The translations under genes were made by a program, and so were the position numbers. Shown here piece by piece: positions 1-64,000 of a stretch of 64,000 nt of DNA. This DNA is from Pyrinomonadaceae bacterium (GTDB lineage: Bacteria > Acidobacteriota > Blastocatellia > Pyrinomonadales > Pyrinomonadaceae). The stretch's first letter is position 1; the number at the start of each line of letters is the position of its first letter. Location of the stretch: the NCBI GenBank assembly GCA_035296285.1, contig DATHBF010000449.1, positions 3,182-67,181 of the forward strand. The letters run 5' to 3'. The notes below the pieces were generated by a model, which worked only from the letters and a program-made list of their open reading frames with translations, did no database searches and was not told where the DNA came from.

Positions 1-624
1 CATGAAGTCGGCGTAGTAGCGGCTGACGGCGACGAAGCGTTCGACGTGTGGCACGTTCTCGCTGATGAGGCGCAGGGACTCCGAGCGGTACGGCTCGGGC
101 AAGCCTTCGAGGAAGAGGTCTTCGCCCTGGAGCGTGCAGACGACGGGGCGCGCGAGCGTCTCGCGGAGCGGCTTGGCGAGCCCGATGAGGAGCGAGTTCG
201 GCAGGCTGACGAGGTCGAACGGCGGCTCGCCCCTGAGCCATTCGAGCATCTTCTCGAACTCCTTGCGCTGGTTGCCCTCCTCGCCCCTGAGCATCGAGAC
301 GGTCAGCTCGCCGAGCACCTTCGGGCTGGTCGAGATGGAGCCGCGCGTGGCGAGCCTGAGCGCGAGCTTCGAGTCCCAGAGGCGGTCGAGCAGGCGCGGC
401 GTGCGGCGGAAGAGCGCCGACTGCTGTTCGAGGTAGACGCTGATGCCGCCGAAGAAGACGCGCCCCCGGCTGACGTTCGGCTCGTCCGTCAGCGTCGGCG
501 TGTAGAGCGGCACGAGCACCACGTCGTGGCCGCGCGCCAGAAGCTCCGTCGCCAAGGCGTTATCGCGCAGGCAACTGCCGCAGTACATCTGCGCGGCCCC
601 GGCGGTGATGTAGAGGATGCGCAT
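1..624 (-). CDS. glycosyltransferase, GT-B family 4-like (N-terminal part; gene runs off the window edge)
   Basis: Absent from the ORF track because it is truncated by the window edge. The reverse complement from the ATG at 624-622 reads MRILYITAGAAQMYCGSCLRDNALATELLARGHDVVLVPLYTPTLTDEPNV... and stays open to position 1 (208 codons). This beginning is typical of GT4 enzymes. The start lies 4 nt after the stop of the upstream gene (629), which looks like an operon. Confidence 0.6.
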   Translation of the reverse strand, partial: MRILYITAGAAQMYCGSCLRDNALATELLARGHDVVLVPLYTPTLTDEPNVSRGRVFFGGISVYLEQQSALFRRTPRLLDRLWDSKLALRLATRGSISTSPKVLGELTVSMLRGEEGNQRKEFEKMLEWLRGEPPFDLVSLPNSLLIGLAKPLRETLARPVVCTLQGEDLFLEGLPEPYRSESLRLISENVPHVERFVAVSRYYADFM

Positions 625-628
625 GGCC

Positions 629-2056
629 TCACCCCGCGGCCGCGCGGTGGAAGGCCCGGCGCGCGTAGAGGTGCTCGAAGAGGTTGCCTTCGTGCGGCTG
701 GTCCCAGCGCACGAAGTTGGTCGGGACCGGGCCGACGTTGAGGCGGCCGACGAGCGGCGACTGCGCGAGGCGGCGGACGAGTTTCTCGTCTTCCGTTATC
801 GCCGTGACGACGAGCGTCGGCCCCAGCGCCGCGGGTATCTCTTCCGGCCTCACCTCGACGACGCTGGCGAAGGGGAACAGGAACTCGCGGTTGGCGAGCG
901 GGTGCTCGGCGCTGTCGCAGAGCACGACGGTCGGCAGCAGATACGCGCAGCCTTCGCGGCTGGCGAGGCGGCCGGCGCCGCGCCGCGCGGCCGTCAAGTC
1001 GCGCGCGCCGGGCTCGCCCAGGGCGCCTTCGACCAGGTTGTTGATGCGCCCGGCGACGGCCGGGTCGGCGAAGGGCGCGAGCAGCGCGTCGGGGTCGTCC
1101 TCGGCGCGCGGGACGATGCGGGAGAGCCTTTCGGCAAGCGCCTCCGCTATCTCCGCGGCGTGGCGCGTCACCCACACGCCCGAGGCGTTGACGCAGGAGC
1201 GCCCGCCGTTGTCGGCGATTGACGCGGCTATCACGTCGAGGTGCTTCTCCCACTCGTCGGCGCAGTCCTCGCCGATGACGATTTTGCTGTAGCCGGGGCC
1301 GTGCAGCTCGACGCGCGGGTCGTCCTTCCACGCGCCCACCGAGGAAACGTCGCCGAACATCATCCCGCGCCCCGTCTGTTCGAGAATCACGCCCGCGCCC
1401 GCGTGGTCGGTCGGGTAGTAGGCGAAGGCTTCGCGGGGGATGCCGGCGCGCGAGAAAGCCTGTATCAGCCTGTAGGGCGTCCAGGGCTCCGACGCGCCGG
1501 GCTTTAAGACGAGCGGGGTCTTGAGGGCGACGGCCGGCGTCCAGAGGGCGTGGACCGCGGGCGAGTTGCTCGGCAGCACCACGCCCAGAGCCTGCGCCAC
1601 GGGGTAGAAGCTCAACACCTGCCCGCCCTGCTCGCCGAAGCCCTCGTCCAGAACTCTCAGGTCGAGGCCGCGCGTCAGCCCGCGCAGCACGTCGCCCATC
1701 GTGTTCAGCACGCCGCGTATCTTCTCAAGGTTCCGGCGCACGAGCACGTGCGGCATCCCCGTCGTCGCCGTCACCTGCCGCACGTAATCCTCCGGCGTCT
1801 GCGCCGAGTCGCCCAGCGGCAGCTCGTCCTCGGCGAAGTGCCCCGCCGCGCGCGCGCACATCTCAAGCAACTCTTCGACGGTGAACTTCGAGAGCGCCGC
1901 CCTCGCCTGCTCTTGCCCGCGCAGGTCGCGCCGGATGAGCCCGACGTTCGCTTGGCTGACCTCCACGAACGGCTCCCGCGTCCGGTAGTGGACCGCGCGC
2001 GCCACGTCAAGGCTTCGGTACGGCTCGCCTCTGCGAAGGATGGGGACGTGCAGCAT
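629..2056 (-). CDS. aldehyde dehydrogenase superfamily protein (LuxC-like acyl-CoA reductase type)
   Basis: 475-aa ORF of ALDH-like length. It has a Cys-containing active-site-like segment, ADNGGRSCVNASGVWV. It is tightly linked to the adenylating enzyme upstream and the GT4 gene downstream. Confidence 0.55.
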   Translation of the reverse strand: MLHVPILRRGEPYRSLDVARAVHYRTREPFVEVSQANVGLIRRDLRGQEQARAALSKFTVEELLEMCARAAGHFAEDELPLGDSAQTPEDYVRQVTATTGMPHVLVRRNLEKIRGVLNTMGDVLRGLTRGLDLRVLDEGFGEQGGQVLSFYPVAQALGVVLPSNSPAVHALWTPAVALKTPLVLKPGASEPWTPYRLIQAFSRAGIPREAFAYYPTDHAGAGVILEQTGRGMMFGDVSSVGAWKDDPRVELHGPGYSKIVIGEDCADEWEKHLDVIAASIADNGGRSCVNASGVWVTRHAAEIAEALAERLSRIVPRAEDDPDALLAPFADPAVAGRINNLVEGALGEPGARDLTAARRGAGRLASREGCAYLLPTVVLCDSAEHPLANREFLFPFASVVEVRPEEIPAALGPTLVVTAITEDEKLVRRLAQSPLVGRLNVGPVPTNFVRWDQPHEGNLFEHLYARRAFHRAAAG

Positions 2057-2067
2057 AAGAGGGTGCG

Positions 2068-3195
<1,128 letters not shown>

Positions 3196-3394
3196 AACCG
3201 TCTAACGAATCGGCGGCGGGCGAGGTTTGTAAATTCTTATTTACACCTGCCGCCGCCCGCCGCCCGTTACAACATTTTACACCCGCCCCCTGCGCGCGAC
3301 ATTATAATCCGCGCAAGCCAGAAGTGACTTCGCTCCCCGGTCGCGGACCACCTGACCCGGACTGCCCTTGCGCTTCATGTTAAGGAGACGACTG

Positions 3395-4645
3395 ATGATG
3401 AGAAGGCTGCCTATCCTGCCCTCGATGTTAACGGCGCTGGCCCTTGTGTGCTGGTGCGCGGCCGCCGCGTCCGCACAGACCGGCGGCGAGTGGCCGCAGT
3501 GGCGCGGCTCCAGCCGCGACGGCCTCTCGAAGGAGACGGGCCTGCTCAAGCAGTGGCCGGCCGACGGGCCGCCGCTCGCGTGGAAGGCGGCGGGCGCCGG
3601 GCGCGGCTACTCATCCGTGTCCATCTCGAAGGGGCGGCTCTACACGATGGGCTTGCGCGGCGACCGCGAGTTCCTGGTCGCCTTCGACGTGAAGACCGGG
3701 AAGGAAGTTTGGGCGACCCCGTACGGCGGCGGGTTCCGCAACGACCGCGGCGACGGGCCGCGCGGCACCCCGACGGTTGACGGCGACCGCGTCTACGCCC
3801 TCGGCGGCAACGGCGACCTCGCGGCCGTCGAGGCCGCGGGCGGCAAAGTCGTCTGGACGATGAACGTGCTCCAGAAGTTCGGCGGCTCGAACATCACCTG
3901 GGGCATCAGCGAGTCGCCGCTCGTCGTCGGCGAGAAGCTGCTGGTCAACGCGGGCGGCCCCGGCGCCAGCATCGTCGCGCTCAACAAGCGGGACGGCTCG
4001 CTCATCTGGAAGAGCCAGAGCGACCGCGCCGGCTATTCGTCGGGCATCCCCGTCACGGTCGGCGGCAAGACGCAGGTCGTCTTCTTCACCCACTCGCGCG
4101 GGCTCGGGCTCGACCTTGAGACGGGGGCGCTTTTGTGGGAGTACCCGCGGGCGGCCAACAACGTCGCCAACGCGGCGACGCCCGTCGCGCGCGGCAACCG
4201 CGTCTTCATCACCTCGGACTACGGCAACGGCGGCGGCCTCGTCGAGATCAAGGCGGACGCCAAGGGCGTGACGGCCACCGAGGTCTACTTCACGAAGGAC
4301 ATGCGCAACCATCACAGCAGCTCGGTCCTCGTCGGCGACCACCTCTACGGCTTCTCGGGCGGGATACTGACGGCGATGCGCTTCGACACGGGCGAGGTCG
4401 CGTGGAAGGACCGCAGCGTCGGCAAGGGCTCGCTCGTCTACGCCGACGGCCACCTCTACCTGCTGAGCGAGAACGGCGTCGTCGGCCTCGCCGAGGCGAC
4501 GCCCACCGGCTACACCGAGAAGGGGCGCTTCCGCATCCCTCAGGACTCACTGCCGACGTGGGCGCACCCGGTCGTCGCCGGAGGCCACCTCTTCATCCGC
4601 GACCAGGACACCATCTACGCCTTCGACCTGCGGGCGAAGAAGTGA
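3395..4645 (+). CDS. secreted PQQ-like (BamB-like) beta-propeller repeat protein
   Basis: Signal peptide MMRRLPILPSMLTALALVCWCAAAASAQ. The stretch WPQWRGSSRDG...LAWK...SSVSISKGRLYTMG is typical of PQQ-like repeat proteins. AAGGAG lies 7 nt upstream of the ATG at 3395. The track start at 3368 is an upstream TTG. Confidence 0.7.
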   Translation: MMRRLPILPSMLTALALVCWCAAAASAQTGGEWPQWRGSSRDGLSKETGLLKQWPADGPPLAWKAAGAGRGYSSVSISKGRLYTMGLRGDREFLVAFDVKTGKEVWATPYGGGFRNDRGDGPRGTPTVDGDRVYALGGNGDLAAVEAAGGKVVWTMNVLQKFGGSNITWGISESPLVVGEKLLVNAGGPGASIVALNKRDGSLIWKSQSDRAGYSSGIPVTVGGKTQVVFFTHSRGLGLDLETGALLWEYPRAANNVANAATPVARGNRVFITSDYGNGGGLVEIKADAKGVTATEVYFTKDMRNHHSSSVLVGDHLYGFSGGILTAMRFDTGEVAWKDRSVGKGSLVYADGHLYLLSENGVVGLAEATPTGYTEKGRFRIPQDSLPTWAHPVVAGGHLFIRDQDTIYAFDLRAKK

Positions 4646-4662
4646 CCCGCGGGGTCAACCCG

Positions 4663-5718
4663 TTAATGCGCGAGCGAAGCGTAGTCCGTGTAGCCGCGCT
4701 CGCCCGGCGTGTAGAAGGTCGCCTGGTCGGGCTCGTTCAGGGGGGCGCCGAGCCTGAACCTCTCGGGCAGGTCGGGGTTGGAGATGAACTTGGTGCCGTA
4801 CACGACCGCGTCGGCGAGCCCGCGCGCCAGCAACCCCTCGCCCGCCTCCTTCGACAGCCCCGCGCCCGCGAAGTAGACGCCCTCGTAGACGGGCCTGAGC
4901 CTCTCGTGCCACCCCTCGCCCGTGAAGTCGCCGACGTGGACGTAGGCCAAACCCCGCCCGTTCAACTTTTCGAGGACGTAACGGTAGAGCCCTTCGGCGT
5001 CCGTCTCCTCGATGTCGTTGAAGGGCATCCGCGGCGAGAACTTCACGCCGACTCGGGCCGCGCCTACGGCCTCCGTCATCGCCTCCAGCACTTCGAACAG
5101 GAACCTCGCGCGGTTCTCGATTGAGCCGCCGTACTCGTCCGCGCGCAGGTTCACGTTCGTCGAGAGGAACTGCTGGACGAGGTAGCCGCTCGCCGCGTGA
5201 AGCTCGACGCCGTCGAAGCCCGCCTCGACGGCGTTGGCGGCCGCCGCGGCGAAGTCTCGGACGGTCTGGCTTATCTCCTCGCGCGTCATCTCGCGCGGGG
5301 TCACGAACTCCTTCATCCCCTCGTCGGTGTAGTTCTGCCCCTTCGCGCGCACCGCGCTCGGCGCCACGGGCCGCGCGCCCTCGGGCAGGAAGTCGGGCAG
5401 CGCGATGCGCCCCGTGTGGAAGAGCTGCATGAAGACCTTCCCGCCGCGCGCGTGAACCGCCCCGGCGACGGGCCGCCAACTCTCCACCTGCTCGGGCGTG
5501 TAGACGCCCGGCGTGCGCACGTAGCCTCGCGCCATCGGCGAGACGTTGGTGGCCTCCGTGATGATGAGCCCCGCCGAGGCGCGCTGCCGGTAGTACTCGG
5601 CGACGAAGGCGGGCTGCACGCCGAGGTCGTCGGCGCGGCTGCGCGTCATGGGCGCCATCACGATGCGGTTGTCCAGTTCGATGTCCCCGACTCGGAGCGG
5701 GTCGAAAAGAGTTTTCAT
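4663..5718 (-). CDS. Old Yellow Enzyme family NADH:flavin oxidoreductase (alkene reductase)
   Basis: Reads MKTLFDPLRVGDIELDNRIVMAPMTRSRA...GLIITEAT...QLFHTGR, which are classical OYE motifs. GGAGGA lies upstream of the ATG. Confidence 0.85.
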   Translation of the reverse strand: MKTLFDPLRVGDIELDNRIVMAPMTRSRADDLGVQPAFVAEYYRQRASAGLIITEATNVSPMARGYVRTPGVYTPEQVESWRPVAGAVHARGGKVFMQLFHTGRIALPDFLPEGARPVAPSAVRAKGQNYTDEGMKEFVTPREMTREEISQTVRDFAAAAANAVEAGFDGVELHAASGYLVQQFLSTNVNLRADEYGGSIENRARFLFEVLEAMTEAVGAARVGVKFSPRMPFNDIEETDAEGLYRYVLEKLNGRGLAYVHVGDFTGEGWHERLRPVYEGVYFAGAGLSKEAGEGLLARGLADAVVYGTKFISNPDLPERFRLGAPLNEPDQATFYTPGERGYTDYASLAH

Positions 5719-5739
5719 AGCTTCCTCCGTTAGATTTTT

Positions 5740-6195
5740 TCAGAAAGCGTTTCGGCCGGCCGCCAGGACTTCCCCGGCCTCGCGCGCCGTCAGCTCCTTG
5801 TTGTAGACGGCGGTGCCGACCTGCTGCCGCCGCCCGCCTTCGCCGAGCGTGCCCGCCACCAGCTCGCTCGAAGTCGTCTCACCCGAGTCGAGCCGCGCGA
5901 AGCTCCCGTCGCGCTGCGGGTAGTAATTCCCGGCGTCTATGACGACCTTGCCCTCGAACGCGCCCGCCGGGAGCGATTCGTACTTGCCGAAGGGGATGGC
6001 GACCAGCACGACCTCGCCGAAGCGCGCGGCCCCCTCGATGTCGGCCGCCCGCGCCTTGCCGCCTAGCTCCCCGACCAACGCCTCAAGCCCCGCGCCCCCG
6101 CGCGAGTTGCTGAGCGCGACCTCGTGCCCGGCGCGCGCGAAAAGTCTCGCGGCCGTCGCCCCGATGTTCCCCGAACCGACGATTCCTATCTTCAT
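5740..6195 (-). CDS. NAD(P)-binding oxidoreductase (F420-dependent NADP oxidoreductase-like Rossmann protein)
   Basis: MKIGIVGSGNIGATAARLFARAGHEV contains a GxGxxG dinucleotide fold. The ATG at 6195 with an upstream GGTGAGG is preferred over the GTG at 6207. The gene lies directly downstream of the TetR gene and its operator palindrome. Confidence 0.55.
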   Translation of the reverse strand: MKIGIVGSGNIGATAARLFARAGHEVALSNSRGGAGLEALVGELGGKARAADIEGAARFGEVVLVAIPFGKYESLPAGAFEGKVVIDAGNYYPQRDGSFARLDSGETTSSELVAGTLGEGGRRQQVGTAVYNKELTAREAGEVLAAGRNAF

Positions 6196-6219
6196 CCCGT
6201 GCCTCACCCTTCCGCTTTA

Positions 6220-6243
6220 GTTCTGGAACAGTCGTTCCAGAAC
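6220..6243. promoter_or_regulatory. perfect 10-4-10 palindrome GTTCTGGAAC-AGTC-GTTCCAGAAC (candidate TetR operator)
   Basis: Read directly from the sequence. It lies between the TetR stop (6256) and the oxidoreductase start (6195). An imperfect second copy lies upstream of the TetR gene. Confidence 0.5.
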
Positions 6244-6255
6244 CCGGCAAAAATT

Positions 6256-6837
6256 TTAATCCAACACCGAGAGCGTCACGCGCACCACGTCTTCGAGCGT
6301 CTTGCGGTCGCGCGTCGCCTTCGACATGAGTTGCAACCCCTGAAGGCTGCTGTACAGGAACCTCGCGACGGCGCGGAGGTCGCGCCCCCCGCCGATCTCG
6401 CCCTCCCTCTTCCCCCGCATGAGCGCGCGGTAGAGCACATCCTCGGCCGCGGCGATGCTGCCGCAGGTCTTCTCGGCCGTCTGCCGGCAGCGGCCGGCCA
6501 GCTCCGACGTGGCGTTGCCCACGAAGCAGCCGCGCCGTTGGCCCCCGCCGTGCGCCGACTCGACGACGCCCTCGAACAACTGCCGCAGGGCGCGCTTGAC
6601 CGAGCCGGGCCGCTCCAACAGCTCGAACATCTTCCGGCCCTCCACCTCGCGGTAGCGGTCGAGCGCCTGTAGGTAGAGCGAGTGCTTGTCGCCGAAAGTG
6701 TCGTAGAGGCTCTGGCGGTTGATGCCCATGTGCTCGACGAGGTCGCCCACGGACGTGGCCTCGTAGCCGCGCGCCCAGAAGACCTCCATCGCGCGCTGCA
6801 ACGCCTCGTCACGGTCGAACTCTTTGTGCCGCGCCAT
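6256..6837 (-). CDS. TetR/AcrR family transcriptional regulator
   Basis: MARHKEFDRDEALQRAMEVFWARGYEATSVGDLVEHMGINRQSLYDTFGDKHSLY is a canonical TetR N-terminal HTH. The start is taken at the ATG at 6837. Confidence 0.85.
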   Translation of the reverse strand: MARHKEFDRDEALQRAMEVFWARGYEATSVGDLVEHMGINRQSLYDTFGDKHSLYLQALDRYREVEGRKMFELLERPGSVKRALRQLFEGVVESAHGGGQRRGCFVGNATSELAGRCRQTAEKTCGSIAAAEDVLYRALMRGKREGEIGGGRDLRAVARFLYSSLQGLQLMSKATRDRKTLEDVVRVTLSVLD

Positions 6838-6872
6838 CGGTATTACCCCCGCCCCGACCAGTCTTATACTCT

Positions 6873-6894
6873 TTCTGGAACGGCCGGTCAAGAA
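6873..6894. promoter_or_regulatory. imperfect copy of the TetR-locus palindrome (TTCTGGAAC-GGCC-GGTCAAGAA)
   Basis: The left half is identical to the half-site at 6221-6229. The right half matches in 7 of 9 positions. It lies about 36 nt upstream of the TetR ATG. Confidence 0.35.
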
Positions 6895-8264
6895 TTATTT
6901 TCACGCCCGAGTCGTGCACGCACCAGCCCCGCCACTTCTTCGACCAGGGCGCGGGCGGGCGCCTCCGTCTCGGCCTCCGCGACGACGCGTATGATGGGCT
7001 CGGTGTTCGAGCCGCGCACCAGGAGCCAGCCGTCGGGCGTCGTCACCTTGACGCCGTCGCGCAGGTCCATCGGCAGCGGCGCGTAGGCGTCGCGCACGGC
7101 CGCGAGCGCGGCGCGGATTCTGTCGGAGCGGCAGGCCATCTTCTCCTTGACCATGAAGGAGCGCGGCAGCTCGGCCAGCAGTTCCGAGACCGTGCGGCCG
7201 GTCTCCGCGAGCAGGTGGAGGATGAGCGCCATGCCGACCAGACTGTCGCGCGCGAAGTTGACGCGCGGGTAGATGACGCCGCCGTTGCCCTCGCCGCCGA
7301 CGACCGCGCCGTGGCGACGCATCTCCTCGGTCACGTTGGCCTCGCCTATCTTCGAGCGGTAGACGGGACAGCCGAACCGTCGCCCCACCGCGTCGAGCGC
7401 GCCGGTCGTCGAGAGGTTAGCCACCACGGGGCCGCGCTCGCGGCCGAGCACGTAGAGCGCGGCGAGCACCAGCGTGTACTCCTCGCCGACGGCCGCGCCG
7501 CGCTCGGAGACGACGGCCAGGCGGTCGGCGTCCATGTCCTGCGCGAAGCCCACGTCACACGCGTGCACGCGCACCGCCTCGCAGAGCGCGCCGAGGTTCT
7601 CCTCGGTCGGCTCGGCCCCGCGCGGGAACGTGCCGTCCGGCGTGACGTTCACGGGGACGACTTCGACGCCCAACGCTTCGAGCAGCCGCGGCGCGACAAT
7701 CGAGCCGGCCCCGTTGCACGAATCTATCGCCACGCGCAGCCTCCCGCCCGCCGCCCTGGGCAGCGGCCCGAGCGCGTCGAGAATCGCGCGGACGTGCAAA
7801 TCTATTGCGCCCGGCGAAGGCTCGACGCCGCGCATCTCGGAGCCGGCCACCTTTCGGTACTCGCCCTGGTGGTAGATGTCGAGGAGCTGCCGCGCCTGCG
7901 CGTTCGTCAGGAAGAGGCCGGCCGAGTTGATGAACTTCAGCGCGTTCCACTCGGCCGGGTTGTGGCTCGCGGTGATGGCGATGCCGCCGCGCGTGCGGCG
8001 CTCGCGCACGAGCAACTGCACGGTCGGGACGGGGCACACGTCGAGGTCAACGACGCGGCAGCCGCTCGACAGGAGGCCCGCGACGACCGCCTGCCTGACC
8101 ATCTCGCCCGACGTGCGCGTGTCGCGCCCGATGCAGATGGTGCCCGGCCCCGTGTAGGTGCCGAACGCCTGCGCGAAGCGCACCAGCAGCGACGGCGTCA
8201 GGCTGTCGCCGACGACGCCGCGCACCCCGGAGATGCTGATCTTTAGTGTCGGTATGGCGCGCAT
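6888..8264 (-). CDS. alpha-D-phosphohexomutase (phosphomannomutase/phosphoglucomutase/GlmM-like)
   Basis: All four family motifs are present: GIAITASHNPAEWNALKF (phosphoserine loop), FAQDMDADRL (metal loop), GGEGNGG (sugar loop) and GSNTEPIIRV (phosphate loop). Confidence 0.85.
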   Translation of the reverse strand: MRAIPTLKISISGVRGVVGDSLTPSLLVRFAQAFGTYTGPGTICIGRDTRTSGEMVRQAVVAGLLSSGCRVVDLDVCPVPTVQLLVRERRTRGGIAITASHNPAEWNALKFINSAGLFLTNAQARQLLDIYHQGEYRKVAGSEMRGVEPSPGAIDLHVRAILDALGPLPRAAGGRLRVAIDSCNGAGSIVAPRLLEALGVEVVPVNVTPDGTFPRGAEPTEENLGALCEAVRVHACDVGFAQDMDADRLAVVSERGAAVGEEYTLVLAALYVLGRERGPVVANLSTTGALDAVGRRFGCPVYRSKIGEANVTEEMRRHGAVVGGEGNGGVIYPRVNFARDSLVGMALILHLLAETGRTVSELLAELPRSFMVKEKMACRSDRIRAALAAVRDAYAPLPMDLRDGVKVTTPDGWLLVRGSNTEPIIRVVAEAETEAPARALVEEVAGLVRARLGRENNS

Positions 8265-8304
8265 CTTAAAAGCCGTGAATCGTGAATCGTGAAAGGCAGC
8301 TCTT

Positions 8305-9243
8305 CTATTTGCGATTCACGGTGCTTGTGCCCTTCACCCCCTTCAGGTCGAGGCGGAAGAGGCCGCCCTTCGTCGTCTTCTCTTCGCCGAGCGCGCCGGT
8401 GACGTAGAGCTGGTCCATGCGCGGGCCGCCGAAGGCGACGTTGCTCGTGGTCAGGTTGCCGGCCGCGTAGCTGCGCAAAAGTTTCCCCGACGGGCTTAAG
8501 ACCTGCACGCGCCGCATGCCGTAGTGCGCGACGTAGAGGTTGCCGTCGGCGTCGAGGCACATGCCGTCCGGCTCGCTGGCGATCTGCCCGTCGCCCTTCG
8601 AGGGGAGGTCGGCGAAGACTTTCATGCCCGCCACTTTGCCCGGCGAGGCGAGCATGTAGACGAGGACGCGGTTGTGATTGCTCTCGCCGACGAGCAGGGT
8701 CTTGCCGTCCGGTCTGAGGACGATGCCGTTCGGGAAGGCCAGCCCGCCGGCGACGAGATGCGTCTCGCCCCGCGCGTCAACGTAGTGGACCGTGCCGATA
8801 GGATTCTCGCGCGAAGAGCCGCCGGGGTCTGTGAAGTAGAAGCCGCCCGCGCCGTCGAGCGTCAGGTCGTTGGGCGCTCGCAAAGGCTTGCCTTCATGCT
8901 CGGAGGCCGCCTTGCCGATGACCTTCCCCGAGGCGTCGAGCCTGAGCACCGCACGCTGGCTTCCGTCGCAGACGAGGTGTGTGCCGTCGGCCAGAATCTT
9001 GTGGCCGTTCGGCGCGCCCGTCTTCGCCCACGCCTCCGCGACCCCCTCGTGTCGGACGCGGTAGATGGTGCCGTTGTAAACGTCCGAGACGTAGAGCGCG
9101 CCGTCGCGGCCGACGACGACGCCCTCGCTATAGCCGGGGACTTCGACGACCTTGACGGCCTTGACGCCGCCCTCCGGCGGCAGCCCCGCGCCCGCGTCGG
9201 CGGCGAGGATGAGTGCGAGTGCGCAGATAAGTTGTTTCATCAT
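8305..9243 (-). CDS. secreted SMP-30/gluconolactonase/LRE-like six-bladed propeller protein
   Basis: Has a signal peptide (MMKQLICALALILAADAGAG). Shows repeated propeller-blade patterns: ...GALYVSD..., ...GFYFTDP..., PNGIVL, LYVA. Confidence 0.75.
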   Translation of the reverse strand: MMKQLICALALILAADAGAGLPPEGGVKAVKVVEVPGYSEGVVVGRDGALYVSDVYNGTIYRVRHEGVAEAWAKTGAPNGHKILADGTHLVCDGSQRAVLRLDASGKVIGKAASEHEGKPLRAPNDLTLDGAGGFYFTDPGGSSRENPIGTVHYVDARGETHLVAGGLAFPNGIVLRPDGKTLLVGESNHNRVLVYMLASPGKVAGMKVFADLPSKGDGQIASEPDGMCLDADGNLYVAHYGMRRVQVLSPSGKLLRSYAAGNLTTSNVAFGGPRMDQLYVTGALGEEKTTKGGLFRLDLKGVKGTSTVNRK

Positions 9244-9250
9244 AGTTTCG

Positions 9251-10597
9251 CTACTTCGTCAGCAGGTCGCGCGCCCAGTCGAGCAACTCTCGCGCGCGCG
9301 GCTCGGATTCGGCCTCGGCGATGACGCGGATGAGCGACTCCGTGTTCGACACGCGGACGTGCGCCCAGCCGTCCGGCCACGCGACCTTGAGGCCGTCCGT
9401 CTCGTCGTAGTCGAGGCCGCCCCTCTCAAGCCCGTCGCGCATCCGCTGAAGGAGCGAGTGGATGCGGTCGGGCTCGACCGCGACGTTGTACTTAAGCGTG
9501 TGGAAGCGGGGCGTCGCCTGCGCCAGCTCCGACAGCGTCTCGCCCGTGCGCGCCAGGTGTTCGAGGATGAGGCCGACCGCCGCCGCGCTGTCGTGCGTCC
9601 ACTGCACGCGCGGGACGACGACGCCCCCGCTGCCCTCGCCGCCGACGACGGCCCCGGCCTCGATCATCGCCTCGGAGACGTAAGCCTGCCCGACCGGCGT
9701 GCGGATGACGGTCGCGCCGTGGCGCGCGGCCACTCTCTCGACCGCCGCGCTCGTCGAGACGTTCGTGACGACCGTGCCTACCTCGCGCCGCAGTTGAATC
9801 TCGCAGGCGACGGCGAGCGTCACCTCCTCCGGCAGAATCTCGCCGCCTTCGGTCACCAGCCCCAGCCGCTCGCCGTCGGCGTCGTGCGCGAAGCCGACGT
9901 GGGCGCGGCCGGCGCGGACGACGGCTCGCAGTTGCGCCATCGTCCGCCGGTTGGGCTCGGGCGCGTGCGGGAACGGCGCTCCCGGGTCGTCGTTGACGGT
10001 CAGCACTTCGCAGCCGAGCGCGCCGAGCCAGCGAGGGCTTAGCAGCGAGCACGAGCTGTTGCAGCAGTCCACGGCGACCCTCAAACGGCGCGCACGAATC
10101 GCGTCTACGTCGAAGGCGCGCGAGAGCACGTCGAGGTGGTGCGAGACGGCGTCCTCGCGCGCGACGCCGCTCCGAATATGCCGCCAGGTGGCCTTGGAGA
10201 ATTCGCCCTGGTGGTAGATGTCGAGCAGTTCGTCGGCCTGCGCCGCGTTCAGGTAGAGGCCGTCGGCGCGGACGAACTTGAGCGCGTTCCAGGGCTCGGG
10301 GTTGTGGCCCGCCGTGATGGAGATGCCGCCCTCGGCCGCGAGCCACGGGGCGGCGAGCTGCAAAGAGGGCGTCGGGCACACGCCCAGGTCAACGACCTCG
10401 CAGCCGGCCGCGAGCAGGCCCGAGAGGACGGCCGCGTGCACCATCGGCCCCGAGGTGCGCGTGTCGCGGCAGACGAGGATGCGCCCCGCGTCGAGGTAGG
10501 TGCCGAACGCCTGCGCGAACGCCACCGCCAGCTCCGGCGTGAAGGTCTCGCCCACCACCCCGCGCACGCCGCTGATTCCGATTTTGAGCGAATTCAC
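9251..10597 (-). CDS. phosphohexomutase-family paralog with a degenerate active site (Ser->Gly)
   Basis: Collinear with the 6888-8264 paralog. The phosphoserine loop reads GISITAGHNPEPWNALKF, with codon GGC at 10309-10307. The metal loop reads FAHDADGERL, so the third Asp is replaced by Glu. Confidence 0.8.
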   Translation of the reverse strand: MNSLKIGISGVRGVVGETFTPELAVAFAQAFGTYLDAGRILVCRDTRTSGPMVHAAVLSGLLAAGCEVVDLGVCPTPSLQLAAPWLAAEGGISITAGHNPEPWNALKFVRADGLYLNAAQADELLDIYHQGEFSKATWRHIRSGVAREDAVSHHLDVLSRAFDVDAIRARRLRVAVDCCNSSCSLLSPRWLGALGCEVLTVNDDPGAPFPHAPEPNRRTMAQLRAVVRAGRAHVGFAHDADGERLGLVTEGGEILPEEVTLAVACEIQLRREVGTVVTNVSTSAAVERVAARHGATVIRTPVGQAYVSEAMIEAGAVVGGEGSGGVVVPRVQWTHDSAAAVGLILEHLARTGETLSELAQATPRFHTLKYNVAVEPDRIHSLLQRMRDGLERGGLDYDETDGLKVAWPDGWAHVRVSNTESLIRVIAEAESEPRARELLDWARDLLTK

Positions 10598-10747
10598 TAA
10601 CGCTAACTTTTACCGGCGTTAATTTGGTAACCTCAAGTATGACACCGTAACTTACGCCGTGCGCGCGCGCGCGCGGGCGAAACTCCCGAATCTCCGGAGA
10701 GACTTACAGACGATTCACACCACCCGCCCGCTACGGCCGAGGAACAC

Positions 10748-12880
10748 ATGAGAGCGAGAATCCGCCTAGCCTTTATCCTGCTCCTGATATGCGCATCCAA
10801 CGTCTTCGCCCAGAGCGCGGCCGCGACGCCGCGCCACAACCTGATGCCGGTGCCCGCCTCCGTGCGGTTTAACGACGGCCGGCTCGGTGTCGGCAAATCC
10901 TTCAACGTCGCCGCCCGCGGGCACACGGACGAGCGCCTCCGGGCCGCGGTCGAGAGGTTCCTGCGACGCCTCGAAGGCCGCACCGTGATGGAGCTGCGGC
11001 GCGGCCTCGCGGCGGACGCGGGCGCGGCGTCTCTCGTCATCGAGGCGGCCGGGCCGGGCCGCGCCGTCCCCGCGGTCGAGGAGGACGAGTCTTACGCGCT
11101 CGAAGTTACGGACAAGCAGGCCGTGCTCAAAGCGCCGACCGTGGTGGGCGCGATGCGCGGGCTTGAGACCTTCCTGCAACTGCTCGACGGCGACCGCGGA
11201 GGCTACTTCGTCCCGGCCGTGTCCATTCAGGACCGGCCCCGCTTCCCCTGGCGCGGGCTGATGTTAGACGTGGCCCGGCACTACCAGCCGATGGAGGTCA
11301 TCAAGCGCAACCTCGACGCGATGGCCGCCGTCAAGCTGAACGTCCTGCACTGGCATTTGACGGAGGACCAGGGCTTCCGCATCGAGAGCAAGAAGTTCCC
11401 CCGCCTGCACACGCTCGGCTCCGACGGTCAGTTCTACACGCAGGAGGAGGCGCGCGAGATTATCAGTTACGCGCGCGAACGCGGCATCCGAGTCGTGCCC
11501 GAGTTCGACATGCCGGGCCACGCGACCAGTTGGCTCGTCGGCCACCCCGAGCTGGGGAGCGCGCCCGGCCCCTACACCATCGAGCGCGGGGCGGGCATCT
11601 TCGAGCCGTCCTTAGACCCCACGCGCGAAGAGGTCTACAAGTTCCTCGACACCTTCTTAGGCGAGATGGCCGCGCTCTTCCCCGACGCCTACCTGCACAT
11701 CGGCGGCGACGAGAACGAGGGCAAGCAGTGGGACCGCAACCCGAAGATTCAAGCCTTCATGAAGGAGAAAGGCATCAAGGACAACCACGCGCTACAGGGC
11801 TACTTCAACCGGCGCGTGCTCGCCATCCTCAAAAAGCACGGCAAGGTCATGATGGGCTGGGACGAGATTTTCCAGCCCGACCTGCCCAACGAAGTCGTCA
11901 TCCATTCGTGGCGCGGCACGGCGGCGCTGGCCGAGGCCGCACGCCGCGGCTACAAGAGCGTCCTCTCGAACGGCTACTACATAGACCTCATCTTCCCCAC
12001 GCACCAGCACTACGCGAATGATCCCATCCCGGCCGACTCGGCGCTCAAGCCCGAGGAGGCGGCGCGCGTCCTCGGCGGCGAGGCGACGATGTGGAGCGAG
12101 TGGGTCACGCCCGAGACGATAGACTCGCGCATCTGGCCGCGCACGGCCGCGATAGCCGAACGCCTCTGGTCGCCGCGCGACGTGCGAGACGTGGACGACA
12201 TGTACCGCCGCCTCTCGGTCGTCAGCGTGCGGCTCGAAGAGCTGGGCCTCACGCACGAGAAGAATCAGGCGATGATGCTCAGGCGGCTGGCCGGCGGGCG
12301 CGACACCGCGCCGCTCCAGACGCTCGTCTCCGTCGTCGAGCCCGTCAAGGAGTACAGGCGCTACCAGCAGCGCCCGCAGACGATGCTCTCGCCGCTGACG
12401 GGCCTCATCGACGCCGCGCGCCCCGACAGCGACGCCGCTCGCCGCTTCGCCTCGCAGGTTGACGCGCTCCTCTCCGACGCGCCGCGCTTCGAGGCCCACT
12501 CGATGCAACTCCGCAACACGCTCACGCAGTGGCGCAACGCCGGCCCCGAGCTGGAGGTTCTGCTCGACCGCTCGCCCGGGCTGCACGAGGCCCGGCCGCT
12601 CGCAAAGGATTTGGCCGAGCTGGGGACGGCCGGGCTGGAGGCTTTGTCCTACCTCTCGCGCGGAGTCGCGCCCTCGGCCGAGTGGCGCGACGCCCGACTC
12701 GCCGCCCTCGATGCGGCCGCGAAGCCCAAAGCCGCGCTTGAGTTCGCGGTCGTCCCCGCGGTCAGGCAGCTCGTCGTCGCCGCCTACGAACAGCCGCGGC
12801 TCAGTCGCCAGACGCCGGCCGAGTGGAAGTCGCAGGTCAAACAGCTTTCCGCGCCCGCGTCGAAGCCGCCCGGCCGATAG
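10748..12880 (+). CDS. GH20 beta-N-acetylhexosaminidase, secreted
   Basis: Has a signal peptide. Contains DRPRFPWRGLMLDVARHY...LNVLHWHLTEDQGFR...HIGGDE, which is the GH20 catalytic core. Confidence 0.85.
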   Translation: MRARIRLAFILLLICASNVFAQSAAATPRHNLMPVPASVRFNDGRLGVGKSFNVAARGHTDERLRAAVERFLRRLEGRTVMELRRGLAADAGAASLVIEAAGPGRAVPAVEEDESYALEVTDKQAVLKAPTVVGAMRGLETFLQLLDGDRGGYFVPAVSIQDRPRFPWRGLMLDVARHYQPMEVIKRNLDAMAAVKLNVLHWHLTEDQGFRIESKKFPRLHTLGSDGQFYTQEEAREIISYARERGIRVVPEFDMPGHATSWLVGHPELGSAPGPYTIERGAGIFEPSLDPTREEVYKFLDTFLGEMAALFPDAYLHIGGDENEGKQWDRNPKIQAFMKEKGIKDNHALQGYFNRRVLAILKKHGKVMMGWDEIFQPDLPNEVVIHSWRGTAALAEAARRGYKSVLSNGYYIDLIFPTHQHYANDPIPADSALKPEEAARVLGGEATMWSEWVTPETIDSRIWPRTAAIAERLWSPRDVRDVDDMYRRLSVVSVRLEELGLTHEKNQAMMLRRLAGGRDTAPLQTLVSVVEPVKEYRRYQQRPQTMLSPLTGLIDAARPDSDAARRFASQVDALLSDAPRFEAHSMQLRNTLTQWRNAGPELEVLLDRSPGLHEARPLAKDLAELGTAGLEALSYLSRGVAPSAEWRDARLAALDAAAKPKAALEFAVVPAVRQLVVAAYEQPRLSRQTPAEWKSQVKQLSAPASKPPGR

Positions 12881-12889
12881 GAGATAGTT

Positions 12890-14074
12890 TCAGGGGGCAG
12901 GCGGGGGCGCGGCGGTGTCGTCGTCGCCGGCCTGCGTCTTGCCCTCGCCCTTGAGCTTCTCGACGATGCGCATCTCTTCGCGCGCGCGCTCCGGCTCCTT
13001 AAGCCGCGCGTAGAGCAGGGCGAGGTTGTAGTGGGCCTTCGGGTCTTCGGGGCTCAGCTTGACGCCGGCTTCGAGCGCCGCCCGCGCCCGCCCGTAATCC
13101 TTCAACTTCAGGTAGGTGGCCCCGAGCGCGACGTGCGCGTGCGAGTAGGTCGGGGCCAGTCGGATCGACTTCCCGAAAAGTTCCACCGCGCGCGAGTCGT
13201 CGCCCTCGCCCTGTGCGATGAGGCCGAGGTAGTAGAAGGCTTCGGGCGTGCCGGCGTTGGCGCGGACGCTCTTCTCAAGCCACCCGCGGGCCTCCGCGTG
13301 GCGCTTCTGTTTGAGCAGCACGTAGCCGAGGTGAAGCTGGCCCTGCACGTCGTCGGGGCGGAGCTTAAGGAATTGGCGGAAGGACTGTTCGGCCTCGTCG
13401 AGACCGGTTCGCGGTTGCCCGAGCCACGCCGAGCCGAGCGCGAAGTGGTACGAAGGCTCGCCGGGGTTGAGTCCGACGGCGCTTTGAAACGCCGACACGG
13501 CCGCGCGCGCGTCGCCTTTCTTCAGGCGCGCTTCGCCGAGCACGGCGAAGAGCGGGGCCGAAGCGGCCGGCGTCCCCTTCAGGCTTTCGGCGAGGGCGAC
13601 GCACTCGTCGAGGCGGCCCACCTTGAGCAGCAGCCACGCGAGCCTGTGCCCCGCCTCCGCGTTCGCCGGCTCGCGCCGCAGCACCTCCCTCAACTCCGCG
13701 GCCGCCCTCTCCGGCTCGCGCTTGAGCAGGTGGAGGTGGGCCAGGTTCATGCGCGCGCCCGTCAGCCCCTCGTCGCCGCGGACGGCGCGCTTGAAGAGCG
13801 ACTCGGCCTCGTCGAGCCGCCCCTGCTGCGCGCGGATGGCGCCGAGCAGGTTGAGCGCCGCCGCGTCTTCCGGCGCGGCCTTCAGGACCACGTTCAACTG
13901 CCGCTCGGCCTCTTCGAGCCGCCCGCCGCCGATGAGCGACGCGGCGCGCTCAAGTCTCCCCACCCGTTCACCCGACTGCGCCCACGCGCCCGCCGCGGCC
14001 GCGAACGCGACACAGACGAGCGCGAGCGCCCTCAACGACAAGCGGGCGGCAGATTTGAGCGGAGAACTTTGCAC
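12890..14074 (-). CDS. secreted TPR repeat protein
   Basis: Has a signal peptide followed by repeated 34-aa A/L/Y/G-patterned helices. It is the last gene of the TonB-receptor operon. Confidence 0.75.
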   Translation of the reverse strand: MQSSPLKSAARLSLRALALVCVAFAAAAGAWAQSGERVGRLERAASLIGGGRLEEAERQLNVVLKAAPEDAAALNLLGAIRAQQGRLDEAESLFKRAVRGDEGLTGARMNLAHLHLLKREPERAAAELREVLRREPANAEAGHRLAWLLLKVGRLDECVALAESLKGTPAASAPLFAVLGEARLKKGDARAAVSAFQSAVGLNPGEPSYHFALGSAWLGQPRTGLDEAEQSFRQFLKLRPDDVQGQLHLGYVLLKQKRHAEARGWLEKSVRANAGTPEAFYYLGLIAQGEGDDSRAVELFGKSIRLAPTYSHAHVALGATYLKLKDYGRARAALEAGVKLSPEDPKAHYNLALLYARLKEPERAREEMRIVEKLKGEGKTQAGDDDTAAPPPAP

Positions 14075-14099
14075 GGCCTTGCCTCTTGTAACTTCCCGC

Positions 14100-15791
14100 C
14101 TACCGCTTTTGCGCGGCCCTTAAATCCTTCTGCCCGACGATTCCCTGGCCTTCCTTGACGGTGATAAGGCTGTTCACCTTCGCGTTGGTGATTCTATCGA
14201 CCGCGCCGCCCGGCCAGCGGACTTCTATCAGGTCAACCTTCGTCCGCTTCTCCAACCCGAAGTGCAGCCGCAGGTCGCTCTGCGAGATGTAGCTGTCGCC
14301 GCTGCGGACTTCGTCCTTCTGCACGAGGTCGCCGGAGACGACCTTCACGCGCGCCCCGACGCCCCCTCGGTTGCTCTTGACGCCGACGGTCTTGACGAGG
14401 ACGGAGTTGTTTAAGTTTCCGCCGTCGTTGCGAAGCAACTGGGCCGCGCCGCCGAGGTTGTTGACGACGAGGTCAACGTCGCCGTCGTTGTCCATGTCGC
14501 CGAAGCCGACGCCGCGCGCCGCGCGCCTCTCGGCGAAGGGCGGGCCGAGTTGTTCGGCCGTCTCGTTGAAGGTGCCGTCGCGGTTATTGCGGTGGACGAA
14601 GTTGCGCTGGAGGAAGGTCTTGATCTGCGGGTAGACGTGGCCGTTGCCAACGAACAGGTCAACCCACCCGTCAGAGTCGTAGTCGAAGAACTTCGTGCCC
14701 CACCCGACGTAAGGCAGGCTCACCGCCGCGACCTTCGCCGCGTAGGACACGTCGGAGAAGGTGTTGCGGCCCTCGTTGCGGTAGAGCGTGTTGTAGTCGT
14801 CGTCGAAGTTGGTGACGAAGAGGTCGAGGCGGCCGTCGTGGTCGTAGTCGGCGACGGTCACGCCCATCGACCCCTGGGCCGCGCCGTTCTCGCTGAGCGC
14901 CGTGCCCGAGAGAAAACCGATGTCCTTGAAGGTGCCGTCGCCGTTGTTCTTATATAGGAAGTTCGGCGTCGAGTCGTTGGCGACGAAGATGTCGGTCAGG
15001 CCGTCCTCGTCGAAGTCGCTGCTGATGACGCCCATGCCGTAGTAGCCGTTGGGGTCCGAGACGCCGGCCCGCTTCGACACGTCGGCGAAGGTGCCGTCGC
15101 CGTTGTTGCGGTAGAGCGAGTCGCCGTCGCCGGGCAGGCCGCGCGGTCCGCACTGCACGGCGACGCCCTTGAACTGGCAGGTCTTATCTTTGCCGAACTC
15201 GGGCAGGTTGTCGAAGTCGAACGAAACGTAGTTGGCGACGAACAGGTCGAGCCACCCGTCGTTGTCGTAATCGACGAACGACGCGCCGGCCGACCAGCGC
15301 GGGTCCGGGACGCCCGCCCGCTGCGTCACGTCCGTGAATGTCCCGTCGCCGTTATTCTTGAGCAGGTGGTTCGGCCCGACGCAGGTGACGTAGAGGTCGT
15401 CGAAGCCGTCGTTGTTGTAGTCGCCGACGGCCGCGCCCATGCCCCAGCCGATGTCGCCGACGCCGGCCTTGTCCGTCACGTCCTCGAACTTCCAGTCGCC
15501 GCGGTTGCGGTAGAGCACGCTCCGGGTCTTCCCCTTCGTCTTCACCAGCTCGACGGTGAGCGAGTTGACGAGGTAGATGTCGAGCTGCCCGTCGTTGTCG
15601 TAGTCGAGGAGCGCGACGCCGCCGCTCATGGACTCGACGATGTAACGCTTCTCCGGCGTGGAGACGTGGCGGAACGAGACGCCCGCCGGCCCGGCCACGT
15701 CCGTGAAGCGGGGGCCGACCGATTGGCCGGCGGCGGGCTGACGCGCGAAGAGCAACAGGACGACGAGCGCCGCGAGCAAACCCGGCCTCAT
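14100..15791 (-). CDS. CRTAC1 / ASPIC-UnbV family FG-GAP (VCBS) repeat protein
   Basis: Repeated D.D.DG..D.(Y/F)V.N motifs and ...LY.N.GDGTF.DV (FG-GAP/VCBS). C-terminal UnbV-like segment [28 protein letters not shown]. The start overlaps the upstream stop (ATGA). Confidence 0.8.
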
Positions 15792-18001
15792 GGTTTCGCC
15801 TCGCGCAGCGCCTTCTCCTTCAACTGCCGGGCGGTTTCCAGATGCCGCTCGCCGTCGGCCTGGCGGCCCGCGGCGATGTAGGCGCGGCCGAGCTGGTAGT
15901 GGACGTGTGCCTCGCCGGGGGCGAGCCGCGCCGCCGCCTCAAGGCTCTCGACGGCTCCGCGCGCGTCGCCGCGCTTGAGCAGGGCGTTGCCCAGCTCGAA
16001 GTGGGCGTTGGCGAACTCGGGCCTCTCGCGCAGAACGTCCCGCATGAGGGAGACGCCCCGCTCCGTCTCCTGCCGCGCGAGCAGCGCGAAGCCGAGATGA
16101 TACCTGGCCTCCACGTCCGAGGGGTTAAGCCGTAGCTCCGCCTCGAACTCGCGCGCGGCGTCGTCGAGACGGCCCGCCTTCAGGTGGATGAGCCCGGAGT
16201 AGAAGTGCGCGAGGCGCACGCGCGGGTCGAGCGCGAGCGCGGCGCGGAGTTCTTCGAGCGCGCGCGCCGCGTCGTTCCGCTCGTAGTGGGCGCGGCCCAA
16301 GAGGATGTGGACCTGCGGGCTGTTGTCGCCGAGCGCCACCATCTGCCGCGTGACGCGCTCGGCCTCCTCCTTCCTGCCCGCCTTGCCGAGCGAGAGGGCG
16401 AGCGGGTAGTAGAGCGCGGCCTCGCCGGGCCTGGCCGCGACGACCTCGGCGAGCAGCGCGGAGGCTTTGGCGTAGTCTTCGGCCATGAAGTAGCTGAGGC
16501 CGAGCAACTGTTTGGCGTGCAGGTTCGAGGGCCGCGCCTTCAGCTCGCGTTCGAGCGGCGCGACGGCGTCTTTGTAAGACTCGGACTTGAAGTGCGCGAG
16601 GCCGAGGTTGTAGTCGAGACCTTCGTGGCGCGGGTTCCAGAGCGCGGCCCGCGCGAACTGCTCGGCCGCCGCGCGGAAGTCGCGCCGCTCGGCGCGGAGC
16701 AGGCCGATGTTGTTGTGCGCCGCCGCGACCACCTTTTCGTAATAGGCCGACTGCGGGGTCAACTCTTCGCGTTTATCGCCCGCGTCCTGCGCGCCCGTGA
16801 CCACGTTTTGCGGCGAGACGAGTTCGGGCAGGCCGCTCTGATTCTCCCTGCCGGCGCGGCCCAGGAAGGCGTCGAGCTTCGCCCCGTCGGTCTTGAAGGC
16901 TTTGGACTTGAGTTCGGCCGCGCGCTGCAACTCGCGCTCGCCCTCCTGCGTGCGGCCTGCCTTCAGGAGCGACTGGCCGAGGCGGTAGTGCGCGTTCGTC
17001 ACCTGATAGTCGTTGTGCTCGAAGCCGGGGCTGAAGGCGATGGCCTTGCGGAGAGCTTCAATCGCCTGCTCGTAGCGGCCGAGATTCTGGTAAGCCTGCC
17101 CGAGGAAGAAGTGCGGGTCGGCGTTGCGGGGCTGCGCGCGCGAAGCCCTCTCAAGGTGCGCGGCGGCCTCGGCCCAACGCCCCTCGCTGCTGTGGATGAC
17201 GCCGAGGTGGTAGTTCGCCAGAAACTCGTCGGGGTGCGCCGACAACTCCGCCTGCAACTCCTTCACGGCGTCGCCGAGTCCGGCCGCGCCGTCCTTGAGC
17301 AGGTACGCGAGCGCGAGGTGGTAGTGGACGCGCGGCAGGCGCGGGTCGAGCGCGACGGCCCTCTTGAACTCCTCGACGGCTTCGGCGTGAAAGCCCGTCT
17401 CGCGGTAGGCTCGCCCGACGAGCACGCGCAGGCGCGCGCCGTCGCCGAGCCCCTTTATCATCCGCTCGAAAACTCGCTGCGCGTCGGCGGGCCGGCGCCC
17501 CTTGAGGTAGGCCAGCGAGAGCGTGTAGGCGGCGTCGTAATCCCCGGGCGCGAGCGCGAGCGCCGATTCAAGCTCGCGCGCCGAGCCGGCGAAGTCGCCC
17601 AGCATGAAGCGGGTCTTGCCCAGCATGTGGCGGGCCGGCGCGCTCTGCGGGTCGCGCGCGAGGGCGCGGGCGAGAGGCTCGGCGGCCTTCTGGTATTGGC
17701 CGGCGTGGAAGTAGGCGATTGAGAGCTCGACGAGCGCCCCGACCGAATCGGGGCGGCGGGCGGCGGCCGCTTCATGCGCCGCGACCGCCCGCGCGTAATC
17801 GCCCTGCGCGACGTAAGCCCTGCCCAGCGCCGGGTAGGCCGCGGCGAGGATGGCCTCGAACTCGGCCTCGGCCGCGGCGAAGTTCCCGGCGCGGTGGTGC
17901 GCCTCGGCGGCCTCGTAATGCTTGCGGAACGAATCGCCCGGCGACTGAAAGGGGGTGAAGATGAGGAGCAGCAGCGCGAGCATGGACGAGGGGGAATGCA
18001 T
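15788..18001 (-). CDS. TPR repeat protein (large)
   Basis: 737 aa of TPR-patterned repeats following a signal-like N-terminus. Confidence 0.8.
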
Positions 18002-18105
18002 TGCTGGTTTGAAAGACTCGGGTCGGACTCGGCAGAAACCGGGACGGAGGGCGAGGGTGATTAAACCCCCGCCCTCCGTCCGCGTCGTGGCCTGACCGAA
18101 TTATA

Positions 18106-21100
18106 TCAGAAGCCGAACTTCAGGCCGAACTGAATTTCGCGCGGCCCCCTGGTCGAGCCCGCCCGGCCGAAGGCACTGTTGCCGAGGTTGTTCTCGATGC
18201 CGAAGGGGGCGACGCTGGCGTTGTGCCCGCGGTAGTTGACCAAGTTGAAGACGTTGAACATCTCGCCGCGGAACTGGATGTTGTAGCGCTCGCGCATCCT
18301 CCAGTTCTTGGCGAACGAGAAGTCTACGTTCTTGATGCCCGGCGCGCGGACGTACCCGCGCGGGAGGTTGCCGAACGTGCCCGGCGCGGGCAGGGCGAAG
18401 GCGAGGCGGTTGATGAGCAGCGAGCGGTCTCCGGGGTTGTCGAGGTAGACGGGCTGGCCCGCGACGAGGTTGGGCCGCTGCACGGTCGCGTTGCCGAGGC
18501 CCGCCCGGTCAACGCCCGTGATGATGTTGAGCGGCGTGCCGCTGTAGAAGGAGGCGATGGTGTTGAACTGCCAGTCACCCAGGACGGCGTTCGCCAGCCG
18601 GCCCCGGTCTTTGAAGGACGGCAGGGCGTAGACGGCGTTGAAGACGAGCGAGTGGCGGCGGTCGAGGTCGGCGTCGCCGCGGTCGATGTCGTAGTTGAAA
18701 ACGTCGGTCGTGGCGCTGATGTAGGACTGGGTCGGGACGTTGCTGATGGTGTGCGACCACGTGTAGGCCGTCTGGAAGGCCAGCCCGTCGGTGAACCGGC
18801 GGTCGATCCAGACCTGCATCGCGTGGTAGTTCGAGTCGCCCGTGGACTCGTCGCGGGTGACGGCGTTCGAGAAGCCGAAGCGGCGGAAGCCGGGCGAGTT
18901 GGCGTCGGCCCCGTTCGCGACCTGCTGGCGGAACTGCGGGCGGACGGCGTTGTAGCTGCCGTTAATCAAACGCCAGATGTGGAGGCCGTGGTTGCCGACG
19001 TAGGAGACCTCGGCCACGGTGTTCTTCATCACCTCGCGCGAGACGGTCAGGTTCCACTGCCAGCTCTCGGGCGGGCGGAAGTTGGGGTCAACCGAGTTGA
19101 CCGCGCCCACGTCCTGCGCCCGCGCGGCGAGCACGGCGGCGTTGGCGTTGTCGAGCGTGCGGCAGGTCGGGCAGTCGGCTAAGGAGACGGCGCCCGGGTT
19201 CCAGCCCGTGTCAACCTGCGTCGTCCACGGCGGGTTGAGCGAGAGCCGGAGCAGCGACGCGATGACGTTCGAGCGGCTCATGTAGCGGCCGAAGCCGAGG
19301 CGCAGCGCCGTCTTGCCGTCGTCGGTGATGCCCCACGCCAGGCCGACGCGCGGCTGGAAGCCGTGCTTGTAGGCGTTGACGAGGGCGCGCGGCAGCCCCG
19401 CCGCCTCGGCCTGGTCGGCGCGGACGTAGCCGGAGTTCAAGTTGACGCCGTCGAAGCGTTCGGGAATCCAGTTCGTGATGCGGTCGTCGGCGGAGAAGGC
19501 CGGCGGGAAGTAGGAGTAGCGCAGGCCTAAGGTGAGCGTCAGCCGCGGGTGCGCCTTCCAGGTGTCGTTGCCGTAGAACTCGAAGTCGCGCCAGCGGCCG
19601 AGCGTCATGTCCTGCCGCTGCAACTCCGTGTACTGGAGGATGGGCAGGTCGCGGAGCAGCAGGTCGGTGATCAGGCTGTTCGTGCGGCCGCCGTCGGTCT
19701 GGACGGTGTAGACGCCGCTGCCGCCGCTCGGCTGCTCGTCCTTCTTGTTGTGGCTGAAGAGGACGCCGAACTTCGTGCTGTGCGGGCCGAAGACCTTCGA
19801 GAGGTCGTCCTTCCAGATGAAGAGGTCCTGGTGGTTCTCCCAGGGGGCCTGGTGCCAGAGGTTGCCGTAGCCGCCCGCGCCCCAGCCGACGGTCGGGAAG
19901 CCGGTGCCTGCGACGCGCGGGAAGACGGTCGGGAAGACGGCGGCGACCTGCTCGTTGAGCGTCTGGCCGACCGCGCTCGTCGAGACGAAGATATCGTTGC
20001 CGGCCTTCGAGAACTGGAACTCGTTGACGGTCGTCGGGTTGATGGTGTTCGCCAGCTTGACGGCGAAGCTGTGGCTCGGCTGCTCCCAGTCCGAGGAGAG
20101 CGTCGGGAACGGCGTGTCGCCCCAGAAGTTGCCCGACGCCTCGCCGTGCACCCACGTCTCGTTGATGTAGCGCACCATCAGGTTCATCTTGTCCGTGATG
20201 GCGATGTCGCCGCGGATCAGGTCCTGGCGGGTGTTGACGGGCTGCAAGGGCGAGTCGCTCCAGTTCGCGCCGGTCTTGCGGCCCGTCGGGTCGTCCACGC
20301 TGTTCGGCAGCGGGAAGACGTTCATCATCGCGAGTCCGGCCGGGCTCAGGCGCGACTGCGGGATGATGTTGCCGGGGAACCGCTGGCAGGTGGCGGCGCT
20401 GAAGACGCGGTTGCCGTTGGTGTCGCGCGTGCAGGTGGTCGGGTCCCAGGGGAGGTTGCCGGTGAGCGCGCCGCTGAAGTCGCCGCGGCGCTCGGCGGCC
20501 GTCGGGACGAGGGCTCGCAGCGGCGTCCCGCGCCGCTCGCGCCGCCACTCCTCGGACCAGAAGAAGAAGGCCCGGTCCTTGACGATGGGGCCGTTGAAGT
20601 TGCCGCCGAAGTTGTTGTAGCGGAGTTTCGGGCGCTTGCCGCCGGACTGGTTCGTGAACCAGTCGTTGGCGTTCAGCTTGTCGTTGCGGAAGAACTCGAA
20701 GAGCGAGCCGTGGAAGGTGTTGGTGCCGCCCTTGGTGACGAGGTTGATGACCGCGCCCTGCGCCTGCCCGTACTCGGCCGAGAAGCTGTTGCGCTCGACG
20801 CGGAACTCGGCGATGGAGTCGATGGACGGGAAGACGAGGAGGGTGGCGTTCGAGCCCACGTCCATGTTGTTGACGCCGTCCACCGTCCACATGTTGGCGT
20901 TCGACTGGTTGCCGTTGACCGACACGTCCACGTGCGAGTCGAGCCCCGTCCCGCGCGTGCCGAAGGCGCCGCCCTCGTTCGGGGCCGACAGCCCCGGCAC
21001 GAGCGTCACCAGCGCGGCGTAGTTGCGGCCGTTCAGGGGCAGTTCCGTCACCTGCTTCTCGGAGACGAGGCTGCTGACCTTGCCGCTCTCGCTCTCGACG

Positions 21101-21483
21101 AGCTGCGCCGCGCCGCTGACCGTCACGGTCTCGCCTATCGAGCCGATTTCGAGCGTGAGGTCAACGACCACGCGGTCGGCGACGTGCACCTCGATGCCGG
21201 GCGCGACCGTCTTCTTAAACCCCGACGGGGCCGTGCTCACGGTGTACCGCCCCACGGGCAGGCTCGGCGCCGAGTAGGTGCCGTCCTCGCCTGTGCGGAC
21301 GGTGCGCGTCTGCCCGGTGGCCTCCTCGACGATCGTGACCTCGGCCCCGGACACGGCCGCGCCCTGCGGGTCGCGCACCGTGCCGCTGATGCTGCCGACG
21401 GTGCTCGTCTGGGCGCTGGCGACGCCCGCAAGGCCGGCCGCCAGCAAAACCAGCACGACGCTCAGACCGAAAATCTTTTTCAT
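18106..21483 (-). CDS. TonB-dependent receptor with N-terminal carboxypeptidase-regulatory-like domain
   Basis: Begins MKKIFGLSVVLVLLAAGLAGVASAQTSTVGSISGTVRDPQGAAVSGAEVTIVEEATGQTR..., a CarboxypepD_reg domain. This is followed by plug-like and long beta-barrel sequence ending in ...EIQFGLKFGF, with the C-terminal aromatic residue typical of outer-membrane barrels. Confidence 0.85.
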   Translation of the reverse strand: MKKIFGLSVVLVLLAAGLAGVASAQTSTVGSISGTVRDPQGAAVSGAEVTIVEEATGQTRTVRTGEDGTYSAPSLPVGRYTVSTAPSGFKKTVAPGIEVHVADRVVVDLTLEIGSIGETVTVSGAAQLVESESGKVSSLVSEKQVTELPLNGRNYAALVTLVPGLSAPNEGGAFGTRGTGLDSHVDVSVNGNQSNANMWTVDGVNNMDVGSNATLLVFPSIDSIAEFRVERNSFSAEYGQAQGAVINLVTKGGTNTFHGSLFEFFRNDKLNANDWFTNQSGGKRPKLRYNNFGGNFNGPIVKDRAFFFWSEEWRRERRGTPLRALVPTAAERRGDFSGALTGNLPWDPTTCTRDTNGNRVFSAATCQRFPGNIIPQSRLSPAGLAMMNVFPLPNSVDDPTGRKTGANWSDSPLQPVNTRQDLIRGDIAITDKMNLMVRYINETWVHGEASGNFWGDTPFPTLSSDWEQPSHSFAVKLANTINPTTVNEFQFSKAGNDIFVSTSAVGQTLNEQVAAVFPTVFPRVAGTGFPTVGWGAGGYGNLWHQAPWENHQDLFIWKDDLSKVFGPHSTKFGVLFSHNKKDEQPSGGSGVYTVQTDGGRTNSLITDLLLRDLPILQYTELQRQDMTLGRWRDFEFYGNDTWKAHPRLTLTLGLRYSYFPPAFSADDRITNWIPERFDGVNLNSGYVRADQAEAAGLPRALVNAYKHGFQPRVGLAWGITDDGKTALRLGFGRYMSRSNVIASLLRLSLNPPWTTQVDTGWNPGAVSLADCPTCRTLDNANAAVLAARAQDVGAVNSVDPNFRPPESWQWNLTVSREVMKNTVAEVSYVGNHGLHIWRLINGSYNAVRPQFRQQVANGADANSPGFRRFGFSNAVTRDESTGDSNYHAMQVWIDRRFTDGLAFQTAYTWSHTISNVPTQSYISATTDVFNYDIDRGDADLDRRHSLVFNAVYALPSFKDRGRLANAVLGDWQFNTIASFYSGTPLNIITGVDRAGLGNATVQRPNLVAGQPVYLDNPGDRSLLINRLAFALPAPGTFGNLPRGYVRAPGIKNVDFSFAKNWRMRERYNIQFRGEMFNVFNLVNYRGHNASVAPFGIENNLGNSAFGRAGSTRGPREIQFGLKFGF

Positions 21484-21939
21484 GACTCGGGCTCTCCTGA
21501 CGCGTTCGGGCCGGCCCTCGTCTGGAGGCCCGAATCAAATTCAAACAGGTGTGGAGAAGGTCTAACGGCTCGCCGCGCCCCCGGAAGTTCGGGAGCATCA
21601 TTGACTATCTTGTCGATAATAGAACGAAGCCGGAGCCAAATTTCGGAGCCGGTGCGGACAGATTAGGACGTGGATACACTCTAAACCCTTTATTTATCAG
21701 GACGAAAGTTACTGTCAGTAAGATACGCTGTCCCTCGCGTTCGGGCGCGTATTTCCCGGGAAAATCCGCACGTTACAGCGGCGATGTAACCTCGTTACAC
21801 GCGCCGAGTTGTTGAGAAACAACGCGCCGGCTTATAATTCGGGCCGCCGTAACTCGTTGGCCCCGGCCTTTGTAGGAATACCGAACAAATATTTCTCATT
21901 CACAAGCGGCGGCGCTCTTTCGGCTTCCCGTTCGGGAGT

Positions 21940-23322
21940 ATGGAATTAGACAGGGAACAGAAGCTCGCGCAGTTGGAGAAGGTTCTCCAGAGCCGCACGC
22001 TCCAGAACTCGGAGAGCCTGAAGGCATTCCTGCGCTTCGTCGTGGAGAAGACGCTGGACGATCAGGGCGCGCTCCTCAAGGAGTACACCATCGCCACGGA
22101 GGTCTTCGGCCGTAACAGCGACTACGACCCGCGCATCGATTCGGTCGTGCGCGTGCAGGCCGGGAGGCTGCGGACGAAGCTTCAGGAGTATTACACCACC
22201 GAGGGCAAGGGCGACTCGGTCGTCATCGACCTGCCGAAGGGCCACTACTACCCGGTCTTCACCTGCCCGCGCCCGGATGCCCCGCAGGATTCTCCGCCGC
22301 TCGCCGTCCTGCCGCCGGCCGAGGCGCCCGCGACGAACGGGCACGCCGCACCCGCCGCACACGCCGAGGGACAACGCGCGCGGGGCAGGGCGAGGGCGTT
22401 CGTCGTGCCGGCGCTCTGCGCCGCCGTCGCCCTGCTGGGCATGGCGGCGCTCGCGCTCTACGCGTCCAACCGGGAGTTGCGACGGCAGGCCGCGGCGGCG
22501 GCCGCCCCCGACCCTTCGCTCGACAACGAAGACTTCAAGGCCGTCTGGGGGCCGTTCGTGGACGAGCCGGAGCCGCCGCTGCTCGTCCTGAGCAACCCGA
22601 CCGTCTACCGCTTCCTGAACAAGGCCGACCCGGAGTCGCTGGCGCGGCGCGCCATGGAGTTGAGCCCCGCGCAGACGCGCGCGCTCGTCGAGGCGCCGGA
22701 GTTCAAAGGCCAGTGGACGGGCGGCGAGTCGCCCAAACTCATCCCCTCGCTCGGCATGTACACGGGGATGGGCGAGGCCATCGGGCTCTACCGCCTGACC
22801 GACCTCTTCCGGGCCGCGGACAAGGGCATCATGCTCCGCCAGAGCCGGCAAGTCTCGGCCGCCGACCTGAAGTACCGCAACGTGGTCCTGCTCGGCAGCA
22901 TTTACGTCAACGAGTGGACGCGCCGGCTGCCCACGGTCGAGAACTTCAACTACACCTTCAACGCGACCATCGAGAACCGCGACCCGCGGCCCGGCGAGGA
23001 GCGCGAGTACAAGCCGCAGTTCAACCCCGAGACGGGCGGCCTCTCCGTCGACTACGCGCTCGTCACGGTCAAGCCGAACGTCTCCGGCGAGCACGCGGTG
23101 ATGACGCTCGCCGGCATCTTCAGCGAGGGGACGGAGGCCGCGGCCGAGTTCGTCACCACTCGCAACCACCTCGCGGTCCTCGGCCAGAGCCTCCGCCAGC
23201 TCGGCGGGCAGCGGCCCCCGCCGAAGTACTACCAGGCGCTCCTCAAAGTCGAAGTCGAGAACGGCACGCCGACCACCATCACCCTCCTCTCGCTGCGCGC
23301 GCTCCCCGCGCCGAGCAAGTAA
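21940..23322 (+). CDS. single-pass membrane protein with a cytoplasmic N-terminal helical (possibly DNA-binding/signalling) module and a periplasmic C-terminal domain
   Basis: The N-terminal stretch SESLKAFLRFVVEKTLDDQGALLKEYTIATEVFGRNSDYDPRIDSVVRVQAGRLRTKLQEYY resembles a module I recall at the N-terminus of many multidomain signalling proteins. This is from memory and not verified. A Pro/Ala linker and one TM helix (FVVPALCAAVALLGMAALALYA) follow. Confidence 0.5.
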   Translation: MELDREQKLAQLEKVLQSRTLQNSESLKAFLRFVVEKTLDDQGALLKEYTIATEVFGRNSDYDPRIDSVVRVQAGRLRTKLQEYYTTEGKGDSVVIDLPKGHYYPVFTCPRPDAPQDSPPLAVLPPAEAPATNGHAAPAAHAEGQRARGRARAFVVPALCAAVALLGMAALALYASNRELRRQAAAAAAPDPSLDNEDFKAVWGPFVDEPEPPLLVLSNPTVYRFLNKADPESLARRAMELSPAQTRALVEAPEFKGQWTGGESPKLIPSLGMYTGMGEAIGLYRLTDLFRAADKGIMLRQSRQVSAADLKYRNVVLLGSIYVNEWTRRLPTVENFNYTFNATIENRDPRPGEEREYKPQFNPETGGLSVDYALVTVKPNVSGEHAVMTLAGIFSEGTEAAAEFVTTRNHLAVLGQSLRQLGGQRPPPKYYQALLKVEVENGTPTTITLLSLRALPAPSK

Positions 23323-23334
23323 GAGCAGGGCGGC

Positions 23335-23982
23335 TCACCTCTTGCGCGCGTCGCCGAGCCTCTCGGCCGTCCTCTTAATGCCGTCACTGAGGAGGAGGAT
23401 GTGCCGCAGGTCGCGGTCGGCCTTGGCCGACTGGTTCACGTCCACCACCGCCGGCTCTTTGAAGACGGGGTTCTCCGTGAAGCTGTCTATGCGCTTGCAC
23501 ATCGTCACCAGCGCGTCCCTCATCTGCCCTTCGCCGATCTCGACCGGCTCCTTTCTTTCGCCCTCCGCGGTGCCGGCGCGCGTGAGGTAAGTTTTCAGCC
23601 GCCCGGCGCGCCTGTTGATCTCCTCCGCCTCTTCGGCAATGAACTTGTAGTCGAGCGGCTTTTCCGAGCGGAGGTGACGCACCACCTTGTTGCGCAGGAC
23701 CTGGATACTCTTGAAGTCGTCCTTCACCTGTTCGGCGGCGGCCTCCGCGCCGCGCCGGTCCTCTTTCTTCGGGCCGCCCAGTATCTCAAGGCTGCGGAGT
23801 TGAGCCTCGCGCTGCTGCCTCTCGCGTGCCTCGGCCAGGGGGTCGCGGTTGCCCGGGGCCGGCGGGCCGGGGAGCGTGCTCTGCTGCGCGCGCGCCGGGA
23901 GGGCCGCAAAAACGCACGAGAGGCACGCCGCCCCCGCGAAGCCGATCACGACTCTTGCCACGGGCGCCCGGTGGTTCAGCAT
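23335..23982 (-). CDS. secreted hypothetical protein (paralog A)
   Basis: Has a signal peptide. The central segment VKDDFKSIQVLRNKVVRHLRSEKPLDYKFIAEEAEEINRRAGRLKTYL aligns with the divergent neighbour. Confidence 0.5.
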   Translation of the reverse strand: MLNHRAPVARVVIGFAGAACLSCVFAALPARAQQSTLPGPPAPGNRDPLAEARERQQREAQLRSLEILGGPKKEDRRGAEAAAEQVKDDFKSIQVLRNKVVRHLRSEKPLDYKFIAEEAEEINRRAGRLKTYLTRAGTAEGERKEPVEIGEGQMRDALVTMCKRIDSFTENPVFKEPAVVDVNQSAKADRDLRHILLLSDGIKRTAERLGDARKR

Positions 23983-24158
23983 CGCCGTCCTCCCTCGACC
24001 TTTAATCCGCGGGTGACATATTACAACACTGCCCTCGCCCTCTCATCGGCGAGAGAAACGGGGAGTGATATCATGCCGGCCGGGAACTTCTCTTGAGGCA
24101 CACGCGCCGACCTCGTTAACATTGCGCTTCATGGCGCCACGTCGAAGAAAGGCGGCTT

Positions 24159-24782
24159 ATGGTGGACCACTCGTCAAAGCCCGTCCTCAGCGCAGCGGCG
24201 GCTCTCCTCTTCGCGGCCTTCACCGTGGGGGCGCAAGACCAGGCGGCTCGGAATGCCGAGCGGGTCGCACGCGAGCGGATGGCCCGCGAGGCCGCCGATA
24301 GCGAGGAGCGCGAGATGATGCTCGCGCTGACCGAGCGCTACCACAGGTCGGGCGAGCAGCGCGAGCCGCGCCTGGCGTTCGCGCAGATCAGGGAAGACTT
24401 CGTGCGCCTACAGGTCGTCAACAACGACCTGGCGCGGGCCGTCTCCGGCGGGGCGCCACTCGACTTTAAACTCGTCTCTAAGTCCGCCTCGGAGATAAAG
24501 AAGCGGGCCGAGCGGCTGAAGGAGAACCTGGCGCTGCCCGAGGCGGACGGGGGCGAGAAGCCCCCCGCGTCCCCTGCGCCGACGGACCCGGAGCAGTTAC
24601 GGACGGCGCTCTCGCGCCTCGACGGAATCGTACTCAGGTTCACGAACTCCCTCCACGCGAAGGGCCTCCGGCGTTTCGACGCCCAGTCGTCCGCCAGGCT
24701 GCGGCTCGACCTTGAGGCCATCATCGGGCTGAGCGAGCGTGTGAAGAAGGGCAGCGAGAAGCTGGGCGAAGCTGACCGCTAA
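24159..24782 (+). CDS. secreted hypothetical protein (paralog B)
   Basis: Has a signal peptide. IREDFVRLQVVNNDLARAVSGGAPLDFKLVSKSASEIKKRAERLKENL aligns with the 23335-23982 product. Confidence 0.5.
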   Translation: MVDHSSKPVLSAAAALLFAAFTVGAQDQAARNAERVARERMAREAADSEEREMMLALTERYHRSGEQREPRLAFAQIREDFVRLQVVNNDLARAVSGGAPLDFKLVSKSASEIKKRAERLKENLALPEADGGEKPPASPAPTDPEQLRTALSRLDGIVLRFTNSLHAKGLRRFDAQSSARLRLDLEAIIGLSERVKKGSEKLGEADR

Positions 24783-24906
24783 ACCGGGGCGCCAACAGCG
24801 ACCCGCCTCACGCCCTTCTCCTCCCACCCCCGAGCCTTTTTTGATCCCTTTCGTCCCGCCTTCACGCGTTCTGAATCAGGGCAACGCAGTCCGCCGCCCG
24901 AACCCT

Positions 24907-25815
24907 ATGAAAAACTCGGCAAAAAGTCTCCGCCGCGCGGCGGCCACCCTCTGCTTGATCTGTGTGCTGTCGGCGGCGGCGGGGGCGCAGGCGACTTCCA
25001 ATAAGAAGGTCCGCGAGCTTCGGCTCGGCGAGACGCTCATCAAAGTCAACGTCTACGAGAAGGCGGGCGGGGCGGCCGTCACCTTCTTCGCGCCGCACCA
25101 CGACGAGCGCACGGCCGGGCTCACGGCGCGCGAGGCAGTCGAGCGTCGCGGCGGCCGACTCGTGGAGATCGAATCCCTCGACGAAGCGGGCCGCCCCGCC
25201 CGCCGCCTCCGCTTCACGGTCGGCGGGAAGCCCCACAGCGTAGACCCCAACAGGATTTACACCGACAACGGACGCCGCTGCGCCTCCCAAGGCCCCGAGG
25301 CCGACGCGGCCGTCAAGAGCTTCGCCGACGCCCTGCTCAAAATCATCCTCCCGCCCGAGGCCAGAGGGCCGCGCTTCGTCGTCGCCGTCCACAACAACAT
25401 AGACTTCGACTCGAAGAGCCCGAAGGACCGGGCCGGGGATTTGACGGCGTCGGCGTACGCGAGGACGGCGAGGCTCGAAGCGACCCCGCCGGGGGGCTTT
25501 CACGAGTCGGCTGCGGGCGTCTACCTGTCGAACGCGGAAGGCGACGCCGACAACTTCGTCATCGTCTCGGCCGCGCGCCTGATGCCGCACTTCGCCGGGG
25601 TCGGCTTCAACGTCGTCGTCCAGCGGCCGGCGGCCGACCTGCGCGGCGAGAGGTGCGGCGTGGACGACGGCTCCTTCTCCGTCTACGCCGCGCAGCAGGA
25701 CATTCTCTACGTCTGCCTCGAAGCCGACGCCCTCGGCGGCGCCGAGCGCCAGCGCCAGATGCTCGAAGCCGTCTACGACCTCCTGCCCCGACTCTCCGAG
25801 ATGTCGGCGAAATAA
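24907..25815 (+). CDS. secreted putative zinc amidohydrolase (M14 / N-formylglutamate-amidohydrolase-like motifs)
   Basis: Start taken at MKNSAKSLRRAAATLCLICVLSAAAGAQA. Motifs are FAPHHDE (HxxE), DPNRIYT and VAVHNN (a possible third ligand). The functional call is weak. Confidence 0.4.
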   Translation: MKNSAKSLRRAAATLCLICVLSAAAGAQATSNKKVRELRLGETLIKVNVYEKAGGAAVTFFAPHHDERTAGLTAREAVERRGGRLVEIESLDEAGRPARRLRFTVGGKPHSVDPNRIYTDNGRRCASQGPEADAAVKSFADALLKIILPPEARGPRFVVAVHNNIDFDSKSPKDRAGDLTASAYARTARLEATPPGGFHESAAGVYLSNAEGDADNFVIVSAARLMPHFAGVGFNVVVQRPAADLRGERCGVDDGSFSVYAAQQDILYVCLEADALGGAERQRQMLEAVYDLLPRLSEMSAK

Positions 25816-25857
25816 GAGCGAAGGTTTTCGTGATGCTTTTGCCCGCCCCGTCACGCG

Positions 25858-26802
25858 TTGTTGTGTGGAGGCACAGTGACCATGTTGACGGGCGCGTTGA
25901 AGAGATTGGTTTACGTCTTACTGCTGACGGCGGCGGCGGGCCCGACCTGCCTCGCCAACGGCAGAGTCGTGAAGACGCCCGCACCTTTAAGAGAGGCGAC
26001 CGCGAGGATGGGGATTGACAGGAACGGCGCCGCCGCCCCGTTCGGCGAAGCCCTCAAGAACGTACTGGCCCGGCGCGGCCTCGGCGCGAGCCCCGCGCGC
26101 GCGGGCGACGCCGTCGAGGGGCGCATCCTGCGCGAGTACGGCGCCGTCTTCGTGGCCTCCGAGCAGGTCACGACGCCGCCCGTCTGCATGTTCACGAGCG
26201 CCGAGCAGGTCGCCTCGTTCCAGCACCCCTCGCGCGTCGCCGCGGCCGTCGTCGGCGGCGCGACCGTCGAGCTACAGCCCGCGGCCCTGCGCGCCCTGCT
26301 CGCCGCGCGCGAGGAGGCTTTGCGGGCCGGCCTCGACATCACGCCGCGCGACGGCTCGGAGGCGGGCCGCCGCGTCTACGCCGACACGCTCCGGCTCTGG
26401 GACTCGCGCCTCCTCCCCGCCCTCGACCACTGGCAGGAGCGCGGGCGCCTGACGCGCGCCGACGCCGACCGCCTCCGCTCGCTGCCCGTCCGCGAGCAGG
26501 TGGGCGCCGTCTTAGAGTTCGAGCAGCGCGGCATCTACTTCGCCAGGGGCTTTACTAAATCCATCCTCCACTCGGTCGCCGCGCCCGGCACCTCGCAGCA
26601 CCTCTCGCTGCTCGCCTTCGACGCCAACGAGTACGCCAACGAGCAGGTGCGCCGCATCCTCGCCCGCCACGGCTGGTTCCGCACCGTCCGCAACGACCTC
26701 CCGCACTTCACCTACCTCGGCCGCCCCGAGCGCGACCTGCCCGCCCACGGCCTCGTCAAGCTCACGGGCCGTGACGGCGAGTTCTGGGTCCCCAACGTCT
26801 GA
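25858..26802 (+). CDS. secreted LAS-type metallopeptidase-like protein (peptidase M15 / VanY-like)
   Basis: PGTSQHLSLLAFD is the SxHxxGxAxD-like H-x6-D motif. HGWFRTVRNDLPHFTYLG provides the distal His. An alternative start lies at 25882. Confidence 0.45.
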   Translation: MLCGGTVTMLTGALKRLVYVLLLTAAAGPTCLANGRVVKTPAPLREATARMGIDRNGAAAPFGEALKNVLARRGLGASPARAGDAVEGRILREYGAVFVASEQVTTPPVCMFTSAEQVASFQHPSRVAAAVVGGATVELQPAALRALLAAREEALRAGLDITPRDGSEAGRRVYADTLRLWDSRLLPALDHWQERGRLTRADADRLRSLPVREQVGAVLEFEQRGIYFARGFTKSILHSVAAPGTSQHLSLLAFDANEYANEQVRRILARHGWFRTVRNDLPHFTYLGRPERDLPAHGLVKLTGRDGEFWVPNV

Positions 26803-27087
26803 CGCGGCAGTTGTTAGATAGCGAGAGGCCGACCTGACGCCCGGCATCACCCGTGCATCCACTCAACGTACATGAGAGGCAGCGTGATAGGGCGTCGGGT
26901 GCATGCCGTTGTTGGGCGGCGCGTTGGAAATCACATGCGCATATGAGAGCGAATGAGGCGCGCTATTTTTTGTTTTCCGTGCTTCTCAAGATGCGCAACA
27001 AATACGGGCCAAGGCGGTATGTTGCTTCGATATGGTTCATCACCCGGCGTACCGCCCCGAGATTCCGGAATAACTTGTGGGTCCGGC

Positions 27088-29780
<2,693 letters not shown>

Positions 29781-29781
<1 letters not shown>

Positions 29782-30125
29782 CACGCACCTCCTTCGGACA
29801 GCTTGAGGATGAGGCCGACGGCCTCGGCCAGGCGGAGCCAGCCCGCGGTCTCGGTTTCGAGCTGCGCCCGCCCTTTGCGCGTCAGCTTGTAGAACTTGGC
29901 CTCGCGCCCGGTCTCGGTCGCCTTCCAGTCGGCCGCCAGCAGGCCGCGGTTTTCGAGCCGGTGCAGCGCCGGGTAGAGCGAGCCCTGCGGAACCTGGACC
30001 ACGCCGCGCGACGCCTGGTCGAGGCGCTGCGCGATGGCGTAGCCGTGGACGGGGCCGAGGGCGACGATTTTAAGGATGAGTAGGTCCAGCGTTCCTTGGG
30101 GCAGGTCTGATTTTGTCTGGGTCAG
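29781..30125 (-). CDS. PadR family transcriptional regulator (apparent non-canonical start)
   Basis: The track ORF (29781-30002) is N-terminally truncated. The same frame reads upstream ...TQTKSDLPQGTLDLLILKIVALGPVHGYAIAQRLDQASRGVVQVPQGSLYPALHRLENRGLL, a complete PadR winged helix. There is no in-frame ATG, GTG or TTG upstream. CTG at 30125-30123 lies 9 nt after AGGAGG (30140-30135). Confidence 0.8.
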
Positions 30126-30141
30126 CGTGGGACACCTCCTT

Positions 30142-30172
30142 CTTCTACATATAACAGCGTCACATGTAGAAG
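30142..30172. promoter_or_regulatory. 9-bp inverted repeat CTTCTACAT-N13-ATGTAGAAG upstream of the PadR gene (candidate PadR operator)
   Basis: Perfect arms were read directly from the sequence, immediately 5' of the PadR Shine-Dalgarno. Characterised PadR operators contain ATGT/ACAT half-sites, but the arrangement here (ACAT-N13-ATGT) differs from the classical ATGT-N8-ACAT. Confidence 0.45.
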
Positions 30173-30210
30173 CACAAGGTATACGCCGCGACTCGAAAAA
30201 AGTTCTCCGG

Positions 30211-31335
30211 CTACAGTTTTTTGACGAAGCACCGGCCGGGGAGCTGCCTCACGAGGTCCCGCATCTCAAGGCCGAGCAGCACGCCGGCCAGCTCCTGCAC
30301 GGGCGCGCCGCTCCGCTCGGCCAGCGCGTCGATGTGCGCGGGCTCGTCCGTCGAGAGCAGCTCGTAGACGGCGCGCTCCCGGTCGGAGAGGTGGGGCGTC
30401 GCCTGTGGACTCGGCGAGGCGTGCGCGTCCGTCTTCAGCTCGGGCGGGAGCAGGCGGGCGGCGATGTCGGGCGGGAACTCGGAGGCCACGTCCTGCCACT
30501 GCTGGACGAGCTTGGCGCCGGCGCCCTTGATGAGGAAGTTGGTGCCGAAGGAGTTGCGGGAGGTGATGTTGCCGGGGACGGCGTAGACCTCGCGGTCCTG
30601 CTCCATCGCCAGGCGGGCGGTGATGAGCGAGCCGCTGTTCTCGGCGGCCTCGACCACGACGACGCCGAGCGAGAGGCCGCTGATGATGCGGTTGCGGTAG
30701 GGGAAGTTCTCGGCGACGGGCGGCGTCCCCAGCGGGAACTGCGTGACGAGCGCGCCGCCCTTCTCAAGAATCTCGGCGGCCAGCTTCGAGTGGTCGCGCG
30801 GGTAAATCTCGTCGAGCCCCGTGCCGAGGACGGCGACGGTGCGGCCGCCGGCTTCGAGGGCGCCGCGGTGCGCGGCGGCGTCTATGCCGCGCGCCAGCCC
30901 CGAGACGATGGTCACGCCGCGCGAGGCCAGGTCGCGCGCCAGCATCGAGGCCACGTTCTGCCCGTAGGTCGAGCAGCGGCGCGAGCCGACGACGCCGACG
31001 CACGGCGCCTCAAGACACTCGGCCCAGCGGCCCCGGACGTAGAGCGTGATGGGCGGGTCCGCGATCTCGCGCAAGAGCTGCGGGTACGAGCCGTCGTCGA
31101 GGACGAGGATGTCTGCGCCCTCCATCGCGCGCACGCGCTCCAGCTCGCGCGCGGCCTCCTCGTGGCGGTCGCGCAGGGCGATGGACTCGACGGCCTCGGG
31201 CCGCAGCCTGAGTCGCTCCAGCTCGGACCTCAGGGCGCCGTAGACGCCCTCGGCCGAGCCGAAGCGTTCGAGCAGCCGCGCGGCCGCGCGCGGGCCGACG
31301 CCCGGCGTCATGTTCAGAGCTATCCACTCTTTCAT
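30211..31335 (-). CDS. dprA: DNA-processing protein DprA (Smf)
   Basis: Begins MKEWIALNMTPGVGPRAAARLLERFGSAEGVY (SAM-like N-terminus). Rossmann core ...VGSRRCSTYG...IVSGLARGIDAAAH...GRTVAVLGTGLD.IYP. C-terminal winged helix. Confidence 0.85.
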   Translation of the reverse strand: MKEWIALNMTPGVGPRAAARLLERFGSAEGVYGALRSELERLRLRPEAVESIALRDRHEEAARELERVRAMEGADILVLDDGSYPQLLREIADPPITLYVRGRWAECLEAPCVGVVGSRRCSTYGQNVASMLARDLASRGVTIVSGLARGIDAAAHRGALEAGGRTVAVLGTGLDEIYPRDHSKLAAEILEKGGALVTQFPLGTPPVAENFPYRNRIISGLSLGVVVVEAAENSGSLITARLAMEQDREVYAVPGNITSRNSFGTNFLIKGAGAKLVQQWQDVASEFPPDIAARLLPPELKTDAHASPSPQATPHLSDRERAVYELLSTDEPAHIDALAERSGAPVQELAGVLLGLEMRDLVRQLPGRCFVKKL

Positions 31336-31425
31336 GGGGATGATTTAATTGCTGATCGGAAATTGCGGAAAGGTGGTGGGTGACTCAGGCGTCAGAAATC
31401 CCGAGTCCGAAATCCGCAATCGAGT

Positions 31426-31524
31426 TGGCGGAGGCGTGTGGGAATCGAACCCACCCGCGCCTGCTCTCACAGTCGCGCTGACGGTTTTGAAGACCGCGCC
31501 GCTCACCAGAACGGATGCGCCTCC
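31426..31524 (-). tRNA. selC: tRNA-Sec (anticodon UCA)
   Basis: The reverse complement is GGAGGCGCATCCGTTCTGGTGAGCGGCGCGGTCTTCAAAACCGTCAGCGCGACTGTGAGAGCAGGCGCGGGTGGGTTCGATTCCCACACGCCTCCGCCA (99 nt). It has an extended acceptor stem. The D-stem is 6 bp (CCGTTC/GAGCGG) with a 4-nt loop (TGGT), a tRNA-Sec hallmark. The anticodon loop is CU-UCA-AA. It also has a long variable arm, a T-arm GTGGG-TTCGATT-CCCAC and an encoded CCA. The layout parallels E. coli selC. Confidence 0.85.
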
Positions 31525-31653
31525 ACTGCCGCGAGGAGTCTAGAACCTAAGCGCCGGGGGCGCCGGCTGTCAAGCGGGGCCGCCCGTCGGCGTTGACGCT
31601 TGCGCCCACCCGCGTGCTAGAATCCACGCCCACACAGGCAGCCCCGACAGAAG

Positions 31654-32217
31654 TTGACCCCGCCGCGGGTTGGCGCTCGCCGGGCCGGCCCGAAAGTGCG
31701 GGCGCCGGGGGGAGGCACCATCGCCAAGGTTCTTAAGTCTCTTGCAATACTCTTCATCACAGCGCCGATGTTCGGCGCCGCGCAGCAGCGTTGCGACCGC
31801 CCAGCGCCTTCGCCGCCGGCCGGGTCGGCCGCGCGTGTCGCATCGTCTCCCGCGCGCGCGGAGGGCGAGCGAATGAGCAGTCTGCCGAATGGGACTTGGG
31901 GGGGGCGCGGGGTGGTGCTCGTCGTCACGGCCGAGGGCGCCAGCGTCGAGTACGACTGCGCCAACGGGACCATTGAGGGGCGGATCGAATTAGACGCCGA
32001 CGGCCGCTTCGACGTGGCCGGCACCTTCGTGCCGGAGGGCGGGCCGGTCAGCGTCCCCGCCGACGGGGCCAAAGAGAGAAGCATTAAGGCCCGTTACGTC
32101 GGCCGCGTCGAAGGGAAGAAGATGACGCTGGACGTGAAGTTCCCCGAGACGGGGGGCGGCCCCGGCGCCCTCACGCTCACGCTCGGGCAGGAGCCCCGCC
32201 TGGAGAAGTGTTATTAG
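31654..32217 (+). CDS. small secreted hypothetical protein
   Basis: Signal-like segment KVLKSLAILFITAPMFGAAQQ. The start is uncertain: TTG at 31654 or an internal GTG near 31696. No recognisable family. Confidence 0.45.
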   Translation: MTPPRVGARRAGPKVRAPGGGTIAKVLKSLAILFITAPMFGAAQQRCDRPAPSPPAGSAARVASSPARAEGERMSSLPNGTWGGRGVVLVVTAEGASVEYDCANGTIEGRIELDADGRFDVAGTFVPEGGPVSVPADGAKERSIKARYVGRVEGKKMTLDVKFPETGGGPGALTLTLGQEPRLEKCY

Positions 32218-32564
32218 CCGGGGCGCCGGGAGGGAAAAAATCTTTGTTGGCGAATCGCCGCGCCTGCTTTATTATTCGTCCGCTCTACGTGAAATCAGAT
32301 TGACACCGGCGTGTCCGGGTCAGCGGGGCCGGCCCTTTTTGGCCAGCCGATTCCGGCCCCAGCCTTTGCCGCAAAGTTCACCTTACTTCTAACAGCCGCT
32401 CCCGAGGCCGTCTCGCGTTAGATGGTCCGAACGGTTCTACAGAATTTGACGGAGGGGAACGTCCGAGGGCGTCGAACTCCAACCTCGCTGAGCGCGAACG
32501 TCTGCGACCCCGTGGCGGCCATCGCTCCAACCGCCACCGATCTAAGAAGGAAGAGGTAAATCCC

Positions 32565-35480
32565 ATGAGAACCACCAGTCCCCGTCCCCGGCACCTCCGC
32601 GGACATCGCTTTACGCCGTCTCTCAAGTCCCTGAAGCAGGCGTGCAGGCTCGCCCTTTGCACGGCGCTGCTCTGCCAAAGTTTCATTTTCGCCCCGGCCC
32701 GCACGCTGGCCGCGCCCGTAGTCCAGTCGGGGGGCCCGCGCAACCTGGAGGTCGAGGAGACGACCATCTCCAGCGGCGCGCTCATAGACCAGGAGATTCA
32801 GAATAGTCAGAATGGTAAGCAGACCAGCGGCCCCGACGGCCCTGAAGCGGTCCTGCCGGTCGGGCCGGACGACTCCATCAGCGGCGAGGAGCCGGGGCCG
32901 GGGGCTCCCGGCGACAGCGCCGCGTTCGACGCCATCAACTTCGACGAGAACGCCAACCTGACCGGCTTCTTCCAGATACCGCCCGACCCGGCCGGCGCCG
33001 TCGGCCCGGGGCACCTCGTCAACGTCGTCAACTCCTCGATTGAAATCTACACCAAGAACGGCGTGCGGCAGTTGCGCCAGTCGTTGAAGAACTTCTTTGC
33101 CTCCGCCCCGACGCCGCCGCAGACCGGCACCTTCGACCCGAAGGTCATCTACGACCAGTACCTTAACCGCTTCGTCGTGCTGACGATGGAGAGGATCGAG
33201 GCGGCGGGCGCCACGCCGAACCAGTCCCGCGTCTACCTCGCCGTCTCGGACGACAGCGACCCGAACGGCACCTGGTTCTTCAACACGCTCAACACCGAGG
33301 AGACCATCAACGGCCGCCAGACCTGGGCCGACTTCCCCGGCCTCACTGTGGACTCCGAGGCCGTCTACTTCACGACCAACCAGTTCGCCCACAACAACCA
33401 GACGCAGGCCGGCGTCTTCCAGGGCCAGCGGCTCTGGATCATGGCCAAGGCGCCGTGGTACGCGGGCGGCGCGCCCGTCAACACGCGCTACAACCCGACG
33501 GCCCTGGCGAACGCCCAGCCCGGCACCGAGGGCGCGGTCGCGACGACGATGCAGCCGACGCACATGTACGGCGACACGCCCGGCGGCCTCGGCACCTTCC
33601 TGCTCGCCTACGGCGGCCTGAGCGACGGCACCAACAACTACGTCCAGGTCATCCGCGTGGACAACCCGCTGGCCGCGCCCACCTTCACGGTGCGCTTCAG
33701 CATCGTGGGCACGCGCGCCGCGGACGACGCCACCAACCTCGCCCTGCCGCCCGCGCCGCAGAAGGGGACGAACAGGACGATTGCGACCAACGACCGCCGC
33801 TTCTCGCAGCACGGCGTCTACCGCAACGGCCTCATCTACTGCGCCGCCCCCGTCCGCCCGCCCACCGGCCCCGACGCCAACCAGGCGACGGCGCACTACT
33901 TCATCATCAACCCCGTGACCATTGACAACCCGGCCGCCGACCCGCCGCCGCAGGACCGGGGCAACATCGGCGCCGAGAACATCGGGGCGGGCACGCACAC
34001 CTTCTTCCCGTCCGTGGCCGTGGACGCGGTGGGCAACCTGGCCGTCGGCTTCGCCGCCTCCGGCCCGACCATCTACCCCGGCTCCTATTACACGGGGCGG
34101 CTGGCCATTGACGCGCCGGGCGCGACCCGGCCGGCCCGCGCGCTGCGCCAGGGTGTGGACTACTACGTCCGCGCCTTCTCCACCTCGACCTCGCCGACCG
34201 TCACGAGCCGCTGGGGCGACTACTCCGGCATCTGGCTCGACCCGTCGAACGAGATGGACTTCTACGTCTACAACGAGCACGCGCTCGCGCGCGGCACCAT
34301 CCTCAACAGCGTCGGCCCGCACGAAGACGGCCGGTGGGGCACCGCCTGGGGCGCCTTTAACGCCGCCAGCCTGGCGGTGGCCCCCGCGACGGCCCTGCCC
34401 GGACAGCTCATCATCTCCGAGATGAGCCCGCGCGGCTCCATTGGCCCGCTTGACGAGTTCGTCGAGGTCTACAACAACACCGACGCCGACCACTCCGTCA
34501 CGGCCGGCGACGCCTCGGGCGGCTACGGCATCGTGGCCGAGGACGGCGTGCTGCGCTGCACCATCCCGAACGGCACGACCATCCCCGCCCGCGGCCACTT
34601 CCTGTGCGGGGGCGCGCAGTACTCCTACGGCAGCGAGGTGGGCGTGGACGCCTTCTTCTCGGTCGGGGCGCCGACCTACGGCGACATCGGCGACTCGCAG
34701 GGCGTCGCCCTCTTCAACTCGGCCACGAACTTCTCGCTGGCCTCGCGCCTCGACGCCTTCGGCTACACCACCTCGGCCCCGCTCTACCGCGAGGGCTCGG
34801 GCTACCCTGTGGCGGTCGTCGTCAACGCCCCGCACAGCTACCCGCGCACCCAGTACTCCGGCTACGAGAAGGACTCGGACAGCAACAGCGCCGACTTCAT
34901 CTCGGTCAACTCCCGGCTCGACATCTGCTGCGACCCGCAGTCAGCGCTCGGTATGCCCGGGCCGCAGAACCTCGGCAGCCCGAGGCTGAGGCTCGGCCAG
35001 CATCCCGTCTCGCTCTTCGACCCGAACGTCGGCGCGTCCACGGCTCCTAACCGCGAGCGGAGTTCCATCGTGGTGCCGAACGGGCAGAACGGCACGCTGC
35101 GCTTCCGCCGCACCATCACCAACAACACCGCGTCGCCCGTAACGCGCTACAAGATACGGGTGGTGGACATCTCCACCCTGCAATCGCCGACGACGCCGCA
35201 GCCCGGCAGGCCGACGCCGTGCACCGCGCCGTGTGCGGACCTGAGAGTGCTCTCGTCGTCGGACGAGGCGGCCGTGGCCACCTCGACGGGGCCGAAGCCG
35301 ACTTCGGGGACGACGCTTGACTTCAGCGGCTTCCAGCCGCTCGGGGGCGGCTACAACTCCAGCCTCAACGTCAACCAGGTCCCGGTGGCGCCGGGCGCCT
35401 CGGTCAACGTCAACATGCTGGTCGGCATCATGCGGGGAGGCACGGCGAGGTTCTTCTTCTTCGTCGAGGCCCTGCCGTAA
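32565..35480 (+). CDS. large secreted protein with a sialidase-like propeller region, a lamin-tail-domain (LTD) and a C-terminal beta domain
   Basis: Has a signal-like N-terminus. Propeller-type segments are present (GPGHLVNVVNSSIEIYTKNG, RWGDYSGIWLDP). The LTD signature is LIISEMSPRGSIGPLDEFVEVYNNTDADHSV. The 805-aa antisense ORF (32418-34835) has typical high-GC antisense composition. Confidence 0.65.
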   Translation: MRTTSPRPRHLRGHRFTPSLKSLKQACRLALCTALLCQSFIFAPARTLAAPVVQSGGPRNLEVEETTISSGALIDQEIQNSQNGKQTSGPDGPEAVLPVGPDDSISGEEPGPGAPGDSAAFDAINFDENANLTGFFQIPPDPAGAVGPGHLVNVVNSSIEIYTKNGVRQLRQSLKNFFASAPTPPQTGTFDPKVIYDQYLNRFVVLTMERIEAAGATPNQSRVYLAVSDDSDPNGTWFFNTLNTEETINGRQTWADFPGLTVDSEAVYFTTNQFAHNNQTQAGVFQGQRLWIMAKAPWYAGGAPVNTRYNPTALANAQPGTEGAVATTMQPTHMYGDTPGGLGTFLLAYGGLSDGTNNYVQVIRVDNPLAAPTFTVRFSIVGTRAADDATNLALPPAPQKGTNRTIATNDRRFSQHGVYRNGLIYCAAPVRPPTGPDANQATAHYFIINPVTIDNPAADPPPQDRGNIGAENIGAGTHTFFPSVAVDAVGNLAVGFAASGPTIYPGSYYTGRLAIDAPGATRPARALRQGVDYYVRAFSTSTSPTVTSRWGDYSGIWLDPSNEMDFYVYNEHALARGTILNSVGPHEDGRWGTAWGAFNAASLAVAPATALPGQLIISEMSPRGSIGPLDEFVEVYNNTDADHSVTAGDASGGYGIVAEDGVLRCTIPNGTTIPARGHFLCGGAQYSYGSEVGVDAFFSVGAPTYGDIGDSQGVALFNSATNFSLASRLDAFGYTTSAPLYREGSGYPVAVVVNAPHSYPRTQYSGYEKDSDSNSADFISVNSRLDICCDPQSALGMPGPQNLGSPRLRLGQHPVSLFDPNVGASTAPNRERSSIVVPNGQNGTLRFRRTITNNTASPVTRYKIRVVDISTLQSPTTPQPGRPTPCTAPCADLRVLSSSDEAAVATSTGPKPTSGTTLDFSGFQPLGGGYNSSLNVNQVPVAPGASVNVNMLVGIMRGGTARFFFFVEALP

Positions 35481-35520
35481 CCTTTAACCCGCACCCCCGC
35501 GACGCGGGGCGGGCCTAACC

Positions 35521-35568
35521 GGGAGGGGCGGCCGAGTCGTGAAGGCTCGGCCGCCCCTCCCCTTTTCC
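35521..35568 (+). terminator. rho-independent terminator
   Basis: GGGAGGGGCGGCCGAG-tcgtgaagg-CTCGGCCGCCCCTCCC, a 16-bp perfect stem followed by CTTTTCC. It lies 41 nt after the stop at 35480. Confidence 0.7.
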
Positions 35569-35591
35569 GCGGCGGCGCCGGCCGCCCGTGC

Positions 35592-35620
35592 TTGACTCGC
35601 GCGGGGCGCGCGGCCATCAT
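35592..35620 (+). promoter_or_regulatory. candidate sigma70-type promoter of the CoA-pathway operon
   Basis: TTGACT-17 nt-CATCAT, about 65 nt upstream of the ATG at 35687. Confidence 0.35.
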
Positions 35621-35686
35621 TGGGCCGCCGCATTCCAAACGACCGCATCCGAAGCAATCCTATTCTTCCGAACGGGGTGAGTTTTC

Positions 35687-36502
35687 ATGGCAGAAGCCGA
35701 AGCCAAAGCCCAGGGGCTCGTCGGGTACGAGGTGCGCGAGGGCGTCGCCCTCCTCACGCTCGACGACCCGCCGGCCAACACCTACTCCTACGAGATGATG
35801 CAGCAGCTCGACCGCGCCGTCCTGCGCGCGCGCATGGACGAGTCGGCGCAGGCCATCGTCGTCACCGGCCGCGGCGAGAAGTTCTTCTGCGCCGGGGCCG
35901 ACATCTCGATGCTCTCCGAGGTCACGCCCGAGTTCAAATACTACTTCTGCCTCCACGCCAACGAGACGCTCTCGCGCCTGGAGCAGACGCCGAAGATCGT
36001 CGTCGCCGCCCTCAACGGCCACTGCGTCGGCGGCGGGCTCGAAGTCGCGCTCGCGGCCGACCTGAGAGTGGCGCGGCGCGGCGCGGGCAAGATGGGCCTG
36101 CCCGAGATCAACCTCGGCGTGCTGCCCGGCACCGGCGGCACGCAGCGCCTCGCCCGCGCCGTCGGCAAGTCGCGCGCCATCGAGCTGATGGCGACGGGCG
36201 AGCTCTTCGACTTCGAGCGCGGCGAACAGCTCGGCCTCGTCAACCGCCTCTTCGACGCCGCGACGGCCGCCGACTTCCTCGAACAGGCGCTCGCCTACGC
36301 CCGGCAGTTCACGGCGCCGGGCCGTGCGGCGATGGCGGCCGGGCGCATCAAGCGCAGCGTCCAGTCGGGCGCCGAAGTCCCCTTCGAGTACGGGCTGGCG
36401 CTGGAGCGCGAGCTGCAACAGCAGCTCTTCCAGTCCGAGGACGCGCGCGAGGGGATCAGCGCCTACGTCGAGAAACGCAAGCCCGTGTTCAAGGGGAAGT
36501 GA
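35687..36502 (+). CDS. enoyl-CoA hydratase/isomerase (crotonase) family protein
   Basis: GEKFFCAGADI...NGHCVGGGLEVALAADLRVA...EINLGVLPGTGGTQRL gives the crotonase oxyanion-hole motifs. Confidence 0.85.
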   Translation: MAEAEAKAQGLVGYEVREGVALLTLDDPPANTYSYEMMQQLDRAVLRARMDESAQAIVVTGRGEKFFCAGADISMLSEVTPEFKYYFCLHANETLSRLEQTPKIVVAALNGHCVGGGLEVALAADLRVARRGAGKMGLPEINLGVLPGTGGTQRLARAVGKSRAIELMATGELFDFERGEQLGLVNRLFDAATAADFLEQALAYARQFTAPGRAAMAAGRIKRSVQSGAEVPFEYGLALERELQQQLFQSEDAREGISAYVEKRKPVFKGK

Positions 36503-37293
36503 TGGGCTACGAGAACATCAAAGTCGAGTTCGACGCAGGTGTGGTGACGCTGACGCTGAACCGGCCCGAGAAGCTGAACGCCTTCGCGGGCCGCATGCGC
36601 CGCGACCTGGCCGAGACGCTGGAGCACGCGGGCGCGGACCCGGCGGTGCGCGTCGTCGTCATCACGGGCGCGGGCCGCGCCTTCTGCACGGGCGCCGACG
36701 TGAAGTACATGAACGAGCTGATGGAGCGCGACGACGCCGAAGAGTTCAGGCGGCTCCTGGGCGCCGGCCGGCGCGTGCTGACGGCCATCCGGCAGATGCT
36801 CAAGCCCGTCGTCGCCTCCGTCAACGGCCCCGCCTACGGCGCCGGCTTCAACCTCGCGCTCGCCTGCGACCTCCGGCTCGCCTCCGAGACGGCGACCTTC
36901 AGCCAGTCGTTCGTCAAGGTCGGCCTGCACCCCGACTGGGGCGGGTCTTACTTCCTGCCGCGCGCCGTCCCGTCGAACCTCGCCTGCGAGATGTTCTTCC
37001 TCGGCGAGCCGATTGACGCGGCGCGCGCCTACCACTTCGGGCTCGTCAACCGCGTCTACCCCGAGGGCGAGCTGCGGGCCGAGACGCGGCGGCTAGCCGA
37101 GCGCCTGCGCGACGCGCCGCACGCCTCAATCGCCGCCGCCAAGCGGGCCGTCTATCTGAGCGAGGGCGAGAGCCTGGAGCGGATGCTCCAGTACGAGACC
37201 GAGGCGCAGATTCAATGCTTCCACTCGCGCGAGGCCCGCGAGCGCGTTCGCGCCTTCCTCGAACGCCGCCCGCCCCGCGCCTCCGCACCCTGA
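36502..37293 (+). CDS. enoyl-CoA hydratase/isomerase family protein
   Basis: Begins MGYENIKVEFDAGVVTLTLNRPEKLNAF...GAGRAFCTGADV...NGPAYGAGFNLALACDLRLA. The ATG overlaps the upstream TGA (GTGATG). The 557-aa track ORF (35620-37293) is an out-of-frame upstream extension. Confidence 0.85.
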   Translation: MGYENIKVEFDAGVVTLTLNRPEKLNAFAGRMRRDLAETLEHAGADPAVRVVVITGAGRAFCTGADVKYMNELMERDDAEEFRRLLGAGRRVLTAIRQMLKPVVASVNGPAYGAGFNLALACDLRLASETATFSQSFVKVGLHPDWGGSYFLPRAVPSNLACEMFFLGEPIDAARAYHFGLVNRVYPEGELRAETRRLAERLRDAPHASIAAAKRAVYLSEGESLERMLQYETEAQIQCFHSREARERVRAFLERRPPRASAP

Positions 37294-37317
37294 ACGTTAC
37301 AACGCGCCTCAAAAACT

Positions 37318-37377
37318 CTTGGCGCCCTGGCTCCTTTGCATGAGAAGTTCTCGCAAAGGAGCCAAGGCGCCAGGGGG
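37318..37377. terminator. long imperfect hairpin between convergent genes (bidirectional terminator candidate)
   Basis: CTTGGCGCCCTGGCTCCTTTGC-atgagaagttctc-GCAAAGGAGCCAAGGCGCCAGGGGG. The stem is about 22 bp with two mismatches. Confidence 0.6.
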
Positions 37378-37404
37378 AAGTTTTAATTTAACTTTCGGCC
37401 TCGC

Positions 37405-38493
37405 TTACGGCAGGTCGGGCTTCGACAGCGGCGAGCCCTTGTCGCCGACGTAGACGTTGAGGACGGTGAAGTTCGACGGGATGCCGGTGGCGAAGGCGTG
37501 GTTGGTCACGAGCAGCGAGCCGTGGCCGTCGAAGGCGATGTTGGCCGGCGAGTCGTAGGGGAAGAACGGGCTCCCGGCGGGGTTGGCGAGCCGCCCCGTC
37601 TCCGCCCCCGAAGGGTTGAGGATGGCGATGCCCGACGCGGCCGGCGTCGCGATGGCGACGTAGAGGTTGCTCGACTTGCCGAAGGCGATGCCGTCGGGGA
37701 TGTCGCCCGGCGCGAACGCCTTGAAGACCTTGAGGTCGGACGCCTGCGGCTGCTCGGAGAGCGGCAGCGTGTAGATGTAGGGCATGCCCGTCGGGTCAAT
37801 CGAGACGACGACGAAGAGCTTCGAGCGGTCGGGGCTCAGGCGGAGGCCGTTGGCGCCGATGCCGTTGGGGACGGTGCCGAGGCGCGCGTCCTGGAAGTAG
37901 ATCTGCGGGGTGCCGCCGCCCGCGGGGACGCGCCAGATGGTCGCCTGCAAGGAGTCGGTGACGTAGGCGCTGCCGTCCTCGTCGAACGCGATGTCGTTCG
38001 GGAGCGAGGGCGCGTCGAAGAAGGTCGGCGAGCAGGGCGCGTTGTTGCCGTCGCACGCGGGCAGGTCGGGGAAGGGCGTCGAGTAAGACTCCTGCGCGCC
38101 CGAGCCGGTGTCGATGCGGTACATGCCGAGCTGGATGTTCAGGACGTAGAGGCGGCCCTGGCCGTCGAAGGCGATGCAGGAGTTGGCGTGCTCGAACTGG
38201 AGGGCCTCGCCCTGCGTCGTGTAGGTGGCTTCCGTAGCGCCGGTGTCGCGGTTGAAGGCGACGACGGTCGAGGGGCCGGTGCCGGCCGTGCCGAAGCGGG
38301 CCGGACCCGAGACGTAAACCTTATTGCCTTTGACGGCGATGCCTTCGGGGAAGCCCGGCGGCGTCGGGAACGTGGCGAGGACTTGGGCGTCGCCGTAGGG
38401 GCGGGCGTGGGAGGCGGCGTTGGTTGAGGGAACGAGCGAGGTGACGGTGGCCGCGGCCAGGAGTGCGGCTGAGGCGATCTTCTTAAGATTCAT
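37405..38493 (-). CDS. secreted SMP-30/strictosidine-synthase-like beta-propeller protein
   Basis: Start at MNLKKIASAALLAAATVTSLVPSTNA (the ATG at 38493). Shows blade-like repeats: PEGIAV.GNKVYVS, PNDIAFDEDGSAYVTD, GANGLRLSPD, PDGIAFGKSSNLYVA, PANIAFDGHGSLLVTN. Confidence 0.6.
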   Translation of the reverse strand: MNLKKIASAALLAAATVTSLVPSTNAASHARPYGDAQVLATFPTPPGFPEGIAVKGNKVYVSGPARFGTAGTGPSTVVAFNRDTGATEATYTTQGEALQFEHANSCIAFDGQGRLYVLNIQLGMYRIDTGSGAQESYSTPFPDLPACDGNNAPCSPTFFDAPSLPNDIAFDEDGSAYVTDSLQATIWRVPAGGGTPQIYFQDARLGTVPNGIGANGLRLSPDRSKLFVVVSIDPTGMPYIYTLPLSEQPQASDLKVFKAFAPGDIPDGIAFGKSSNLYVAIATPAASGIAILNPSGAETGRLANPAGSPFFPYDSPANIAFDGHGSLLVTNHAFATGIPSNFTVLNVYVGDKGSPLSKPDLP

Positions 38494-38689
38494 TTTATGA
38501 TGGCGCCTTTCTTCGGTTGGTGGCGATGGGCTCGTGCGCGCGGGTGGTCGGGGTCGGCTTGCCGCGCGCGTTAAGGAACTCTCCTCTACACGCATAGGCG
38601 CAAAGGCCCCGCGAAAGGGATCAGGGGGCGCGAAAAAAAATTTTCGGCTTGTCGCCCGCGCCCTCCGCCCTTAAACTCTGGACTCACCT

Positions 38690-39475
38690 ATGAAACTTGC
38701 GAACAGGACAGCCTTCATCACGGGCGGCGGGCGCGGCATCGGGCGCGCGGTGGCCGAGGCGTTCGCCTCGGAGGGCGCGCGCGTCTTCGTCGTGGCGCGC
38801 ACGGCCGGCGAGATCGAGCGGGCGGCCGGCGAGATTTGCGCCGGGTGCGGCGAAGGGCAGGCGGGCCACGCCGTCTGCGACGTGTCGGACCCGCGCTCGG
38901 TGGCCGACGCCTTCAAGGCGGCCCAGGGGTTCTTCGGCCGCGGCGTGGACATCCTCGTCAACAACGCCGGGGTGGCCGAGAGCTCGAAGTTCGTCGAGAC
39001 GGACAACGAGTTCTGGGAGCGCCACCTCGCGGTCAACCTCTCGGGCACGTTCTACTGCATGAGGGCGGCGCTGCCCGCCATGATCGCCAGGGGCTTCGGC
39101 CGCGTCATCAACGTCGCCTCCATCGCGGGCAAGACCGGCGCGCCCTACATCGCCGCCTACACGGCGTCGAAGCACGGCGTGCTCGGCCTGACGCGCTCGG
39201 CGGCGATGGAGGTCGCCTCGAAGGGCGTCACCGTCAACGCCGTCTGCCCCGGCTACGTGGACACGGAGATGACGGCGCGGGCCGTCGCCGGCATCACAGA
39301 GAAGACGGGGCGCACCTCCGACGAAGCCCTCGAAACCCTCAAGCGCATGAGCCCGCAGCACCGCCTCGTCACGCCCGAGGAGGTCGCGGCCGTCGCCCTG
39401 CTCCTCGCCTCCGAAGAGGGGCGCGGCATCACCGGCCAGGCCATCAACGTGGACGGCGGCTCGGTGCTCTTCTAA
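38690..39475 (+). CDS. SDR family oxidoreductase (3-hydroxyacyl-CoA dehydrogenase/FabG-like)
   Basis: TGGGRGIG cofactor motif, NNAG, and S...YxxxK (YTASKHGV). Confidence 0.85.
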   Translation: MKLANRTAFITGGGRGIGRAVAEAFASEGARVFVVARTAGEIERAAGEICAGCGEGQAGHAVCDVSDPRSVADAFKAAQGFFGRGVDILVNNAGVAESSKFVETDNEFWERHLAVNLSGTFYCMRAALPAMIARGFGRVINVASIAGKTGAPYIAAYTASKHGVLGLTRSAAMEVASKGVTVNAVCPGYVDTEMTARAVAGITEKTGRTSDEALETLKRMSPQHRLVTPEEVAAVALLLASEEGRGITGQAINVDGGSVLF

Positions 39476-39486
39476 ACTCTTCCGAC

Positions 39487-39879
39487 ATGAAAGTAATCAA
39501 CCCAGCTTCACTCGGCCGGCCCTCGGGTTACTCGAACGGGCTGCTGACGCCGCCGGGCGTGAGGGTGTTGTTCGTCGCGGGGCAGATCGGCTGGGACGAG
39601 AACCGGAGGCTCGTCGGCGAGGACTTCGTCGAGCAGTTCGACCGCGCGCTCGCGAACGTGCTGGCGGTCGTGCGGGAGGCGGGCGGCGCGCCGGGCTCAA
39701 TCGGGCGCATGACGGTCTACGTGACGGACAAGCGCGAGTACGCCGCGCGCCTCGCCGCGGTAGGAGAACGCTGGCGCGCGCTGATGGGCCGCCACTATCC
39801 GGCCATGACGCTCGTCGAAGTCAAGGCCCTGCTCGAAGACGGCGCGAAGGTCGAGATAGAGGCCACGGCCGTGCTCTGA
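39487..39879 (+). CDS. RidA/YjgF/L-PSP family enamine/imine deaminase-like protein
   Basis: Begins MKVINPASLGRPSGYSNGLLTPPGVRVLFVAGQIG...RMTVYVTD...VEVKALLEDGAKVEIEATAVL. It lies inside the longer out-of-frame track ORF 38836-39879. Confidence 0.8.
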   Translation: MKVINPASLGRPSGYSNGLLTPPGVRVLFVAGQIGWDENRRLVGEDFVEQFDRALANVLAVVREAGGAPGSIGRMTVYVTDKREYAARLAAVGERWRALMGRHYPAMTLVEVKALLEDGAKVEIEATAVL

Positions 39880-39882
39880 ATC

Positions 39883-40689
39883 ATGCTCCAACCCAAATCA
39901 TTCCTTTACGAAGTGAGCGGCGGCGTCGCGACCATCCGGCTGAACCGGCCGGAGCGCCTGAACGCGCTGACCTTCGAGGTCTACCGCGAGCTGACCGACG
40001 CCTTCGCCGCCTTGCAGACGGAGAAGGACGTGCGCGCCGTCGTCATCACGGGCGAGGGCCGCGCCTTCTGCTCGGGCGGCGACGTGCGCGACATCATCGG
40101 CCAGCTGCACGGGCGCGACATCGAGGGGCTGCTCGCCTTCACGCGCCTGACGTGCGAGCTGGTGCGCAACATCCGCCGCCTGCGCAAGCCCGTCGTCGCC
40201 AGCCTCAACGGCACGACGGCCGGCGCGGGCGCCTGCATCGCCCTCGCCTCCGATTTGAGAATCGCCAGCAACGACGCGCGCATCGCCTTCCTCTTCGTCA
40301 AGGTCGGGCTCTCCGGCGCCGACATGGGCGCCGCCCACCTGCTGCCGCGCCTCGTCGGGCTCTCGAAGGCGACCGAGCTGCTCTACACCGGCGACTTCAT
40401 CACGGCCGAGGAGGCGCACCGCGTCGGCCTCTACAACCGCGTCGTCGCGCCCGAGGACCTGGAGAAGGAGACGCGCTCTCTGGCCGAGCAATTGGCGGCC
40501 GGCCCCTCGTTCGCGCTCGGCGTGACGAAGGAGATGCTTGAGCGCGAGATGGACCTCTCGCTCGACGCCGCGCTCGAACTCGAAGCGCAGGCGCAAGCCT
40601 TCTGCATGCAGCACCCGGACTACCGCGAAGCCTACGAGGCGTTCATGGAGAAGCGCGCGCCGCGCTTCCGGCACGGAGGAGAAGTATGA
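39883..40689 (+). CDS. enoyl-CoA hydratase/isomerase family protein
   Basis: Contains VATIRLNRPERLNAL...GEGRAFCSGGDV...NGTTAGAGACIALASDLRIA. Confidence 0.85.
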   Translation: MLQPKSFLYEVSGGVATIRLNRPERLNALTFEVYRELTDAFAALQTEKDVRAVVITGEGRAFCSGGDVRDIIGQLHGRDIEGLLAFTRLTCELVRNIRRLRKPVVASLNGTTAGAGACIALASDLRIASNDARIAFLFVKVGLSGADMGAAHLLPRLVGLSKATELLYTGDFITAEEAHRVGLYNRVVAPEDLEKETRSLAEQLAAGPSFALGVTKEMLEREMDLSLDAALELEAQAQAFCMQHPDYREAYEAFMEKRAPRFRHGGEV

Positions 40690-41975
40690 GCCGTCTGACC
40701 CGCACGCTCGCCGCCCTGTCGCTCGCCGCCTGTCTCGCCGCCGCGGCCTCCGCGCAGACGCCCGCCGACGGGACGCTGCTCGAACAGAAGACCTTCGACG
40801 GCTGGGACTACAACGGGCTCGCGCCCTGGCAGCGGGCCGTCTACGGCCGCGAGACGTTCGACGCCCTGCGCAACTCGGCCGACGTGGAGCTGCTTAAGAT
40901 CAGGTACGCGAGCGGCGGCCTGAGCGTCGCCGGCTTCATCGCCAAGCCGAAGAAGACGGCGGGAAGGCTGCCCGTCATCATCTTCAACCGCGGCGGCTTA
41001 GACGAAGGCGTCATCGGGATGTCGAACTTCAACTACATCCACGAGATGTTCCGCTACGCCTCCGAGGGCTTCGTCGTCGTCGCCTCGCAGTACCGCGGCG
41101 TGGACGGCGCGGGCGGGCGCGACGAGGTGGGCGGCGCCGACCTCGCCGACGTTTTCAACATCATGAAGCTCGCCCGCTCGCTCGACTACGTTGACGCCGA
41201 CCGCCTCTTCATGTGGGGCTACTCGCGCGGCGGGCTGATGACGCTGCAAGCCCTCCGCGACGGCGCGAAGCCGCGCGCCGTCGTCCTCGTCGGCGCCCCG
41301 ACCGACTACGGCGCGCTGCTGCCCGGCTTCGAGAGCTTCTTCCGCGCGGCCTTCCCCGACTACGACCGCCGCAAGGAGGAGCACCTGCGCAACCGCACGC
41401 CCCTCAACTGGGTCGAGAAGATAGACGCGCCCGTGCTCATCCTCCACGGCGGCGACGACAACCTCACGCCCGTCCAGTCGCTCAACCTCGCGCGCCGGAT
41501 GGAAGAGTCGGGCAAGCTCTACGAGCTGGTCATCTATGCCGGCGACAACCACCCCGTCCTCTTCAACCGCGAGGACCGCCTGCGCCGCACCGTTGACTGG
41601 TTCAAGAACCCGCGCAAGATGTCTGCGGCCTCGGCCGTCCGCAAGACGGTCGAGACGCACGGCGTCGAGGCCGCGCTCAAACAGTACCGGGAGCTGCAAA
41701 GGACGCAGGCCGACCGCTACCAGTTCGGCGAGGCCGACCTCAACCGCTTCGGCTACTCGCTGCTCGGCGAGGGGCGCGTCAAGGAGGCCGTCGAAGTCTT
41801 CAAGCTCAACGCCGAGCTGTTCCCGCAGAGCTTCAACACCTACGACAGTCTCGCCGAGGCTTACGCCGCCGCGGGCGAGCGCGAGCTGGCGATGAAGAAC
41901 TACAGGAAGTCGCTTGAGCTGAATCCGCAGAACGCGAACGCCGCGGACAGGCTGAAGGAGTTGGAAAAGAAGTAG
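40686..41975 (+). CDS. secreted S9-type alpha/beta hydrolase (prolyl oligopeptidase/DPP-like) with C-terminal TPR
   Basis: Signal peptide MSRLTRTLAALSLAACLAAAASAQ. Nucleophile elbow MWGYSRGG. ...ILHGGDDNLTP contains the acid residue region. The C-terminus (NAELFPQSFNTYDSLAEAYAAAGERELAMKNYRKSLELNPQN) is TPR-like. Confidence 0.7.
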   Translation: MSRLTRTLAALSLAACLAAAASAQTPADGTLLEQKTFDGWDYNGLAPWQRAVYGRETFDALRNSADVELLKIRYASGGLSVAGFIAKPKKTAGRLPVIIFNRGGLDEGVIGMSNFNYIHEMFRYASEGFVVVASQYRGVDGAGGRDEVGGADLADVFNIMKLARSLDYVDADRLFMWGYSRGGLMTLQALRDGAKPRAVVLVGAPTDYGALLPGFESFFRAAFPDYDRRKEEHLRNRTPLNWVEKIDAPVLILHGGDDNLTPVQSLNLARRMEESGKLYELVIYAGDNHPVLFNREDRLRRTVDWFKNPRKMSAASAVRKTVETHGVEAALKQYRELQRTQADRYQFGEADLNRFGYSLLGEGRVKEAVEVFKLNAELFPQSFNTYDSLAEAYAAAGERELAMKNYRKSLELNPQNANAADRLKELEKK

Positions 41976-42599
41976 ATGATGAGAGGAACGCTGGCCCTCG
42001 TCCTCCTCTTCGCCGTAACGGCTGGCGCGCAGGAGTTCGAAAGGGCGCGGGAGGCGCCGGGCGGCGGCCCCGCGGCCTTCGAGTTCGAGCTGTCGGGCTA
42101 CTCCTACCACGTCGCGTCGAACGGCAACGGGCGGAGGGCGAAGGGCGGGCGCGCGCGCCCCTTCAACCTGCGGCTCGAAGGCAGGGACTCCATCACGCGC
42201 CTCCGCTTCTCGAAGTTCAAGGACGACCTGCTGCTGCTCTGCGAAGTCTCGGACGGCGAGAGGCAAGGCGCCTTCGCCGCGCGGCTCGAACAGCCCTCGA
42301 TGCGCGCCCGCTGGAAGCTCGCCGTCCCCTCGTCTTCAATCGGGCCGGCGCTGCGCGAAGGCCAGCGCCTCTACCTCACGGGCCGCGGCTTCGTCGCCCT
42401 GCTCGACGTGGACCAGGGCGCATACGTCTGGCAACACGTTGACCTCCACGGCCGCCGCGGCCCCGGCTCCTTTGAAGCCTTCGAGCGGCCCGAGCGCGCC
42501 GGCCGCGAGGTTCTGTTCCGCGAGCGGCCGGTCTACAATGGCCCGGCGCGGACCGCCGTCGTGGACAACAAGACCGGCAGGCTCGTCCGCGTCGAGTAA
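41976..42599 (+). CDS. secreted hypothetical protein
   Basis: Signal peptide MMRGTLALVLLFAVTAGAQ. No recognisable family. The start abuts the upstream stop (TAGATG). Confidence 0.45.
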   Translation: MMRGTLALVLLFAVTAGAQEFERAREAPGGGPAAFEFELSGYSYHVASNGNGRRAKGGRARPFNLRLEGRDSITRLRFSKFKDDLLLLCEVSDGERQGAFAARLEQPSMRARWKLAVPSSSIGPALREGQRLYLTGRGFVALLDVDQGAYVWQHVDLHGRRGPGSFEAFERPERAGREVLFRERPVYNGPARTAVVDNKTGRLVRVE

Positions 42600-42614
42600 G
42601 GCGACCTTCATACA

Positions 42615-43787
42615 ATGCAGCGAGACACGTTCATCGAAGAGACGCCCTTCTTCACGGAAGAGCACGCGCGGCTGGCGGCCGGCGTCGCGGACTTCGCCGC
42701 GCGCGAGGTCGAGCCGCGCGCGGCCGACGGCGAAGACGGCGACACCGACGCCGCCTTCCGCGAGCTTCTGAGCCTGCTCGCGCAGGCGGACCTTCTGCGC
42801 TTCGCGGTGCCGCCGGCCGACGGCTCGCCGCTCGACGCGCGCTCTCTCTGTGTCGTGCGCGAGGCGCTGGCCTTCTCTTCCCCTCTGGCCGACCTCGCCT
42901 TCGTCATGCAGGGCCTCGGCACCTACGCCATCAGCCTCGCCGCGCACGAGCACGTCCGCGACTTCTGGCTCGGCCGGGCTCGCTCGGGCAAGTCCGTCGC
43001 CGCCTTCGCGCTCACCGAGCCCGAGGCCGGCTCCGACGTTTCCGGCATCCAGACGACGGCCGCGCGCGACGGCGACTCCTTCCGCATCCGCGGCCGCAAG
43101 TGCTTCATCTCGAACGCGGGCGTCGCCGACTTCTACACGGTCTTCGCGCGCACGGGCGAGCGCGAGGGCGGGCGGCCCGAGATTTCGGCCTTCATTGTCG
43201 GCGCGCGGATGCCCGGCTTCCGCCTGCTGGCGCGCACGCGCCTCGTCGCCGCCCACCCCATCGGCGAGATAGAGTTCGACGACGTGCGCGTCCCCGCCGA
43301 GGACATGCTCGGCGCCGAGGGCGACGGCTTCCGGCTGGCGATGATGACGATGGACATGTTCCGCGCCAGCGTCGGCGCCGCCGCCTGCGGGATGGCGCGG
43401 CGCGCGCTCTTCGAGTCGATCAACCACGCCCGCCGCCGCCGCCAGTTCGGCGTCACGCTCGCCATGCAGCAGCTCATCCAGGAGAAGCTGGCGACGATGC
43501 AGACGGAGCTGGACGCCGCGCGCCTTCTGGTCTACCGCGCCGCGCACCTCAAGGACTCGGCCGCGCCGGGGCCGCACCTGACGCGCGCCGCGAGCGAGGC
43601 CAAGCTCTTCGCCACCGAGGCCGCGCAGCGCATCGTGGACGAGGCCGTGCAGATTCACGGCGGCTACGGCCTCGTCCACGGCGCCGTCGTCGAGCGCCTC
43701 TACCGCGACGTGAGGGCGCTTCGCATCTACGAGGGCACCTCCGAAATCCAGAAGCTCGTCATCGCCCGCGAGATGCTGAAAGAATAG
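42615..43787 (+). CDS. acyl-CoA dehydrogenase
   Basis: Contains FALTEPEAGSDVSGIQTTA...FISNAGVADFY..., and a C-terminal ...RIYEGTSEIQKLVIAREML with the catalytic Glu region. Confidence 0.85.
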   Translation: MQRDTFIEETPFFTEEHARLAAGVADFAAREVEPRAADGEDGDTDAAFRELLSLLAQADLLRFAVPPADGSPLDARSLCVVREALAFSSPLADLAFVMQGLGTYAISLAAHEHVRDFWLGRARSGKSVAAFALTEPEAGSDVSGIQTTAARDGDSFRIRGRKCFISNAGVADFYTVFARTGEREGGRPEISAFIVGARMPGFRLLARTRLVAAHPIGEIEFDDVRVPAEDMLGAEGDGFRLAMMTMDMFRASVGAAACGMARRALFESINHARRRRQFGVTLAMQQLIQEKLATMQTELDAARLLVYRAAHLKDSAAPGPHLTRAASEAKLFATEAAQRIVDEAVQIHGGYGLVHGAVVERLYRDVRALRIYEGTSEIQKLVIAREMLKE

Positions 43788-43807
43788 GCTGGCCTCGGAC
43801 TTCTCAT

Positions 43808-44944
43808 ATGCGCGTTAACATCATCGGCGGGGGGCCGGCGGGGCTCTACTTCGCGCTGCTCCTGAAGAAGCACGACCCGGCGCACGAGGTCGCGGTCTAC
43901 GAGCGGAACCCGCCGGACGCGACCTTCGGCTGGGGCGTCGTCTTTTCGGGGCGCACGCTCTCGAATCTGCGCGAGGCCGACGCCGACTCGCACCGCGCGC
44001 TCTCGGAGAGCTTCGAGACGTGGGACAACGTGGACGTGCTCCTGCGCGAGAGCCGCGTCACGGTGCGCGGCAACCACTTCTCCGCCATCGCGCGCATCCG
44101 GCTCCTGAACATCCTCCATGAACGCTGCGCGCGCCTCGGCGTCCGCCTTCTCTTCCGCGAGGAGGCGGCCGACTTCGGCAAGCTCTCGGCCGACTGCGAC
44201 CTGCTCGTCGGGGCCGACGGCGTCGGCAGTCTCGTGCGCCAGCACTACGCGGAAGAGTTAGGGCCGGAGCTGGGCGAGGGGCGCAACAGGTACATCTGGT
44301 ACGGCACGCGCCGCCTCTTCCACGGGCTGACGCTCACCTTCCGCGAGTCGGAGGCGGGCGTCTTCGCCGCGCACTCATACAAGTTCAGCCCCGACACGAG
44401 CACCTTCATCGTCGAGTGCGACGAAGAGACGTGGGGGCGTTCGGGATTCTCCGCGATGTCCGACGCCGAGACGCGCGCGCACCTCGCCGGGGTCTTCCAA
44501 AAGGACCTCGACGGCCACGAGCTTCTGTCGAACAACTCGCGCTGGATAAATTTTCTACTCGTGAGGAATCGGCGCTGGAGCGCGGGCAACGTCGTGCTGC
44601 TCGGCGACGCGCTGCACACCGCCCACTTCTCCATCGGCTCGGGCACGAAGCTCGCCATGGAAGACTCCATCGCCCTCTTCCGCCTCTTCGCCGCCGGCCT
44701 CGACGTGCCCTCGGCCCTCGACGAGTTCGAGCGCACGCGCCGGCCCGTCATCGAAGAGTACCAGCAGGCCGCGCACGAGAGCCGCCTCTGGTTCGAGCGC
44801 GCCGCCGACCACACACACCTCGCGCCCCTGCCCTTCGCCTACAGCCTCATGACCCGCAGCAAGCGCCTCGACCACGAGAGCCTGCGCCGCCGCGACCCCG
44901 ACTTCGTCGCCGCCTACGAGAAGGAAATAGCCGGTAAAGAGTAA
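43808..44944 (+). CDS. FAD-dependent aromatic-ring (acyl-CoA) monooxygenase, equivalent to the N-terminal half of 2-aminobenzoyl-CoA monooxygenase/reductase or salicylyl-CoA 5-hydroxylase
   Basis: MRVNIIGGGPAGLYFALLLKK gives a GxGxxG FAD fold. Also ...LVGADGVGSLVR and ...VLLGDALHTAHFSIGSGTKLAMEDS. The ATG is at 43808 inside the longer track ORF. The partner OYE-like reductase is encoded convergently at 45413-46900. Confidence 0.75.
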   Translation: MRVNIIGGGPAGLYFALLLKKHDPAHEVAVYERNPPDATFGWGVVFSGRTLSNLREADADSHRALSESFETWDNVDVLLRESRVTVRGNHFSAIARIRLLNILHERCARLGVRLLFREEAADFGKLSADCDLLVGADGVGSLVRQHYAEELGPELGEGRNRYIWYGTRRLFHGLTLTFRESEAGVFAAHSYKFSPDTSTFIVECDEETWGRSGFSAMSDAETRAHLAGVFQKDLDGHELLSNNSRWINFLLVRNRRWSAGNVVLLGDALHTAHFSIGSGTKLAMEDSIALFRLFAAGLDVPSALDEFERTRRPVIEEYQQAAHESRLWFERAADHTHLAPLPFAYSLMTRSKRLDHESLRRRDPDFVAAYEKEIAGKE

Positions 44945-44967
44945 TCGGCAGCCGCCACAGAAACTAA

Positions 44968-45010
44968 ATCGGGGGCCGACGCGAGGATGTCGCCCCCGAT
45001 TTCTTTATCT
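44968..45010 (+). terminator. rho-independent terminator
   Basis: ATCGGGGGC-cgacgcgaggatgtc-GCCCCCGAT followed by TTCTTTATCT. It lies 24 nt after the stop at 44944. Confidence 0.7.
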
Positions 45011-45048
45011 GCGGCGCGAAAACGTATTCCCACACCGGCAAAATTAAT

Positions 45049-45384
45049 TACTGCAAGGCGAAAATCTATTGCCGCATAAATTTAACCTATCACTTCGGTG
45101 TGAAATATAAACGCTACGAATGCGAAACGGACCACTACAACGTGAAAACGGACCGATGTATAAATAAATTCTATTACTTCAGGGTTGAATATAATTACTA
45201 CAAATGTAAATCCTATTAGTACAAGGTGAAAGCGGACTGGTACTAGGTGAGAATCTGTTAATTCACTGTCTCAGAGTACTGTTGTAAGGTGAGAATCTAT
45301 TAATTCGCCGTCTTAGAGTACTGCTGCAAGGTGCAATCCTCCGTACGCAGCCGCAAAACTTCCGTCGGCGACGTGAAAACGCCC
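45049..45384. repeat. AT-rich array of 16 consecutive degenerate 21-nt units (consensus about YRCTRCAAGGTGAAAAYCKRY), including two near-identical 42-bp units
   Basis: Cutting the sequence every 21 nt from 45049 places GTGAAA, GCGAAA, GTGAGA, GTGCAA or a close variant at unit columns 10-15 in at least 10 of the 16 units. Units 2, 6, 11 and 13 are a distinct subtype and lack it. Register is kept without any indel. Positions 45247-45288 and 45289-45330 form a 42-bp tandem duplicate. The region is visibly AT-rich compared with its flanks. Confidence 0.8.
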
Positions 45385-45412
45385 GTCGTCAACCGCGGCG
45401 AGGAACGTTCCT

Positions 45413-46900
<1,488 letters not shown>

Positions 46901-46936
46901 GATTTCGCGCGGCGAGTTTACCAAAAGAAGTCGCCA

Positions 46937-46992
46937 GTTATCAGTTGCCGGCCGCCGGCAAAGACGAAAACTGACGGCCGACACCTGATAAC
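46937..46992. promoter_or_regulatory. nested inverted repeats in the divergent promoter region (GTTATCAG...CTGATAAC enclosing TTGCCGG-CCG-CCGGCAA)
   Basis: Read directly from the sequence between the divergent starts at 46900 (-) and 47070 (+). Confidence 0.3.
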
Positions 46993-47069
46993 CTGCCACC
47001 TGTCACAATTCCTAAACCCTTCGCGGGCGCGCTTCGTACGGTGGAGTTGTGCCGGGGGTTTTAAGGCTG

Positions 47070-47519
47070 ATGGGTAAGTGGGAACACTTTTTCGGGCGTT
47101 TGTTCGGGGGCGCTTTCGGCGGCCGGGGTCACGGCCTGCCGGCGGACGCTTCCGCGCCGCGCCGCGCGGGCGCCGAGTCCTTCGCCAGCCGCTTCGAGCG
47201 AGCCGGCGTCCGCCTCTTCAAGAACAACTGCCTCGTCCTCCCCTGGGTCCGCGAGCGTGAAGAGATTGAAGCCTCCGTGCAAGGCGCGCGGGCCGATCTG
47301 CTGCGCTCGTGGAACGTCTACCGCGACCGCGTCGGCTCGAAGCGCACGGCCGCGCTGGCCGAGTCGGACTGGCGCCGCGCCGTCGGCGCCTTCCACCGCC
47401 AGACCGCCGACCTCAACCGCCTCATCGCCGCCTACAACCTCAAAGCCCCCTCCGCCGCCTTCCGCAAATGGCCCCTCCACGCCGACCGCGAACTCGAAAG
47501 CGTCACCCGCGACGCCTGA
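47070..47519 (+). CDS. DUF1992 (DnaJC28-like C-terminal domain) protein
   Basis: FKNNCLVLPWVREREEIE...ADLNRLIAAYNLKAPSAAFRKWPL resembles the DUF1992 pattern. This is from memory. The ATG at 47070 is preferred over the GTG at 47049. Confidence 0.5.
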   Translation: MGKWEHFFGRLFGGAFGGRGHGLPADASAPRRAGAESFASRFERAGVRLFKNNCLVLPWVREREEIEASVQGARADLLRSWNVYRDRVGSKRTAALAESDWRRAVGAFHRQTADLNRLIAAYNLKAPSAAFRKWPLHADRELESVTRDA

Positions 47520-47607
47520 ACTCCTCCGCCACAACCACGTCGGCACGGGTGGCCTTCCAAGTTGCCCGTAGATATACTGGCGCTTAACGTTTCAGGAGGA
47601 GACTTTT

Positions 47608-48804
<1,197 letters not shown>

Positions 48805-48806
48805 AC

Positions 48807-49667
48807 ATGACGAATGAATACGGCGGCAAAACCCCGCTCTCCTACAACAAGTACCTGCGCGTGCGCGACCTGATCGCGTTGCAGGACTGTCTGTCGGAGC
48901 CCGCGCACCACGACGAGTTGCTCTTCATCACCATCCACCAGGCTTACGAGCTCTGGTTCAAGCAGGTCTTGCACGAGATAGACTTCGCCGCGGCGGCCGT
49001 CGCCGAGGACCGCGCGCCCGCGGCCGCCCGCGCCCTCGCGCGCGTCGTCGAGATCGAGAAGATGCTCGTCACGCAGATTCACATCCTTGAGACGATGACG
49101 CCCATCAACTTCCTCGGCTTCCGCGACCAGTTGAACCCGGCGAGCGGCTTCCAGTCCATGCAGTTCCGCGAGATCGAGTTCGCCTCGGGCCTGAAGGACG
49201 AGGGCATCCTCCGCGCCTTCCGCGACGACGAGTTCGCCTCCGAGCGCCTGCGCGCGCGCTTCGACGCGCCGACCCTCGGCGAAGCCTTCTTCTCGTACCT
49301 CACGCGCCGCGGCCTCGACGCCCCGGCCGACGACCCCTCGCAGAGTGAGGAGGAAAGGCGACGCGCCTACGACCGCCGCGTCCTCGCCGCCCTCGAAGTC
49401 CTGACCCACTTCGAGACGCGCTACGAGGAGTTCCAACTCGCCGAATCGCTCATCGCGCACGACGAATACTTCTCGCTCTGGCGCCACCACCACGTCAAGA
49501 TGGTCGAGCGGATGCTCGGCACCAAGAAGGGCACGGGCGGCTCCGAGGGCGTCGGCTACCTGCGGACCACGCTCGACAAGAAATTCTTCCCCGAACTCTG
49601 GGAGGCGCGCACACACCTCGACACCACGCACGGCCACGCCGGCTGCCCTTTCGCCGGCCACAGCTAA
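48807..49667 (+). CDS. kynA: tryptophan 2,3-dioxygenase
   Basis: SYNKYLRVRDLIALQDCLSEPAHHDELLFITIHQAYELWFKQVLHEID is the canonical bacterial TDO N-terminal region. Confidence 0.85.
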   Translation: MTNEYGGKTPLSYNKYLRVRDLIALQDCLSEPAHHDELLFITIHQAYELWFKQVLHEIDFAAAAVAEDRAPAAARALARVVEIEKMLVTQIHILETMTPINFLGFRDQLNPASGFQSMQFREIEFASGLKDEGILRAFRDDEFASERLRARFDAPTLGEAFFSYLTRRGLDAPADDPSQSEEERRRAYDRRVLAALEVLTHFETRYEEFQLAESLIAHDEYFSLWRHHHVKMVERMLGTKKGTGGSEGVGYLRTTLDKKFFPELWEARTHLDTTHGHAGCPFAGHS

Positions 49668-49681
49668 ACTCTCAGCCGCCT

Positions 49682-51229
49682 ATGTCCCACGTCGAATTTC
49701 CGGAACGATTCAACATGGCGGACTACTTCCTCTACCACAACGTGGAGGAGGGGCGCGAAGCCAAGGTCTGCCTCTACTACGAGGACGAGCGTTACACCTA
49801 CGGCGACGCCGTGCGTCTGTCGAACCGCGCCGGAGGCGCCCTGCGCGAGTCGGGCCTGAGAGTCGAAGACCGCGTGCTGTTGGTGCTGCCCGACTGCCCG
49901 GAGTTCGTCTGGACGTGGTTCGGCGCGGCGCGGGCTGGCGGCGTCATCACGATGGTCAACCCGCTGCTGCCGGCGGACGACTACCGCTACTACCTCGAAT
50001 ACACGCGCGCCCGCGTCGCCGTCGTCCACGAGTCGCTGCTTGAGAACTTCACGCGGGCGGCCGAAGGCGCGCGGCATCTACAGAGCGTGCTGGTCGTCGG
50101 CGGCGAGCGCGGCCCGTTCCATTCCTTCGCCGAAGTCTTGAACGCGCAAGCAGACGAGCTGACGCCCGCCGACACGCACCGCGACGACCCGGCCATCTGG
50201 CTCTTCACCTCCGGCTCGACCGGCCACCCGAAGGGCGCCGTCCACCTCCAGCACGACCTGCCCTTCAACACGGAGTGCTACGCCAAGCGCGTCCTCGGCG
50301 TGAACGAAAATGATTTGACCGTCTCCGTCCCCAAGCTCTTCTTCGGCTACGCGACGGGCACGAACCTGCTCTTCCCCTTCTCCGTCGGCGGCGCCACCGC
50401 GCTCTTCTCTGAGAGGTCAACGCCCGACAAACTCTTCGAGGTCATCGAACGCTACCGCCCCACCGTCCTCACCAGCGTGCCGACGATGATCGGCGCCATG
50501 CTCAACGCCGAGAACTCGGCCGCGCGCGACCTGTCCTCCCTGCGGATGTGTCTCTCGGCCGGCGAGGCGCTGCCCGTCGAGTTGTACCGCCGCTGGGTCG
50601 AGACCTTCGGCGTCGAGATTCTCGACGGCATCGGCTCGGCCGAGATGTTCCACATCTACATCACGAACCGGCCCGGCGACGTGAAGCCCGGCAGCCTCGG
50701 CCGCATCGTCGAGGGCTACGAGGCCGAGGTAGTTGACGCCGACGGCCGCGCGCTCCCCGCGGGCGAGATGGGCACGCTCCGCGTCAAGGGCGACTCGGCC
50801 GCGCTCTGCTACTGGCAGGCGCACGAGAAGTCGAAGCAGACGTTTGCCGGCGACTGGTGCACGACCGGCGACCAGTTCCACGTAGACGCCGACGGCTATT
50901 ACTGGTATCACGGCCGCACCGACGACATGCTCAAGGTCTCCGGCATCTACGTCGCGCCGGCCGAGATCGAGAACTGCCTGCTCCGCCACGAGGCGGTCGC
51001 CGAGGCCGCAATCGTCGGCCACGACGACGGCTCCGGCCTCGTCAAGCCCAAAGCCTTCCTCGTCCTCCGCGAAGGCCACGCCCCCGGCGAGGACCTCGCG
51101 CGCCAGATTCAGGACTTCGTCAAGTCGCGCCTCGCCCCCTACAAGTACCCGCGCCGGGTCGAGTTCGTCGCCTCGCTCCCGAAGAACGACCGCGGCAAGA
51201 TAGACCGGAAGGCGCTCAAGACGCGGTGA
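49682..51229 (+). CDS. benzoate-CoA ligase family enzyme (probable 2-aminobenzoate-CoA ligase)
   Basis: Contains FPERFNMADYFL...WLFTSGSTGHPKGAVHLQHDL...GEMGTLRVKGDS...GDQFHVDADGYYWYHGRTDDMLKVSG...PKNDRGKIDR. These are ANL motifs with a benzoate-CoA-ligase-type N-terminus. Confidence 0.8.
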   Translation: MSHVEFPERFNMADYFLYHNVEEGREAKVCLYYEDERYTYGDAVRLSNRAGGALRESGLRVEDRVLLVLPDCPEFVWTWFGAARAGGVITMVNPLLPADDYRYYLEYTRARVAVVHESLLENFTRAAEGARHLQSVLVVGGERGPFHSFAEVLNAQADELTPADTHRDDPAIWLFTSGSTGHPKGAVHLQHDLPFNTECYAKRVLGVNENDLTVSVPKLFFGYATGTNLLFPFSVGGATALFSERSTPDKLFEVIERYRPTVLTSVPTMIGAMLNAENSAARDLSSLRMCLSAGEALPVELYRRWVETFGVEILDGIGSAEMFHIYITNRPGDVKPGSLGRIVEGYEAEVVDADGRALPAGEMGTLRVKGDSAALCYWQAHEKSKQTFAGDWCTTGDQFHVDADGYYWYHGRTDDMLKVSGIYVAPAEIENCLLRHEAVAEAAIVGHDDGSGLVKPKAFLVLREGHAPGEDLARQIQDFVKSRLAPYKYPRRVEFVASLPKNDRGKIDRKALKTR

Positions 51230-51306
51230 GCGCCGGGCGGGCGCCGCGGCGGCGCCCGCCCGGCGCAGACCTCATCTTTTCCCGGGCCTCAGACCCCGGA
51301 CACCGA

Positions 51307-53523
51307 ATGGCAAACGAACCGAGGACCCTCGACGATGGTCGCTACCTGATCAAGCGGCTGCTGGGCCGCGGCGGGGCGGGGCGCGTCTACCTCGCGGAAG
51401 ACACGCAGGGGGAGCCGGGCCGCGAGACGTGCGCCATCAAGGAACTGGACCCGCGCTCGCAAGACCCCGAAGAGCGGCAGCAGGTCCGCGAGCTCTTCGC
51501 GGACGAGGAGAACTACCTCAGCGAGTTGGGCGGCTACAACGGCCAGATACCGATGCTGTACCGTTGCTTCACGGCGCCGGGCGCCGACGGCGGTGAGCGG
51601 CGCTACATCGCGCAGGAGTACATCGAGGGCTCGTCGCTGAGCGACGAGCTGAGAGACGGCGTGCTCGACGAGACTGAGGTCAAGCGGCTCCTCGTCCAGC
51701 TCCTGCCCGTGCTCGCTCACATCCACGCGAAGAGTTATATCCACCGAGACATAACCCCCTCGAACATCATCCTGCGCCGCGGCAGCCGCCTGCCCGTGCT
51801 CATAGACTTCGGCACGGCCAAAGAGATGGAGACGACCGTCGTCGCCACAGGCAAGCGTGATGACGCCTACACGCGCGTCGTCGGCAAGAAGGGTTACTGG
51901 GCGCCCGAACAAGAACGGGGAAGGCCCGTCTACGGCAGCGACCTCTACAGCCTCGGCGTGACGGCCATCCAACTGCTGACGGGCGTCGGGCCGTTGGAGC
52001 TGGCGCGCGAGTCACTGACCGAACGGGGCGACCCGCTGTCCGAACGGCTGCGCTGGCGCGAGCAACACGCCCCACACGTCTCGCCCGAATTCGCTGCGGT
52101 CCTCGACCGCGCGGTCGCGCCCGACGTTAAGGACCGTTACGATGGCGACGCGCGCCAGATGCTCGTGGCCGTCGAGGAGCTGGGGGTCACCGACGATGAG
52201 TTGCTGCGCCAGCGGCTCGGCGACGCGTGGGAAGCGATCTCGGCGCGCGAGCCGCGCCTCCCATCCGGCTTCAAGCAGTGCAACGGCAGCACGCTCCACC
52301 TCGGCGGGGCGCCGGACCCGGCGGCCCTCGGCAAAGTGTTAGACGTGGTCTTTAAGCGGCGCACCGGGGCCTTCGCGGTACTGCGCGAGCCGCGCCCGAT
52401 TAACTGCGGCTACTACGTCAGCAGAGAGGATGAATACTGCCCGCAATGCGGGGCCTACAACGCCCTCCGGCTCGGCGACCGCCAGTCCCACCTGCTGCAA
52501 CACGCGCCGGAGGTGTACATACAGCGGTGGCACCACAAGACTTACTCCGAGATGATAAGGTTACGCGAGATACCTGACGTTGATAACATCGTCGGGAGAG
52601 TGTCCAACTGGCTAGGCGCTGAAGACCTCCTGGACTGGTTCGGGCGGGGCGCCGCCTTCATTCTGACGGCGGGCGCCGCCCTCGGGGGGCTGGTCCTCGG
52701 GCTGCTCGTGAGCCTACGCCTCTTCGAGACCACCCTTACTATCACGGCCTTCACCCTCGGCGCGGCTGTTACCGGGGCGCTCACCGGATTCTTTTTGTGT
52801 GAGCTGATTAACGAGCAGCAGAACACCGAGCAGCACCGCCGGAAGGCCGCGGAGATACAGCGTTGGCTGCACGCGTTGAAAAAGCAGAGGACGGAGCTGT
52901 CCGACAGCCTGCGCGAGAAGACGGAGGCGCGCCGGGCCGAAGGGGCGTGCCTCGACAGCGTGGACGGTCAGCTCAAGGTCGAGTTGGAGAGCATCGCGCG
53001 GCAGGGGGAGCGCATCCGCGAGCGACTCAACTCGGCGCGCAGGGCAGCGCCCGAGGTCGTCGCGGAGAGCGAGAAGCGTCGGGAGGAGGAGGGGCTGCGG
53101 CGCGCACTCCAGCGCAGCGTCGAGCGGCAGCGCAAATACGAGGTCAAGGTTGCCGAGATTGACCTGCTCCGGCGCCACAACGAGTTACAGGCATTCCGCT
53201 GGAGCAAGGGCATCACCCACGAGAATGGCGCGGCCATCGAGGCGGAGTTGGAGGCGCTGACCGCGCGGCTCGACGGCATCTACGGCGAGCTGCGTCTGAC
53301 GGACGCGCTCGAATCCGAGGCCGGCAAGCTGTGGCTCGCGCGCATCCTGCACGCGCGCAAGGTACTGCTCAAAGCGCGCGGGCAACTCTTCCGTCACATG
53401 AACCGGCTGGCCGTGAACGAGACGGCCGCCGCGCCCGCCGAAATGCTGCGCAACCTCAACCTGCTGAATGCCTACCTCTGCTTCGACGACTTCCTCGGCG
53501 AGTACCGCGCGCTCAAGTCCTGA
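51307..53523 (+). CDS. Ser/Thr protein kinase with zinc-ribbon-like segment, two predicted TM helices and a long C-terminal coiled coil
   Basis: Hanks kinase motifs: GRGGAGRVYLA, AIKEL, HRDITPSNIIL, DFGTAK, GYWAPEQ. The segment CGYYVSREDEYCPQCGAYN follows. A hydrophobic stretch is AAFILTAGAALGGLVLGLLVSLRLFETTLTITAFTLGAAVTGALTGFFLCELI. About 230 aa of charged heptad-like sequence follows. The ATG is at 51307 inside the track ORF 50857-53523. Confidence 0.8.
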   Translation: MANEPRTLDDGRYLIKRLLGRGGAGRVYLAEDTQGEPGRETCAIKELDPRSQDPEERQQVRELFADEENYLSELGGYNGQIPMLYRCFTAPGADGGERRYIAQEYIEGSSLSDELRDGVLDETEVKRLLVQLLPVLAHIHAKSYIHRDITPSNIILRRGSRLPVLIDFGTAKEMETTVVATGKRDDAYTRVVGKKGYWAPEQERGRPVYGSDLYSLGVTAIQLLTGVGPLELARESLTERGDPLSERLRWREQHAPHVSPEFAAVLDRAVAPDVKDRYDGDARQMLVAVEELGVTDDELLRQRLGDAWEAISAREPRLPSGFKQCNGSTLHLGGAPDPAALGKVLDVVFKRRTGAFAVLREPRPINCGYYVSREDEYCPQCGAYNALRLGDRQSHLLQHAPEVYIQRWHHKTYSEMIRLREIPDVDNIVGRVSNWLGAEDLLDWFGRGAAFILTAGAALGGLVLGLLVSLRLFETTLTITAFTLGAAVTGALTGFFLCELINEQQNTEQHRRKAAEIQRWLHALKKQRTELSDSLREKTEARRAEGACLDSVDGQLKVELESIARQGERIRERLNSARRAAPEVVAESEKRREEEGLRRALQRSVERQRKYEVKVAEIDLLRRHNELQAFRWSKGITHENGAAIEAELEALTARLDGIYGELRLTDALESEAGKLWLARILHARKVLLKARGQLFRHMNRLAVNETAAAPAEMLRNLNLLNAYLCFDDFLGEYRALKS

Positions 53524-53576
53524 TAGCCGCAACGCCCGCCTTCCGCCCGCCGCCCCTGCCTGCTATTCTCCGGCCC

Positions 53577-53990
53577 ATGCCTTTCTCCACGCGTATCCCC
53601 GTCCGCTTCGGCGACACGGACCCGGCCGGGCTCGTCTACTACCCCGTCCTCCTTCACTACTGCCACGCGGCGATGGAAGAGTTCTTCGCCGCGCGCTGCG
53701 GGGTGAGTTACGCGCGCCTCGTGGCGGAGCGGCGGCTCGGCTTCCCGACCGTCAACGTGCGCGCGGAGTTCTCCGAGCCCTTCGTCTACGGCGACACGGC
53801 CGAGGTCGAGGTCTGGGTCTCGCGCGTCGGCCGCAGCTCCGCCACCTTCGAGTACAGGCTGCGCCGCGCCTCCGACTCCGCGCCCTGCGCCAGCGCCACG
53901 CTCGTGCAGGTGGCGATGAGCCTGGACGAGCGCCGCGCCGTGCCCGTCCCCGCAGACCTCCGCCGCGCCTTCGAGCAAAGCCCCGCATGA
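53577..53990 (+). CDS. 4HBT/YbgC-like hotdog-fold acyl-CoA thioesterase
   Basis: Begins MPFSTRIPVRFGDTDPAGLVYYPVLLHYCHAAMEEFF...FPTVNVRAEF, with the catalytic Asp in the GDTD context. Confidence 0.75.
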   Translation: MPFSTRIPVRFGDTDPAGLVYYPVLLHYCHAAMEEFFAARCGVSYARLVAERRLGFPTVNVRAEFSEPFVYGDTAEVEVWVSRVGRSSATFEYRLRRASDSAPCASATLVQVAMSLDERRAVPVPADLRRAFEQSPA

Positions 53991-54008
53991 AGTCCGCCGC
54001 GCGCAGGT

Positions 54009-54037
54009 TTGACAGCCGGCGTGATGTCGTTTAGGAT
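54009..54037 (+). promoter_or_regulatory. candidate sigma70-type promoter with a long (about 280 nt) leader
   Basis: TTGACA-17 nt-TAGGAT. The next start codon (54324, preceded by AAGGAG) is about 285 nt downstream. Confidence 0.4.
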
Positions 54038-54323
54038 GCGCGTATACTTTCCGTTCCCGGACCGCAGTCACACAGGCGGGGACGTTTCCGCGACGGAGCC
54101 ACCTGAATCATCTCGCAGACTTTTCCGTCCAAAGTTAATTGCACTCTTCCGGTCCTGAAGTCAGGGCCGACCTCGACGCGGTAAGAATGCCGCGGCGAGG
54201 CACGACGACATCCGGCCCGCCGACAATGGCGAGGGCCGGAACGACTCACGGGTCGAGGCTTCCTTTTCACTGGGGCTAGCTCTCTTGCCCCCCAACCACA
54301 GCACAGTGAAACAAGGAGAACGA

Positions 54324-55694
54324 ATGAAGAAGTTTTTCGCATGTCTCGCGGTCGTCATGGCCGCGCTCATCGCCGCCGTCACCACCAACGTCGGCGCCCA
54401 GCAAACCTGTACGACCGAGGTCGTCACCGAGAGCGACATCGCCAGGCAGGCCGAGGGCACAGCCCCGACGAAGGATTGGGTGCTTTACACGCGCCCGGCG
54501 ACCCCCGGCGTCGGCACTTTCGTGACCGGCCCCGGCACGCCCCCCGCCGGCGACGGGAGCCTTAAGTTCGACACCGTCGGCGCCAGCGACAAGGTGTTCA
54601 TCTTCAACTTCGAGCACGAGGGCGTGCCGCTCAACAGCATTAACAAGCTGTCGTACTCCACGTACCGCTACCCGGCCAGCACCTCGGGCGACGCCCGGCA
54701 GGCGACGATCCCGGCGATAAACATCGTCATAGACTTCAACGGCCCGAACGTCGCCGGGGGCTTCAGCACGCTGGTCTTCGAGCCCATCTACAACCTCAAC
54801 CAGCAGTCGGTCGTCGAAGGTCAGTGGCAGTTGTGGGACGCCATCAACAGCGGCAACGCCATCTGGTGGTCCACGCGGGCCCTTAACAATCAATGCGCCG
54901 GGGCCACAGTCAACTGCTGGAAGACGTGGGACTACATCATCCAGAACAACCCGCAGGCCGTCATCTACCTGCCGGGCCAGAACGACCCCACGCGCGGCGG
55001 CATCGGCCTCAATCAGGGCGGCGGCAACGCCGGCCTCTTCGCCTCCGTTGACGCGTTCACCCTCGGTTACGGGAACTTCTGCGTGAAGTATGATTTCGAG
55101 CCTGACGCCGACAACGACGGCGCGGGCGACGGCGAGGACTGCGACGACAACGACAATACGGTCTACCCCGGCGCCCCCGAACTCTGCGACGGCAAGGACA
55201 ACGACTGCGACGGGGACGTTGACGAGGGCGCGACGACCACCTTCTACGCCGACCTCGACAACGACGGTTACGGCAACTCGGCGCAGAGCGTCCAGGCGTG
55301 CAGCGCGCCCCAGGGCTACGTCACCACCGGCGGCGACTGCAACGACAACAACCCGGCCGTCAACCCCGGCGCGGCCGAGGCGTGCAACGGCACGGACGAT
55401 AACTGCAACGGTTCAACCGACGAAGGCTTCCTCAACACCGACGGCGACGGCATGGCCAACTGCGTTGACCCGGACGACGACGGCGACGGCTTCGACGACG
55501 TGGCCGACAACTGCCCGCTCGTCGCCAACGACCAGTCGGACTTTGACGGCAACGGCATCGGCGACGCCTGCGAGACCGACTCGCCCGTCAGCCCGACCAA
55601 TAAGGACCAGTGCAAGAACAACGGCTGGACGATGTGGACGCCGAGATTCAAGAACCAGGGCGACTGCATCCAGTACGTCAACACACGGAAATAG
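54324..55694 (+). CDS. secreted protein with C-terminal MopE-like putative metal-binding repeats and thrombospondin-type-3-like Asp-rich repeats
   Basis: Signal peptide MKKFFACLAVVMAALIAAVTTNVGAQ. Repeats DCDDNDNTVYPGAPELCDGKDNDCDGDVDEG and GGDCNDNNPAVNPGAAEACNGTDDNCNGSTDEG. Also DTDGDGMANCVDPDDDGDGFDDVADNCPLVANDQSDFDGNGIGDACE. Confidence 0.6.
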   Translation: MKKFFACLAVVMAALIAAVTTNVGAQQTCTTEVVTESDIARQAEGTAPTKDWVLYTRPATPGVGTFVTGPGTPPAGDGSLKFDTVGASDKVFIFNFEHEGVPLNSINKLSYSTYRYPASTSGDARQATIPAINIVIDFNGPNVAGGFSTLVFEPIYNLNQQSVVEGQWQLWDAINSGNAIWWSTRALNNQCAGATVNCWKTWDYIIQNNPQAVIYLPGQNDPTRGGIGLNQGGGNAGLFASVDAFTLGYGNFCVKYDFEPDADNDGAGDGEDCDDNDNTVYPGAPELCDGKDNDCDGDVDEGATTTFYADLDNDGYGNSAQSVQACSAPQGYVTTGGDCNDNNPAVNPGAAEACNGTDDNCNGSTDEGFLNTDGDGMANCVDPDDDGDGFDDVADNCPLVANDQSDFDGNGIGDACETDSPVSPTNKDQCKNNGWTMWTPRFKNQGDCIQYVNTRK

Positions 55695-55728
55695 TGGGCG
55701 CGGCCGGCGCTTCGGCCGCGTGCGCAAA

Positions 55729-55771
55729 AATGAGAGGGCCGGGATGTCGTGTCCCGGCCCTCTCATTTTAT
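55729..55771 (+). terminator. rho-independent terminator
   Basis: ATGAGAGGGCCGGGA-tgtcgtg-TCCCGGCCCTCTCAT, a 15-bp perfect stem followed by TTTTA. Confidence 0.75.
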
Positions 55772-55795
55772 GAACGACTGAGCGGTGTGGGCGTT

Positions 55796-55824
55796 TTTAC
55801 ATCGCGGAAGGGGTGGCATATAAT
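55796..55824 (+). promoter_or_regulatory. candidate sigma70-type promoter
   Basis: TTTACA-17 nt-TATAAT, about 90 nt upstream of the GTG start at 55915. Confidence 0.5.
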
Positions 55825-55914
55825 CATCCGCGCTCTCCGGGCCCGCTCCCTTTTAACCTTCCACTAGAAAGTTAAGAAAAGGCCCCGCGGAGACTCGCAG
55901 GAGGTTCTTCGGCC

Positions 55915-57087
55915 GTGTCCCAACGAAAATTCATCGCGCTCGCCCTGGCACTCGTCGTGTCCCTCGGGCTGTCTTCCCCGACGCTCGCGCTCGTCGCCGA
56001 CGCCGTCGCCACGCCGACGCCCTCGACCGACGCGCCGCCCGCCGACGCCGAAGAGGCTCCCGCCGAAGCCCCCGCCCCGAACGGCGACGCGGCCCCCGCC
56101 CCCGGGCAGCCGCAGAAGCGCAAAGGCAACGCCTTCGCGCGCGCCCTCTCTGCCCCCTTCCGCGCCCTCGCCCGTCTGTTCGGCGGCGGCAAGAAGAACG
56201 ACGCCGCGAAGAAGCGCGGGCAGCCCGCCCCGCCCTCGAAAACCGAGACGGCCGCCGCCGTCAAGCCCAAGCCGGCCGAGCCCGCTGCCGCGGCTCAGGA
56301 GCCGGCCGCCGCCGCGGCCCCGCCGCTCCAGTCTGTTCTGAAGGACGCGCCCGCCGTGCGCGCCGCCGAAGGACCGCGCGTCGTCCGCCCGGCCGAAGCC
56401 GGCGCGGCGCGTCCGAACACGGGGATGTGGATTCCCGTCATCGAAGGCATCCCGAAAGACCCGCTCTCGCAGGGGCGCGCGCTGCTCGAACACGGCTACG
56501 TCCAGGAGTCCATCTCGGAGCTTTCAATCGCCGCCACGCAGGTCGGGCCCGGGCTGGTCGAAGCCAACAACCTGCTCGGCATCGCCTACGACCGCATGGG
56601 CTGGCACAGGCAGGCCATAGAGGCTTACCAGCGCGCCCTCACCTTCGCGCCCAAAGACCCCTACGTCCTCGCCAACCTCGGCTTCTCACTCCACCTCGCC
56701 GACGACCACCAGAACGCCCTCAAGCGCCTCAAACAAGCCTCGAAGCTGGCCCCCGGCACCCCCGTCATCTACAACAACCTCGGTATCGTCCTCGCGCGCC
56801 TGCGCAAGTACGAAGAGGCGTACAAGCACTTCGCCATCGCCTCGAACGAGTACGACGCGCACCTAAAGCTCGCCGGCATACTCGAAGACCAGCGCCGCGA
56901 CGCCGAGGCCGTCAAGCACTACGAGGCCGCGCTCAACATGCAGCCCGGCGCCAGCGCCGTCCTCGAACGCCTCGTCGCCCTCTACGACCGCACGGGCCAG
57001 CGCGACAAGGCCGACACGGCCCGCCGCGCCCTCGGCCGGCCAAAGAACCCGCAGCGGACGACCATTGGCGGCGGTGGCGGCGACTAA
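55915..57087 (+). CDS. secreted/anchored Pro-Ala-rich protein with C-terminal TPR domain
   Basis: Has an N-terminal hydrophobic segment and a low-complexity A/P/E region. TPR repeats follow (NLLGIAYDRMGWHRQAIEAYQRALTFAPKDPYVLANLG...). Confidence 0.7.
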   Translation: MSQRKFIALALALVVSLGLSSPTLALVADAVATPTPSTDAPPADAEEAPAEAPAPNGDAAPAPGQPQKRKGNAFARALSAPFRALARLFGGGKKNDAAKKRGQPAPPSKTETAAAVKPKPAEPAAAAQEPAAAAAPPLQSVLKDAPAVRAAEGPRVVRPAEAGAARPNTGMWIPVIEGIPKDPLSQGRALLEHGYVQESISELSIAATQVGPGLVEANNLLGIAYDRMGWHRQAIEAYQRALTFAPKDPYVLANLGFSLHLADDHQNALKRLKQASKLAPGTPVIYNNLGIVLARLRKYEEAYKHFAIASNEYDAHLKLAGILEDQRRDAEAVKHYEAALNMQPGASAVLERLVALYDRTGQRDKADTARRALGRPKNPQRTTIGGGGGD

Positions 57088-57470
57088 AGCATAAAAAGAA
57101 CCGAGGGGGCCGGGATTTAACTCCCGACCCCCTCGGCGACGAGGCCGCCGCCCGCCCACCCGCGTGCGGCGACCCCGCGGCACAGCCCGCGCCCTTCCGG
57201 GGCGGACGTGCCTACCGAGGGACGATGCGCGTGCCCATAAGCGCACTCATCCCATGATTCGGCAGGAAGGGACAGGCCCGGGTGCCGGAGCAGACTCCGA
57301 CCTGCCCTTGCTAAAAGGCAAACTCCTTAAAGGGACTGTTCGCGAATAAGGGGTGACGTGATCCGTGAGGATTACGTCATCTGTAGCGGGGTGGCGCTGG
57401 CGTAACTGGCTTAAAGCGAGAAACTATTTACACCCGCCAAGCTCATCAGTCAACGGTTTTTTCGCCCTCT

Positions 57471-57485
57471 TGCAAGACTCTTGCA
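57471..57485. promoter_or_regulatory. 15-bp perfect palindrome TGCAAGA-C-TCTTGCA (copy 1)
   Basis: Read directly from the sequence. It shares 18 of 19 nt (TGCAAGA[C/G]TCTTGCATC) with copy 2 at 57966-57980. It lies about 140 nt 3' of the small peptide gene. Confidence 0.6.
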
Positions 57486-57626
57486 TCTCCCGGCGCAAGC
57501 GACCCACAGGGCAAGAAATTTTTCCTGGCCCGTACCAGATATTTTGCTATCATGCACGGGCACACCACGCCTGTGCCGCCGCGAGCCTCACGGCAGCGTA
57601 CACCTTGCCGCGACTCGCCGACGTTC

Positions 57627-57887
57627 CTAGAACAGCCCCAGCAAGCTTTGCATCAAATTAAACGTGACCTCTAACCCGTCAATCGAGGTTTGTGAGGACG
57701 TGCCAGTCACACCAGTCTGCATTTCACCTGGAGCGCCGTTCTGGATATCACCGTCGCCGGTGACGCCGTTCTGTATTACTCCTTGAGTCGCGCTCGTCGT
57801 TCCTGTGACCCCGTTTTGCATTAGTCCGGCGTAGGCAGAGCAGGACAGAGTCAGAATCAACATCGCGGTGCTAATAGCTTTGCGCAT
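57627..57887 (-). CDS. small secreted repeat peptide (86 aa), hypothetical
   Basis: Signal peptide MRKAISTAMLILTLSCSAYA. The mature part has four degenerate repeats (LMQNGVTGTTSATQG / VIQNGVTGDGD / IQNGAPGE / MQTGVTGTSSQTS) and a hydrophobic tail FNLMQSLLGLF. GAGAGGA lies upstream of the ATG. The gene sits in a low-GC island. Confidence 0.6.
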   Translation of the reverse strand: MRKAISTAMLILTLSCSAYAGLMQNGVTGTTSATQGVIQNGVTGDGDIQNGAPGEMQTGVTGTSSQTSIDGLEVTFNLMQSLLGLF

Positions 57888-57955
57888 TTTCTTTTCCTCT
57901 CATTTTGGATGGGTTAGTAGCCATGCTCGCCGCATCTCGTTGAACTGCGGTGACT

Positions 57956-57984
57956 TTGATACTGATGCAAGAGTCTTGCATCAA
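57956..57984 (-). promoter_or_regulatory. candidate sigma70-type promoter for the small peptide gene, with palindrome copy 2 in its spacer
   Basis: The minus strand reads TTGATG-17 nt-TATCAA. The 17-nt spacer contains TGCAAGACTCTTGCA. The predicted 5' UTR is about 60 nt. Confidence 0.4.
57966..57980. promoter_or_regulatory. 15-bp perfect palindrome TGCAAGA-G-TCTTGCA (copy 2)
   Basis: Ends 3 nt before the ATG (57984) of the TPR-HTH-REC regulator. It lies inside the spacer of the candidate promoter for the divergent peptide gene. Confidence 0.6.
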
Positions 57985-59891
57985 TGAAGAAAGGCAACCC
58001 TCACATGAATTTGGTCAGCGACAAGTTGAGATTATTAGAAACCCCTAACCTTACAACTGACGAGCGCACCTTGCTTCGCTGCCAAGTCGCCGCGGACTTA
58101 ATTTACGCGGGGCAGTATGAGGCAGCAAAGGACGCTTTAGGGGACCTGTGGCATGAAATCGGCAACCGCCCTGACCTCAAAGGGCGGTCAATTCTTACCA
58201 CCGCTGAGATTCTGTTGCAATGTGGAGTGTTAAGTGGCTGGCTCGGTAGCGTCCGCAATATCTCTCAGGCTCAAGAACAAGCGAAGAACCTACTCTCAGA
58301 AGCACTCCGACTCTTCGAGGCTCAAGGCTGTCGGTCTAAAGTCTCAGAAGTTCAGTATGAACTCGGCATATGTTACTGGCGTGTTGGTGCCTATGATGAA
58401 GCGCGCATCATTTTACGTGAGGCTCTCCAAGAACTTGGGGAGAACAATATCGAACTTGAAGCAAAAATCTTAATTCGACGAACACTTGTCGAGATTAGCA
58501 CCAACAGAGATCACGAGGCGTGGGAAATTCTCGAAGAGGCCAAATCTTCCTTTGAAACTTGCAGTGATGCGGTTAAGGGAAGGTGGCACGGGCAAAAAGG
58601 TCTAGTCCTATTCAAACTAGCAACTATAGAAAATAGGGCTGATTACTTCGACAGAGCCATCATTGAATATACGGCGGCTATTTACCATTATGAGCGGGCG
58701 AAGCATGAGAGGTACTGCGGCAATAATTTAAACAACTTAGCCTTCCTCCTGTACAAATTAAACCGTTTTAAGGAAGCGCATGAGAATTTAGACCGGGCTT
58801 ATAAGATTTTTGCGAGGCTGAAAGACCCCGGCAATGTGGCGCAGGTGAATGAGACGCGGGCGCGGGCGTTGGTGGCGGAGGGGAGGTTTGAGGAGGCTGC
58901 GCGGGTGGTTGAGCGCGTCGTGAGGGTTTTGGAGCAGGGCGGGGAGAACGGGTTGCTGGCGGACGCTTTGGCGGTGCAGGGGGTGGCGCTGGCGAGGTTG
59001 GGGCAGCAGGAAGGTTCGATGCGGGCGCTGCGGCGGGCGGTGAGCGTGGCGACGGATTCGGGCGCGCACTCGAACGCGGGGCAGGCGGCGCTGACTTTGA
59101 TTGAGGAGCATGCGGAGAGGATGGCGGACGCGGAATTGTATTCCGTCTACCGCAGGGCCGACCGCATGTTGAAGGAGACGCAGGACGCGGAGGACGTGGC
59201 GCGGTTGAGGGCGTGCGCGCGGGTCGTCGTGCGGCGGATGCGTGGGGCGAAGTTGAGTGACGAGGATTTCAGCCTGCCGCGCGTGGTCAGAGAGTACGAG
59301 GCGCGCTTTATCGAGCAGGCGCTGGACCTCGAAGAGGGGAGCGTGACGCGGGCGGCGAAGCGGCTCGGCGTCAAGCACCAGACGCTCGCGCACCTGCTTG
59401 AGACGCGCCACCGGCACCTGTTGCAGAAGAGGCGCCCGGCCGTCAGCCGCCGCCGGAGCATCATCACGGGGCCTCGCGTCATCACCCCTTACAAGAATGT
59501 GAAGGTCGCGCGGCCCGTCTCGATCCTGCTGGTCGAAGACAACGAGATGGTGGCGGAGCCGGTCAGGGACTGCCTTGAGTACGAGGGCTGGCGCGTCGAG
59601 ACGTGCGCCGATGGCGGCGAGGCGCTGCGGCTCATCGAGGGGCCGGAGCACTTCGATTTGCTGCTGCTCGACAACGAGCTGCCGGGGGTGACCGGCCTGG
59701 AACTGATACGCCGCGCGCGCTCACTCGCGCACCGGAGGCGGACGCCTATCGCCATGTTCTCGGGCTGCGACGTGGCCGTCGAGGCGCGCAGCGCCGGCGC
59801 CGACGCCTTCCTCAGAAAGCCGGACGACATGCCCGTGCTCGTCAACGTCATCGGCGGCCTCCTCGCCGAAGAGGCCGCGGACGAGGATTAA
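57984..59891 (+). CDS. cytoplasmic regulator: about 430-aa TPR-like helical-repeat domain + Fis-type HTH + C-terminal receiver (REC) domain
   Basis: The N-terminal helical repeats have TPR-like spacing (YELGICYWRVGAYDEARIILREAL, NNLAFLLYKLNRFKEAHENLDRAYKIF, ...). HTH_8-like segment FIEQALDLEEGSVTRAAKRLGVKHQTLAHLL. REC segment VSILLVEDNEMVAEPVRDCLEYEGWRVETCADGGEALRLI...DLLLLDNELPGVTGLELIR. No signal peptide or TM helix. Confidence 0.75.
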   Translation: MKKGNPHMNLVSDKLRLLETPNLTTDERTLLRCQVAADLIYAGQYEAAKDALGDLWHEIGNRPDLKGRSILTTAEILLQCGVLSGWLGSVRNISQAQEQAKNLLSEALRLFEAQGCRSKVSEVQYELGICYWRVGAYDEARIILREALQELGENNIELEAKILIRRTLVEISTNRDHEAWEILEEAKSSFETCSDAVKGRWHGQKGLVLFKLATIENRADYFDRAIIEYTAAIYHYERAKHERYCGNNLNNLAFLLYKLNRFKEAHENLDRAYKIFARLKDPGNVAQVNETRARALVAEGRFEEAARVVERVVRVLEQGGENGLLADALAVQGVALARLGQQEGSMRALRRAVSVATDSGAHSNAGQAALTLIEEHAERMADAELYSVYRRADRMLKETQDAEDVARLRACARVVVRRMRGAKLSDEDFSLPRVVREYEARFIEQALDLEEGSVTRAAKRLGVKHQTLAHLLETRHRHLLQKRRPAVSRRRSIITGPRVITPYKNVKVARPVSILLVEDNEMVAEPVRDCLEYEGWRVETCADGGEALRLIEGPEHFDLLLLDNELPGVTGLELIRRARSLAHRRRTPIAMFSGCDVAVEARSAGADAFLRKPDDMPVLVNVIGGLLAEEAADED

Positions 59892-59903
59892 TCAGACGAA
59901 AAT

Positions 59904-61316
59904 TCAGGGCCGGCGCGTCAGGTTGTAGTCGCGCAGGCGGCGGTAGAGCGTGGAGGGCGAGATGCCGAGGATTTCGGCGGTCCGGCCGCGGTGCCAGCCG
60001 GTCTGTTCGAGGGCGGCGAGAATCTGCTGGCGCTCCATCTCGCGCAAGGGCGGTGGCACTCCCTGCGGCTGGCCGGCGGGCTGGCCCGCGGGAGTGACGG
60101 CCGCGGGCGCGGCGGCGAAGGGGCGGAAGGAGGATGAAGGGGACGCTATTTCGGGCGGCAGCTCGGCCGTCGTGATGCGCGAGTCGTTGGCGAGGAGGAC
60201 GGCGCGCTCAAGGGTGTTCCGGAGCTGGCGGACGTTGCCGGGCCAGTGGTAAGTCTTGAGGGCTTCGAGGGCTTCGGGCGTCAGTTCGGGCGGGTTGGTG
60301 CCGCCGAGCTGCTTGAGCAGGTGTTGCGCCAGGGGCTCGATGTCTTCGGTGCGCTCGCGCAGGGCGGGCAGCGAAATCTGGAAGCCGTTGACGCGGTAGA
60401 GCAGGTCGGAGCGGAAGCGGCCGTCGCCGACGACCTCGTTGATGTCGCGGTTCGTGGCGGCGACGATCCTGACGTTGACCTGCACCTTCCTGACCGCGCC
60501 CACCCTGTAGAACGAGTTAGTCTCAATCGCCCGCAAGAGCTTCGACTGCAAAGGCGGCGGGAGCTCCGTCACCTCGTCCAGAAAGATCGTCCCGTTGTCG
60601 GCCAACTCCCAGAGGCCGAGCTTGCGCCCCTTCGCGCCGGAGAAGGCGCCGGCCTCGTAGCCGAACAATTCCGACTCAAGTAAAGTTTCCTGGATGGCCG
60701 CGCAGTTGAGGTCGATGAAGGAGCCGCCCGCCCGCAAAGACATGCGGTGGATGGCGTGCGCGATGAGTTCCTTGCCCGTGCCAGACTCGCCCGTGATGAG
60801 CACCGAGGCGTCCGAGGGCGCGACCCGCTCCACCAGCCGCAGCACTTCCCGCATCGAGTCCGAGACGTAGACGATCTCGGGCGCGGCCGTCTGCCGCTCG
60901 ACGAGCGTGCGCAGGCGCGCGTTGTCAACCCTCAGGCGGCGCTTCTCGGCGGCCTGCTTGACGAGCGCGTCCAGCTCGGCGATGCGGTAGGGCTTCGAGA
61001 GGTAGTCGTAGGCGCCGAGCTTCATCGCCTCGATGGCCGACTCGACGGTGGCGTGGCCCGTGAGCATGATGACTTCGGGCGGGTTCGGGCGCTGGTGGAC
61101 GCGGCGCAAAAGCTCCATGCCGTCGAGGCGGGGCATGCTGATGTCCGTGAGCAGCACGTCCACGTTGCTCTCTTCGAGGAGCTTTAAAGCCTCCTCGCCG
61201 TCGGGCGCGACCTTCACGTCGTGGCCCATGCGCTGCAACTCCTTCTGGAGCACGAGACGCAGGTTCGCCTCGTCTTCGGCGACGAGGATTCTGGCGGGCT
61301 GTGTGTTCTGGCTCAA
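59904..61316 (-). CDS. sigma54-dependent response regulator (NtrC family: REC + AAA+ + Fis HTH)
   Basis: REC segment RILVAEDEANLRLVL...DVLLTDISMPRLDG. AAA+ segments VLITGESGTGKELIA and GAFSGA (GAFTGA-like). Also ...RFRSDLLYRVN. The C-terminal segment RTAEILGISPSTLYRRL is the HTH. Confidence 0.9.
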   Translation of the reverse strand: MSQNTQPARILVAEDEANLRLVLQKELQRMGHDVKVAPDGEEALKLLEESNVDVLLTDISMPRLDGMELLRRVHQRPNPPEVIMLTGHATVESAIEAMKLGAYDYLSKPYRIAELDALVKQAAEKRRLRVDNARLRTLVERQTAAPEIVYVSDSMREVLRLVERVAPSDASVLITGESGTGKELIAHAIHRMSLRAGGSFIDLNCAAIQETLLESELFGYEAGAFSGAKGRKLGLWELADNGTIFLDEVTELPPPLQSKLLRAIETNSFYRVGAVRKVQVNVRIVAATNRDINEVVGDGRFRSDLLYRVNGFQISLPALRERTEDIEPLAQHLLKQLGGTNPPELTPEALEALKTYHWPGNVRQLRNTLERAVLLANDSRITTAELPPEIASPSSSFRPFAAAPAAVTPAGQPAGQPQGVPPPLREMERQQILAALEQTGWHRGRTAEILGISPSTLYRRLRDYNLTRRP

Positions 61317-61339
61317 AGGAGGTCCGCTCCCCCGGGTTT

Positions 61340-63385
61340 TTATGGTAGGGCCGGCAGCGAAATCTCGAAGACGGTTCCGTGCCCCACGGCCGAGTCCACA
61401 CTGATGCGGCCGCCGTGCTCGGTAACAATACCATAACAGACGGCAAGTCCGAGCCCCGTCCCTCGGCCGACCTCTTTGGTGGTGAAGAACGGGTCGAAGA
61501 TGCGCTCGCGTATCTCGGGCGCGATGCCCTGCCCCGTGTCGCGGACCCCGATGGAGACGGCGCCCTCGCCATTCCGCGTCGAGAGCGTGAGCGTGCCGCC
61601 GTCGGGCATGGCGTCGATGCCGTTCTCGGCGAGGATGATGACGGCCTGCTGCAACTGCCCGCGGTCGCCCGAGACGCGCGGCAGGTCGCGCGCCGCTTCG
61701 ACCTCGAATCTCACGTCCGCGCCGCGCTTCTGATGAAGGAGGAGGCGCGCGGCCGACTCGACGACTTCCGACAGGTCAATCGGCTCGTGCTCGGCCGGCC
61801 GGGCGCGGCTGAAGTCGAGCAGGCCGTTCGTGATCTGCTTGCAGCGGAAAGCCTCGCCGCGGATGAGTTGCAGGTACTCCCTTAAATCTTCGGCGTCGGC
61901 GCCCGAGCCGTAGACGCGCTCGTCGGCGCGCGTCTCAAGCGCCTCGGCGCAGGCGGCGATGGTGGCGAGCGGGTTGTTGATCTCGTGGACGACGCCGGCC
62001 GCAAGCCTCCCGACGGCGGCGAGCTTTTCCGTCCGGGCGACGGCGCGGCTGGCTAAGACGCGCGCCGTGATGTCCTCGCCGACCGTGATGACGTGCGAGA
62101 CCTCCTCGCCGTCTATGCGCATGGGGACTTTGCTGACGAGCCAGTGGCGCTGGTCGCCCGAGTCGCCGCGCGACTCCTGCTCGATGCGCTCGATCTCGCC
62201 GGTCTCGAAGGCCCGCCTGAACTCTTCTTCCAAGACTTCGCGCGGCTGGCGCGTCAAGACCTCGAAGACGTTGCGGCCGAGCACGGCGCGGCGCGGGATG
62301 CCCTGCCCGCCCGACTCGCGGTTGCGGTTCCAGGCGACGACGCGGTAGTCGCGGTCAACGGCGTAGAGCGAGACGGGCAGGCTGTCGATGATGGCCTCGG
62401 TGAAGCGGCGCTGCGACTCGGCCTCGGCCGTGCGGCGCTCGACCTCGCGCGCGAGCACCGCCGACGTGTGGCGCGCGGCCTCGTAGAGCGCCGAGATGCG
62501 CGCCGCCAGCGCCGCCTGCTGCGCCGCCGCGTCGATCAGGCGCTCCTCGGTCGGGCCGCAGTCGGAGGCGCGGTCGTAGGCGACGACGAGGGCGCCTAGG
62601 GCGCGCTTCTCGAAGGCGAGCGGCGCGGCGTACTCGACGAGGTGGCGCTCGTCGCGCAGCAAAAATTCTTCCGGAGCCTCGATCCGCCTCGGCGCGGCGG
62701 GCGCGGTCGAGAGCCACGCCAGCAGCCTCTCCGAGTTGACGAGCGAGGCGTCCTCCTCCGCGCTCCCCTCTCGGTCGAAGACGCAGACGGTCAGGCCCAG
62801 TCCCTTCCCGCGGTCCGATTCCCTGCGCACGAGCATGGCGGCCGAGAGCGAGGCGTCCGCGCCTTCGTAAGTGGCGCCCGAGACGCGGCGCACGACCTCT
62901 TCGGGGCTCAGGGCGTGCAGCAGCCCGCGCCCGAGGTCGGCGAGGAATGCCAGCTCGCGGTTGCTGCCTTCGAGGGCGCGCTCGCGCTCGGCGGCTTCGA
63001 GGTGCGCGCCGACGCGGCTCAGCAGCTCGCGCGCGGTCTGGCCCTTGACGACGAAGTCGTCGGCCCCGGCGGCGAACGCCTCGACCTTATAGTCCTCGCG
63101 GTCGTGCGAAGAGACGATGATGATGGGGAGCCGCCGGGTGGCGGCCTGGGCGCGCAGGAGCCGGCAGAGGGCGAGGCCGCTGACGCCGGGCAGCTCGATG
63201 TCGAGGATGATGAGGTCGCAGGACTGGCGGTGCAGCTCGCGCAGCGCGGCCGCCGCGTCGGCGCACGCCACGACATCATGGCCCGCGCCGGAGAGCGCCC
63301 GCCGCAGGGCACGCCTCACGCGCTCGTCGTCCTCGACGAGCAGCAGCGTTGAAGACCTCACAGGTGCGCCCGAGGCAGCAGACAT
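61340..63385 (-). CDS. hybrid sensor histidine kinase (N-terminal REC, GAF-like, PAS, HisKA, HATPase_c)
   Basis: REC segment LLLVEDDERVRRAL...DLIILDIELPGVSG. PAS-like segment FTEAIIDSLPVSLYAVDRDYRVVAWN. H-box LAAGVVHEINNPL. N/G boxes ...NGIDAM... and GTGLGLAV. Confidence 0.85.
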   Translation of the reverse strand: MSAASGAPVRSSTLLLVEDDERVRRALRRALSGAGHDVVACADAAAALRELHRQSCDLIILDIELPGVSGLALCRLLRAQAATRRLPIIIVSSHDREDYKVEAFAAGADDFVVKGQTARELLSRVGAHLEAAERERALEGSNRELAFLADLGRGLLHALSPEEVVRRVSGATYEGADASLSAAMLVRRESDRGKGLGLTVCVFDREGSAEEDASLVNSERLLAWLSTAPAAPRRIEAPEEFLLRDERHLVEYAAPLAFEKRALGALVVAYDRASDCGPTEERLIDAAAQQAALAARISALYEAARHTSAVLAREVERRTAEAESQRRFTEAIIDSLPVSLYAVDRDYRVVAWNRNRESGGQGIPRRAVLGRNVFEVLTRQPREVLEEEFRRAFETGEIERIEQESRGDSGDQRHWLVSKVPMRIDGEEVSHVITVGEDITARVLASRAVARTEKLAAVGRLAAGVVHEINNPLATIAACAEALETRADERVYGSGADAEDLREYLQLIRGEAFRCKQITNGLLDFSRARPAEHEPIDLSEVVESAARLLLHQKRGADVRFEVEAARDLPRVSGDRGQLQQAVIILAENGIDAMPDGGTLTLSTRNGEGAVSIGVRDTGQGIAPEIRERIFDPFFTTKEVGRGTGLGLAVCYGIVTEHGGRISVDSAVGHGTVFEISLPALP

Positions 63386-63394
63386 CCTGTGACG

Positions 63395-63423
63395 ATTGAA
63401 AACGAAGGGGCGGGGAAAGTCAA
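63395..63423 (-). promoter_or_regulatory. candidate sigma70-type promoter very close to the kinase start codon
   Basis: The minus strand reads TTGACT-17 nt-TTCAAT. Only 9 nt separate it from the ATG at 63385, which would give a leaderless or near-leaderless mRNA if the promoter is real. Confidence 0.3.
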
Positions 63424-63512
63424 CAAAGGGGTGCCGGGTGCCGGGTTCCAGGTGCCGGGTAGGAGCAGACTGTCCTCACCCGGCACCTGGAACCCGGCAC
63501 CCGGCACCTTTG
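63424..63512 (-). terminator. very long (about 34 bp) near-perfect hairpin directly after the GGDEF gene stop; terminator or REP-like element
   Basis: The arms are CAAAGGGGTGCCGGGTGCCGGGTTCCAGGTGCCGGGT and ACCCGGCACCTGGAACCCGGCACCCGGCACCTTTG, around the loop aggagcagactgtcctc. Each arm contains three GGTGCCGGG-like direct repeats. On the minus strand the stem is followed by TTTGTTGACTTT. Confidence 0.6.

Positions 63513-64000
<488 letters not shown>

Follow-up and report, generated by a model that had tools for sequence, protein, structure and literature searches.

A putative tryptophan and anthraniloyl-CoA gene cluster in Pyrinomonadaceae with a stand-alone monooxygenase and a separate Old Yellow Enzyme-family flavoprotein

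Introduction

A CoA-dependent aerobic route for anthranilate has been known since about 1990. As far as the available reviews describe them, the abm clusters of Azoarcus evansii encode 2-aminobenzoyl-CoA monooxygenase/reductase (ACMR, or AbmA), in which hydroxylase and reductase are fused (Schuhle et al., 2001, via PMC4539516 and PMC3534580). When NADH is limiting, ACMR releases 5-hydroxyanthraniloyl-CoA, and hydroxyanthraniloyl-CoA is present in living cells (PMC3534580). The reactions downstream of ACMR are unassigned, and GapMind omitted the route for lack of knowledge (PMC9007349).

Here, we analyze a gene cluster from a Pyrinomonadaceae bacterium (Acidobacteriota) of soil crust. Of the sequencing runs with matching DNA, the best was a biocrust metagenome, probably the sample of origin, and no RNA run was listed. 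All coordinates refer to the window, which is the whole 64,000-nt stretch of contig DATHBF010000449.1 that was analyzed. In common with the abm system as reviewed, the cluster would combine activation of anthranilate by an enzyme of the benzoate-CoA-ligase family, a FAD hydroxylase homologous to the N-terminal half of ACMR, a flavoprotein of the Old Yellow Enzyme (OYE) family, and enzymes of the beta-oxidation type. Unlike in the reviewed abm clusters, the hydroxylase (MO) is stand-alone, the flavoprotein (OYE490) belongs to another OYE lineage with an insert and a three-cysteine Fe-S remnant, and kynurenine genes lie within the cluster. With SdgC, the salicylyl-CoA 5-hydroxylase of Streptomyces, the cluster shares the monooxygenase family and a ligase/hydroxylase/thioesterase logic, in which a 4HBT_2 thioesterase is a frequent neighbor, but SdgC is fused and the window cluster has no gentisate dioxygenase gene. 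Our best overall explanation, to which we assign a probability of roughly 0.6, is an Azoarcus-type 'hybrid' aerobic 2-aminobenzoyl-CoA route for tryptophan, in which MO acts with OYE490 in trans and the pair did not arise by fission of an ACMR gene.

Results

Pfam and NCBIfam profiles recovered every gene listed in an earlier reading of the window made from sequence only, with slight corrections to the coordinates (Table 1). That reading had also placed the monooxygenase and OYE genes on opposite strands as separate, facing genes, and the two are indeed convergent across a repeat-bearing spacer of 468 bp. The sequence of the spacer has no match in relatives, whose own spacers measure 90-730 bp, and it is no conserved part of the system. 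At the upstream end, the ATG of ECH2 overlaps the stop codon of ECH1, orthologues of which (79-83% identity) occupy the same end of the cluster within the genus. The start of OYE490 was placed at the ATG at 46900, in agreement with the MWHPE N-terminus of all orthologues. For the thioesterase, the start was deduced from the Pfam domain, which begins past the kinase stop; the first Met thereafter opens MPFSTRIPVRFGDTD. The 156-aa protein has no match in Pfam, NCBIfam, or the Atlas, and orthologues 53-59% identical to it lie at the equivalent position in the genus. For the 207-aa protein, the Atlas and Pfam gave weak beta-propeller leads only (<=0.92).

Table 1. Genes and other features of the cluster, in coordinates of the window
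Feature	Coordinates	Strand	Evidence or remarks
ECH1, crotonase (enoyl-CoA hydratase/isomerase family)	35687-36502	+	PF00378, 190 bits
ECH2, crotonase, PaaG / alternative oxepin-CoA-hydrolase-like	36502-37293	+	NF046063, 221 bits (below cut-off 300); TIGR02280, 209 bits
Beta-propeller gene, SGL-family	37405-38595	-	embedded in cluster
SDR, 3-hydroxyacyl/3-oxoacyl-type dehydrogenase	38690-39475	+	adh_short_C2, 214 bits; conserved module
RidA-like protein (YjgF/Rid family), candidate enamine/imine deaminase	39487-39879	+	TIGR00004, 52.8 bits (below cut-off 106)
ECH3, crotonase of conserved module	39883-40689	+	NF006107, 393 bits (above cut-off 330)
S9 alpha/beta hydrolase with TPR	40686-41975		embedded gene; signal peptide
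207-aa protein	41976-42599		embedded gene; hydrophobic, signal-peptide-like N-terminus
ACAD, acyl-CoA dehydrogenase	42615-43787	+	Acyl-CoA_dh N, M, and C domains
MO, stand-alone FAD monooxygenase, putative anthraniloyl-CoA 5-hydroxylase	43808-44944	+	NF006101
AT-rich convergent spacer with repeats	44945-45412	.	46% GC; 42-bp tandem repeat
OYE490, 495-aa Old Yellow Enzyme-family flavoprotein	45413-46900	-	PF00724, 126 bits (125.9)
156-aa protein	47049-47519	+	first gene of kynU-kynA-ligase operon
Kynureninase-like PLP enzyme	47608-48804	+	Aminotran_5, 108 bits; KYNU_C, 54 bits; TIGR01814, 142 bits (below cut-off 246)
TDO, tryptophan 2,3-dioxygenase	48807-49667	+	PF03301, 203 bits; TIGR03036, 256 bits (below cut-off 391)
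Aryl-CoA ligase, putative anthranilate-CoA ligase	49682-51229	+	TIGR02262, 565 bits (above cut-off 375)
Ser/Thr kinase	about 51289-53523		embedded in cluster
4HBT_2 hotdog thioesterase	most likely 53577-53990	+	PF13279, 66.8 bits

The arrangement is not fortuitous: four further genomes within the genus and three further genera within the family share this gene set in synteny. In addition, SDR, ECH3, the RidA-like protein, and ACAD are 38-57% identical to a module that adjoins fused ACMR genes in Amycolatopsis and on a JGI metagenomic contig (L044 and L045). The SDR is 44-52% identical to the SDR adjoining the fused genes, ECH3 is 52-57% identical to the sole crotonase of the fused-ACMR clusters, and ACAD is 44% identical to that of the Amycolatopsis cluster; a Ribonuc_L-PSP gene stands there in the place of the RidA-like gene. 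In Amycolatopsis minnesotensis (L044), the fused ACMR is adjoined not only by the SDR-ECH3-RidA-ACAD module but also by kynU, TDO, and the ligase, and the seven proteins common to both clusters show 27-52% identity. L044 differs in having the fused ACMR, a luciferase-like oxidoreductase, a creatininase-family hydrolase, and a PaaX regulator, and in having no OYE490.

The kynurenine genes and the ligase gene are tightly linked, with gaps of 2 bp between the kynureninase-like and TDO genes and 14 bp between the TDO and ligase genes, and the same linkage is seen in Amycolatopsis and throughout Pyrinomonadaceae clusters of this kind. TDO and the KYNU_C domain of the kynureninase-like protein score above their Pfam cut-offs, yet both proteins fall below the NCBIfam equivalog cut-offs and are, therefore, divergent members of their families. 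A set on contig C335 (TDO-like, kynureninase-like, methyltransferase, and cyclase genes) was considered as the "real" kynurenine genes, but it is more divergent than the window genes (124 and 113 bits). By profile comparison the ligase falls in the benzoate-CoA-ligase family, as had been proposed from the sequence; its best solved relatives are the anthranilate-CoA ligase AuaEII (4wv3, 446 bits) and a benzoate-CoA ligase (2v7b, 442 bits), scores so alike that a preference for anthranilate is putative. The cluster proteins include no match to PF04199 (KynB), to the creatininase family, or to an HTH regulator, in keeping with the earlier view that neither kynB nor a dedicated transcription factor is recognizable in the cluster. 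Elsewhere in the genome, on other contigs, are four genes of PF04199 and a single one of the creatininase family. The embedded S9 alpha/beta hydrolase is an unlikely candidate for the missing formamidase, as it bears a signal peptide and the syntenic clusters within the genus do not include it.

MO matches positions 1-387 of the 768-position profile NF006101 with 461.7 bits (E 4e-138), against a whole-protein cut-off of 1078, and its polypeptide carries no C-terminal OYE domain. It is 378 aa long, stops precisely where the two domains of the fused enzymes meet, and is 50-54% identical to fused ACMR/SdgC forms. The monooxygenase is stand-alone in 23 of the 24 genomes of the genus, and the stand-alone forms constitute one clade against the fused forms with an SH-aLRT support of 100% in an unrooted tree. 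These comparisons indicate that, among stand-alone proteins, MO is the nearest relative of the ACMR/SdgC N-terminal half, and its clade appears, as far as an unrooted tree can indicate, to be an old sister clade of the N-terminal halves of the fused enzymes.

Given the presence of the kynurenine genes and a Rid deaminase, the substrate of the window cluster is almost certainly the amino analogue rather than salicylate. It could be argued that the cluster instead handles another aryl acid (salicylate or benzoate, in an Sdg-like manner) or makes a metabolite derived from hydroxyanthranilate, and that the kynurenine genes are unrelated neighbors. The name of NF006101 refers to salicylyl-CoA 5-hydroxylase, the ligase scores nearly as well against benzoate-CoA ligase, and the closest solved structure to MO is VioD, a biosynthetic hydroxylase. 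We consider this reading very improbable, since the tight kynU-TDO-ligase operon recurs beyond the genus, a KynB-family cyclase gene lies immediately before MO-OYE490 in two further genera (G037 and G033), the module consistently includes a Rid-family deaminase, and neither gentisate dioxygenase nor biosynthetic scaffold genes were found.

PF00724, the sole domain found in OYE490, together with the catalytic residue set and the modeled fold (AF2 pLDDT 86.9; Foldseek probability 1.00 to OYEs), places this protein in the Old Yellow Enzyme family. Q125, C442, C448, and C460 are invariant, and H242, H245, and Y247 are nearly so; from YqjM and OYE1, we take the latter three to be the catalytic His-His-Tyr, with Tyr as proton donor, and the Gln to bind FMN. 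The tail of OYE490, which ends about 35 residues past the last Cys, aligns to the Fe-S loop of FadH, trimethylamine dehydrogenase (TMADH), and histamine dehydrogenase, with C442, C448, and C460 corresponding to Cys1, Cys3, and Cys4. Cys2 of this [4Fe-4S] motif, which in FadH/TMADH-type enzymes follows the barrel and has the pattern Cys-x2-Cys-x2/3-Cys...Cys, is Thr or Ser in OYE490, whereas relatives of 375-396 aa keep all four Cys. The highest query TM-scores of the OYE490 model (0.60-0.61) were likewise to Fe-S OYEs, namely FadH (1ps9), the trimethylamine and histamine dehydrogenases, and 2-naphthoyl-CoA reductase (6qkg); FadH and 2-naphthoyl-CoA reductase both act on CoA thioesters. Unlike these enzymes, OYE490 has no C-terminal FAD or NAD(P)H (or ADP) domains and stops at residue 495, has Thr at Cys2, and carries a helical insert of ~70 residues. 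The alignments point to an origin in the Fe-S (FadH/TMADH-type) OYE lineage, with a three-Cys remnant of the Fe-S site, and OYE490 would be a reductase of uncharacterized type.

The sequence-only reading had described MO and the OYE as a split monooxygenase/reductase and had taken the OYE to be the other ACMR/SdgC half. The first part of this proposal stands, in that MO is homologous to the N-terminal half; the second does not, and on the condition that the reading itself had set for refutation (proteins that are not the closest homologues of the fused halves) it is refuted for the OYE. Fission of an ACMR/SdgC-type fusion, with an OYE orthologous to its C-terminal reductase domain, would fit the exact ending of MO at the domain boundary, the match of both proteins to NF006101, and the adjoining genes. 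OYE490, however, is only 26-28% identical (82-99 bits) to the ACMR C-terminal halves, which are 46-58% identical among themselves, and a generic NemA-type OYE encoded elsewhere in the window outscores it on NF006101 (151 versus 122 bits). In the tree, long branches part the OYE490 clade from that of the C-terminal halves, and the best 150 relatives of OYE490 (of 1.84 billion representatives) include no fused protein. Its tail also differs, being of Fe-S OYE-type origin, and OYE490 occurs together with an intact fusion in another acidobacterial genome (see below). We find fission scarcely credible, and the comparisons indicate that MO and OYE490 did not arise by breakage of an ACMR gene. OYE490 would be a pathway component in its own right, which this lineage pairs with MO.

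Across a sample of 300 Acidobacteriota genomes, OYE490 was detected in 10/13 genomes with a stand-alone MO versus 3/27 with the fused type, counts that overstate the signal because related genomes are not independent. The MO and OYE490 genes are adjacent in 8 of the 10 genomes, in three arrangements (convergent, MO followed by OYE, and OYE followed by MO). For example, G037 and G033 contain a unit of KynB-family cyclase, MO, OYE490, and thioesterase genes. The order SDR-RidA-ECH-ACAD-OYE490-MO of locus L024 is also that of G167, where a fused ACMR takes the position of MO. A stand-alone MO occurs without an OYE490 orthologue in three genomes (G029, G311, and G055), and OYE490 lies away from the fused ACMR in G061 and G043. 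Prediction of an MO-OYE490 complex gave a score of 0.00, which counts neither way. Since MO and OYE490 are neighbors in three gene orders and several families, the most likely role of OYE490 would be reduction of the hydroxylated ring in trans, although we put this at slightly less than an even chance.

A different role for OYE490 is raised by the G167 operon, in which it is encoded with an apparently intact fused ACMR (one ORF of 758 aa, in which both Pfam domains are present and the C-terminal-half motifs are conserved); because of this arrangement, OYE490 has, or had, a role beyond simply replacing a missing domain. Perhaps it reduces a later intermediate, such as an enone or enoyl-CoA produced once deamination or dehydration has taken place, as the counterpart of the luciferase-like oxidoreductase found near fused ACMR. 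MO would then free aromatic 5-hydroxyanthraniloyl-CoA, to be handled otherwise, for instance by thioesterase hydrolysis as in the Sdg salicylate route. In two clusters outside the phylum, a Bac_luciferase gene does lie directly upstream of the fused ACMR, without OYE490. A 4HBT_2 thioesterase gene is also a recurrent neighbor, following OYE490 or ACMR in G037, G033, and G167 and the ligase in G028, and G028 has a thioesterase-ligase-amidohydrolase-MO set with OYE490 on a separate contig. We nevertheless regard a later step as doubtful, because OYE490 accompanies the stand-alone MO much more often than the fused type, the cluster showed no recognizable dioxygenase or other 5-hydroxyanthranilate enzyme, and the beta-oxidation-type module requires a non-aromatic substrate.

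Discussion

The family of the ligase, the linkage of the kynurenine genes, the orthology of the module to that of fused-ACMR clusters, and the kinship of MO all bear out the pathway logic put forward in the sequence-only reading. Taken as a whole, the cluster quite probably serves to convert tryptophan through anthranilate and anthraniloyl-CoA to non-aromatic CoA esters. TDO and the kynureninase-like enzyme would convert tryptophan to N-formylkynurenine, kynurenine, and anthranilate, with a deformylase encoded elsewhere, and the ligase would form anthraniloyl-CoA, which the stand-alone MO would hydroxylate at C5. Ene-reduction, for which the fused ACMR uses its own C-terminal domain, would most likely be carried out in trans by OYE490, with either free 5-hydroxyanthraniloyl-CoA or the dienone tautomer as its substrate, to give 2-amino-5-oxocyclohex-1-ene-1-carbonyl-CoA. 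The RidA-like protein, conserved in the module, is a plausible candidate for handling the enamine/imine and would remove the enamine nitrogen. Ring opening and shortening could then proceed by way of ECH3, SDR, ACAD, ECH1, and ECH2, and the hotdog thioesterase probably releases CoA from aromatic thioesters that are dead ends.

A point against reduction in trans is that it would require either the transfer of a re-aromatizing intermediate from one protein to the other or the reduction of an aromatic aminophenol thioester, and the literature searched contained no precedent for either. It is tempting to speculate, and we do so tentatively, that OYE490 is a free-standing dearomatizing reductase that forms the cyclohexenone CoA ester from 5-hydroxyanthraniloyl-CoA once this has been released, or from its dienone tautomer, perhaps using its remnant Fe-S site. 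If true, ring hydroxylation would be uncoupled from ring reduction. This would explain how ACMR could have shed its reductase domain in this lineage, and also why OYE490 stands beside an intact ACMR in G167, as salvage of the re-aromatized by-product.

The cluster is an incremental variant of a known pathway and introduces no new principle. It does offer what would be a naturally occurring two-protein form of the ring-attacking enzyme, so that hydroxylation and reduction could be studied apart. For the steps after ACMR, it provides a short list of conserved candidates, namely the Rid-family deaminase, one specific crotonase, the SDR, and the ACAD. Finally, our analysis suggests that Acidobacteriota of soils and biocrusts, which are widespread, may use tryptophan or anthranilate.

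Gene content and pathway assignment

The source contig spans 75 kb of a MAG of 87% completeness, and GC content is 65-71% across most of the window. Its closest protein relatives are labelled Pyrinomonadaceae or Acidobacteriota, and the best-matching DNA sequencing run is a biocrust metagenome. Pfam and NCBIfam scans combined with ORF reading recovered every gene listed in the sequence-only reading, and bore out its statement that neither a formamidase nor an HTH regulator occurs among the cluster genes.

Features mapped in the window
Feature	Position	Strand	Remark
NemA-type OYE	4663-5718	minus	349 bits on PRK10605
TetR-family regulator	6256-6891	minus	near NemA-type OYE
ECH1 (crotonase)	35687-36502
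ECH2 (crotonase)	36502-37293
SGL-family beta-propeller	37405-38595	minus
SDR	38690-39475
RidA-like	39487-39879
ECH3 (crotonase)	39883-40689
S9 hydrolase with TPR	40686-41975		signal-peptide-bearing
207-aa protein	41976-42599		no assigned family; hydrophobic signal-peptide-like N-terminus
Acyl-CoA dehydrogenase (ACAD)	42615-43787
FAD monooxygenase (MO)	43808-44944
AT-rich spacer	44945-45412		468 bp, 46% GC
OYE490 (Old Yellow Enzyme family)	45413-46900	minus
156-aa protein	47049-47519		no assigned family
Kynureninase-like	47608-48804
Tryptophan 2,3-dioxygenase (TDO)	48807-49667
Aryl-CoA ligase	49682-51229
Ser/Thr kinase with zinc-ribbon-like segment	51289-53523		between ligase and thioesterase
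4HBT_2 thioesterase	53577-53990		most likely extent

The proposal of a tryptophan to anthranilate to anthraniloyl-CoA route, with putative substrates, is well supported (probability roughly 0.8). The same gene set recurs in four members of the genus and, beyond it, in three further genera of the family (tblastn, window proteins against relatives), and the kynureninase-like, TDO and ligase genes are tightly spaced (gaps of 2 and 14 bp). The ligase scores above the NCBIfam benzoate-CoA-ligase family cut-off, its best solved relative being the anthranilate-CoA ligase AuaEII, barely ahead of a benzoate-CoA ligase. Moreover, two of three fused 2-aminobenzoyl-CoA monooxygenase/reductase (ACMR)-like genes, retrieved with MO as query and inspected for neighbourhood, sit in clusters with the window's downstream module: kynU-TDO-PaaX, then luciferase-like - fused ACMR - creatininase - ligase - SDR - ECH - RidA - ACAD in Amycolatopsis minnesotensis, and luciferase-like - fused ACMR - SDR - ECH - RidA - ACAD on a JGI contig. 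The window's SDR, ECH3, RidA and ACAD are 38-57% identical to their counterparts there, ECH3 being the crotonase that matches the single ECH. The luciferase-like oxidoreductase directly upstream of both fused genes has no equivalent in the window's cluster.

The formamidase step must be encoded outside the cluster; PF04199 genes number four on other contigs of the genome, alongside one gene of the creatininase family. A hydrolase of the latter family, a candidate deformylase, occurs in the Amycolatopsis cluster (L044 11161-11916) and that of an acidobacterial genome, G167 (L027 4235-5008), and is missing from the window's. Own-genome contig C335 (L042 4568-8319) holds in one row TDO-like (124 bits), kynureninase-like (113 bits), O-methyltransferase and cyclase/arylformamidase-like genes, a set more divergent than the window's that possibly serves a secondary-metabolite or modified-tryptophan route. 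The RidA-like protein falls below the archetypal NCBIfam RidA cut-off; by eye, it has Met at what we take to be the place of the E. coli RidA carboxylate-binding Arg, a change that would fit a substrate lacking an alpha-carboxylate.

The beta-propeller, S9 hydrolase and 207-aa genes are embedded in an otherwise cytoplasmic CoA-ester operon, and of these the 207-aa gene alone recurs at this position across the genus. Among the syntenic loci examined in relatives, no Ser/Thr kinase was detected and the S9 hydrolase had a single weak, partial match; lacking conservation in those clusters, both look like passengers.

A stand-alone monooxygenase

MO matches positions 1-387 of the 768-position fused-enzyme model (NF006101, bifunctional salicylyl-CoA 5-hydroxylase/oxidoreductase) at 461.7 bits and shares 50-54% identity with the N-halves of fused proteins; its closest solved structure is VioD. 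Within the genus it stands alone in 23 of 24 genomes, and other families have stand-alone forms at 55-60% identity. In an unrooted tree without outgroup, 17 stand-alone and 26 fused sequences fall on two sides of one branch (SH-aLRT 100%). The stand-alone lineage is therefore old and no recent break, and the unrooted tree fits either polarity: the reductase domain may have been lost here, or the fusion may have arisen in the other clade. In other Pyrinomonadaceae (P0002-P0021; L034 of G102; G073), the stand-alone MO bears a C-terminal extension of about 300 aa, Hint_2/intein-like plus DUF559 endonuclease, joined where ACMR has its OYE domain.

OYE490 is not the missing half

The sequence-only reading took MO and OYE490 for the two halves of a split ACMR; this stands for MO and fails for OYE490. 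OYE490 scores 122 bits on the fused-enzyme model, against about 140 on BaiCD or mycofactocin FadH/OYE models, and even the window's generic NemA-type OYE scores higher on the former (151 bits). Against 97 fused proteins it reaches 26-28% identity over full-length alignments (82-99 bits among top BLASTP hits), compared with 36-44% (175-245 bits) for stand-alone OYEs of 375-396 aa. When 1.84 billion representatives were searched exhaustively, only 515 clusters reached E 1e-30, and none of the best 150 matches is an MO-OYE fusion. In the tree, OYE490, a protein of 495 aa, forms a tight clade nested among these stand-alone relatives; branches of 0.98 and 0.71 lie between it and the ACMR C-halves. 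The low identity, a model score below that of the NemA-type OYE and the separate clade rule it out as the other ACMR half. True fission of an ACMR-type fusion has very little likelihood.

OYE490 keeps the OYE His-His-Tyr (H242, H245, Y247) and Q125, and carries an inserted helical segment some 70 residues long (roughly 134-205). Its invariant tail cysteines C442, C448 and C460 align on Cys1, Cys3 and Cys4 of the [4Fe-4S] motif of FadH, histamine dehydrogenase and TMADH, the best solved matches to the tail alone; Thr occupies the Cys2 position, and shorter OYE relatives have all four cysteines. The AF2 model is an OYE barrel (pLDDT 86.9) with highest query TM-scores to 2-naphthoyl-CoA reductase (0.61) and FadH (0.60), against 0.54-0.56 for classical OYEs. 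The tail alignment and model matches point to descent from the Fe-S OYE lineage, with only a predicted remnant of the Fe-S site; unlike Fe-S OYEs of the FadH/TMADH type, OYE490 lacks FAD/NAD(P)H domains.

The two genes do, as had been noted, converge across a 468-bp repeat-bearing spacer. Its 42-bp tandem repeat has weak partial copies (66-77% identity) on own-genome contigs C307, C556 and C394 and was not found in the relatives' corresponding spacers (90-730 bp); this suggests a repeat dispersed among intergenic regions rather than a pathway component.

Linkage and proposed role of OYE490

Among 300 sampled Acidobacteriota genomes, OYE490 orthologues (at least 62% identity, full length) and the stand-alone MO type (at least 52%) each occur in 13; ten genomes have both, adjacent in eight. 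The fused type occurs in 27, only three of them with OYE490. These counts are indicative only, because the genomes are related. The genes are convergent throughout Pyrinomonadaceae, run MO to OYE in G033, G037 and G034, and OYE to MO in G193 and G262; G037 and G033 share the unit KynB-family cyclase - MO - OYE490 - thioesterase. A neighbourhood kept whatever the gene order is nonetheless good evidence for a shared function.

The G167 operon reads creatininase - SDR - RidA - ECH3 - ACAD - OYE490 - fused ACMR - thioesterase, its ACMR a single 758-aa ORF in which both domains are present and the C-half motifs are intact; OYE490 therefore has a role that requires no missing reductase domain. On metagenomic contig L024, a stand-alone-type MO takes the place of ACMR in an otherwise identical order; a PIN/PhdYeFM toxin-antitoxin pair (2897-3624) is inserted there between the ACAD and OYE490 genes.

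The window's system would work like the Azoarcus abm pathway but falls outside the fused ACMR/SdgC family, since it has neither the fusion nor the orthologous reductase. When NADH is limiting, ACMR releases 5-hydroxyanthraniloyl-CoA, and hydroxyanthraniloyl-CoA has been seen in Arthrobacter (PMC3534580). The simplest account to fit G167 and the stand-alone-MO cases alike is that OYE490 would take the hydroxylated product, once released, as its substrate. We offer only tentatively, at somewhat under even odds, that OYE490 is an in-trans ring reductase; that it performs a different, later reduction seems less likely. If OYE490 is such an in-trans reductase, an enzyme of its type would be useful beside ACMR and would make the ACMR reductase domain dispensable.

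Follow-up and report, generated by a model that had tools for sequence, protein, structure and literature searches.

A phased 21-nt tandem array between convergent monooxygenase and reductase genes of a soil Pyrinomonadaceae bacterium is probably a lineage-restricted degenerate minisatellite

Introduction

Plasmid iterons and centromeres of the F sopC type consist of 17-22-bp or 43-bp direct repeats set in helical phase, while the short tandemly repeated repetitive (STRR) sequences of cyanobacteria are heptamers. STRR fingerprinting has been used in published work (PMC5088731). Tandem repeats of the minisatellite class are listed among the small variable segments of bacterial genomes (PMC2884548), and the "polymorph" small variable segments that lie between conserved genes were defined on cultivated species, for example E. 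coli and S. aureus (Touzain et al. 2010, PMC2884548).

Here we describe a degenerate tandem array of 21-nt units between two convergent genes of an uncultured soil member of the Pyrinomonadaceae (Acidobacteriota), located within a 64-kb stretch of DNA that was analysed as a whole (the window). Like bacterial minisatellites or VNTRs (MIRU-type loci, MLVA typing), the array is made of intergenic head-to-tail units of tens of bases, with degenerate copies, whole-unit copy change between relatives and no required function. It departs from typical VNTR typing loci in that its units are far more diverged (about 45-55% positional identity), in its 21/42/84 hierarchy and in a GC content some 30 points under that of the genome, and it differs from the dispersed MIRU family in being confined to a single locus in all DNA searched. 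The likeness to polymorph segments is that close strains carry unrelated sequences between the same backbone genes; here, however, the host is an uncultured bacterium, the genes are a convergent pair, and the variable content is mostly tandem-repeat hairpins. Iterons and sopC share with the array direct repeats of about 21 or 42 bp, strict register and AT-rich DNA, whereas the repeats of the array are poorly conserved, sit in a chromosomal catabolic cluster and are dispensed with by sister strains. Cyanobacterial STRR sequences resemble the tandem 7-9-nt repeats found in the same spacer of relatives and in two other spacers of the window, but the array itself is no heptamer array, and the local heptamer arrays come as inverted, hairpin-forming pairs.

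Results and discussion

Anatomy and periodicity of the array

Autocorrelation, column composition and a table of units define the array as 18 head-to-tail 21-nt units at positions 45007-45384. Across this interval sequence identity is 0.45 at lag 21 (z 8.4), 0.54 at lag 42 (z 12.3), 0.39 at lag 63 (z 5.4) and 0.53 at lag 84 (z 11.4), with none of 300 dinucleotide-preserving shuffles as high as the observed values (mononucleotide shuffles were also run). Restricting the calculation to 45007-45246, which leaves out a near-identical 42-bp duplication, still gave z values of 7.1, 7.6 and 9.7 at lags 21, 42 and 84, with a lag-84 identity of 0.59. No identity signal was present in the array at lag 7 (z 0.4) or lag 14 (z 0.3), and no comparable periodicity was found in either coding flank.

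A preliminary description of this DNA had reported strict 21-nt phasing without an indel, and both the rows of 21, which stay in register from 45007 to 45405, and the autocorrelation, which confirms the 21/42-nt period, agree with it. The 16 units that it counted from 45049 are indeed in register, but the register begins two units earlier, at 45007. Its placement of GTGAAA, or a one-mismatch variant, at unit columns 10-15 applies to eight of those 16 units, with the motif shifted by one column in one more, and fails for the others; because the motif occupies only half of the cited units, 42 nt is a stronger period than 21. The higher-order structure consists of three 84-nt blocks of four 21-nt subtypes apiece (45007-45258), recognised from the lag-84 identity and from repeat families spaced 84 nt apart, and of a 42-nt duplication with 2.1 copies and 87% matching (45245-45333), which corresponds to the pair of near-identical adjacent 42-bp units described earlier and is seen both by TRF and as a 42-nt gap in a related genome (L002, below). 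These 42-nt copies are all that TRF reports, because the remaining units are too diverged. From the unit table and the L002 alignment, the array ends in a fading, GC-rich last unit (the 19th) and a short linker to the reductase stop codon (45385-45412).

The consensus features of the unit are T4, C6, A7, G10, A13-A15 and A20; A15 is present in 18/18 units and C6 in 16/18, and the information content of most columns is below 1 bit. At periods 21 and 10.5 the AA-dinucleotide power lies above that of all 500 shuffles, and it is highest at period 7. The contrast in composition with the flanks, also noted earlier, is pronounced: GC is 0.42 across the array and 0.39 in its core (45049-45342) against 0.68 for the window, with local GC falling from about 0.70 to 0.37, and nowhere else in the 64 kb is the sequence strongly periodic or equally AT-rich. 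As the identical sequence is carried by a JGI soil contig (L001) and a diverged copy by an independent MAG (L002), the array is not an assembly artefact. A second AT-rich island of the window (57776-58875, GC down to 0.41) takes in the upstream region and 5' part of an ORF of 635 aa, the product of which combines TPR repeats with a Fis-type HTH_8 domain and a response-regulator receiver domain. This island may be recently acquired.

Genomic setting

The array lies in a convergent intergenic region measured at 468 bp (44945-45412; roughly 470 bp in the preliminary description). To its left, on the plus strand, is a 378-aa FAD monooxygenase of the anthraniloyl-CoA (2-aminobenzoyl-CoA) monooxygenase type (43808-44944; Pfam FAD_binding_3), the start of which was picked from the sequence and the exact protein of which occurs in public collections, from Pyrinomonadaceae, as FAD-dependent or anthraniloyl-CoA monooxygenase. 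To its right, on the minus strand, is the reductase half, an Old-Yellow-Enzyme-type NADH:flavin oxidoreductase (45413-46897; Pfam Oxidored_FMN, translation) that has full-length tblastn matches in relatives and is also called as a gene on L001. The setting between the convergent halves of a split monooxygenase/reductase had thus been read correctly, as had the presence of a terminator, previously placed at 44968-45010. A GC-rich hairpin, preceded by an A-run and followed by TTTCTTTAT, occupies 44966-45012; its 11-nt arms (44966-44976 and 44992-45002) enclose a 15-nt loop, and the inverted repeat is kept in L002 and has a homologue in a further relative, L261. It is likely a bidirectional intrinsic terminator that parts the monooxygenase from the array, and inspection of the sequence shows a better T-run behind the hairpin on the plus strand than on the minus strand. 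The array therefore lies in the reductase 3' region, between the stop codon of that gene and the hairpin, and the monooxygenase lies beyond. Apart from this hairpin, the only inverted repeat found is one weak 11-nt pair that reaches into the monooxygenase gene.

The surrounding region (37405-51229) encodes, by Pfam, tryptophan 2,3-dioxygenase, kynureninase, an AMP-forming ligase, the split monooxygenase and reductase, an acyl-CoA dehydrogenase, an enoyl-CoA hydratase and an SDR, and looks like a complete route from tryptophan through anthranilate to 2-aminobenzoyl-CoA. All Pfam assignments between 37.4 and 51.2 kb are of hydratase, dehydrogenase, hydrolase, monooxygenase, reductase, kynureninase, dioxygenase and ligase types, and three ORFs in this interval gave no Pfam match. 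Two overlapping opposite-strand ORFs of about 156-161 aa (47049-47546), which lie in the 710 bp separating the divergent reductase and kynureninase genes, have no Pfam match. Elsewhere in the window, a selenocysteine tRNA gene on the minus strand (31430-31524; Rfam tRNA-Sec, 71 bits) indicates selenoprotein synthesis in this Pyrinomonadaceae genome.

The same spacer in relatives

The convergent monooxygenase/reductase pair is kept across about 20 Blastocatellia loci, and the spacer between the two genes ranges from 10 to about 1500 bp with unrelated content, which makes this slot hypervariable. Close relatives were reached through protein clusters; a metagenome protein-pattern scan gave no close relative among the matches listed. 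Comparison of the equivalent spacer, which the preliminary description had proposed, found the array in L002, a relic of it in L261 and none in L264 or L265. The last two are the closest relatives, with flanking-gene nucleotide identities to the window of about 97% (L264) and about 95-96% (L265) and monooxygenase 4-fold distances of 0.05 and 0.08. In both, homology ends within the last codons of the two genes, the flanking genes are intact, and the spacer between the stop codons is an unrelated hairpin of tandem GTGAATC or CACAGAGG units. The orthologous array is retained at a 4-fold distance of 0.16 (L002), a homologous hairpin and a short array relic are found at 0.29 (L261), and at 0.33 (L003) the spacer holds only a 91-bp GC-rich hairpin.

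Within the array, the alignment of L002 with the window contains only gaps of exactly 21, 21 and 42 nt. The 42-nt duplication is absent from L002 and was therefore gained in, or lost after, the split of the two lineages. Over 15 orthologous units, 39 of 315 sites differ (12.4%), compared with 16% and 13% of the 4-fold degenerate sites of the two flanking genes. These substitutions are scattered over nearly all columns, and the lower count in core columns 10-15 (7/90, against 32/225 elsewhere) is, by eye, not apparently significant. Read from L002 to the window, 20 differences are of the GC-to-AT type and 12 of the AT-to-GC type, as raw and unpolarised counts. The hairpin of L261 is 83% identical to that of the window over 41 nt and is followed by a relic of three to four units, three of which score above the 95th percentile of shuffle maxima, two of these lying exactly 21 nt apart. 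With a comparative base of two full arrays (window and L002) and this one relic, weak constraint on composition, phasing or a short motif may exist.

Further along L261 (3270-3642), the relic is succeeded by AT-rich DNA and by a minus-strand sequence that looks, by eye, like the C terminus of an IS630-type transposase, so that the reductase is displaced in this genome. In L002, the reductase stop codon lies five codons earlier than in the window (RWED*; 7610-7625).

A near-neutral minisatellite as the probable explanation

Taken together, the array is, in our judgement and with moderate confidence, a lineage-restricted degenerate minisatellite (VNTR) made by slippage in a hypervariable convergent spacer, and it probably has no sequence-specific function. 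The preliminary description had offered a decayed foreign repeat-protein gene, a phased protein-binding array and an ncRNA locus; these three candidates omit the near-neutral minisatellite, to which the data point. The array has 18 head-to-tail units of 21 nt, inside the roughly 10-100-nt unit size of minisatellites, and shows whole-unit copy change relative to L002, and it fits the bacterial VNTRs and the polymorph small variable segments (PMC2884548). The observed periodicity, whole-unit indels, near-synonymous divergence and absence from the closest relatives all argue for this reading, and coding, RNA-structure and dispersal signals are absent.

The mechanism can be pictured as follows. 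Replication slippage or unequal recombination, of which slippage is most likely the generating mechanism, would have copied a 21-nt segment beside the terminator head to tail. The young array would then have been re-duplicated as 42-nt and 84-nt blocks, the copies of which drifted apart. Whole units would be gained and lost, the sequence evolving at a roughly neutral rate, and close relatives would have lost or replaced the array with the flanking genes unharmed. The simplest history compatible with the sequences is an old hairpin-plus-array module in which units were gained and lost and which was deleted or replaced in some sublineages; the array is therefore dispensable. It is probably transcribed passively, as the AU-rich 3' tail of a reductase mRNA that ends at the hairpin. 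Its AT-richness may be attributed to the amplification of an AT-rich, terminator-proximal seed together with the general AT-ward bias of bacterial mutation, to which DNA free of constraint would be exposed.

Several observations stand against the minisatellite reading. The module has been kept to a 4-fold distance of about 0.29 (L261), which is long for useless DNA under bacterial deletion bias; none of the other non-coding stretches of the window comes close to the AT content of the array; A15 and C6 recur in 18/18 and 16/18 units; and core columns 10-15 are somewhat less substituted, by eye not to an apparently significant degree. As it stands, the array carries little biological weight. It is a clean case of a long-lived 21/42/84 minisatellite in an uncultured soil Acidobacterium and could be used as a strain marker for this Pyrinomonadaceae lineage, and the monooxygenase/reductase spacer is a hot spot in which closely related strains carry unrelated inserts.

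Possible phased protein binding

Among the candidates put forward earlier, phased protein binding survives as a reading, weakened by the loss of the array in L264 and L265, its synonymous-rate divergence and its position at gene 3' ends. A GTGAAA-type motif recurring every two helical turns in an AT-rich island would form a DNA landing pad that recruits a regulator or nucleoid-associated protein to one face of the DNA, possibly to insulate the convergent transcription units from each other or to organise the topology of the locus; we consider this unlikely. In its favour is the exact 21-bp phasing, with A15 invariant and C6 near-invariant, but slippage yields whole-unit indels anyway, and the motif is found in about half of the units. 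The AA-dinucleotide power at 21 and 10.5, above every one of the shuffles, also favours this reading. The power peaks at period 7, however; A-rich patches would then follow one another at steps of about 120 degrees around the helix instead of lining one face, which would speak against coherent intrinsic bending. Persistence of the module in L002, and as a relic in L261, counts in favour, as does the lowest GC in a 0.68-GC window; against this, the array is missing from L264 and L265 despite the same intact flanking genes, and its divergence is close to the synonymous rate. The array also lies at the 3' ends of both genes and has no promoter match, and no regulator is encoded among the Pfam-scanned ORFs between 37.4 and 51.2 kb.

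A possible element acting as RNA

A second alternative, which we regard as quite unlikely, places the function at the RNA level. Here the reductase mRNA would carry the minus-strand sequence as a long, AU-rich 3' UTR, or a small RNA derived from the 3' end would contain it and stop at the hairpin, and its single-stranded repeat motifs would bind an RNA-binding protein in a sponge-like manner or tune mRNA decay. In the window, L002 and L261 alike, the array is found on the side of the hairpin that faces the reductase, and the reductase transcript must for that reason cross it before terminating; on the other hand, the plus strand has a better T-run behind the hairpin than the minus strand. Little structure is predicted for the RNA, a trait shared with sponge or Hfq-type targets, and its folding z scores of -1.4 (minus strand) and -1.7 (plus strand), which include the terminator hairpin, give no thermodynamic signal. 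No Rfam 15 family matched the array at the gathering threshold or even at E<=10. These results disfavour the ncRNA locus proposed in the preliminary description, and the near-neutral divergence and dispensability in close relatives speak against any RNA-level element. An independent transcript driven by its own promoter was rejected, as a scan for sigma-70-like sites, the promoter type to which it was limited, found no match inside the array.

A further reading, to which we give a very low probability, is that the hairpin and the 21-mers together form a functional, clade-specific scaffold, either as single-face DNA or as unstructured RNA in the reductase 3' UTR, for a protein that would recognise T-C-A...G..AAA. 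Composition and phasing, not exact sequence, would then have held the module to a 4-fold distance of at least 0.29, and the module might be linked to the process that builds tandem-repeat hairpins at other Pyrinomonadaceae gene ends. Should the array prove to be bound by a protein or to work as an RNA scaffold, its unusual simplicity as a phased element would make it easy to dissect.

A possible coding relic or nascent ORF

Least probable of the alternatives, and very doubtful in our view, is that the 21-nt period reflects seven-codon heptads, either of a decayed foreign repeat-protein gene or of a de novo Cys/Tyr/Lys-rich small peptide. As described earlier, one plus-strand frame is open for 83 codons (44968-45216) and then meets in-frame TAG, TAG, TAA and TAA stops, and this frame has only a single stop across the array in L002. 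However, any repeat whose founder unit is stop-free stays open: by our estimate, the chance that one 21-nt unit of this composition is stop-free in a given frame is about 0.6. The founder unit passes its frame on to the whole repeat, and no weight can be given to the frame being open. An ATG is absent from the frame in both the window and L002, in line with the preliminary description, whereas the GTG that it gave as the only canonical start, at 45098, is displaced, the first in-frame GTG being at 45100. In L261, a 54-codon ORF in the same frame, with an ATG in the hairpin loop, is called as a gene; the identical JGI contig L001, by contrast, carries no gene call here, and the plus-strand frame runs antisense into the reductase gene.

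Database searches gave no support for a coding origin. The 70-aa open part of the plus-strand frame had 0 matches among 1.84 billion cluster representatives, and the 83-aa frame shared no word triplet with any of 5.8 billion indexed proteins, both of these large databases having been queried with the plus-strand frame only; five frames of the array had no Pfam match. In the minus-strand frames, stop codons occur at conserved positions. Of the substitutions that separate the window from L002, 8, 16 and 15 affect plus-frame codon positions 1, 2 and 3, many of the position-2 changes swapping Cys, Tyr and Phe, and no frame on either strand shows a coding-like substitution pattern, although the total of 39 substitutions gives limited power. 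The decayed repeat-protein gene suggested earlier is thus disfavoured, there being no homologue in the databases searched, no start codon, stops in every frame and no coding-type substitutions.

That genuine heptad genes can occupy the slot is seen in the complete chromosome OY970256.1 (L042), where a coiled-coil gene that is a 21-nt repeat at the DNA level lies in the corresponding spacer. This small minus-strand protein with ARLDSIE-type heptad repeats (about 8100-8490) is part of a 1.5-kb insert that also includes an ORF resembling, by eye, an XRE-type HTH protein. Descent of the array from a gene of this type was rejected: the unit has no meaningful similarity and the insert carries other, unrelated genes, so the shared slot and strand are treated as a coincidence.

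Known repeat classes and mobile DNA

The array does not belong to any dispersed element that we could find. An nhmmer profile of the 42-mers, run on the 64-kb window and on 80 genome, 80 metagenome and 99 viral loci, detected no second copy. A REP/MITE-type family is rejected on the same ground, with no copy outside the locus in the window and about 260 fetched loci, and also because there is no palindromic unit and there are no terminal inverted repeats, the inverted repeats being the terminator hairpin and the weak 11-nt pair only. The preliminary description had staked its view on three points, and on each the outcome was in its favour: the period is significant, and neither an intact homologous ORF nor copies elsewhere were found in the loci searched. 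Foreign plasmid or phage DNA is likewise rejected, as blastn against plasmid and phage collections returned no match to the array and a degenerate 17-mer search of IMG/VR returned single, chance-like matches and no array.

Four structural comparisons were dismissed as well. In a CRISPR array conserved repeats would alternate with unique spacers, whereas here all 21-nt units belong to a single degenerate family, in which even the stretches that would count as spacers recur; an iteron origin or partition centromere is at odds with the lack of rep or par genes among the Pfam-scanned neighbours and with A15 being the only invariant position; an STRR-like heptamer array does not agree with the flat identity at lags 7 and 14 (z 0.4 and 0.3), the 7-nt harmonic being confined to A-richness; and derivation from GTGAATC heptamers, as present in L264 and at 8274-8293 of the window, is not borne out by the 10 of 21 positions that, counted by hand, agree with three heptamers, nor by any lag-7 identity.

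Tandem-repeat hairpins at gene ends

Hairpins in which both arms are tandem 7-9-nt repeats in inverted orientation were observed at two other gene ends of the window, with (CGTGAAT)n units at 8274-8325 and (GGGTGCC)4.6 facing (CACCCGG)4.6 at 63429-63508. The same type of hairpin occupies the monooxygenase/reductase spacers of L004, L007, L014, L021, L022, L264, L265 and L266, where the units are AAAGGCA, GCAGTAA, GAAATGA, GCAGAAG, CACAGAGG, CAGTAGC and GTGAATC. These family-wide gene-end hairpins may be a worthier target than the array itself. Their repeat unit changes by lineage, and some of the repeats enter the last codons of genes. Outside this family, in an Anaerolineae MAG (L026, 9076-9160), a gene close to the monooxygenase homologue has a long (TTTTGA)n microsatellite downstream of it.

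Follow-up and report, generated by a model that had tools for sequence, protein, structure and literature searches.

In the window analysed here, a 64,000-nucleotide stretch of DNA from a Pyrinomonadaceae bacterium, a small gene for a putative secreted peptide lies divergent from the gene of a multidomain regulator, and the question raised by this locus is whether the peptide is the signal that the regulator recognizes. Open reading frames and Pfam searches confirm the layout given in a preliminary description, in which an 86-aa peptide with a Sec signal faces a regulator with TPR, HTH and REC domains. We found no prior description of this peptide–regulator system. The answer we favour, and consider probable, is a two-gene signalling cassette, RRNPP-like in design but independently built, that pairs a secreted propeptide with a cytoplasmic receptor/transcription factor cognate to it.

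A precursor peptide with repeated motifs

The peptide gene (57627..57887, minus strand) encodes 86 amino acids comprising a signal peptide, four copies of a G-x1-[MI]-x3-[NT]-G motif and a hydrophobic C-terminal tail; the repeats and the hydrophobic C-terminus had been noted before and are borne out by the sequence. The signal peptide, MRKAISTAMLILTLSCSAYA (57828..57887, minus strand), is of the Sec/SPase-I type, with an n/h/c layout ending in AYA and a predicted cleavage before the G that follows. Its canonical features are kept family-wide: in 133 of 133 parsed peptides there is a K or R within residues 1-8, the core is hydrophobic and positions -3 and -1 carry small residues, the one at -1 being A in 131 peptides. 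Right after the signal-peptidase site comes the recognition motif, G-x1-[M/I]-x3-[N/T]-x5, located 1–3 residues past the predicted site in every parsed peptide (133/133). In the window peptide the first copy, G21-L-M-Q-N-G26 (57810..57827, minus strand; x1=L, x2=M, x3=Q, x4=N, x5=G), is the predicted mature N-terminus, and we propose that it is the core of the cognate ligand. This copy, LMQNG, is followed by three extra copies (57711..57782, minus strand): G-VIQNG (57765-57782), G-DIQNG (57735-57752) and G-EMQTG (57711-57728). Across homologues the number of copies ranges from 1 to 5; copies in one peptide are frequently identical, yet unlike those of paralogues.

The amphipathic/hydrophobic C-terminal tail, EVTFNLMQSLLGLF-COOH (57630..57671, minus strand), is conserved more strongly than any other part of the family's peptides, and it ends in F or L in 110 of 135 peptides. 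It does not covary strongly with the receptor (normalised mutual information, nMI, ≤0.50), and its strong conservation is so far unexplained. The peptide has 23 homologues in databases, and its dN/dS of ~0.17, measured against the closely related locus L001, shows that it is under purifying selection. A small, repeat-bearing precursor with a conserved C-terminal region, several diverged paralogues of which occur in each genome, might also be that of a RiPP or bacteriocin whose production or immunity the regulator governs. We consider this very improbable: genes for a modification enzyme, a dedicated transporter or immunity are conserved beside none of ~140 cassettes, the peptide carries a Sec signal instead of a dedicated-exporter leader, and Pfam, NCBIfam and Rfam returned no match to it.

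A TPR regulator with an accessory receiver domain

The regulator's open reading frame, 57984..59891 on the plus strand, does encode the 635 aa originally reported, but the protein itself probably begins at M8 (58005) and is then 628 aa long (58005..59891, plus strand), a start backed by a ribosome-binding site and ...CCTCAC-ATG context conserved at 77 homologous loci, by profile register and by public annotation. From its N-terminus the protein consists of a TPR superhelix, a Fis-type HTH, a flexible linker and a REC domain, with AF2 models of pLDDT 89.5 (residues 1-492) and 84.9 (full length). The TPR sensor domain (residues 1-412; 58005..59240, plus strand) has ~20 helices, with Pfam matches to TPR_12/TPR_2 at residues 87-361. 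The HTH is a four-helix unit (residues 424-475; 59274..59429, plus strand) matching HTH_8 at 435-468 (26.9 bits). The C-terminal receiver domain (59523..59849, plus strand; Response_reg at 514-622, 65.7 bits) follows a disordered linker, and its invariant columns include an intact phospho-acceptor set: E511 and D512, D556 (59670-59672), S586 and K605. This domain, which in the preliminary description would couple peptide sensing to phosphorelay input, lies outside the core module: about three quarters of related loci (~57 of 77) lack it and encode a 493-aa TPR-HTH_8 form, so the REC domain is accessory.

The TPR domain resembles peptide-binding TPRs, as had been anticipated. Its top Foldseek matches are LGN/Pins, APPBP2, Tom70/71 and the Rap proteins RapF, RapJ and phi3T-Rap (TM 0.57-0.70); LGN outranks Rap by E-value, and the likeness is generic, not Rap-specific. 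No RRNPP-specific sequence family matched the regulator. Likeness of the TPR domain to MalT or SARP is weak: the profile matches fall below cut-off (TPR_MalT 31.5 bits against 45; AfsR 43 bits against 1430), and neither MalT nor SARP is among the top 50 structures.

The two genes are found together almost without exception. A divergent homologous peptide gene is present at 140 of 141 related regulator loci for which upstream sequence is available (77/78 in GTDB, 63/63 in metagenomes), mostly with a gap of 113-122 bp, which bears out the proposal that homologous regulators keep an adjacent small secreted ORF. Apart from the peptide gene, no neighbouring gene is conserved among the cassettes. 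At our locus, the neighbours reported downstream (an NtrC-type activator, a REC-GAF-PAS-HisKA-HATPase kinase and a GGDEF protein) are indeed present, although the GAF match is weak. Genomes hold multiple cassettes with differing motifs; SMAG_U6492, for example, has DMPNG, VIPNG, IMPNG and WMPNG. Judged by comparative genomics, the pairing of the peptide and regulator genes is not a coincidence, and the matched signal–receptor pair occurs in hundreds of copies across soil Acidobacteriota.

A hypervariable cassette spans the peptide gene and the N-terminal half of the TPR domain

The region 57250-58850 had been described as a low-GC island. The GC drop is real (from ~0.68 to 0.44-0.55), but an acquired island is not what we find; the low-GC stretch is two things, a conserved non-coding segment and a hypervariable specificity cassette. 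The non-coding segment (57250..57626), downstream of the peptide gene, is 93-100% identical to locus L081 and 82-93% identical to L001; it shares no coding-sequence similarity with the module and matches nothing in Rfam, and its fold z-score is -1.97. The cassette (57640..58840) consists of the peptide gene without its tail, the control region and regulator codons 1-278. Across four alleles at this locus, cassette identity is only 51-87% in all six pairwise comparisons, whereas the flanks are 91-100% identical; dS is 1.0-1.95 inside and 0.16-0.22 outside. GC3 is 0.42-0.68 in the cassette part of the regulator, compared with 0.86-0.96 in the remainder of the gene and ~0.90 in neighbouring genes. 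The four alleles have common block boundaries, dS is saturated only within them, and dN/dS inside the block is ~0.1. The left edge falls at the peptide's C-terminal tail and the right edge at an invariant AQVNETRAR motif (58839-58865). These edges are the two most conserved stretches, and they could reflect where recombination is resolved rather than selection. The pattern as a whole, with the peptide gene and TPR codons 1-278 diverging as one cassette, resembles that of pherotype loci.

Residue-level covariation between peptide and receptor

The decisive result is that the variable motif positions covary with individual receptor residues. Among 130 non-redundant pairs (counts given as both true/peptide only/receptor only/neither), an acidic x1 goes with R/K at residue 203 (62/1/0/67); that is, R/K203 is found in 62 of 63 pairs with an acidic x1 and in none of the 67 without. 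Similarly, Q at x3 goes with S/C at 165 (40/0/13/77), M at x2 with N/S/D at 277 (78/2/5/45) and N at x4 with G at 196 (87/0/9/34). The choice of D or E at x1 tracks M or F at residue 247, and further x1 types have their own partners at 203: N with Q, Y/H with D/E, and W with I/A/V. Position by position, the covarying residues are 203 and 247 for x1, 277 and 240 for x2, 165 for x3, 196 and 241 for x4, and 122 for x5. The ligand-reading stripe of our regulator (I122, S165, W194, G196, Q197, F203, K204, N240, N241, F247 and N277 in 628-aa numbering; 58368..58835, plus strand) was placed from covariation and AF2 helix boundaries, and every code residue lies on an alternate (‘A’) TPR helix of the confident model. 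Rules learned from GTDB loci held when applied to independent metagenome loci: the x1 rule in 32 of 33, the x3 rule in 30 of 33, and the acid/basic pairing without exception (30/0/0/30). The x1 rule is satisfied by the first motif copy in 69 of 78 peptides, compared with 55 of 105 extra copies.

Could this covariation, together with the mosaic block, be an artefact of ancestry or linkage without functional coupling? Only 117 bp separate the genes; the Spearman correlation with peptide distances is little higher for the N-terminal block (0.47) than for the C-terminal one (0.42); and both ends of the hypervariable block coincide with conserved motifs, at which recombination resolves readily. Nevertheless, such an artefact is scarcely credible. 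On trees built from the N-terminal block, parsimony requires 12-27 changes per character, with at least 26 independent changes for each character of the acid/basic pair, and still this pair agrees at 129 of 130 tips. The x1 and x3 codons, 6 nt from each other, are inseparable by recombination, yet every combination of them occurs, with x1 matched to residue 203 and x3 to residue 165 independently; because of this, linkage cannot account for the pattern. The pairings also make physico-chemical sense (acid-base, aliphatic-aliphatic, Q-S, P/G-W), and nMI is 0.66-0.78 for x1-x4 but 0.3-0.62 for control positions in the signal peptide and C-terminal tail. Recognition of the peptide by the receptor is therefore strongly supported.

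The shared control region

The divergent control region (57888..58004) is 117 bp long, and alignments show its length to be near-constant (101-134 bp, mostly 117-122 bp, at 77 loci). It contains a conserved GC-rich inverted repeat, TCGCCGCA...TGCGGTGA (57927..57953; consensus GCCGCCG-N~14-CGGCGGC), for which RNAalifold on 64 loci gives 9 pairs with compensatory changes in all 9. Between this repeat and the regulator is a palindrome, GATGCAAGAGTCTTGCATC (57964..57982), centred 32 nt upstream of the ATG. Its position is conserved: related loci have a palindrome at the matching place, with arms that are unlike between paralogues and a half-site type that follows the type of HTH recognition helix. 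We propose, on correlation only, that this palindrome is the operator for the regulator's HTH_8. The 64-kb window has just two copies of the palindrome, compared with 0.03 expected. The second, TTGCAAGACTCTTGCAT (57470..57486), lies in the non-coding segment downstream of the peptide gene, so that the two flank this gene 495 bp apart; the nearest relatives, L001 and L002, are the only other loci with a second copy. A search for sigma-70-like promoters at the locus detected none.

This architecture bears on the simpler idea, already offered in the preliminary description, that the peptide is a mere secreted or surface product under the control of its neighbour, and that the TPR domain senses something different. 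Divergent regulator–target pairs are common, a conserved palindrome in a shared promoter suits such a relationship, and the conserved amphipathic tail might serve the envelope. Even so, we find this idea quite improbable, as it leaves unexplained a position-specific, chemically complementary covariation over five residues with at least 26 independent switches and out-of-sample validation, as well as a single hypervariable block that takes in the peptide gene but, of the TPR domain, only the N-terminal half.

Proposed mechanism and where recognition takes place

We propose the following mechanism for a peptide signal and its receptor. The 86-aa precursor would be exported by Sec and cut after AYA to expose an N-terminal G-L-M-Q-N-G, as inferred from the family-conserved signal peptide. 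Further proteolysis may then release short peptides with G-x1-[M/I]-x3-[N/T]-x5, the primary N-terminal copy and up to four extras, which would re-enter the cytoplasm through an unidentified importer. There, in what covariation makes the best-supported step, the peptide is predicted to dock in the groove on the concave side, built from the A-helices of TPR repeats 3-7, with x1 read by 203 and 247, x2 by 277 and 240, x3 by 165, x5 by 122, and x4 by 196 and 241 within the conserved KGRWHGQ helix. Ligand binding would alter the activity of the Fis-type HTH at the palindrome ATGCAAGAGTCTTGCAT in the 117-bp promoter and at the second copy past the peptide gene. Occupancy of both could close an autoregulatory loop, an inference from the conserved position, the co-variation of half-site and recognition helix, and the presence of only two copies in 64 kb. 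The long form may have a second input, through phosphorylation of D556 in its added REC domain. Specificity would reside in the peptide motif and the receptor's N-terminal 278 codons, exchanged and maintained jointly, both as divergent alleles (‘pherotypes’) of a single locus and as several orthogonal paralogous cassettes in each genome.

That the peptide is exported, processed and taken up again is an inference, and experimental evidence of these steps, as of expression and binding, is lacking. The covariation is evidence of contact and says nothing about the compartment; binding of an unexported precursor would produce the identical pattern. The TPR domain might thus recognize the precursor or a cytoplasmic fragment inside the cell and act as a secretion-feedback or chaperone-like sensor rather than in cell-to-cell signalling, much as the TPR class II chaperones of type III secretion double as co-activators. 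Acidobacteriota are diderm, so an intercellular peptide would have to cross the outer membrane twice, and the cassette neighbourhoods (whole genomes were not covered) contain no linked importer or processing protease. We judge intracellular recognition unlikely, without being able to set it aside. A motif placed 1–3 residues past the cleavage site in all parsed peptides is sensible only if the cleaved N-terminus matters, motif copies are multiplied as in secreted pheromone propeptides, and several orthogonal paralogues in a genome, like deep allelic classes at a single locus, fit social discrimination, not general monitoring of Sec. The secreted signal remains the reading we favour.

Comparison with known systems

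The best Foldseek E-values (7e-9 to 3e-6) belong to eukaryotic proteins, LGN/Pins, APPBP2 and Tom70/71, which are the closest solved folds to the TPR domain. Their long TPR superhelices bind C-terminal tails or peptides in extended form within a concave groove, but at only 12-17% sequence identity and an rmsd of 10-20 Å, and with unrelated biology, the likeness is one of fold class only. Regulators of the MalT/SARP-AfsR/STAND type likewise join TPR repeats to a DNA-binding domain, but our protein has no NB-ARC/STAND ATPase domain and a different type of HTH. The Fis-type HTH_8 output is held in common with NtrC-type enhancer-binding proteins (sensor, sigma-54 AAA+, HTH_8). Three homologues of the TPR sensor (P0158, P0177 and P0184) have the order TPR-AAA+(Sigma54_activat)-HTH_8 in ~760 aa, and an intermediate, P0159, keeps the AAA lid alone. 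These relatives point to an origin from enhancer-binding proteins, and P0177, the sole homologue of this type checked, also faces a divergent gene whose product has a signal peptide and a hydrophobic tail. In contrast to NtrC-type proteins, REC is C-terminal rather than N-terminal in our protein, which without AAA+ cannot be a sigma-54 activator.

For the allelic pattern we take Bacillus comQXPA, Staphylococcus agrBDCA and Streptococcus comCD to be the pertinent pherotype loci. As at our locus, hypervariability there is confined to the signal gene and the ligand-sensing part of the receptor, with near-identical flanks, lower GC and deep allele classes at a single chromosomal locus. The receptors of those loci are membrane histidine kinases, and two of the three systems signal with modified peptides, for which they have dedicated enzymes; our receptor, in contrast, is a cytoplasmic TPR transcription factor without a modifying enzyme.

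The nearest parallel in organization is with the RRNPP(A) systems of Bacillota and their phages and plasmids (Rap-Phr, NprR-NprX, PlcR-PapR, PrgX, Rgg-SHP, ComR-ComS and AimR-AimP). Both are self-contained two-gene cassettes with a small Sec-exported propeptide beside a cytoplasmic TPR receptor, both occur as many paralogues per genome without their own exporter, importer or protease gene, and both use a short linear motif in a TPR groove, our five-residue core being the size of a Phr pentapeptide; Rap structures are also among the Foldseek matches. RRNPPA propeptides with multiple pheromone copies are documented (PMC11343458, PMC9765709). Against the five criteria of the RRNPP_detector signature (PMC10075063), the cassette passes four outright, and receptor length is met only by short-form paralogues, not by the 628-aa protein. 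The differences are that the host is a diderm of the Acidobacteriota (Pyrinomonadaceae/Blastocatellia), that the HTH is a Fis-type HTH_8 C-terminal to the TPRs rather than an N-terminal XRE-type HTH or three-helix bundle, that the ligand motif is at the mature N-terminus rather than, as is typical of RRNPP, the C-terminus, and that our member has an extra C-terminal REC and no RRNPP-specific family match. Of the RRNPP-type pair that was first suggested, the peptide–receptor pairing thus holds and the family membership does not: with its HTH type, domain order and sequence family all different, the system is an RRNPP analogue, not a member. If our reading is true, it is an independent counterpart of a peptide quorum sensing so far known only from Gram-positive bacteria.

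Gene content of the cassette and its surroundings

The fall in GC content claimed for 57250-58850, from about 0.68 to 0.44-0.55, was reproduced. The 86-amino-acid (aa) product of the propeptide open reading frame (ORF; 57627-57887, minus strand) carries the signal peptide and repeats ascribed to it in the preliminary description: a tripartite signal ending AYA/G and four G-x-[M/I]-Q-[N/T]-G units. Its tail is EVTFNLMQSLLGLF, and it has no Pfam match. The regulator ORF on the plus strand had been read as 635 aa (57984-59891), and this length had to be revised. The AGAAAGG ... CCTCAC-ATG context kept in 77 homologous loci, the profile register and the public annotation (628 aa) all place the start at 58005, giving 628 aa; we number residues in this form, and adding 7 converts them to the 635-aa ORF. 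Pfam bears out the proposed order of TPRs (TPR_12, 58 bits, and TPR_2, 42 bits, both above cut-off), Fis-type HTH (HTH_8, 26.9 bits, cut-off 22) and C-terminal receiver (Response_reg, 65.7 bits). The neighbours named earlier are likewise all present: an NtrC-type sigma-54 activator, a REC-PAS-HisKA-HATPase kinase (its GAF match is weak) and a GGDEF protein.

Several other genes of the window were noted. A 390-aa protein (55915-57087) has an N-terminal signal-like segment, an Ala/Pro-rich low-complexity region (GC 0.74-0.77) and C-terminal TPRs; its gene is syntenic in the related loci L001 and L002. Further upstream, the 469-aa protein encoded at 54285-55694 is secreted and abounds in calcium-binding-like D-x-D-x-D-G repeats; it also has two putative metal (copper)-binding motifs of the MopE type and weakly matches thrombospondin type 3 repeats. 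The ORF at 50857-53523 encodes an 888-aa Ser/Thr protein kinase (Pkinase domain, residues 165-429), whose true start is probably further downstream because an AMP-binding enzyme gene (49682-51229) has its 3′ end inside the listed ORF. Finally, a prolyl-oligopeptidase family (Peptidase_S9) gene at 40686-41975 is of note given the Pro-rich linkers in the propeptides; it lies about 16 kb from the cassette, with nothing to indicate that the two are linked.

The peptide gene and the regulator gene are conserved as a pair

The regulator has more than 120 full-length relatives at 55-100% identity, and every one comes from a Pyrinomonadaceae, Blastocatellia or Acidobacteriota metagenome-assembled genome. 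There are 510 regulator loci in GTDB species representatives and at least 499 in JGI metagenomes, and the homologues form 425 clusters (50% identity, E <= 1e-30). The idea that homologous regulators have an adjacent small secreted ORF was upheld by a peptide profile at 77 of 78 GTDB loci and 63 of 63 metagenome loci with upstream sequence; two of the 63 pairings were made by eye after automatic pairing missed them. At 140 of the 141 loci the peptide gene lies on the opposite strand just upstream of the regulator, and the intergenic distance is 113-122 bp in most loci, GTDB and metagenome alike (117 bp in the window). For the peptide gene, a dN/dS of about 0.17 signifies purifying selection. 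The sole related regulator with full upstream sequence but no recognizable peptide gene, L022 (contig DASQMB010000046, regulator 3007-4857), follows a very GC-rich region without a signal-peptide ORF and may be an orphan receptor.

Genomes can hold multiple cassettes; contig JAFAVK010000024 has three (L033, L072 and L074) within 32 kb. Clustering was also observed at L005, L041, L069 and L070, where a stretch of a few kb holds either two regulators or an additional peptide gene. About three quarters of loci encode a 493-aa TPR-HTH_8 protein without a receiver, and thus the REC domain is an add-on in the window's subfamily. A tblastn search with the sensor matched no PLSDB plasmid and no INPHARED phage, and thus gave no hint that known mobile elements carry the cassette.

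When ORFs of at least 100 aa around 80 loci were clustered, no conserved neighbour gene (protease, ABC importer or modification enzyme) emerged, and the clustered neighbour ORFs included no cassette-linked permease or protease gene. Apparent neighbour clusters were dismissed as overlapping spurious ORFs in high-GC DNA or local synteny of close genomes. This survey bears on the reading of the small product as a RiPP: a short precursor with a repeated motif is present, a conserved modification enzyme is not, and we consider that reading very improbable.

Anatomy of the peptide family

The family peptides are 32-92 aa long (median 76), and a canonical tripartite signal with A-x-A is kept in all 133 parsed homologues by a heuristic test. 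Directly after A-x-A comes the motif G-x1-[M/I]-x3-[N/T]-x5, then a Pro/Thr-rich linker, and the peptide ends in a strongly conserved amphipathic tail, ..LT[QE]xxLxLLxxLxSL[LF]-COOH. Precursors have zero to four extra motif copies, which often share one sequence inside a single precursor and vary from paralogue to paralogue (DMQND in triplicate, EIPNG in duplicate and WIQNG alongside WIQNE are examples). In one subfamily the tandem units, each of 8 residues, are perfect and always place a basic residue at the same position. A lipoprotein reading of LSC/LAC was rejected: Cys occurs in only 62 of the 133 signal peptides, and A-x-A then G is universal.

Motif positions covary with residues of the TPR domain

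We compared the first post-signal motif from 76 GTDB pairs with each column of the regulator alignment. The covariation is focused on a small number of residues: x1 covaries with 203 and 247, x2 with 277 and 240, x3 with 165, x4 with 196 and 241, and x5 with 122. Counted over 130 non-redundant pairs, the pairings are chemically sensible. Specifically, when x1 is D/E, residue 203 is R/K in 62 of 63 cases; I/V/L is paired with L/M/F203 (25/30), W with I/A/V203 (13/14), Y/H with D/E203 (10/12) and N with Q203 (7/7). Residue 247 follows the acid itself, with M247 opposite D (21/27) and F247 opposite E (34/36). At x3, Q is paired with S/C165 in 40 of 40 cases, and P and G with W165 (39/44 and 15/18, respectively). 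An M at x2 accompanies N/S/D277 (78/80), and all 87 instances of N at x4 accompany G196 and N241. In the window pair, LMQNG is matched with F203, F247, N277, N240, S165, G196, N241 and I122.

Rules derived from the GTDB loci were then applied to 60 independent, non-duplicate metagenome loci. Among those with 54% or more identity to the query, 32 of 33 obeyed the x1 rule and 30 of 33 the x3 rule, and the acid/basic table over all 60 loci, down to 42% identity, was 30/0/0/30. As a family-wide rule, the x3-165 pairing (Q with S/C, otherwise W) was rejected: the most distant subfamilies (42-52% identity) use other residue pairs, and the rule is therefore subfamily-specific.

Adjacent genes travel together, and an artefact of linkage or shared ancestry has to be weighed. 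By parsimony on a tree inferred from the N-terminal block, with the code residues left out, acidic x1 and basic 203 each require at least 26 changes, and 129 of 130 tips agree nonetheless. Moreover, x1 and x3 are 6 nt apart and yet pair independently with 203 and 165, with every combination found; linkage or shared ancestry cannot yield this pattern, and we give an artefact scarcely any weight. Normalised mutual information is 0.66-0.78 for x1-x4, compared with 0.3-0.62 at control positions in the signal peptide and tail. A mirror-tree comparison did not discriminate, with peptide distances giving Spearman correlations of 0.47 to the N-terminal and 0.42 to the C-terminal block, and we therefore preferred the site-level analysis. 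The x1 rule fits the first motif copy (69/78) better than extra copies (55/105).

These results strongly support the view that the adjacent TPR domain recognizes the peptide motif directly and specifically, of which we are highly confident even in the absence of binding data. The support for a peptide in the TPR groove is indirect only, consisting of the out-of-sample covariation of x1-x5 and no physical binding data.

The receptor model is a TPR superhelix with an appended output

An AlphaFold2 model of residues 1-492, made with 79 homologues (pLDDT 89.5, pTM 0.80), forms an unbroken superhelix of ~20 helices over residues 3-412, after which comes a four-helix HTH (424-475). The code residues all fall on alternate model helices (H110-126, H149-165, H188-209, H235-251 and H275-291). 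In a TPR fold, alternate helices are the A helices that line the concave groove. By analogy with the TPR fold in general, we infer that the code-residue helices are these groove-lining helices.

The preliminary description had likened the N-terminal domain to peptide-binding TPR receptors of the RRNPP kind, and this likeness stands for the fold class but not for RRNPP specifically, there being no match to an RRNPP sequence family. The best Foldseek matches in the PDB are the peptide-binding TPR proteins LGN/Pins (E 7e-9), APPBP2 and Tom70/71, which assigns the fold to the peptide-binding TPR class. Rap proteins are in the list at E about 5e-6 to 2e-5 (RapF 4i9c, RapJ 4gyo and phi3T Rap 8rst), the last superposing on the receptor model with a TM score of 0.70 and an rmsd of 5.7 A. 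Judged from the predicted structure, the similarity to Rap is thus no better than that to unrelated TPR proteins and is not RRNPP-specific. MalT and SARP are absent from the top 50 Foldseek matches. A search of PDB sequences with the regulator profile returned REC domains and designed consensus TPRs only and was uninformative on the sensor.

In the full-length model (pLDDT 84.9) the receiver is a canonical (beta-alpha)5 domain on a disordered linker. Its acidic pocket, phospho-acceptor Asp, Ser/Thr and Lys are all intact, as in a two-component receiver, and E511, D512, D556, S586, K605 and P606 are invariant in 29 homologues. The C-terminal position of the receiver is atypical, and no cognate kinase was identified.

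The sensor is also found fused to other output domains. In ~760-aa homologues (P0158, P0177 and P0184), a roughly 410-aa TPR sensor is joined to sigma-54 AAA+ and HTH_8 domains, which explains the odd Fis-type HTH of the window protein. P0159 has the TPR sensor, an AAA lid and HTH_8, keeping the lid only; from these domain arrangements, it is suggested that the HTH-only form may have arisen by loss of the ATPase from an enhancer-binding protein. P0177 was the only sigma-54-activator-type homologue checked; the gene divergent from it encodes 71 aa, among them a signal peptide and a hydrophobic tail. Other fusions carry TIR, a GNAT acetyltransferase or a 1549-aa histidine kinase with REC. For the TIR-fused P0163 (locus L165), no recognizable peptide gene was found in the 450 nt available upstream. 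Fusion-bearing homologues were noted in P0150, P0154, P0158, P0177, P0184, P0159, P0163 and P0174 and at loci L163 and L165; the TIR form in L165 adjoins a phage-type integrase.

Alleles of the cassette diverge most in the signal gene and the sensing part of the receptor

Synteny between the window and contig DASZEK010000011 (L001) extends over 7.3 kb, with DNA identity of 90-97% everywhere but at 57600-58800, where it is 55-79%. With L081 and L082 there are four alleles of this chromosomal locus, and all six pairwise comparisons show 51-87% identity within 57650-58850 and 91-100% outside it. Relative to L001, dS is 1.0 in the peptide gene and 1.95 in regulator codons 1-265, against 0.22 in the rest of the regulator gene and 0.16-0.19 in flanking genes. 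Because dS is high and dN/dS only about 0.1 inside the hypervariable block, the pattern indicates old, separately evolving alleles, not a burst of positive selection.

The block holds every code residue (122-277), and its edges are the invariant AQVNETRAR motif (codons 279-287) and the conserved peptide tail. The four allele codes are LMQNG with F/S in the window, DMPNG with R/W in L001, EIPNG with R/W in L081 and EMQTG with R/S in L082. Pherotype loci such as comQXPA, agr and comCD are characterized by a hypervariable signal gene and sensing part between conserved flanks. The present locus meets the same description, with a variable block made up of the signal gene and the receptor's sensing part, conserved flanks and deep allele classes. 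As a caveat, the block edges coincide with sequences where homologous recombination resolves most easily.

Low GC3 of the peptide gene and codons 1-280 recurs in many other high-GC loci. The drop was seen at L007, L012, L014, L015, L018, L045 and L046, among others; at L014, GC3 is 0.57-0.64 versus 0.95 in the rest of the gene. One possibility, as yet untested, is that the specificity region escapes homologous recombination and GC-biased gene conversion.

The control region and non-coding segments

Within the 117-bp spacer is a GC-rich inverted repeat, each of whose 9 predicted pairs shows compensatory changes. A second, separate palindrome of the spacer, GATGCAAGAGTCTTGCATC (57964-57982), is centred 32 nt before the regulator ATG, and its arms vary between paralogues roughly with the HTH recognition helix: ..KRQ.. 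occurs with ATGAC[C/A], ..KHQS.. with ATGCAAG and ..[S/G]HQ..[I/V]N with TTGCC. This correspondence is imperfect and no more than suggestive. Exactly two copies of the palindrome occur in the window, one on either side of the peptide gene (0.03 expected by chance). When a second copy of its own palindrome was sought in each locus, only the window and its nearest relatives, L001 and L002, had one, so operators on both sides of the peptide gene are a clade-specific and not a family feature. Autoregulation of the cassette is inferred; promoters were not identified, and a sigma-70 promoter scan of the control region gave nothing.

Such operators would also suit a peptide gene that is a mere target of the regulator, its product never being sensed. 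Set against the residue-by-residue covariation of motif and TPR domain, we find this account hardly credible.

The second palindrome copy is in the non-coding segment downstream of the peptide gene (57250-57626), where GC is low (about 0.54). The adjacent cassette is variable, but in this segment alleles keep 82-100% identity; its fold z-score is -1.97. That it is a decayed cassette copy was rejected, as it has no protein-level similarity to the regulator or peptide, and it shares only the 17-nt palindrome with the control region. Its role may be that of a 3′ UTR, a small RNA or a distal operator region. An Rfam scan of 55500-60500 (E <= 1) gave only chance-level matches. The sole terminator-like site is outside the module: a 16-bp GC-rich stem at 57100-57137, whose minus strand carries a T-run and whose plus side carries an A-run, separates the module from the upstream TPR gene (which ends at 57087) and looks like a bidirectional terminator.

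A proposed signalling chain and its implications

The peptide would be exported, processed, re-imported and then bound by the receptor, following RRNPP logic; export, processing and re-import are inferred. We regard it as the most economical account because the Sec signal is conserved, the motif is at the predicted mature N-terminus and motif copies are multiplied. The same features weigh against the main rival, intracellular sensing of the unexported precursor, which needs no importer, none being linked to the cassette in the neighbour survey, and which we think unlikely without discounting it. The export and re-import chain as a whole we consider reasonably probable and no more, since compartment, importer and processing are unsupported by data and the organism is diderm.

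Taken together, we lean somewhat towards a large, independently evolved family of peptide-pheromone cassettes in soil Acidobacteriota, the first of the cytoplasmic-receptor type in a diderm phylum. Part of this same guarded proposal are a five-residue recognition code (x1-x5), multiple orthogonal channels in each genome, single loci with pherotype-like allelic cassettes and a modular TPR sensor. The sensor's outputs would comprise HTH alone, HTH with REC, and sigma-54 AAA+ with HTH; TIR, GNAT and histidine-kinase fusions may be among them too.

If true, this would mean that the same logic was invented convergently in a soil phylum that is abundant and poorly cultured, and it would open a first concrete way into how Acidobacteriota communicate between cells and discriminate kin. 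The ligand-receptor specificity code would be unusually explicit and testable with a few synthetic hexapeptides and point mutants, and the cassettes would offer natural orthogonal peptide-sensor pairs for synthetic biology. The family also shows that RRNPP-style detection pipelines limited to Firmicutes miss whole families.

Comparison with known systems

Peptide signalling via cytoplasmic TPR receptors has been framed as a hallmark of the Gram-positive Bacillota and the mobile elements they carry (PMC10075063, PMC9765709, PMC12998947), and in our full-text literature searches neither Acidobacteria nor other diderm phyla yielded a report of such systems. NtrC-type sigma-54 enhancer-binding proteins have a central AAA+ sigma-54 domain; the window protein has no Sigma54_activat match, whereas distant homologues of the same TPR sensor do possess this domain. 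MalT/SARP (STAND) regulators have an NB-ARC/STAND NTPase before the TPRs; none was found in the window protein, and its TPR_MalT score (31.5 bits) is below the cut-off of 45.

The closest likeness in logic is to RRNPP(A) systems, for which Bernard et al. give five operational criteria (PMC10075063). Four are met outright. The window propeptide, at 86 aa, is within the 10-100 aa range; the Sec (SPase I) signal is present by the heuristic test on 133 homologues; the receptor has TPRs (Pfam TPR_12/TPR_2 and the superhelix of the AF2 model); and the genes are directly adjacent (117 bp apart, divergent, 140 of 141 loci). The exception is receptor length (250-500 aa), which the 628-aa window protein exceeds because of its appended REC domain and which the short-form paralogues (491-496 aa) satisfy. 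Multi-copy pheromone propeptides are also documented in RRNPPA-type systems (PMC11343458, PMC9765709). The differences concern lineage. Receptors of the RRNPP lineage have an N-terminal XRE-type HTH or three-helix bundle followed by TPRs, whereas in the cassette a Fis-type HTH is C-terminal to the TPRs; the regulator has no specific Pfam or NCBIfam match to the RRNPP, Rgg or Rap sequence families; and the cassette, unlike RRNPP(A), lies outside Bacillota. The cassette thus should not be filed as a member of RRNPP, but it works like one.
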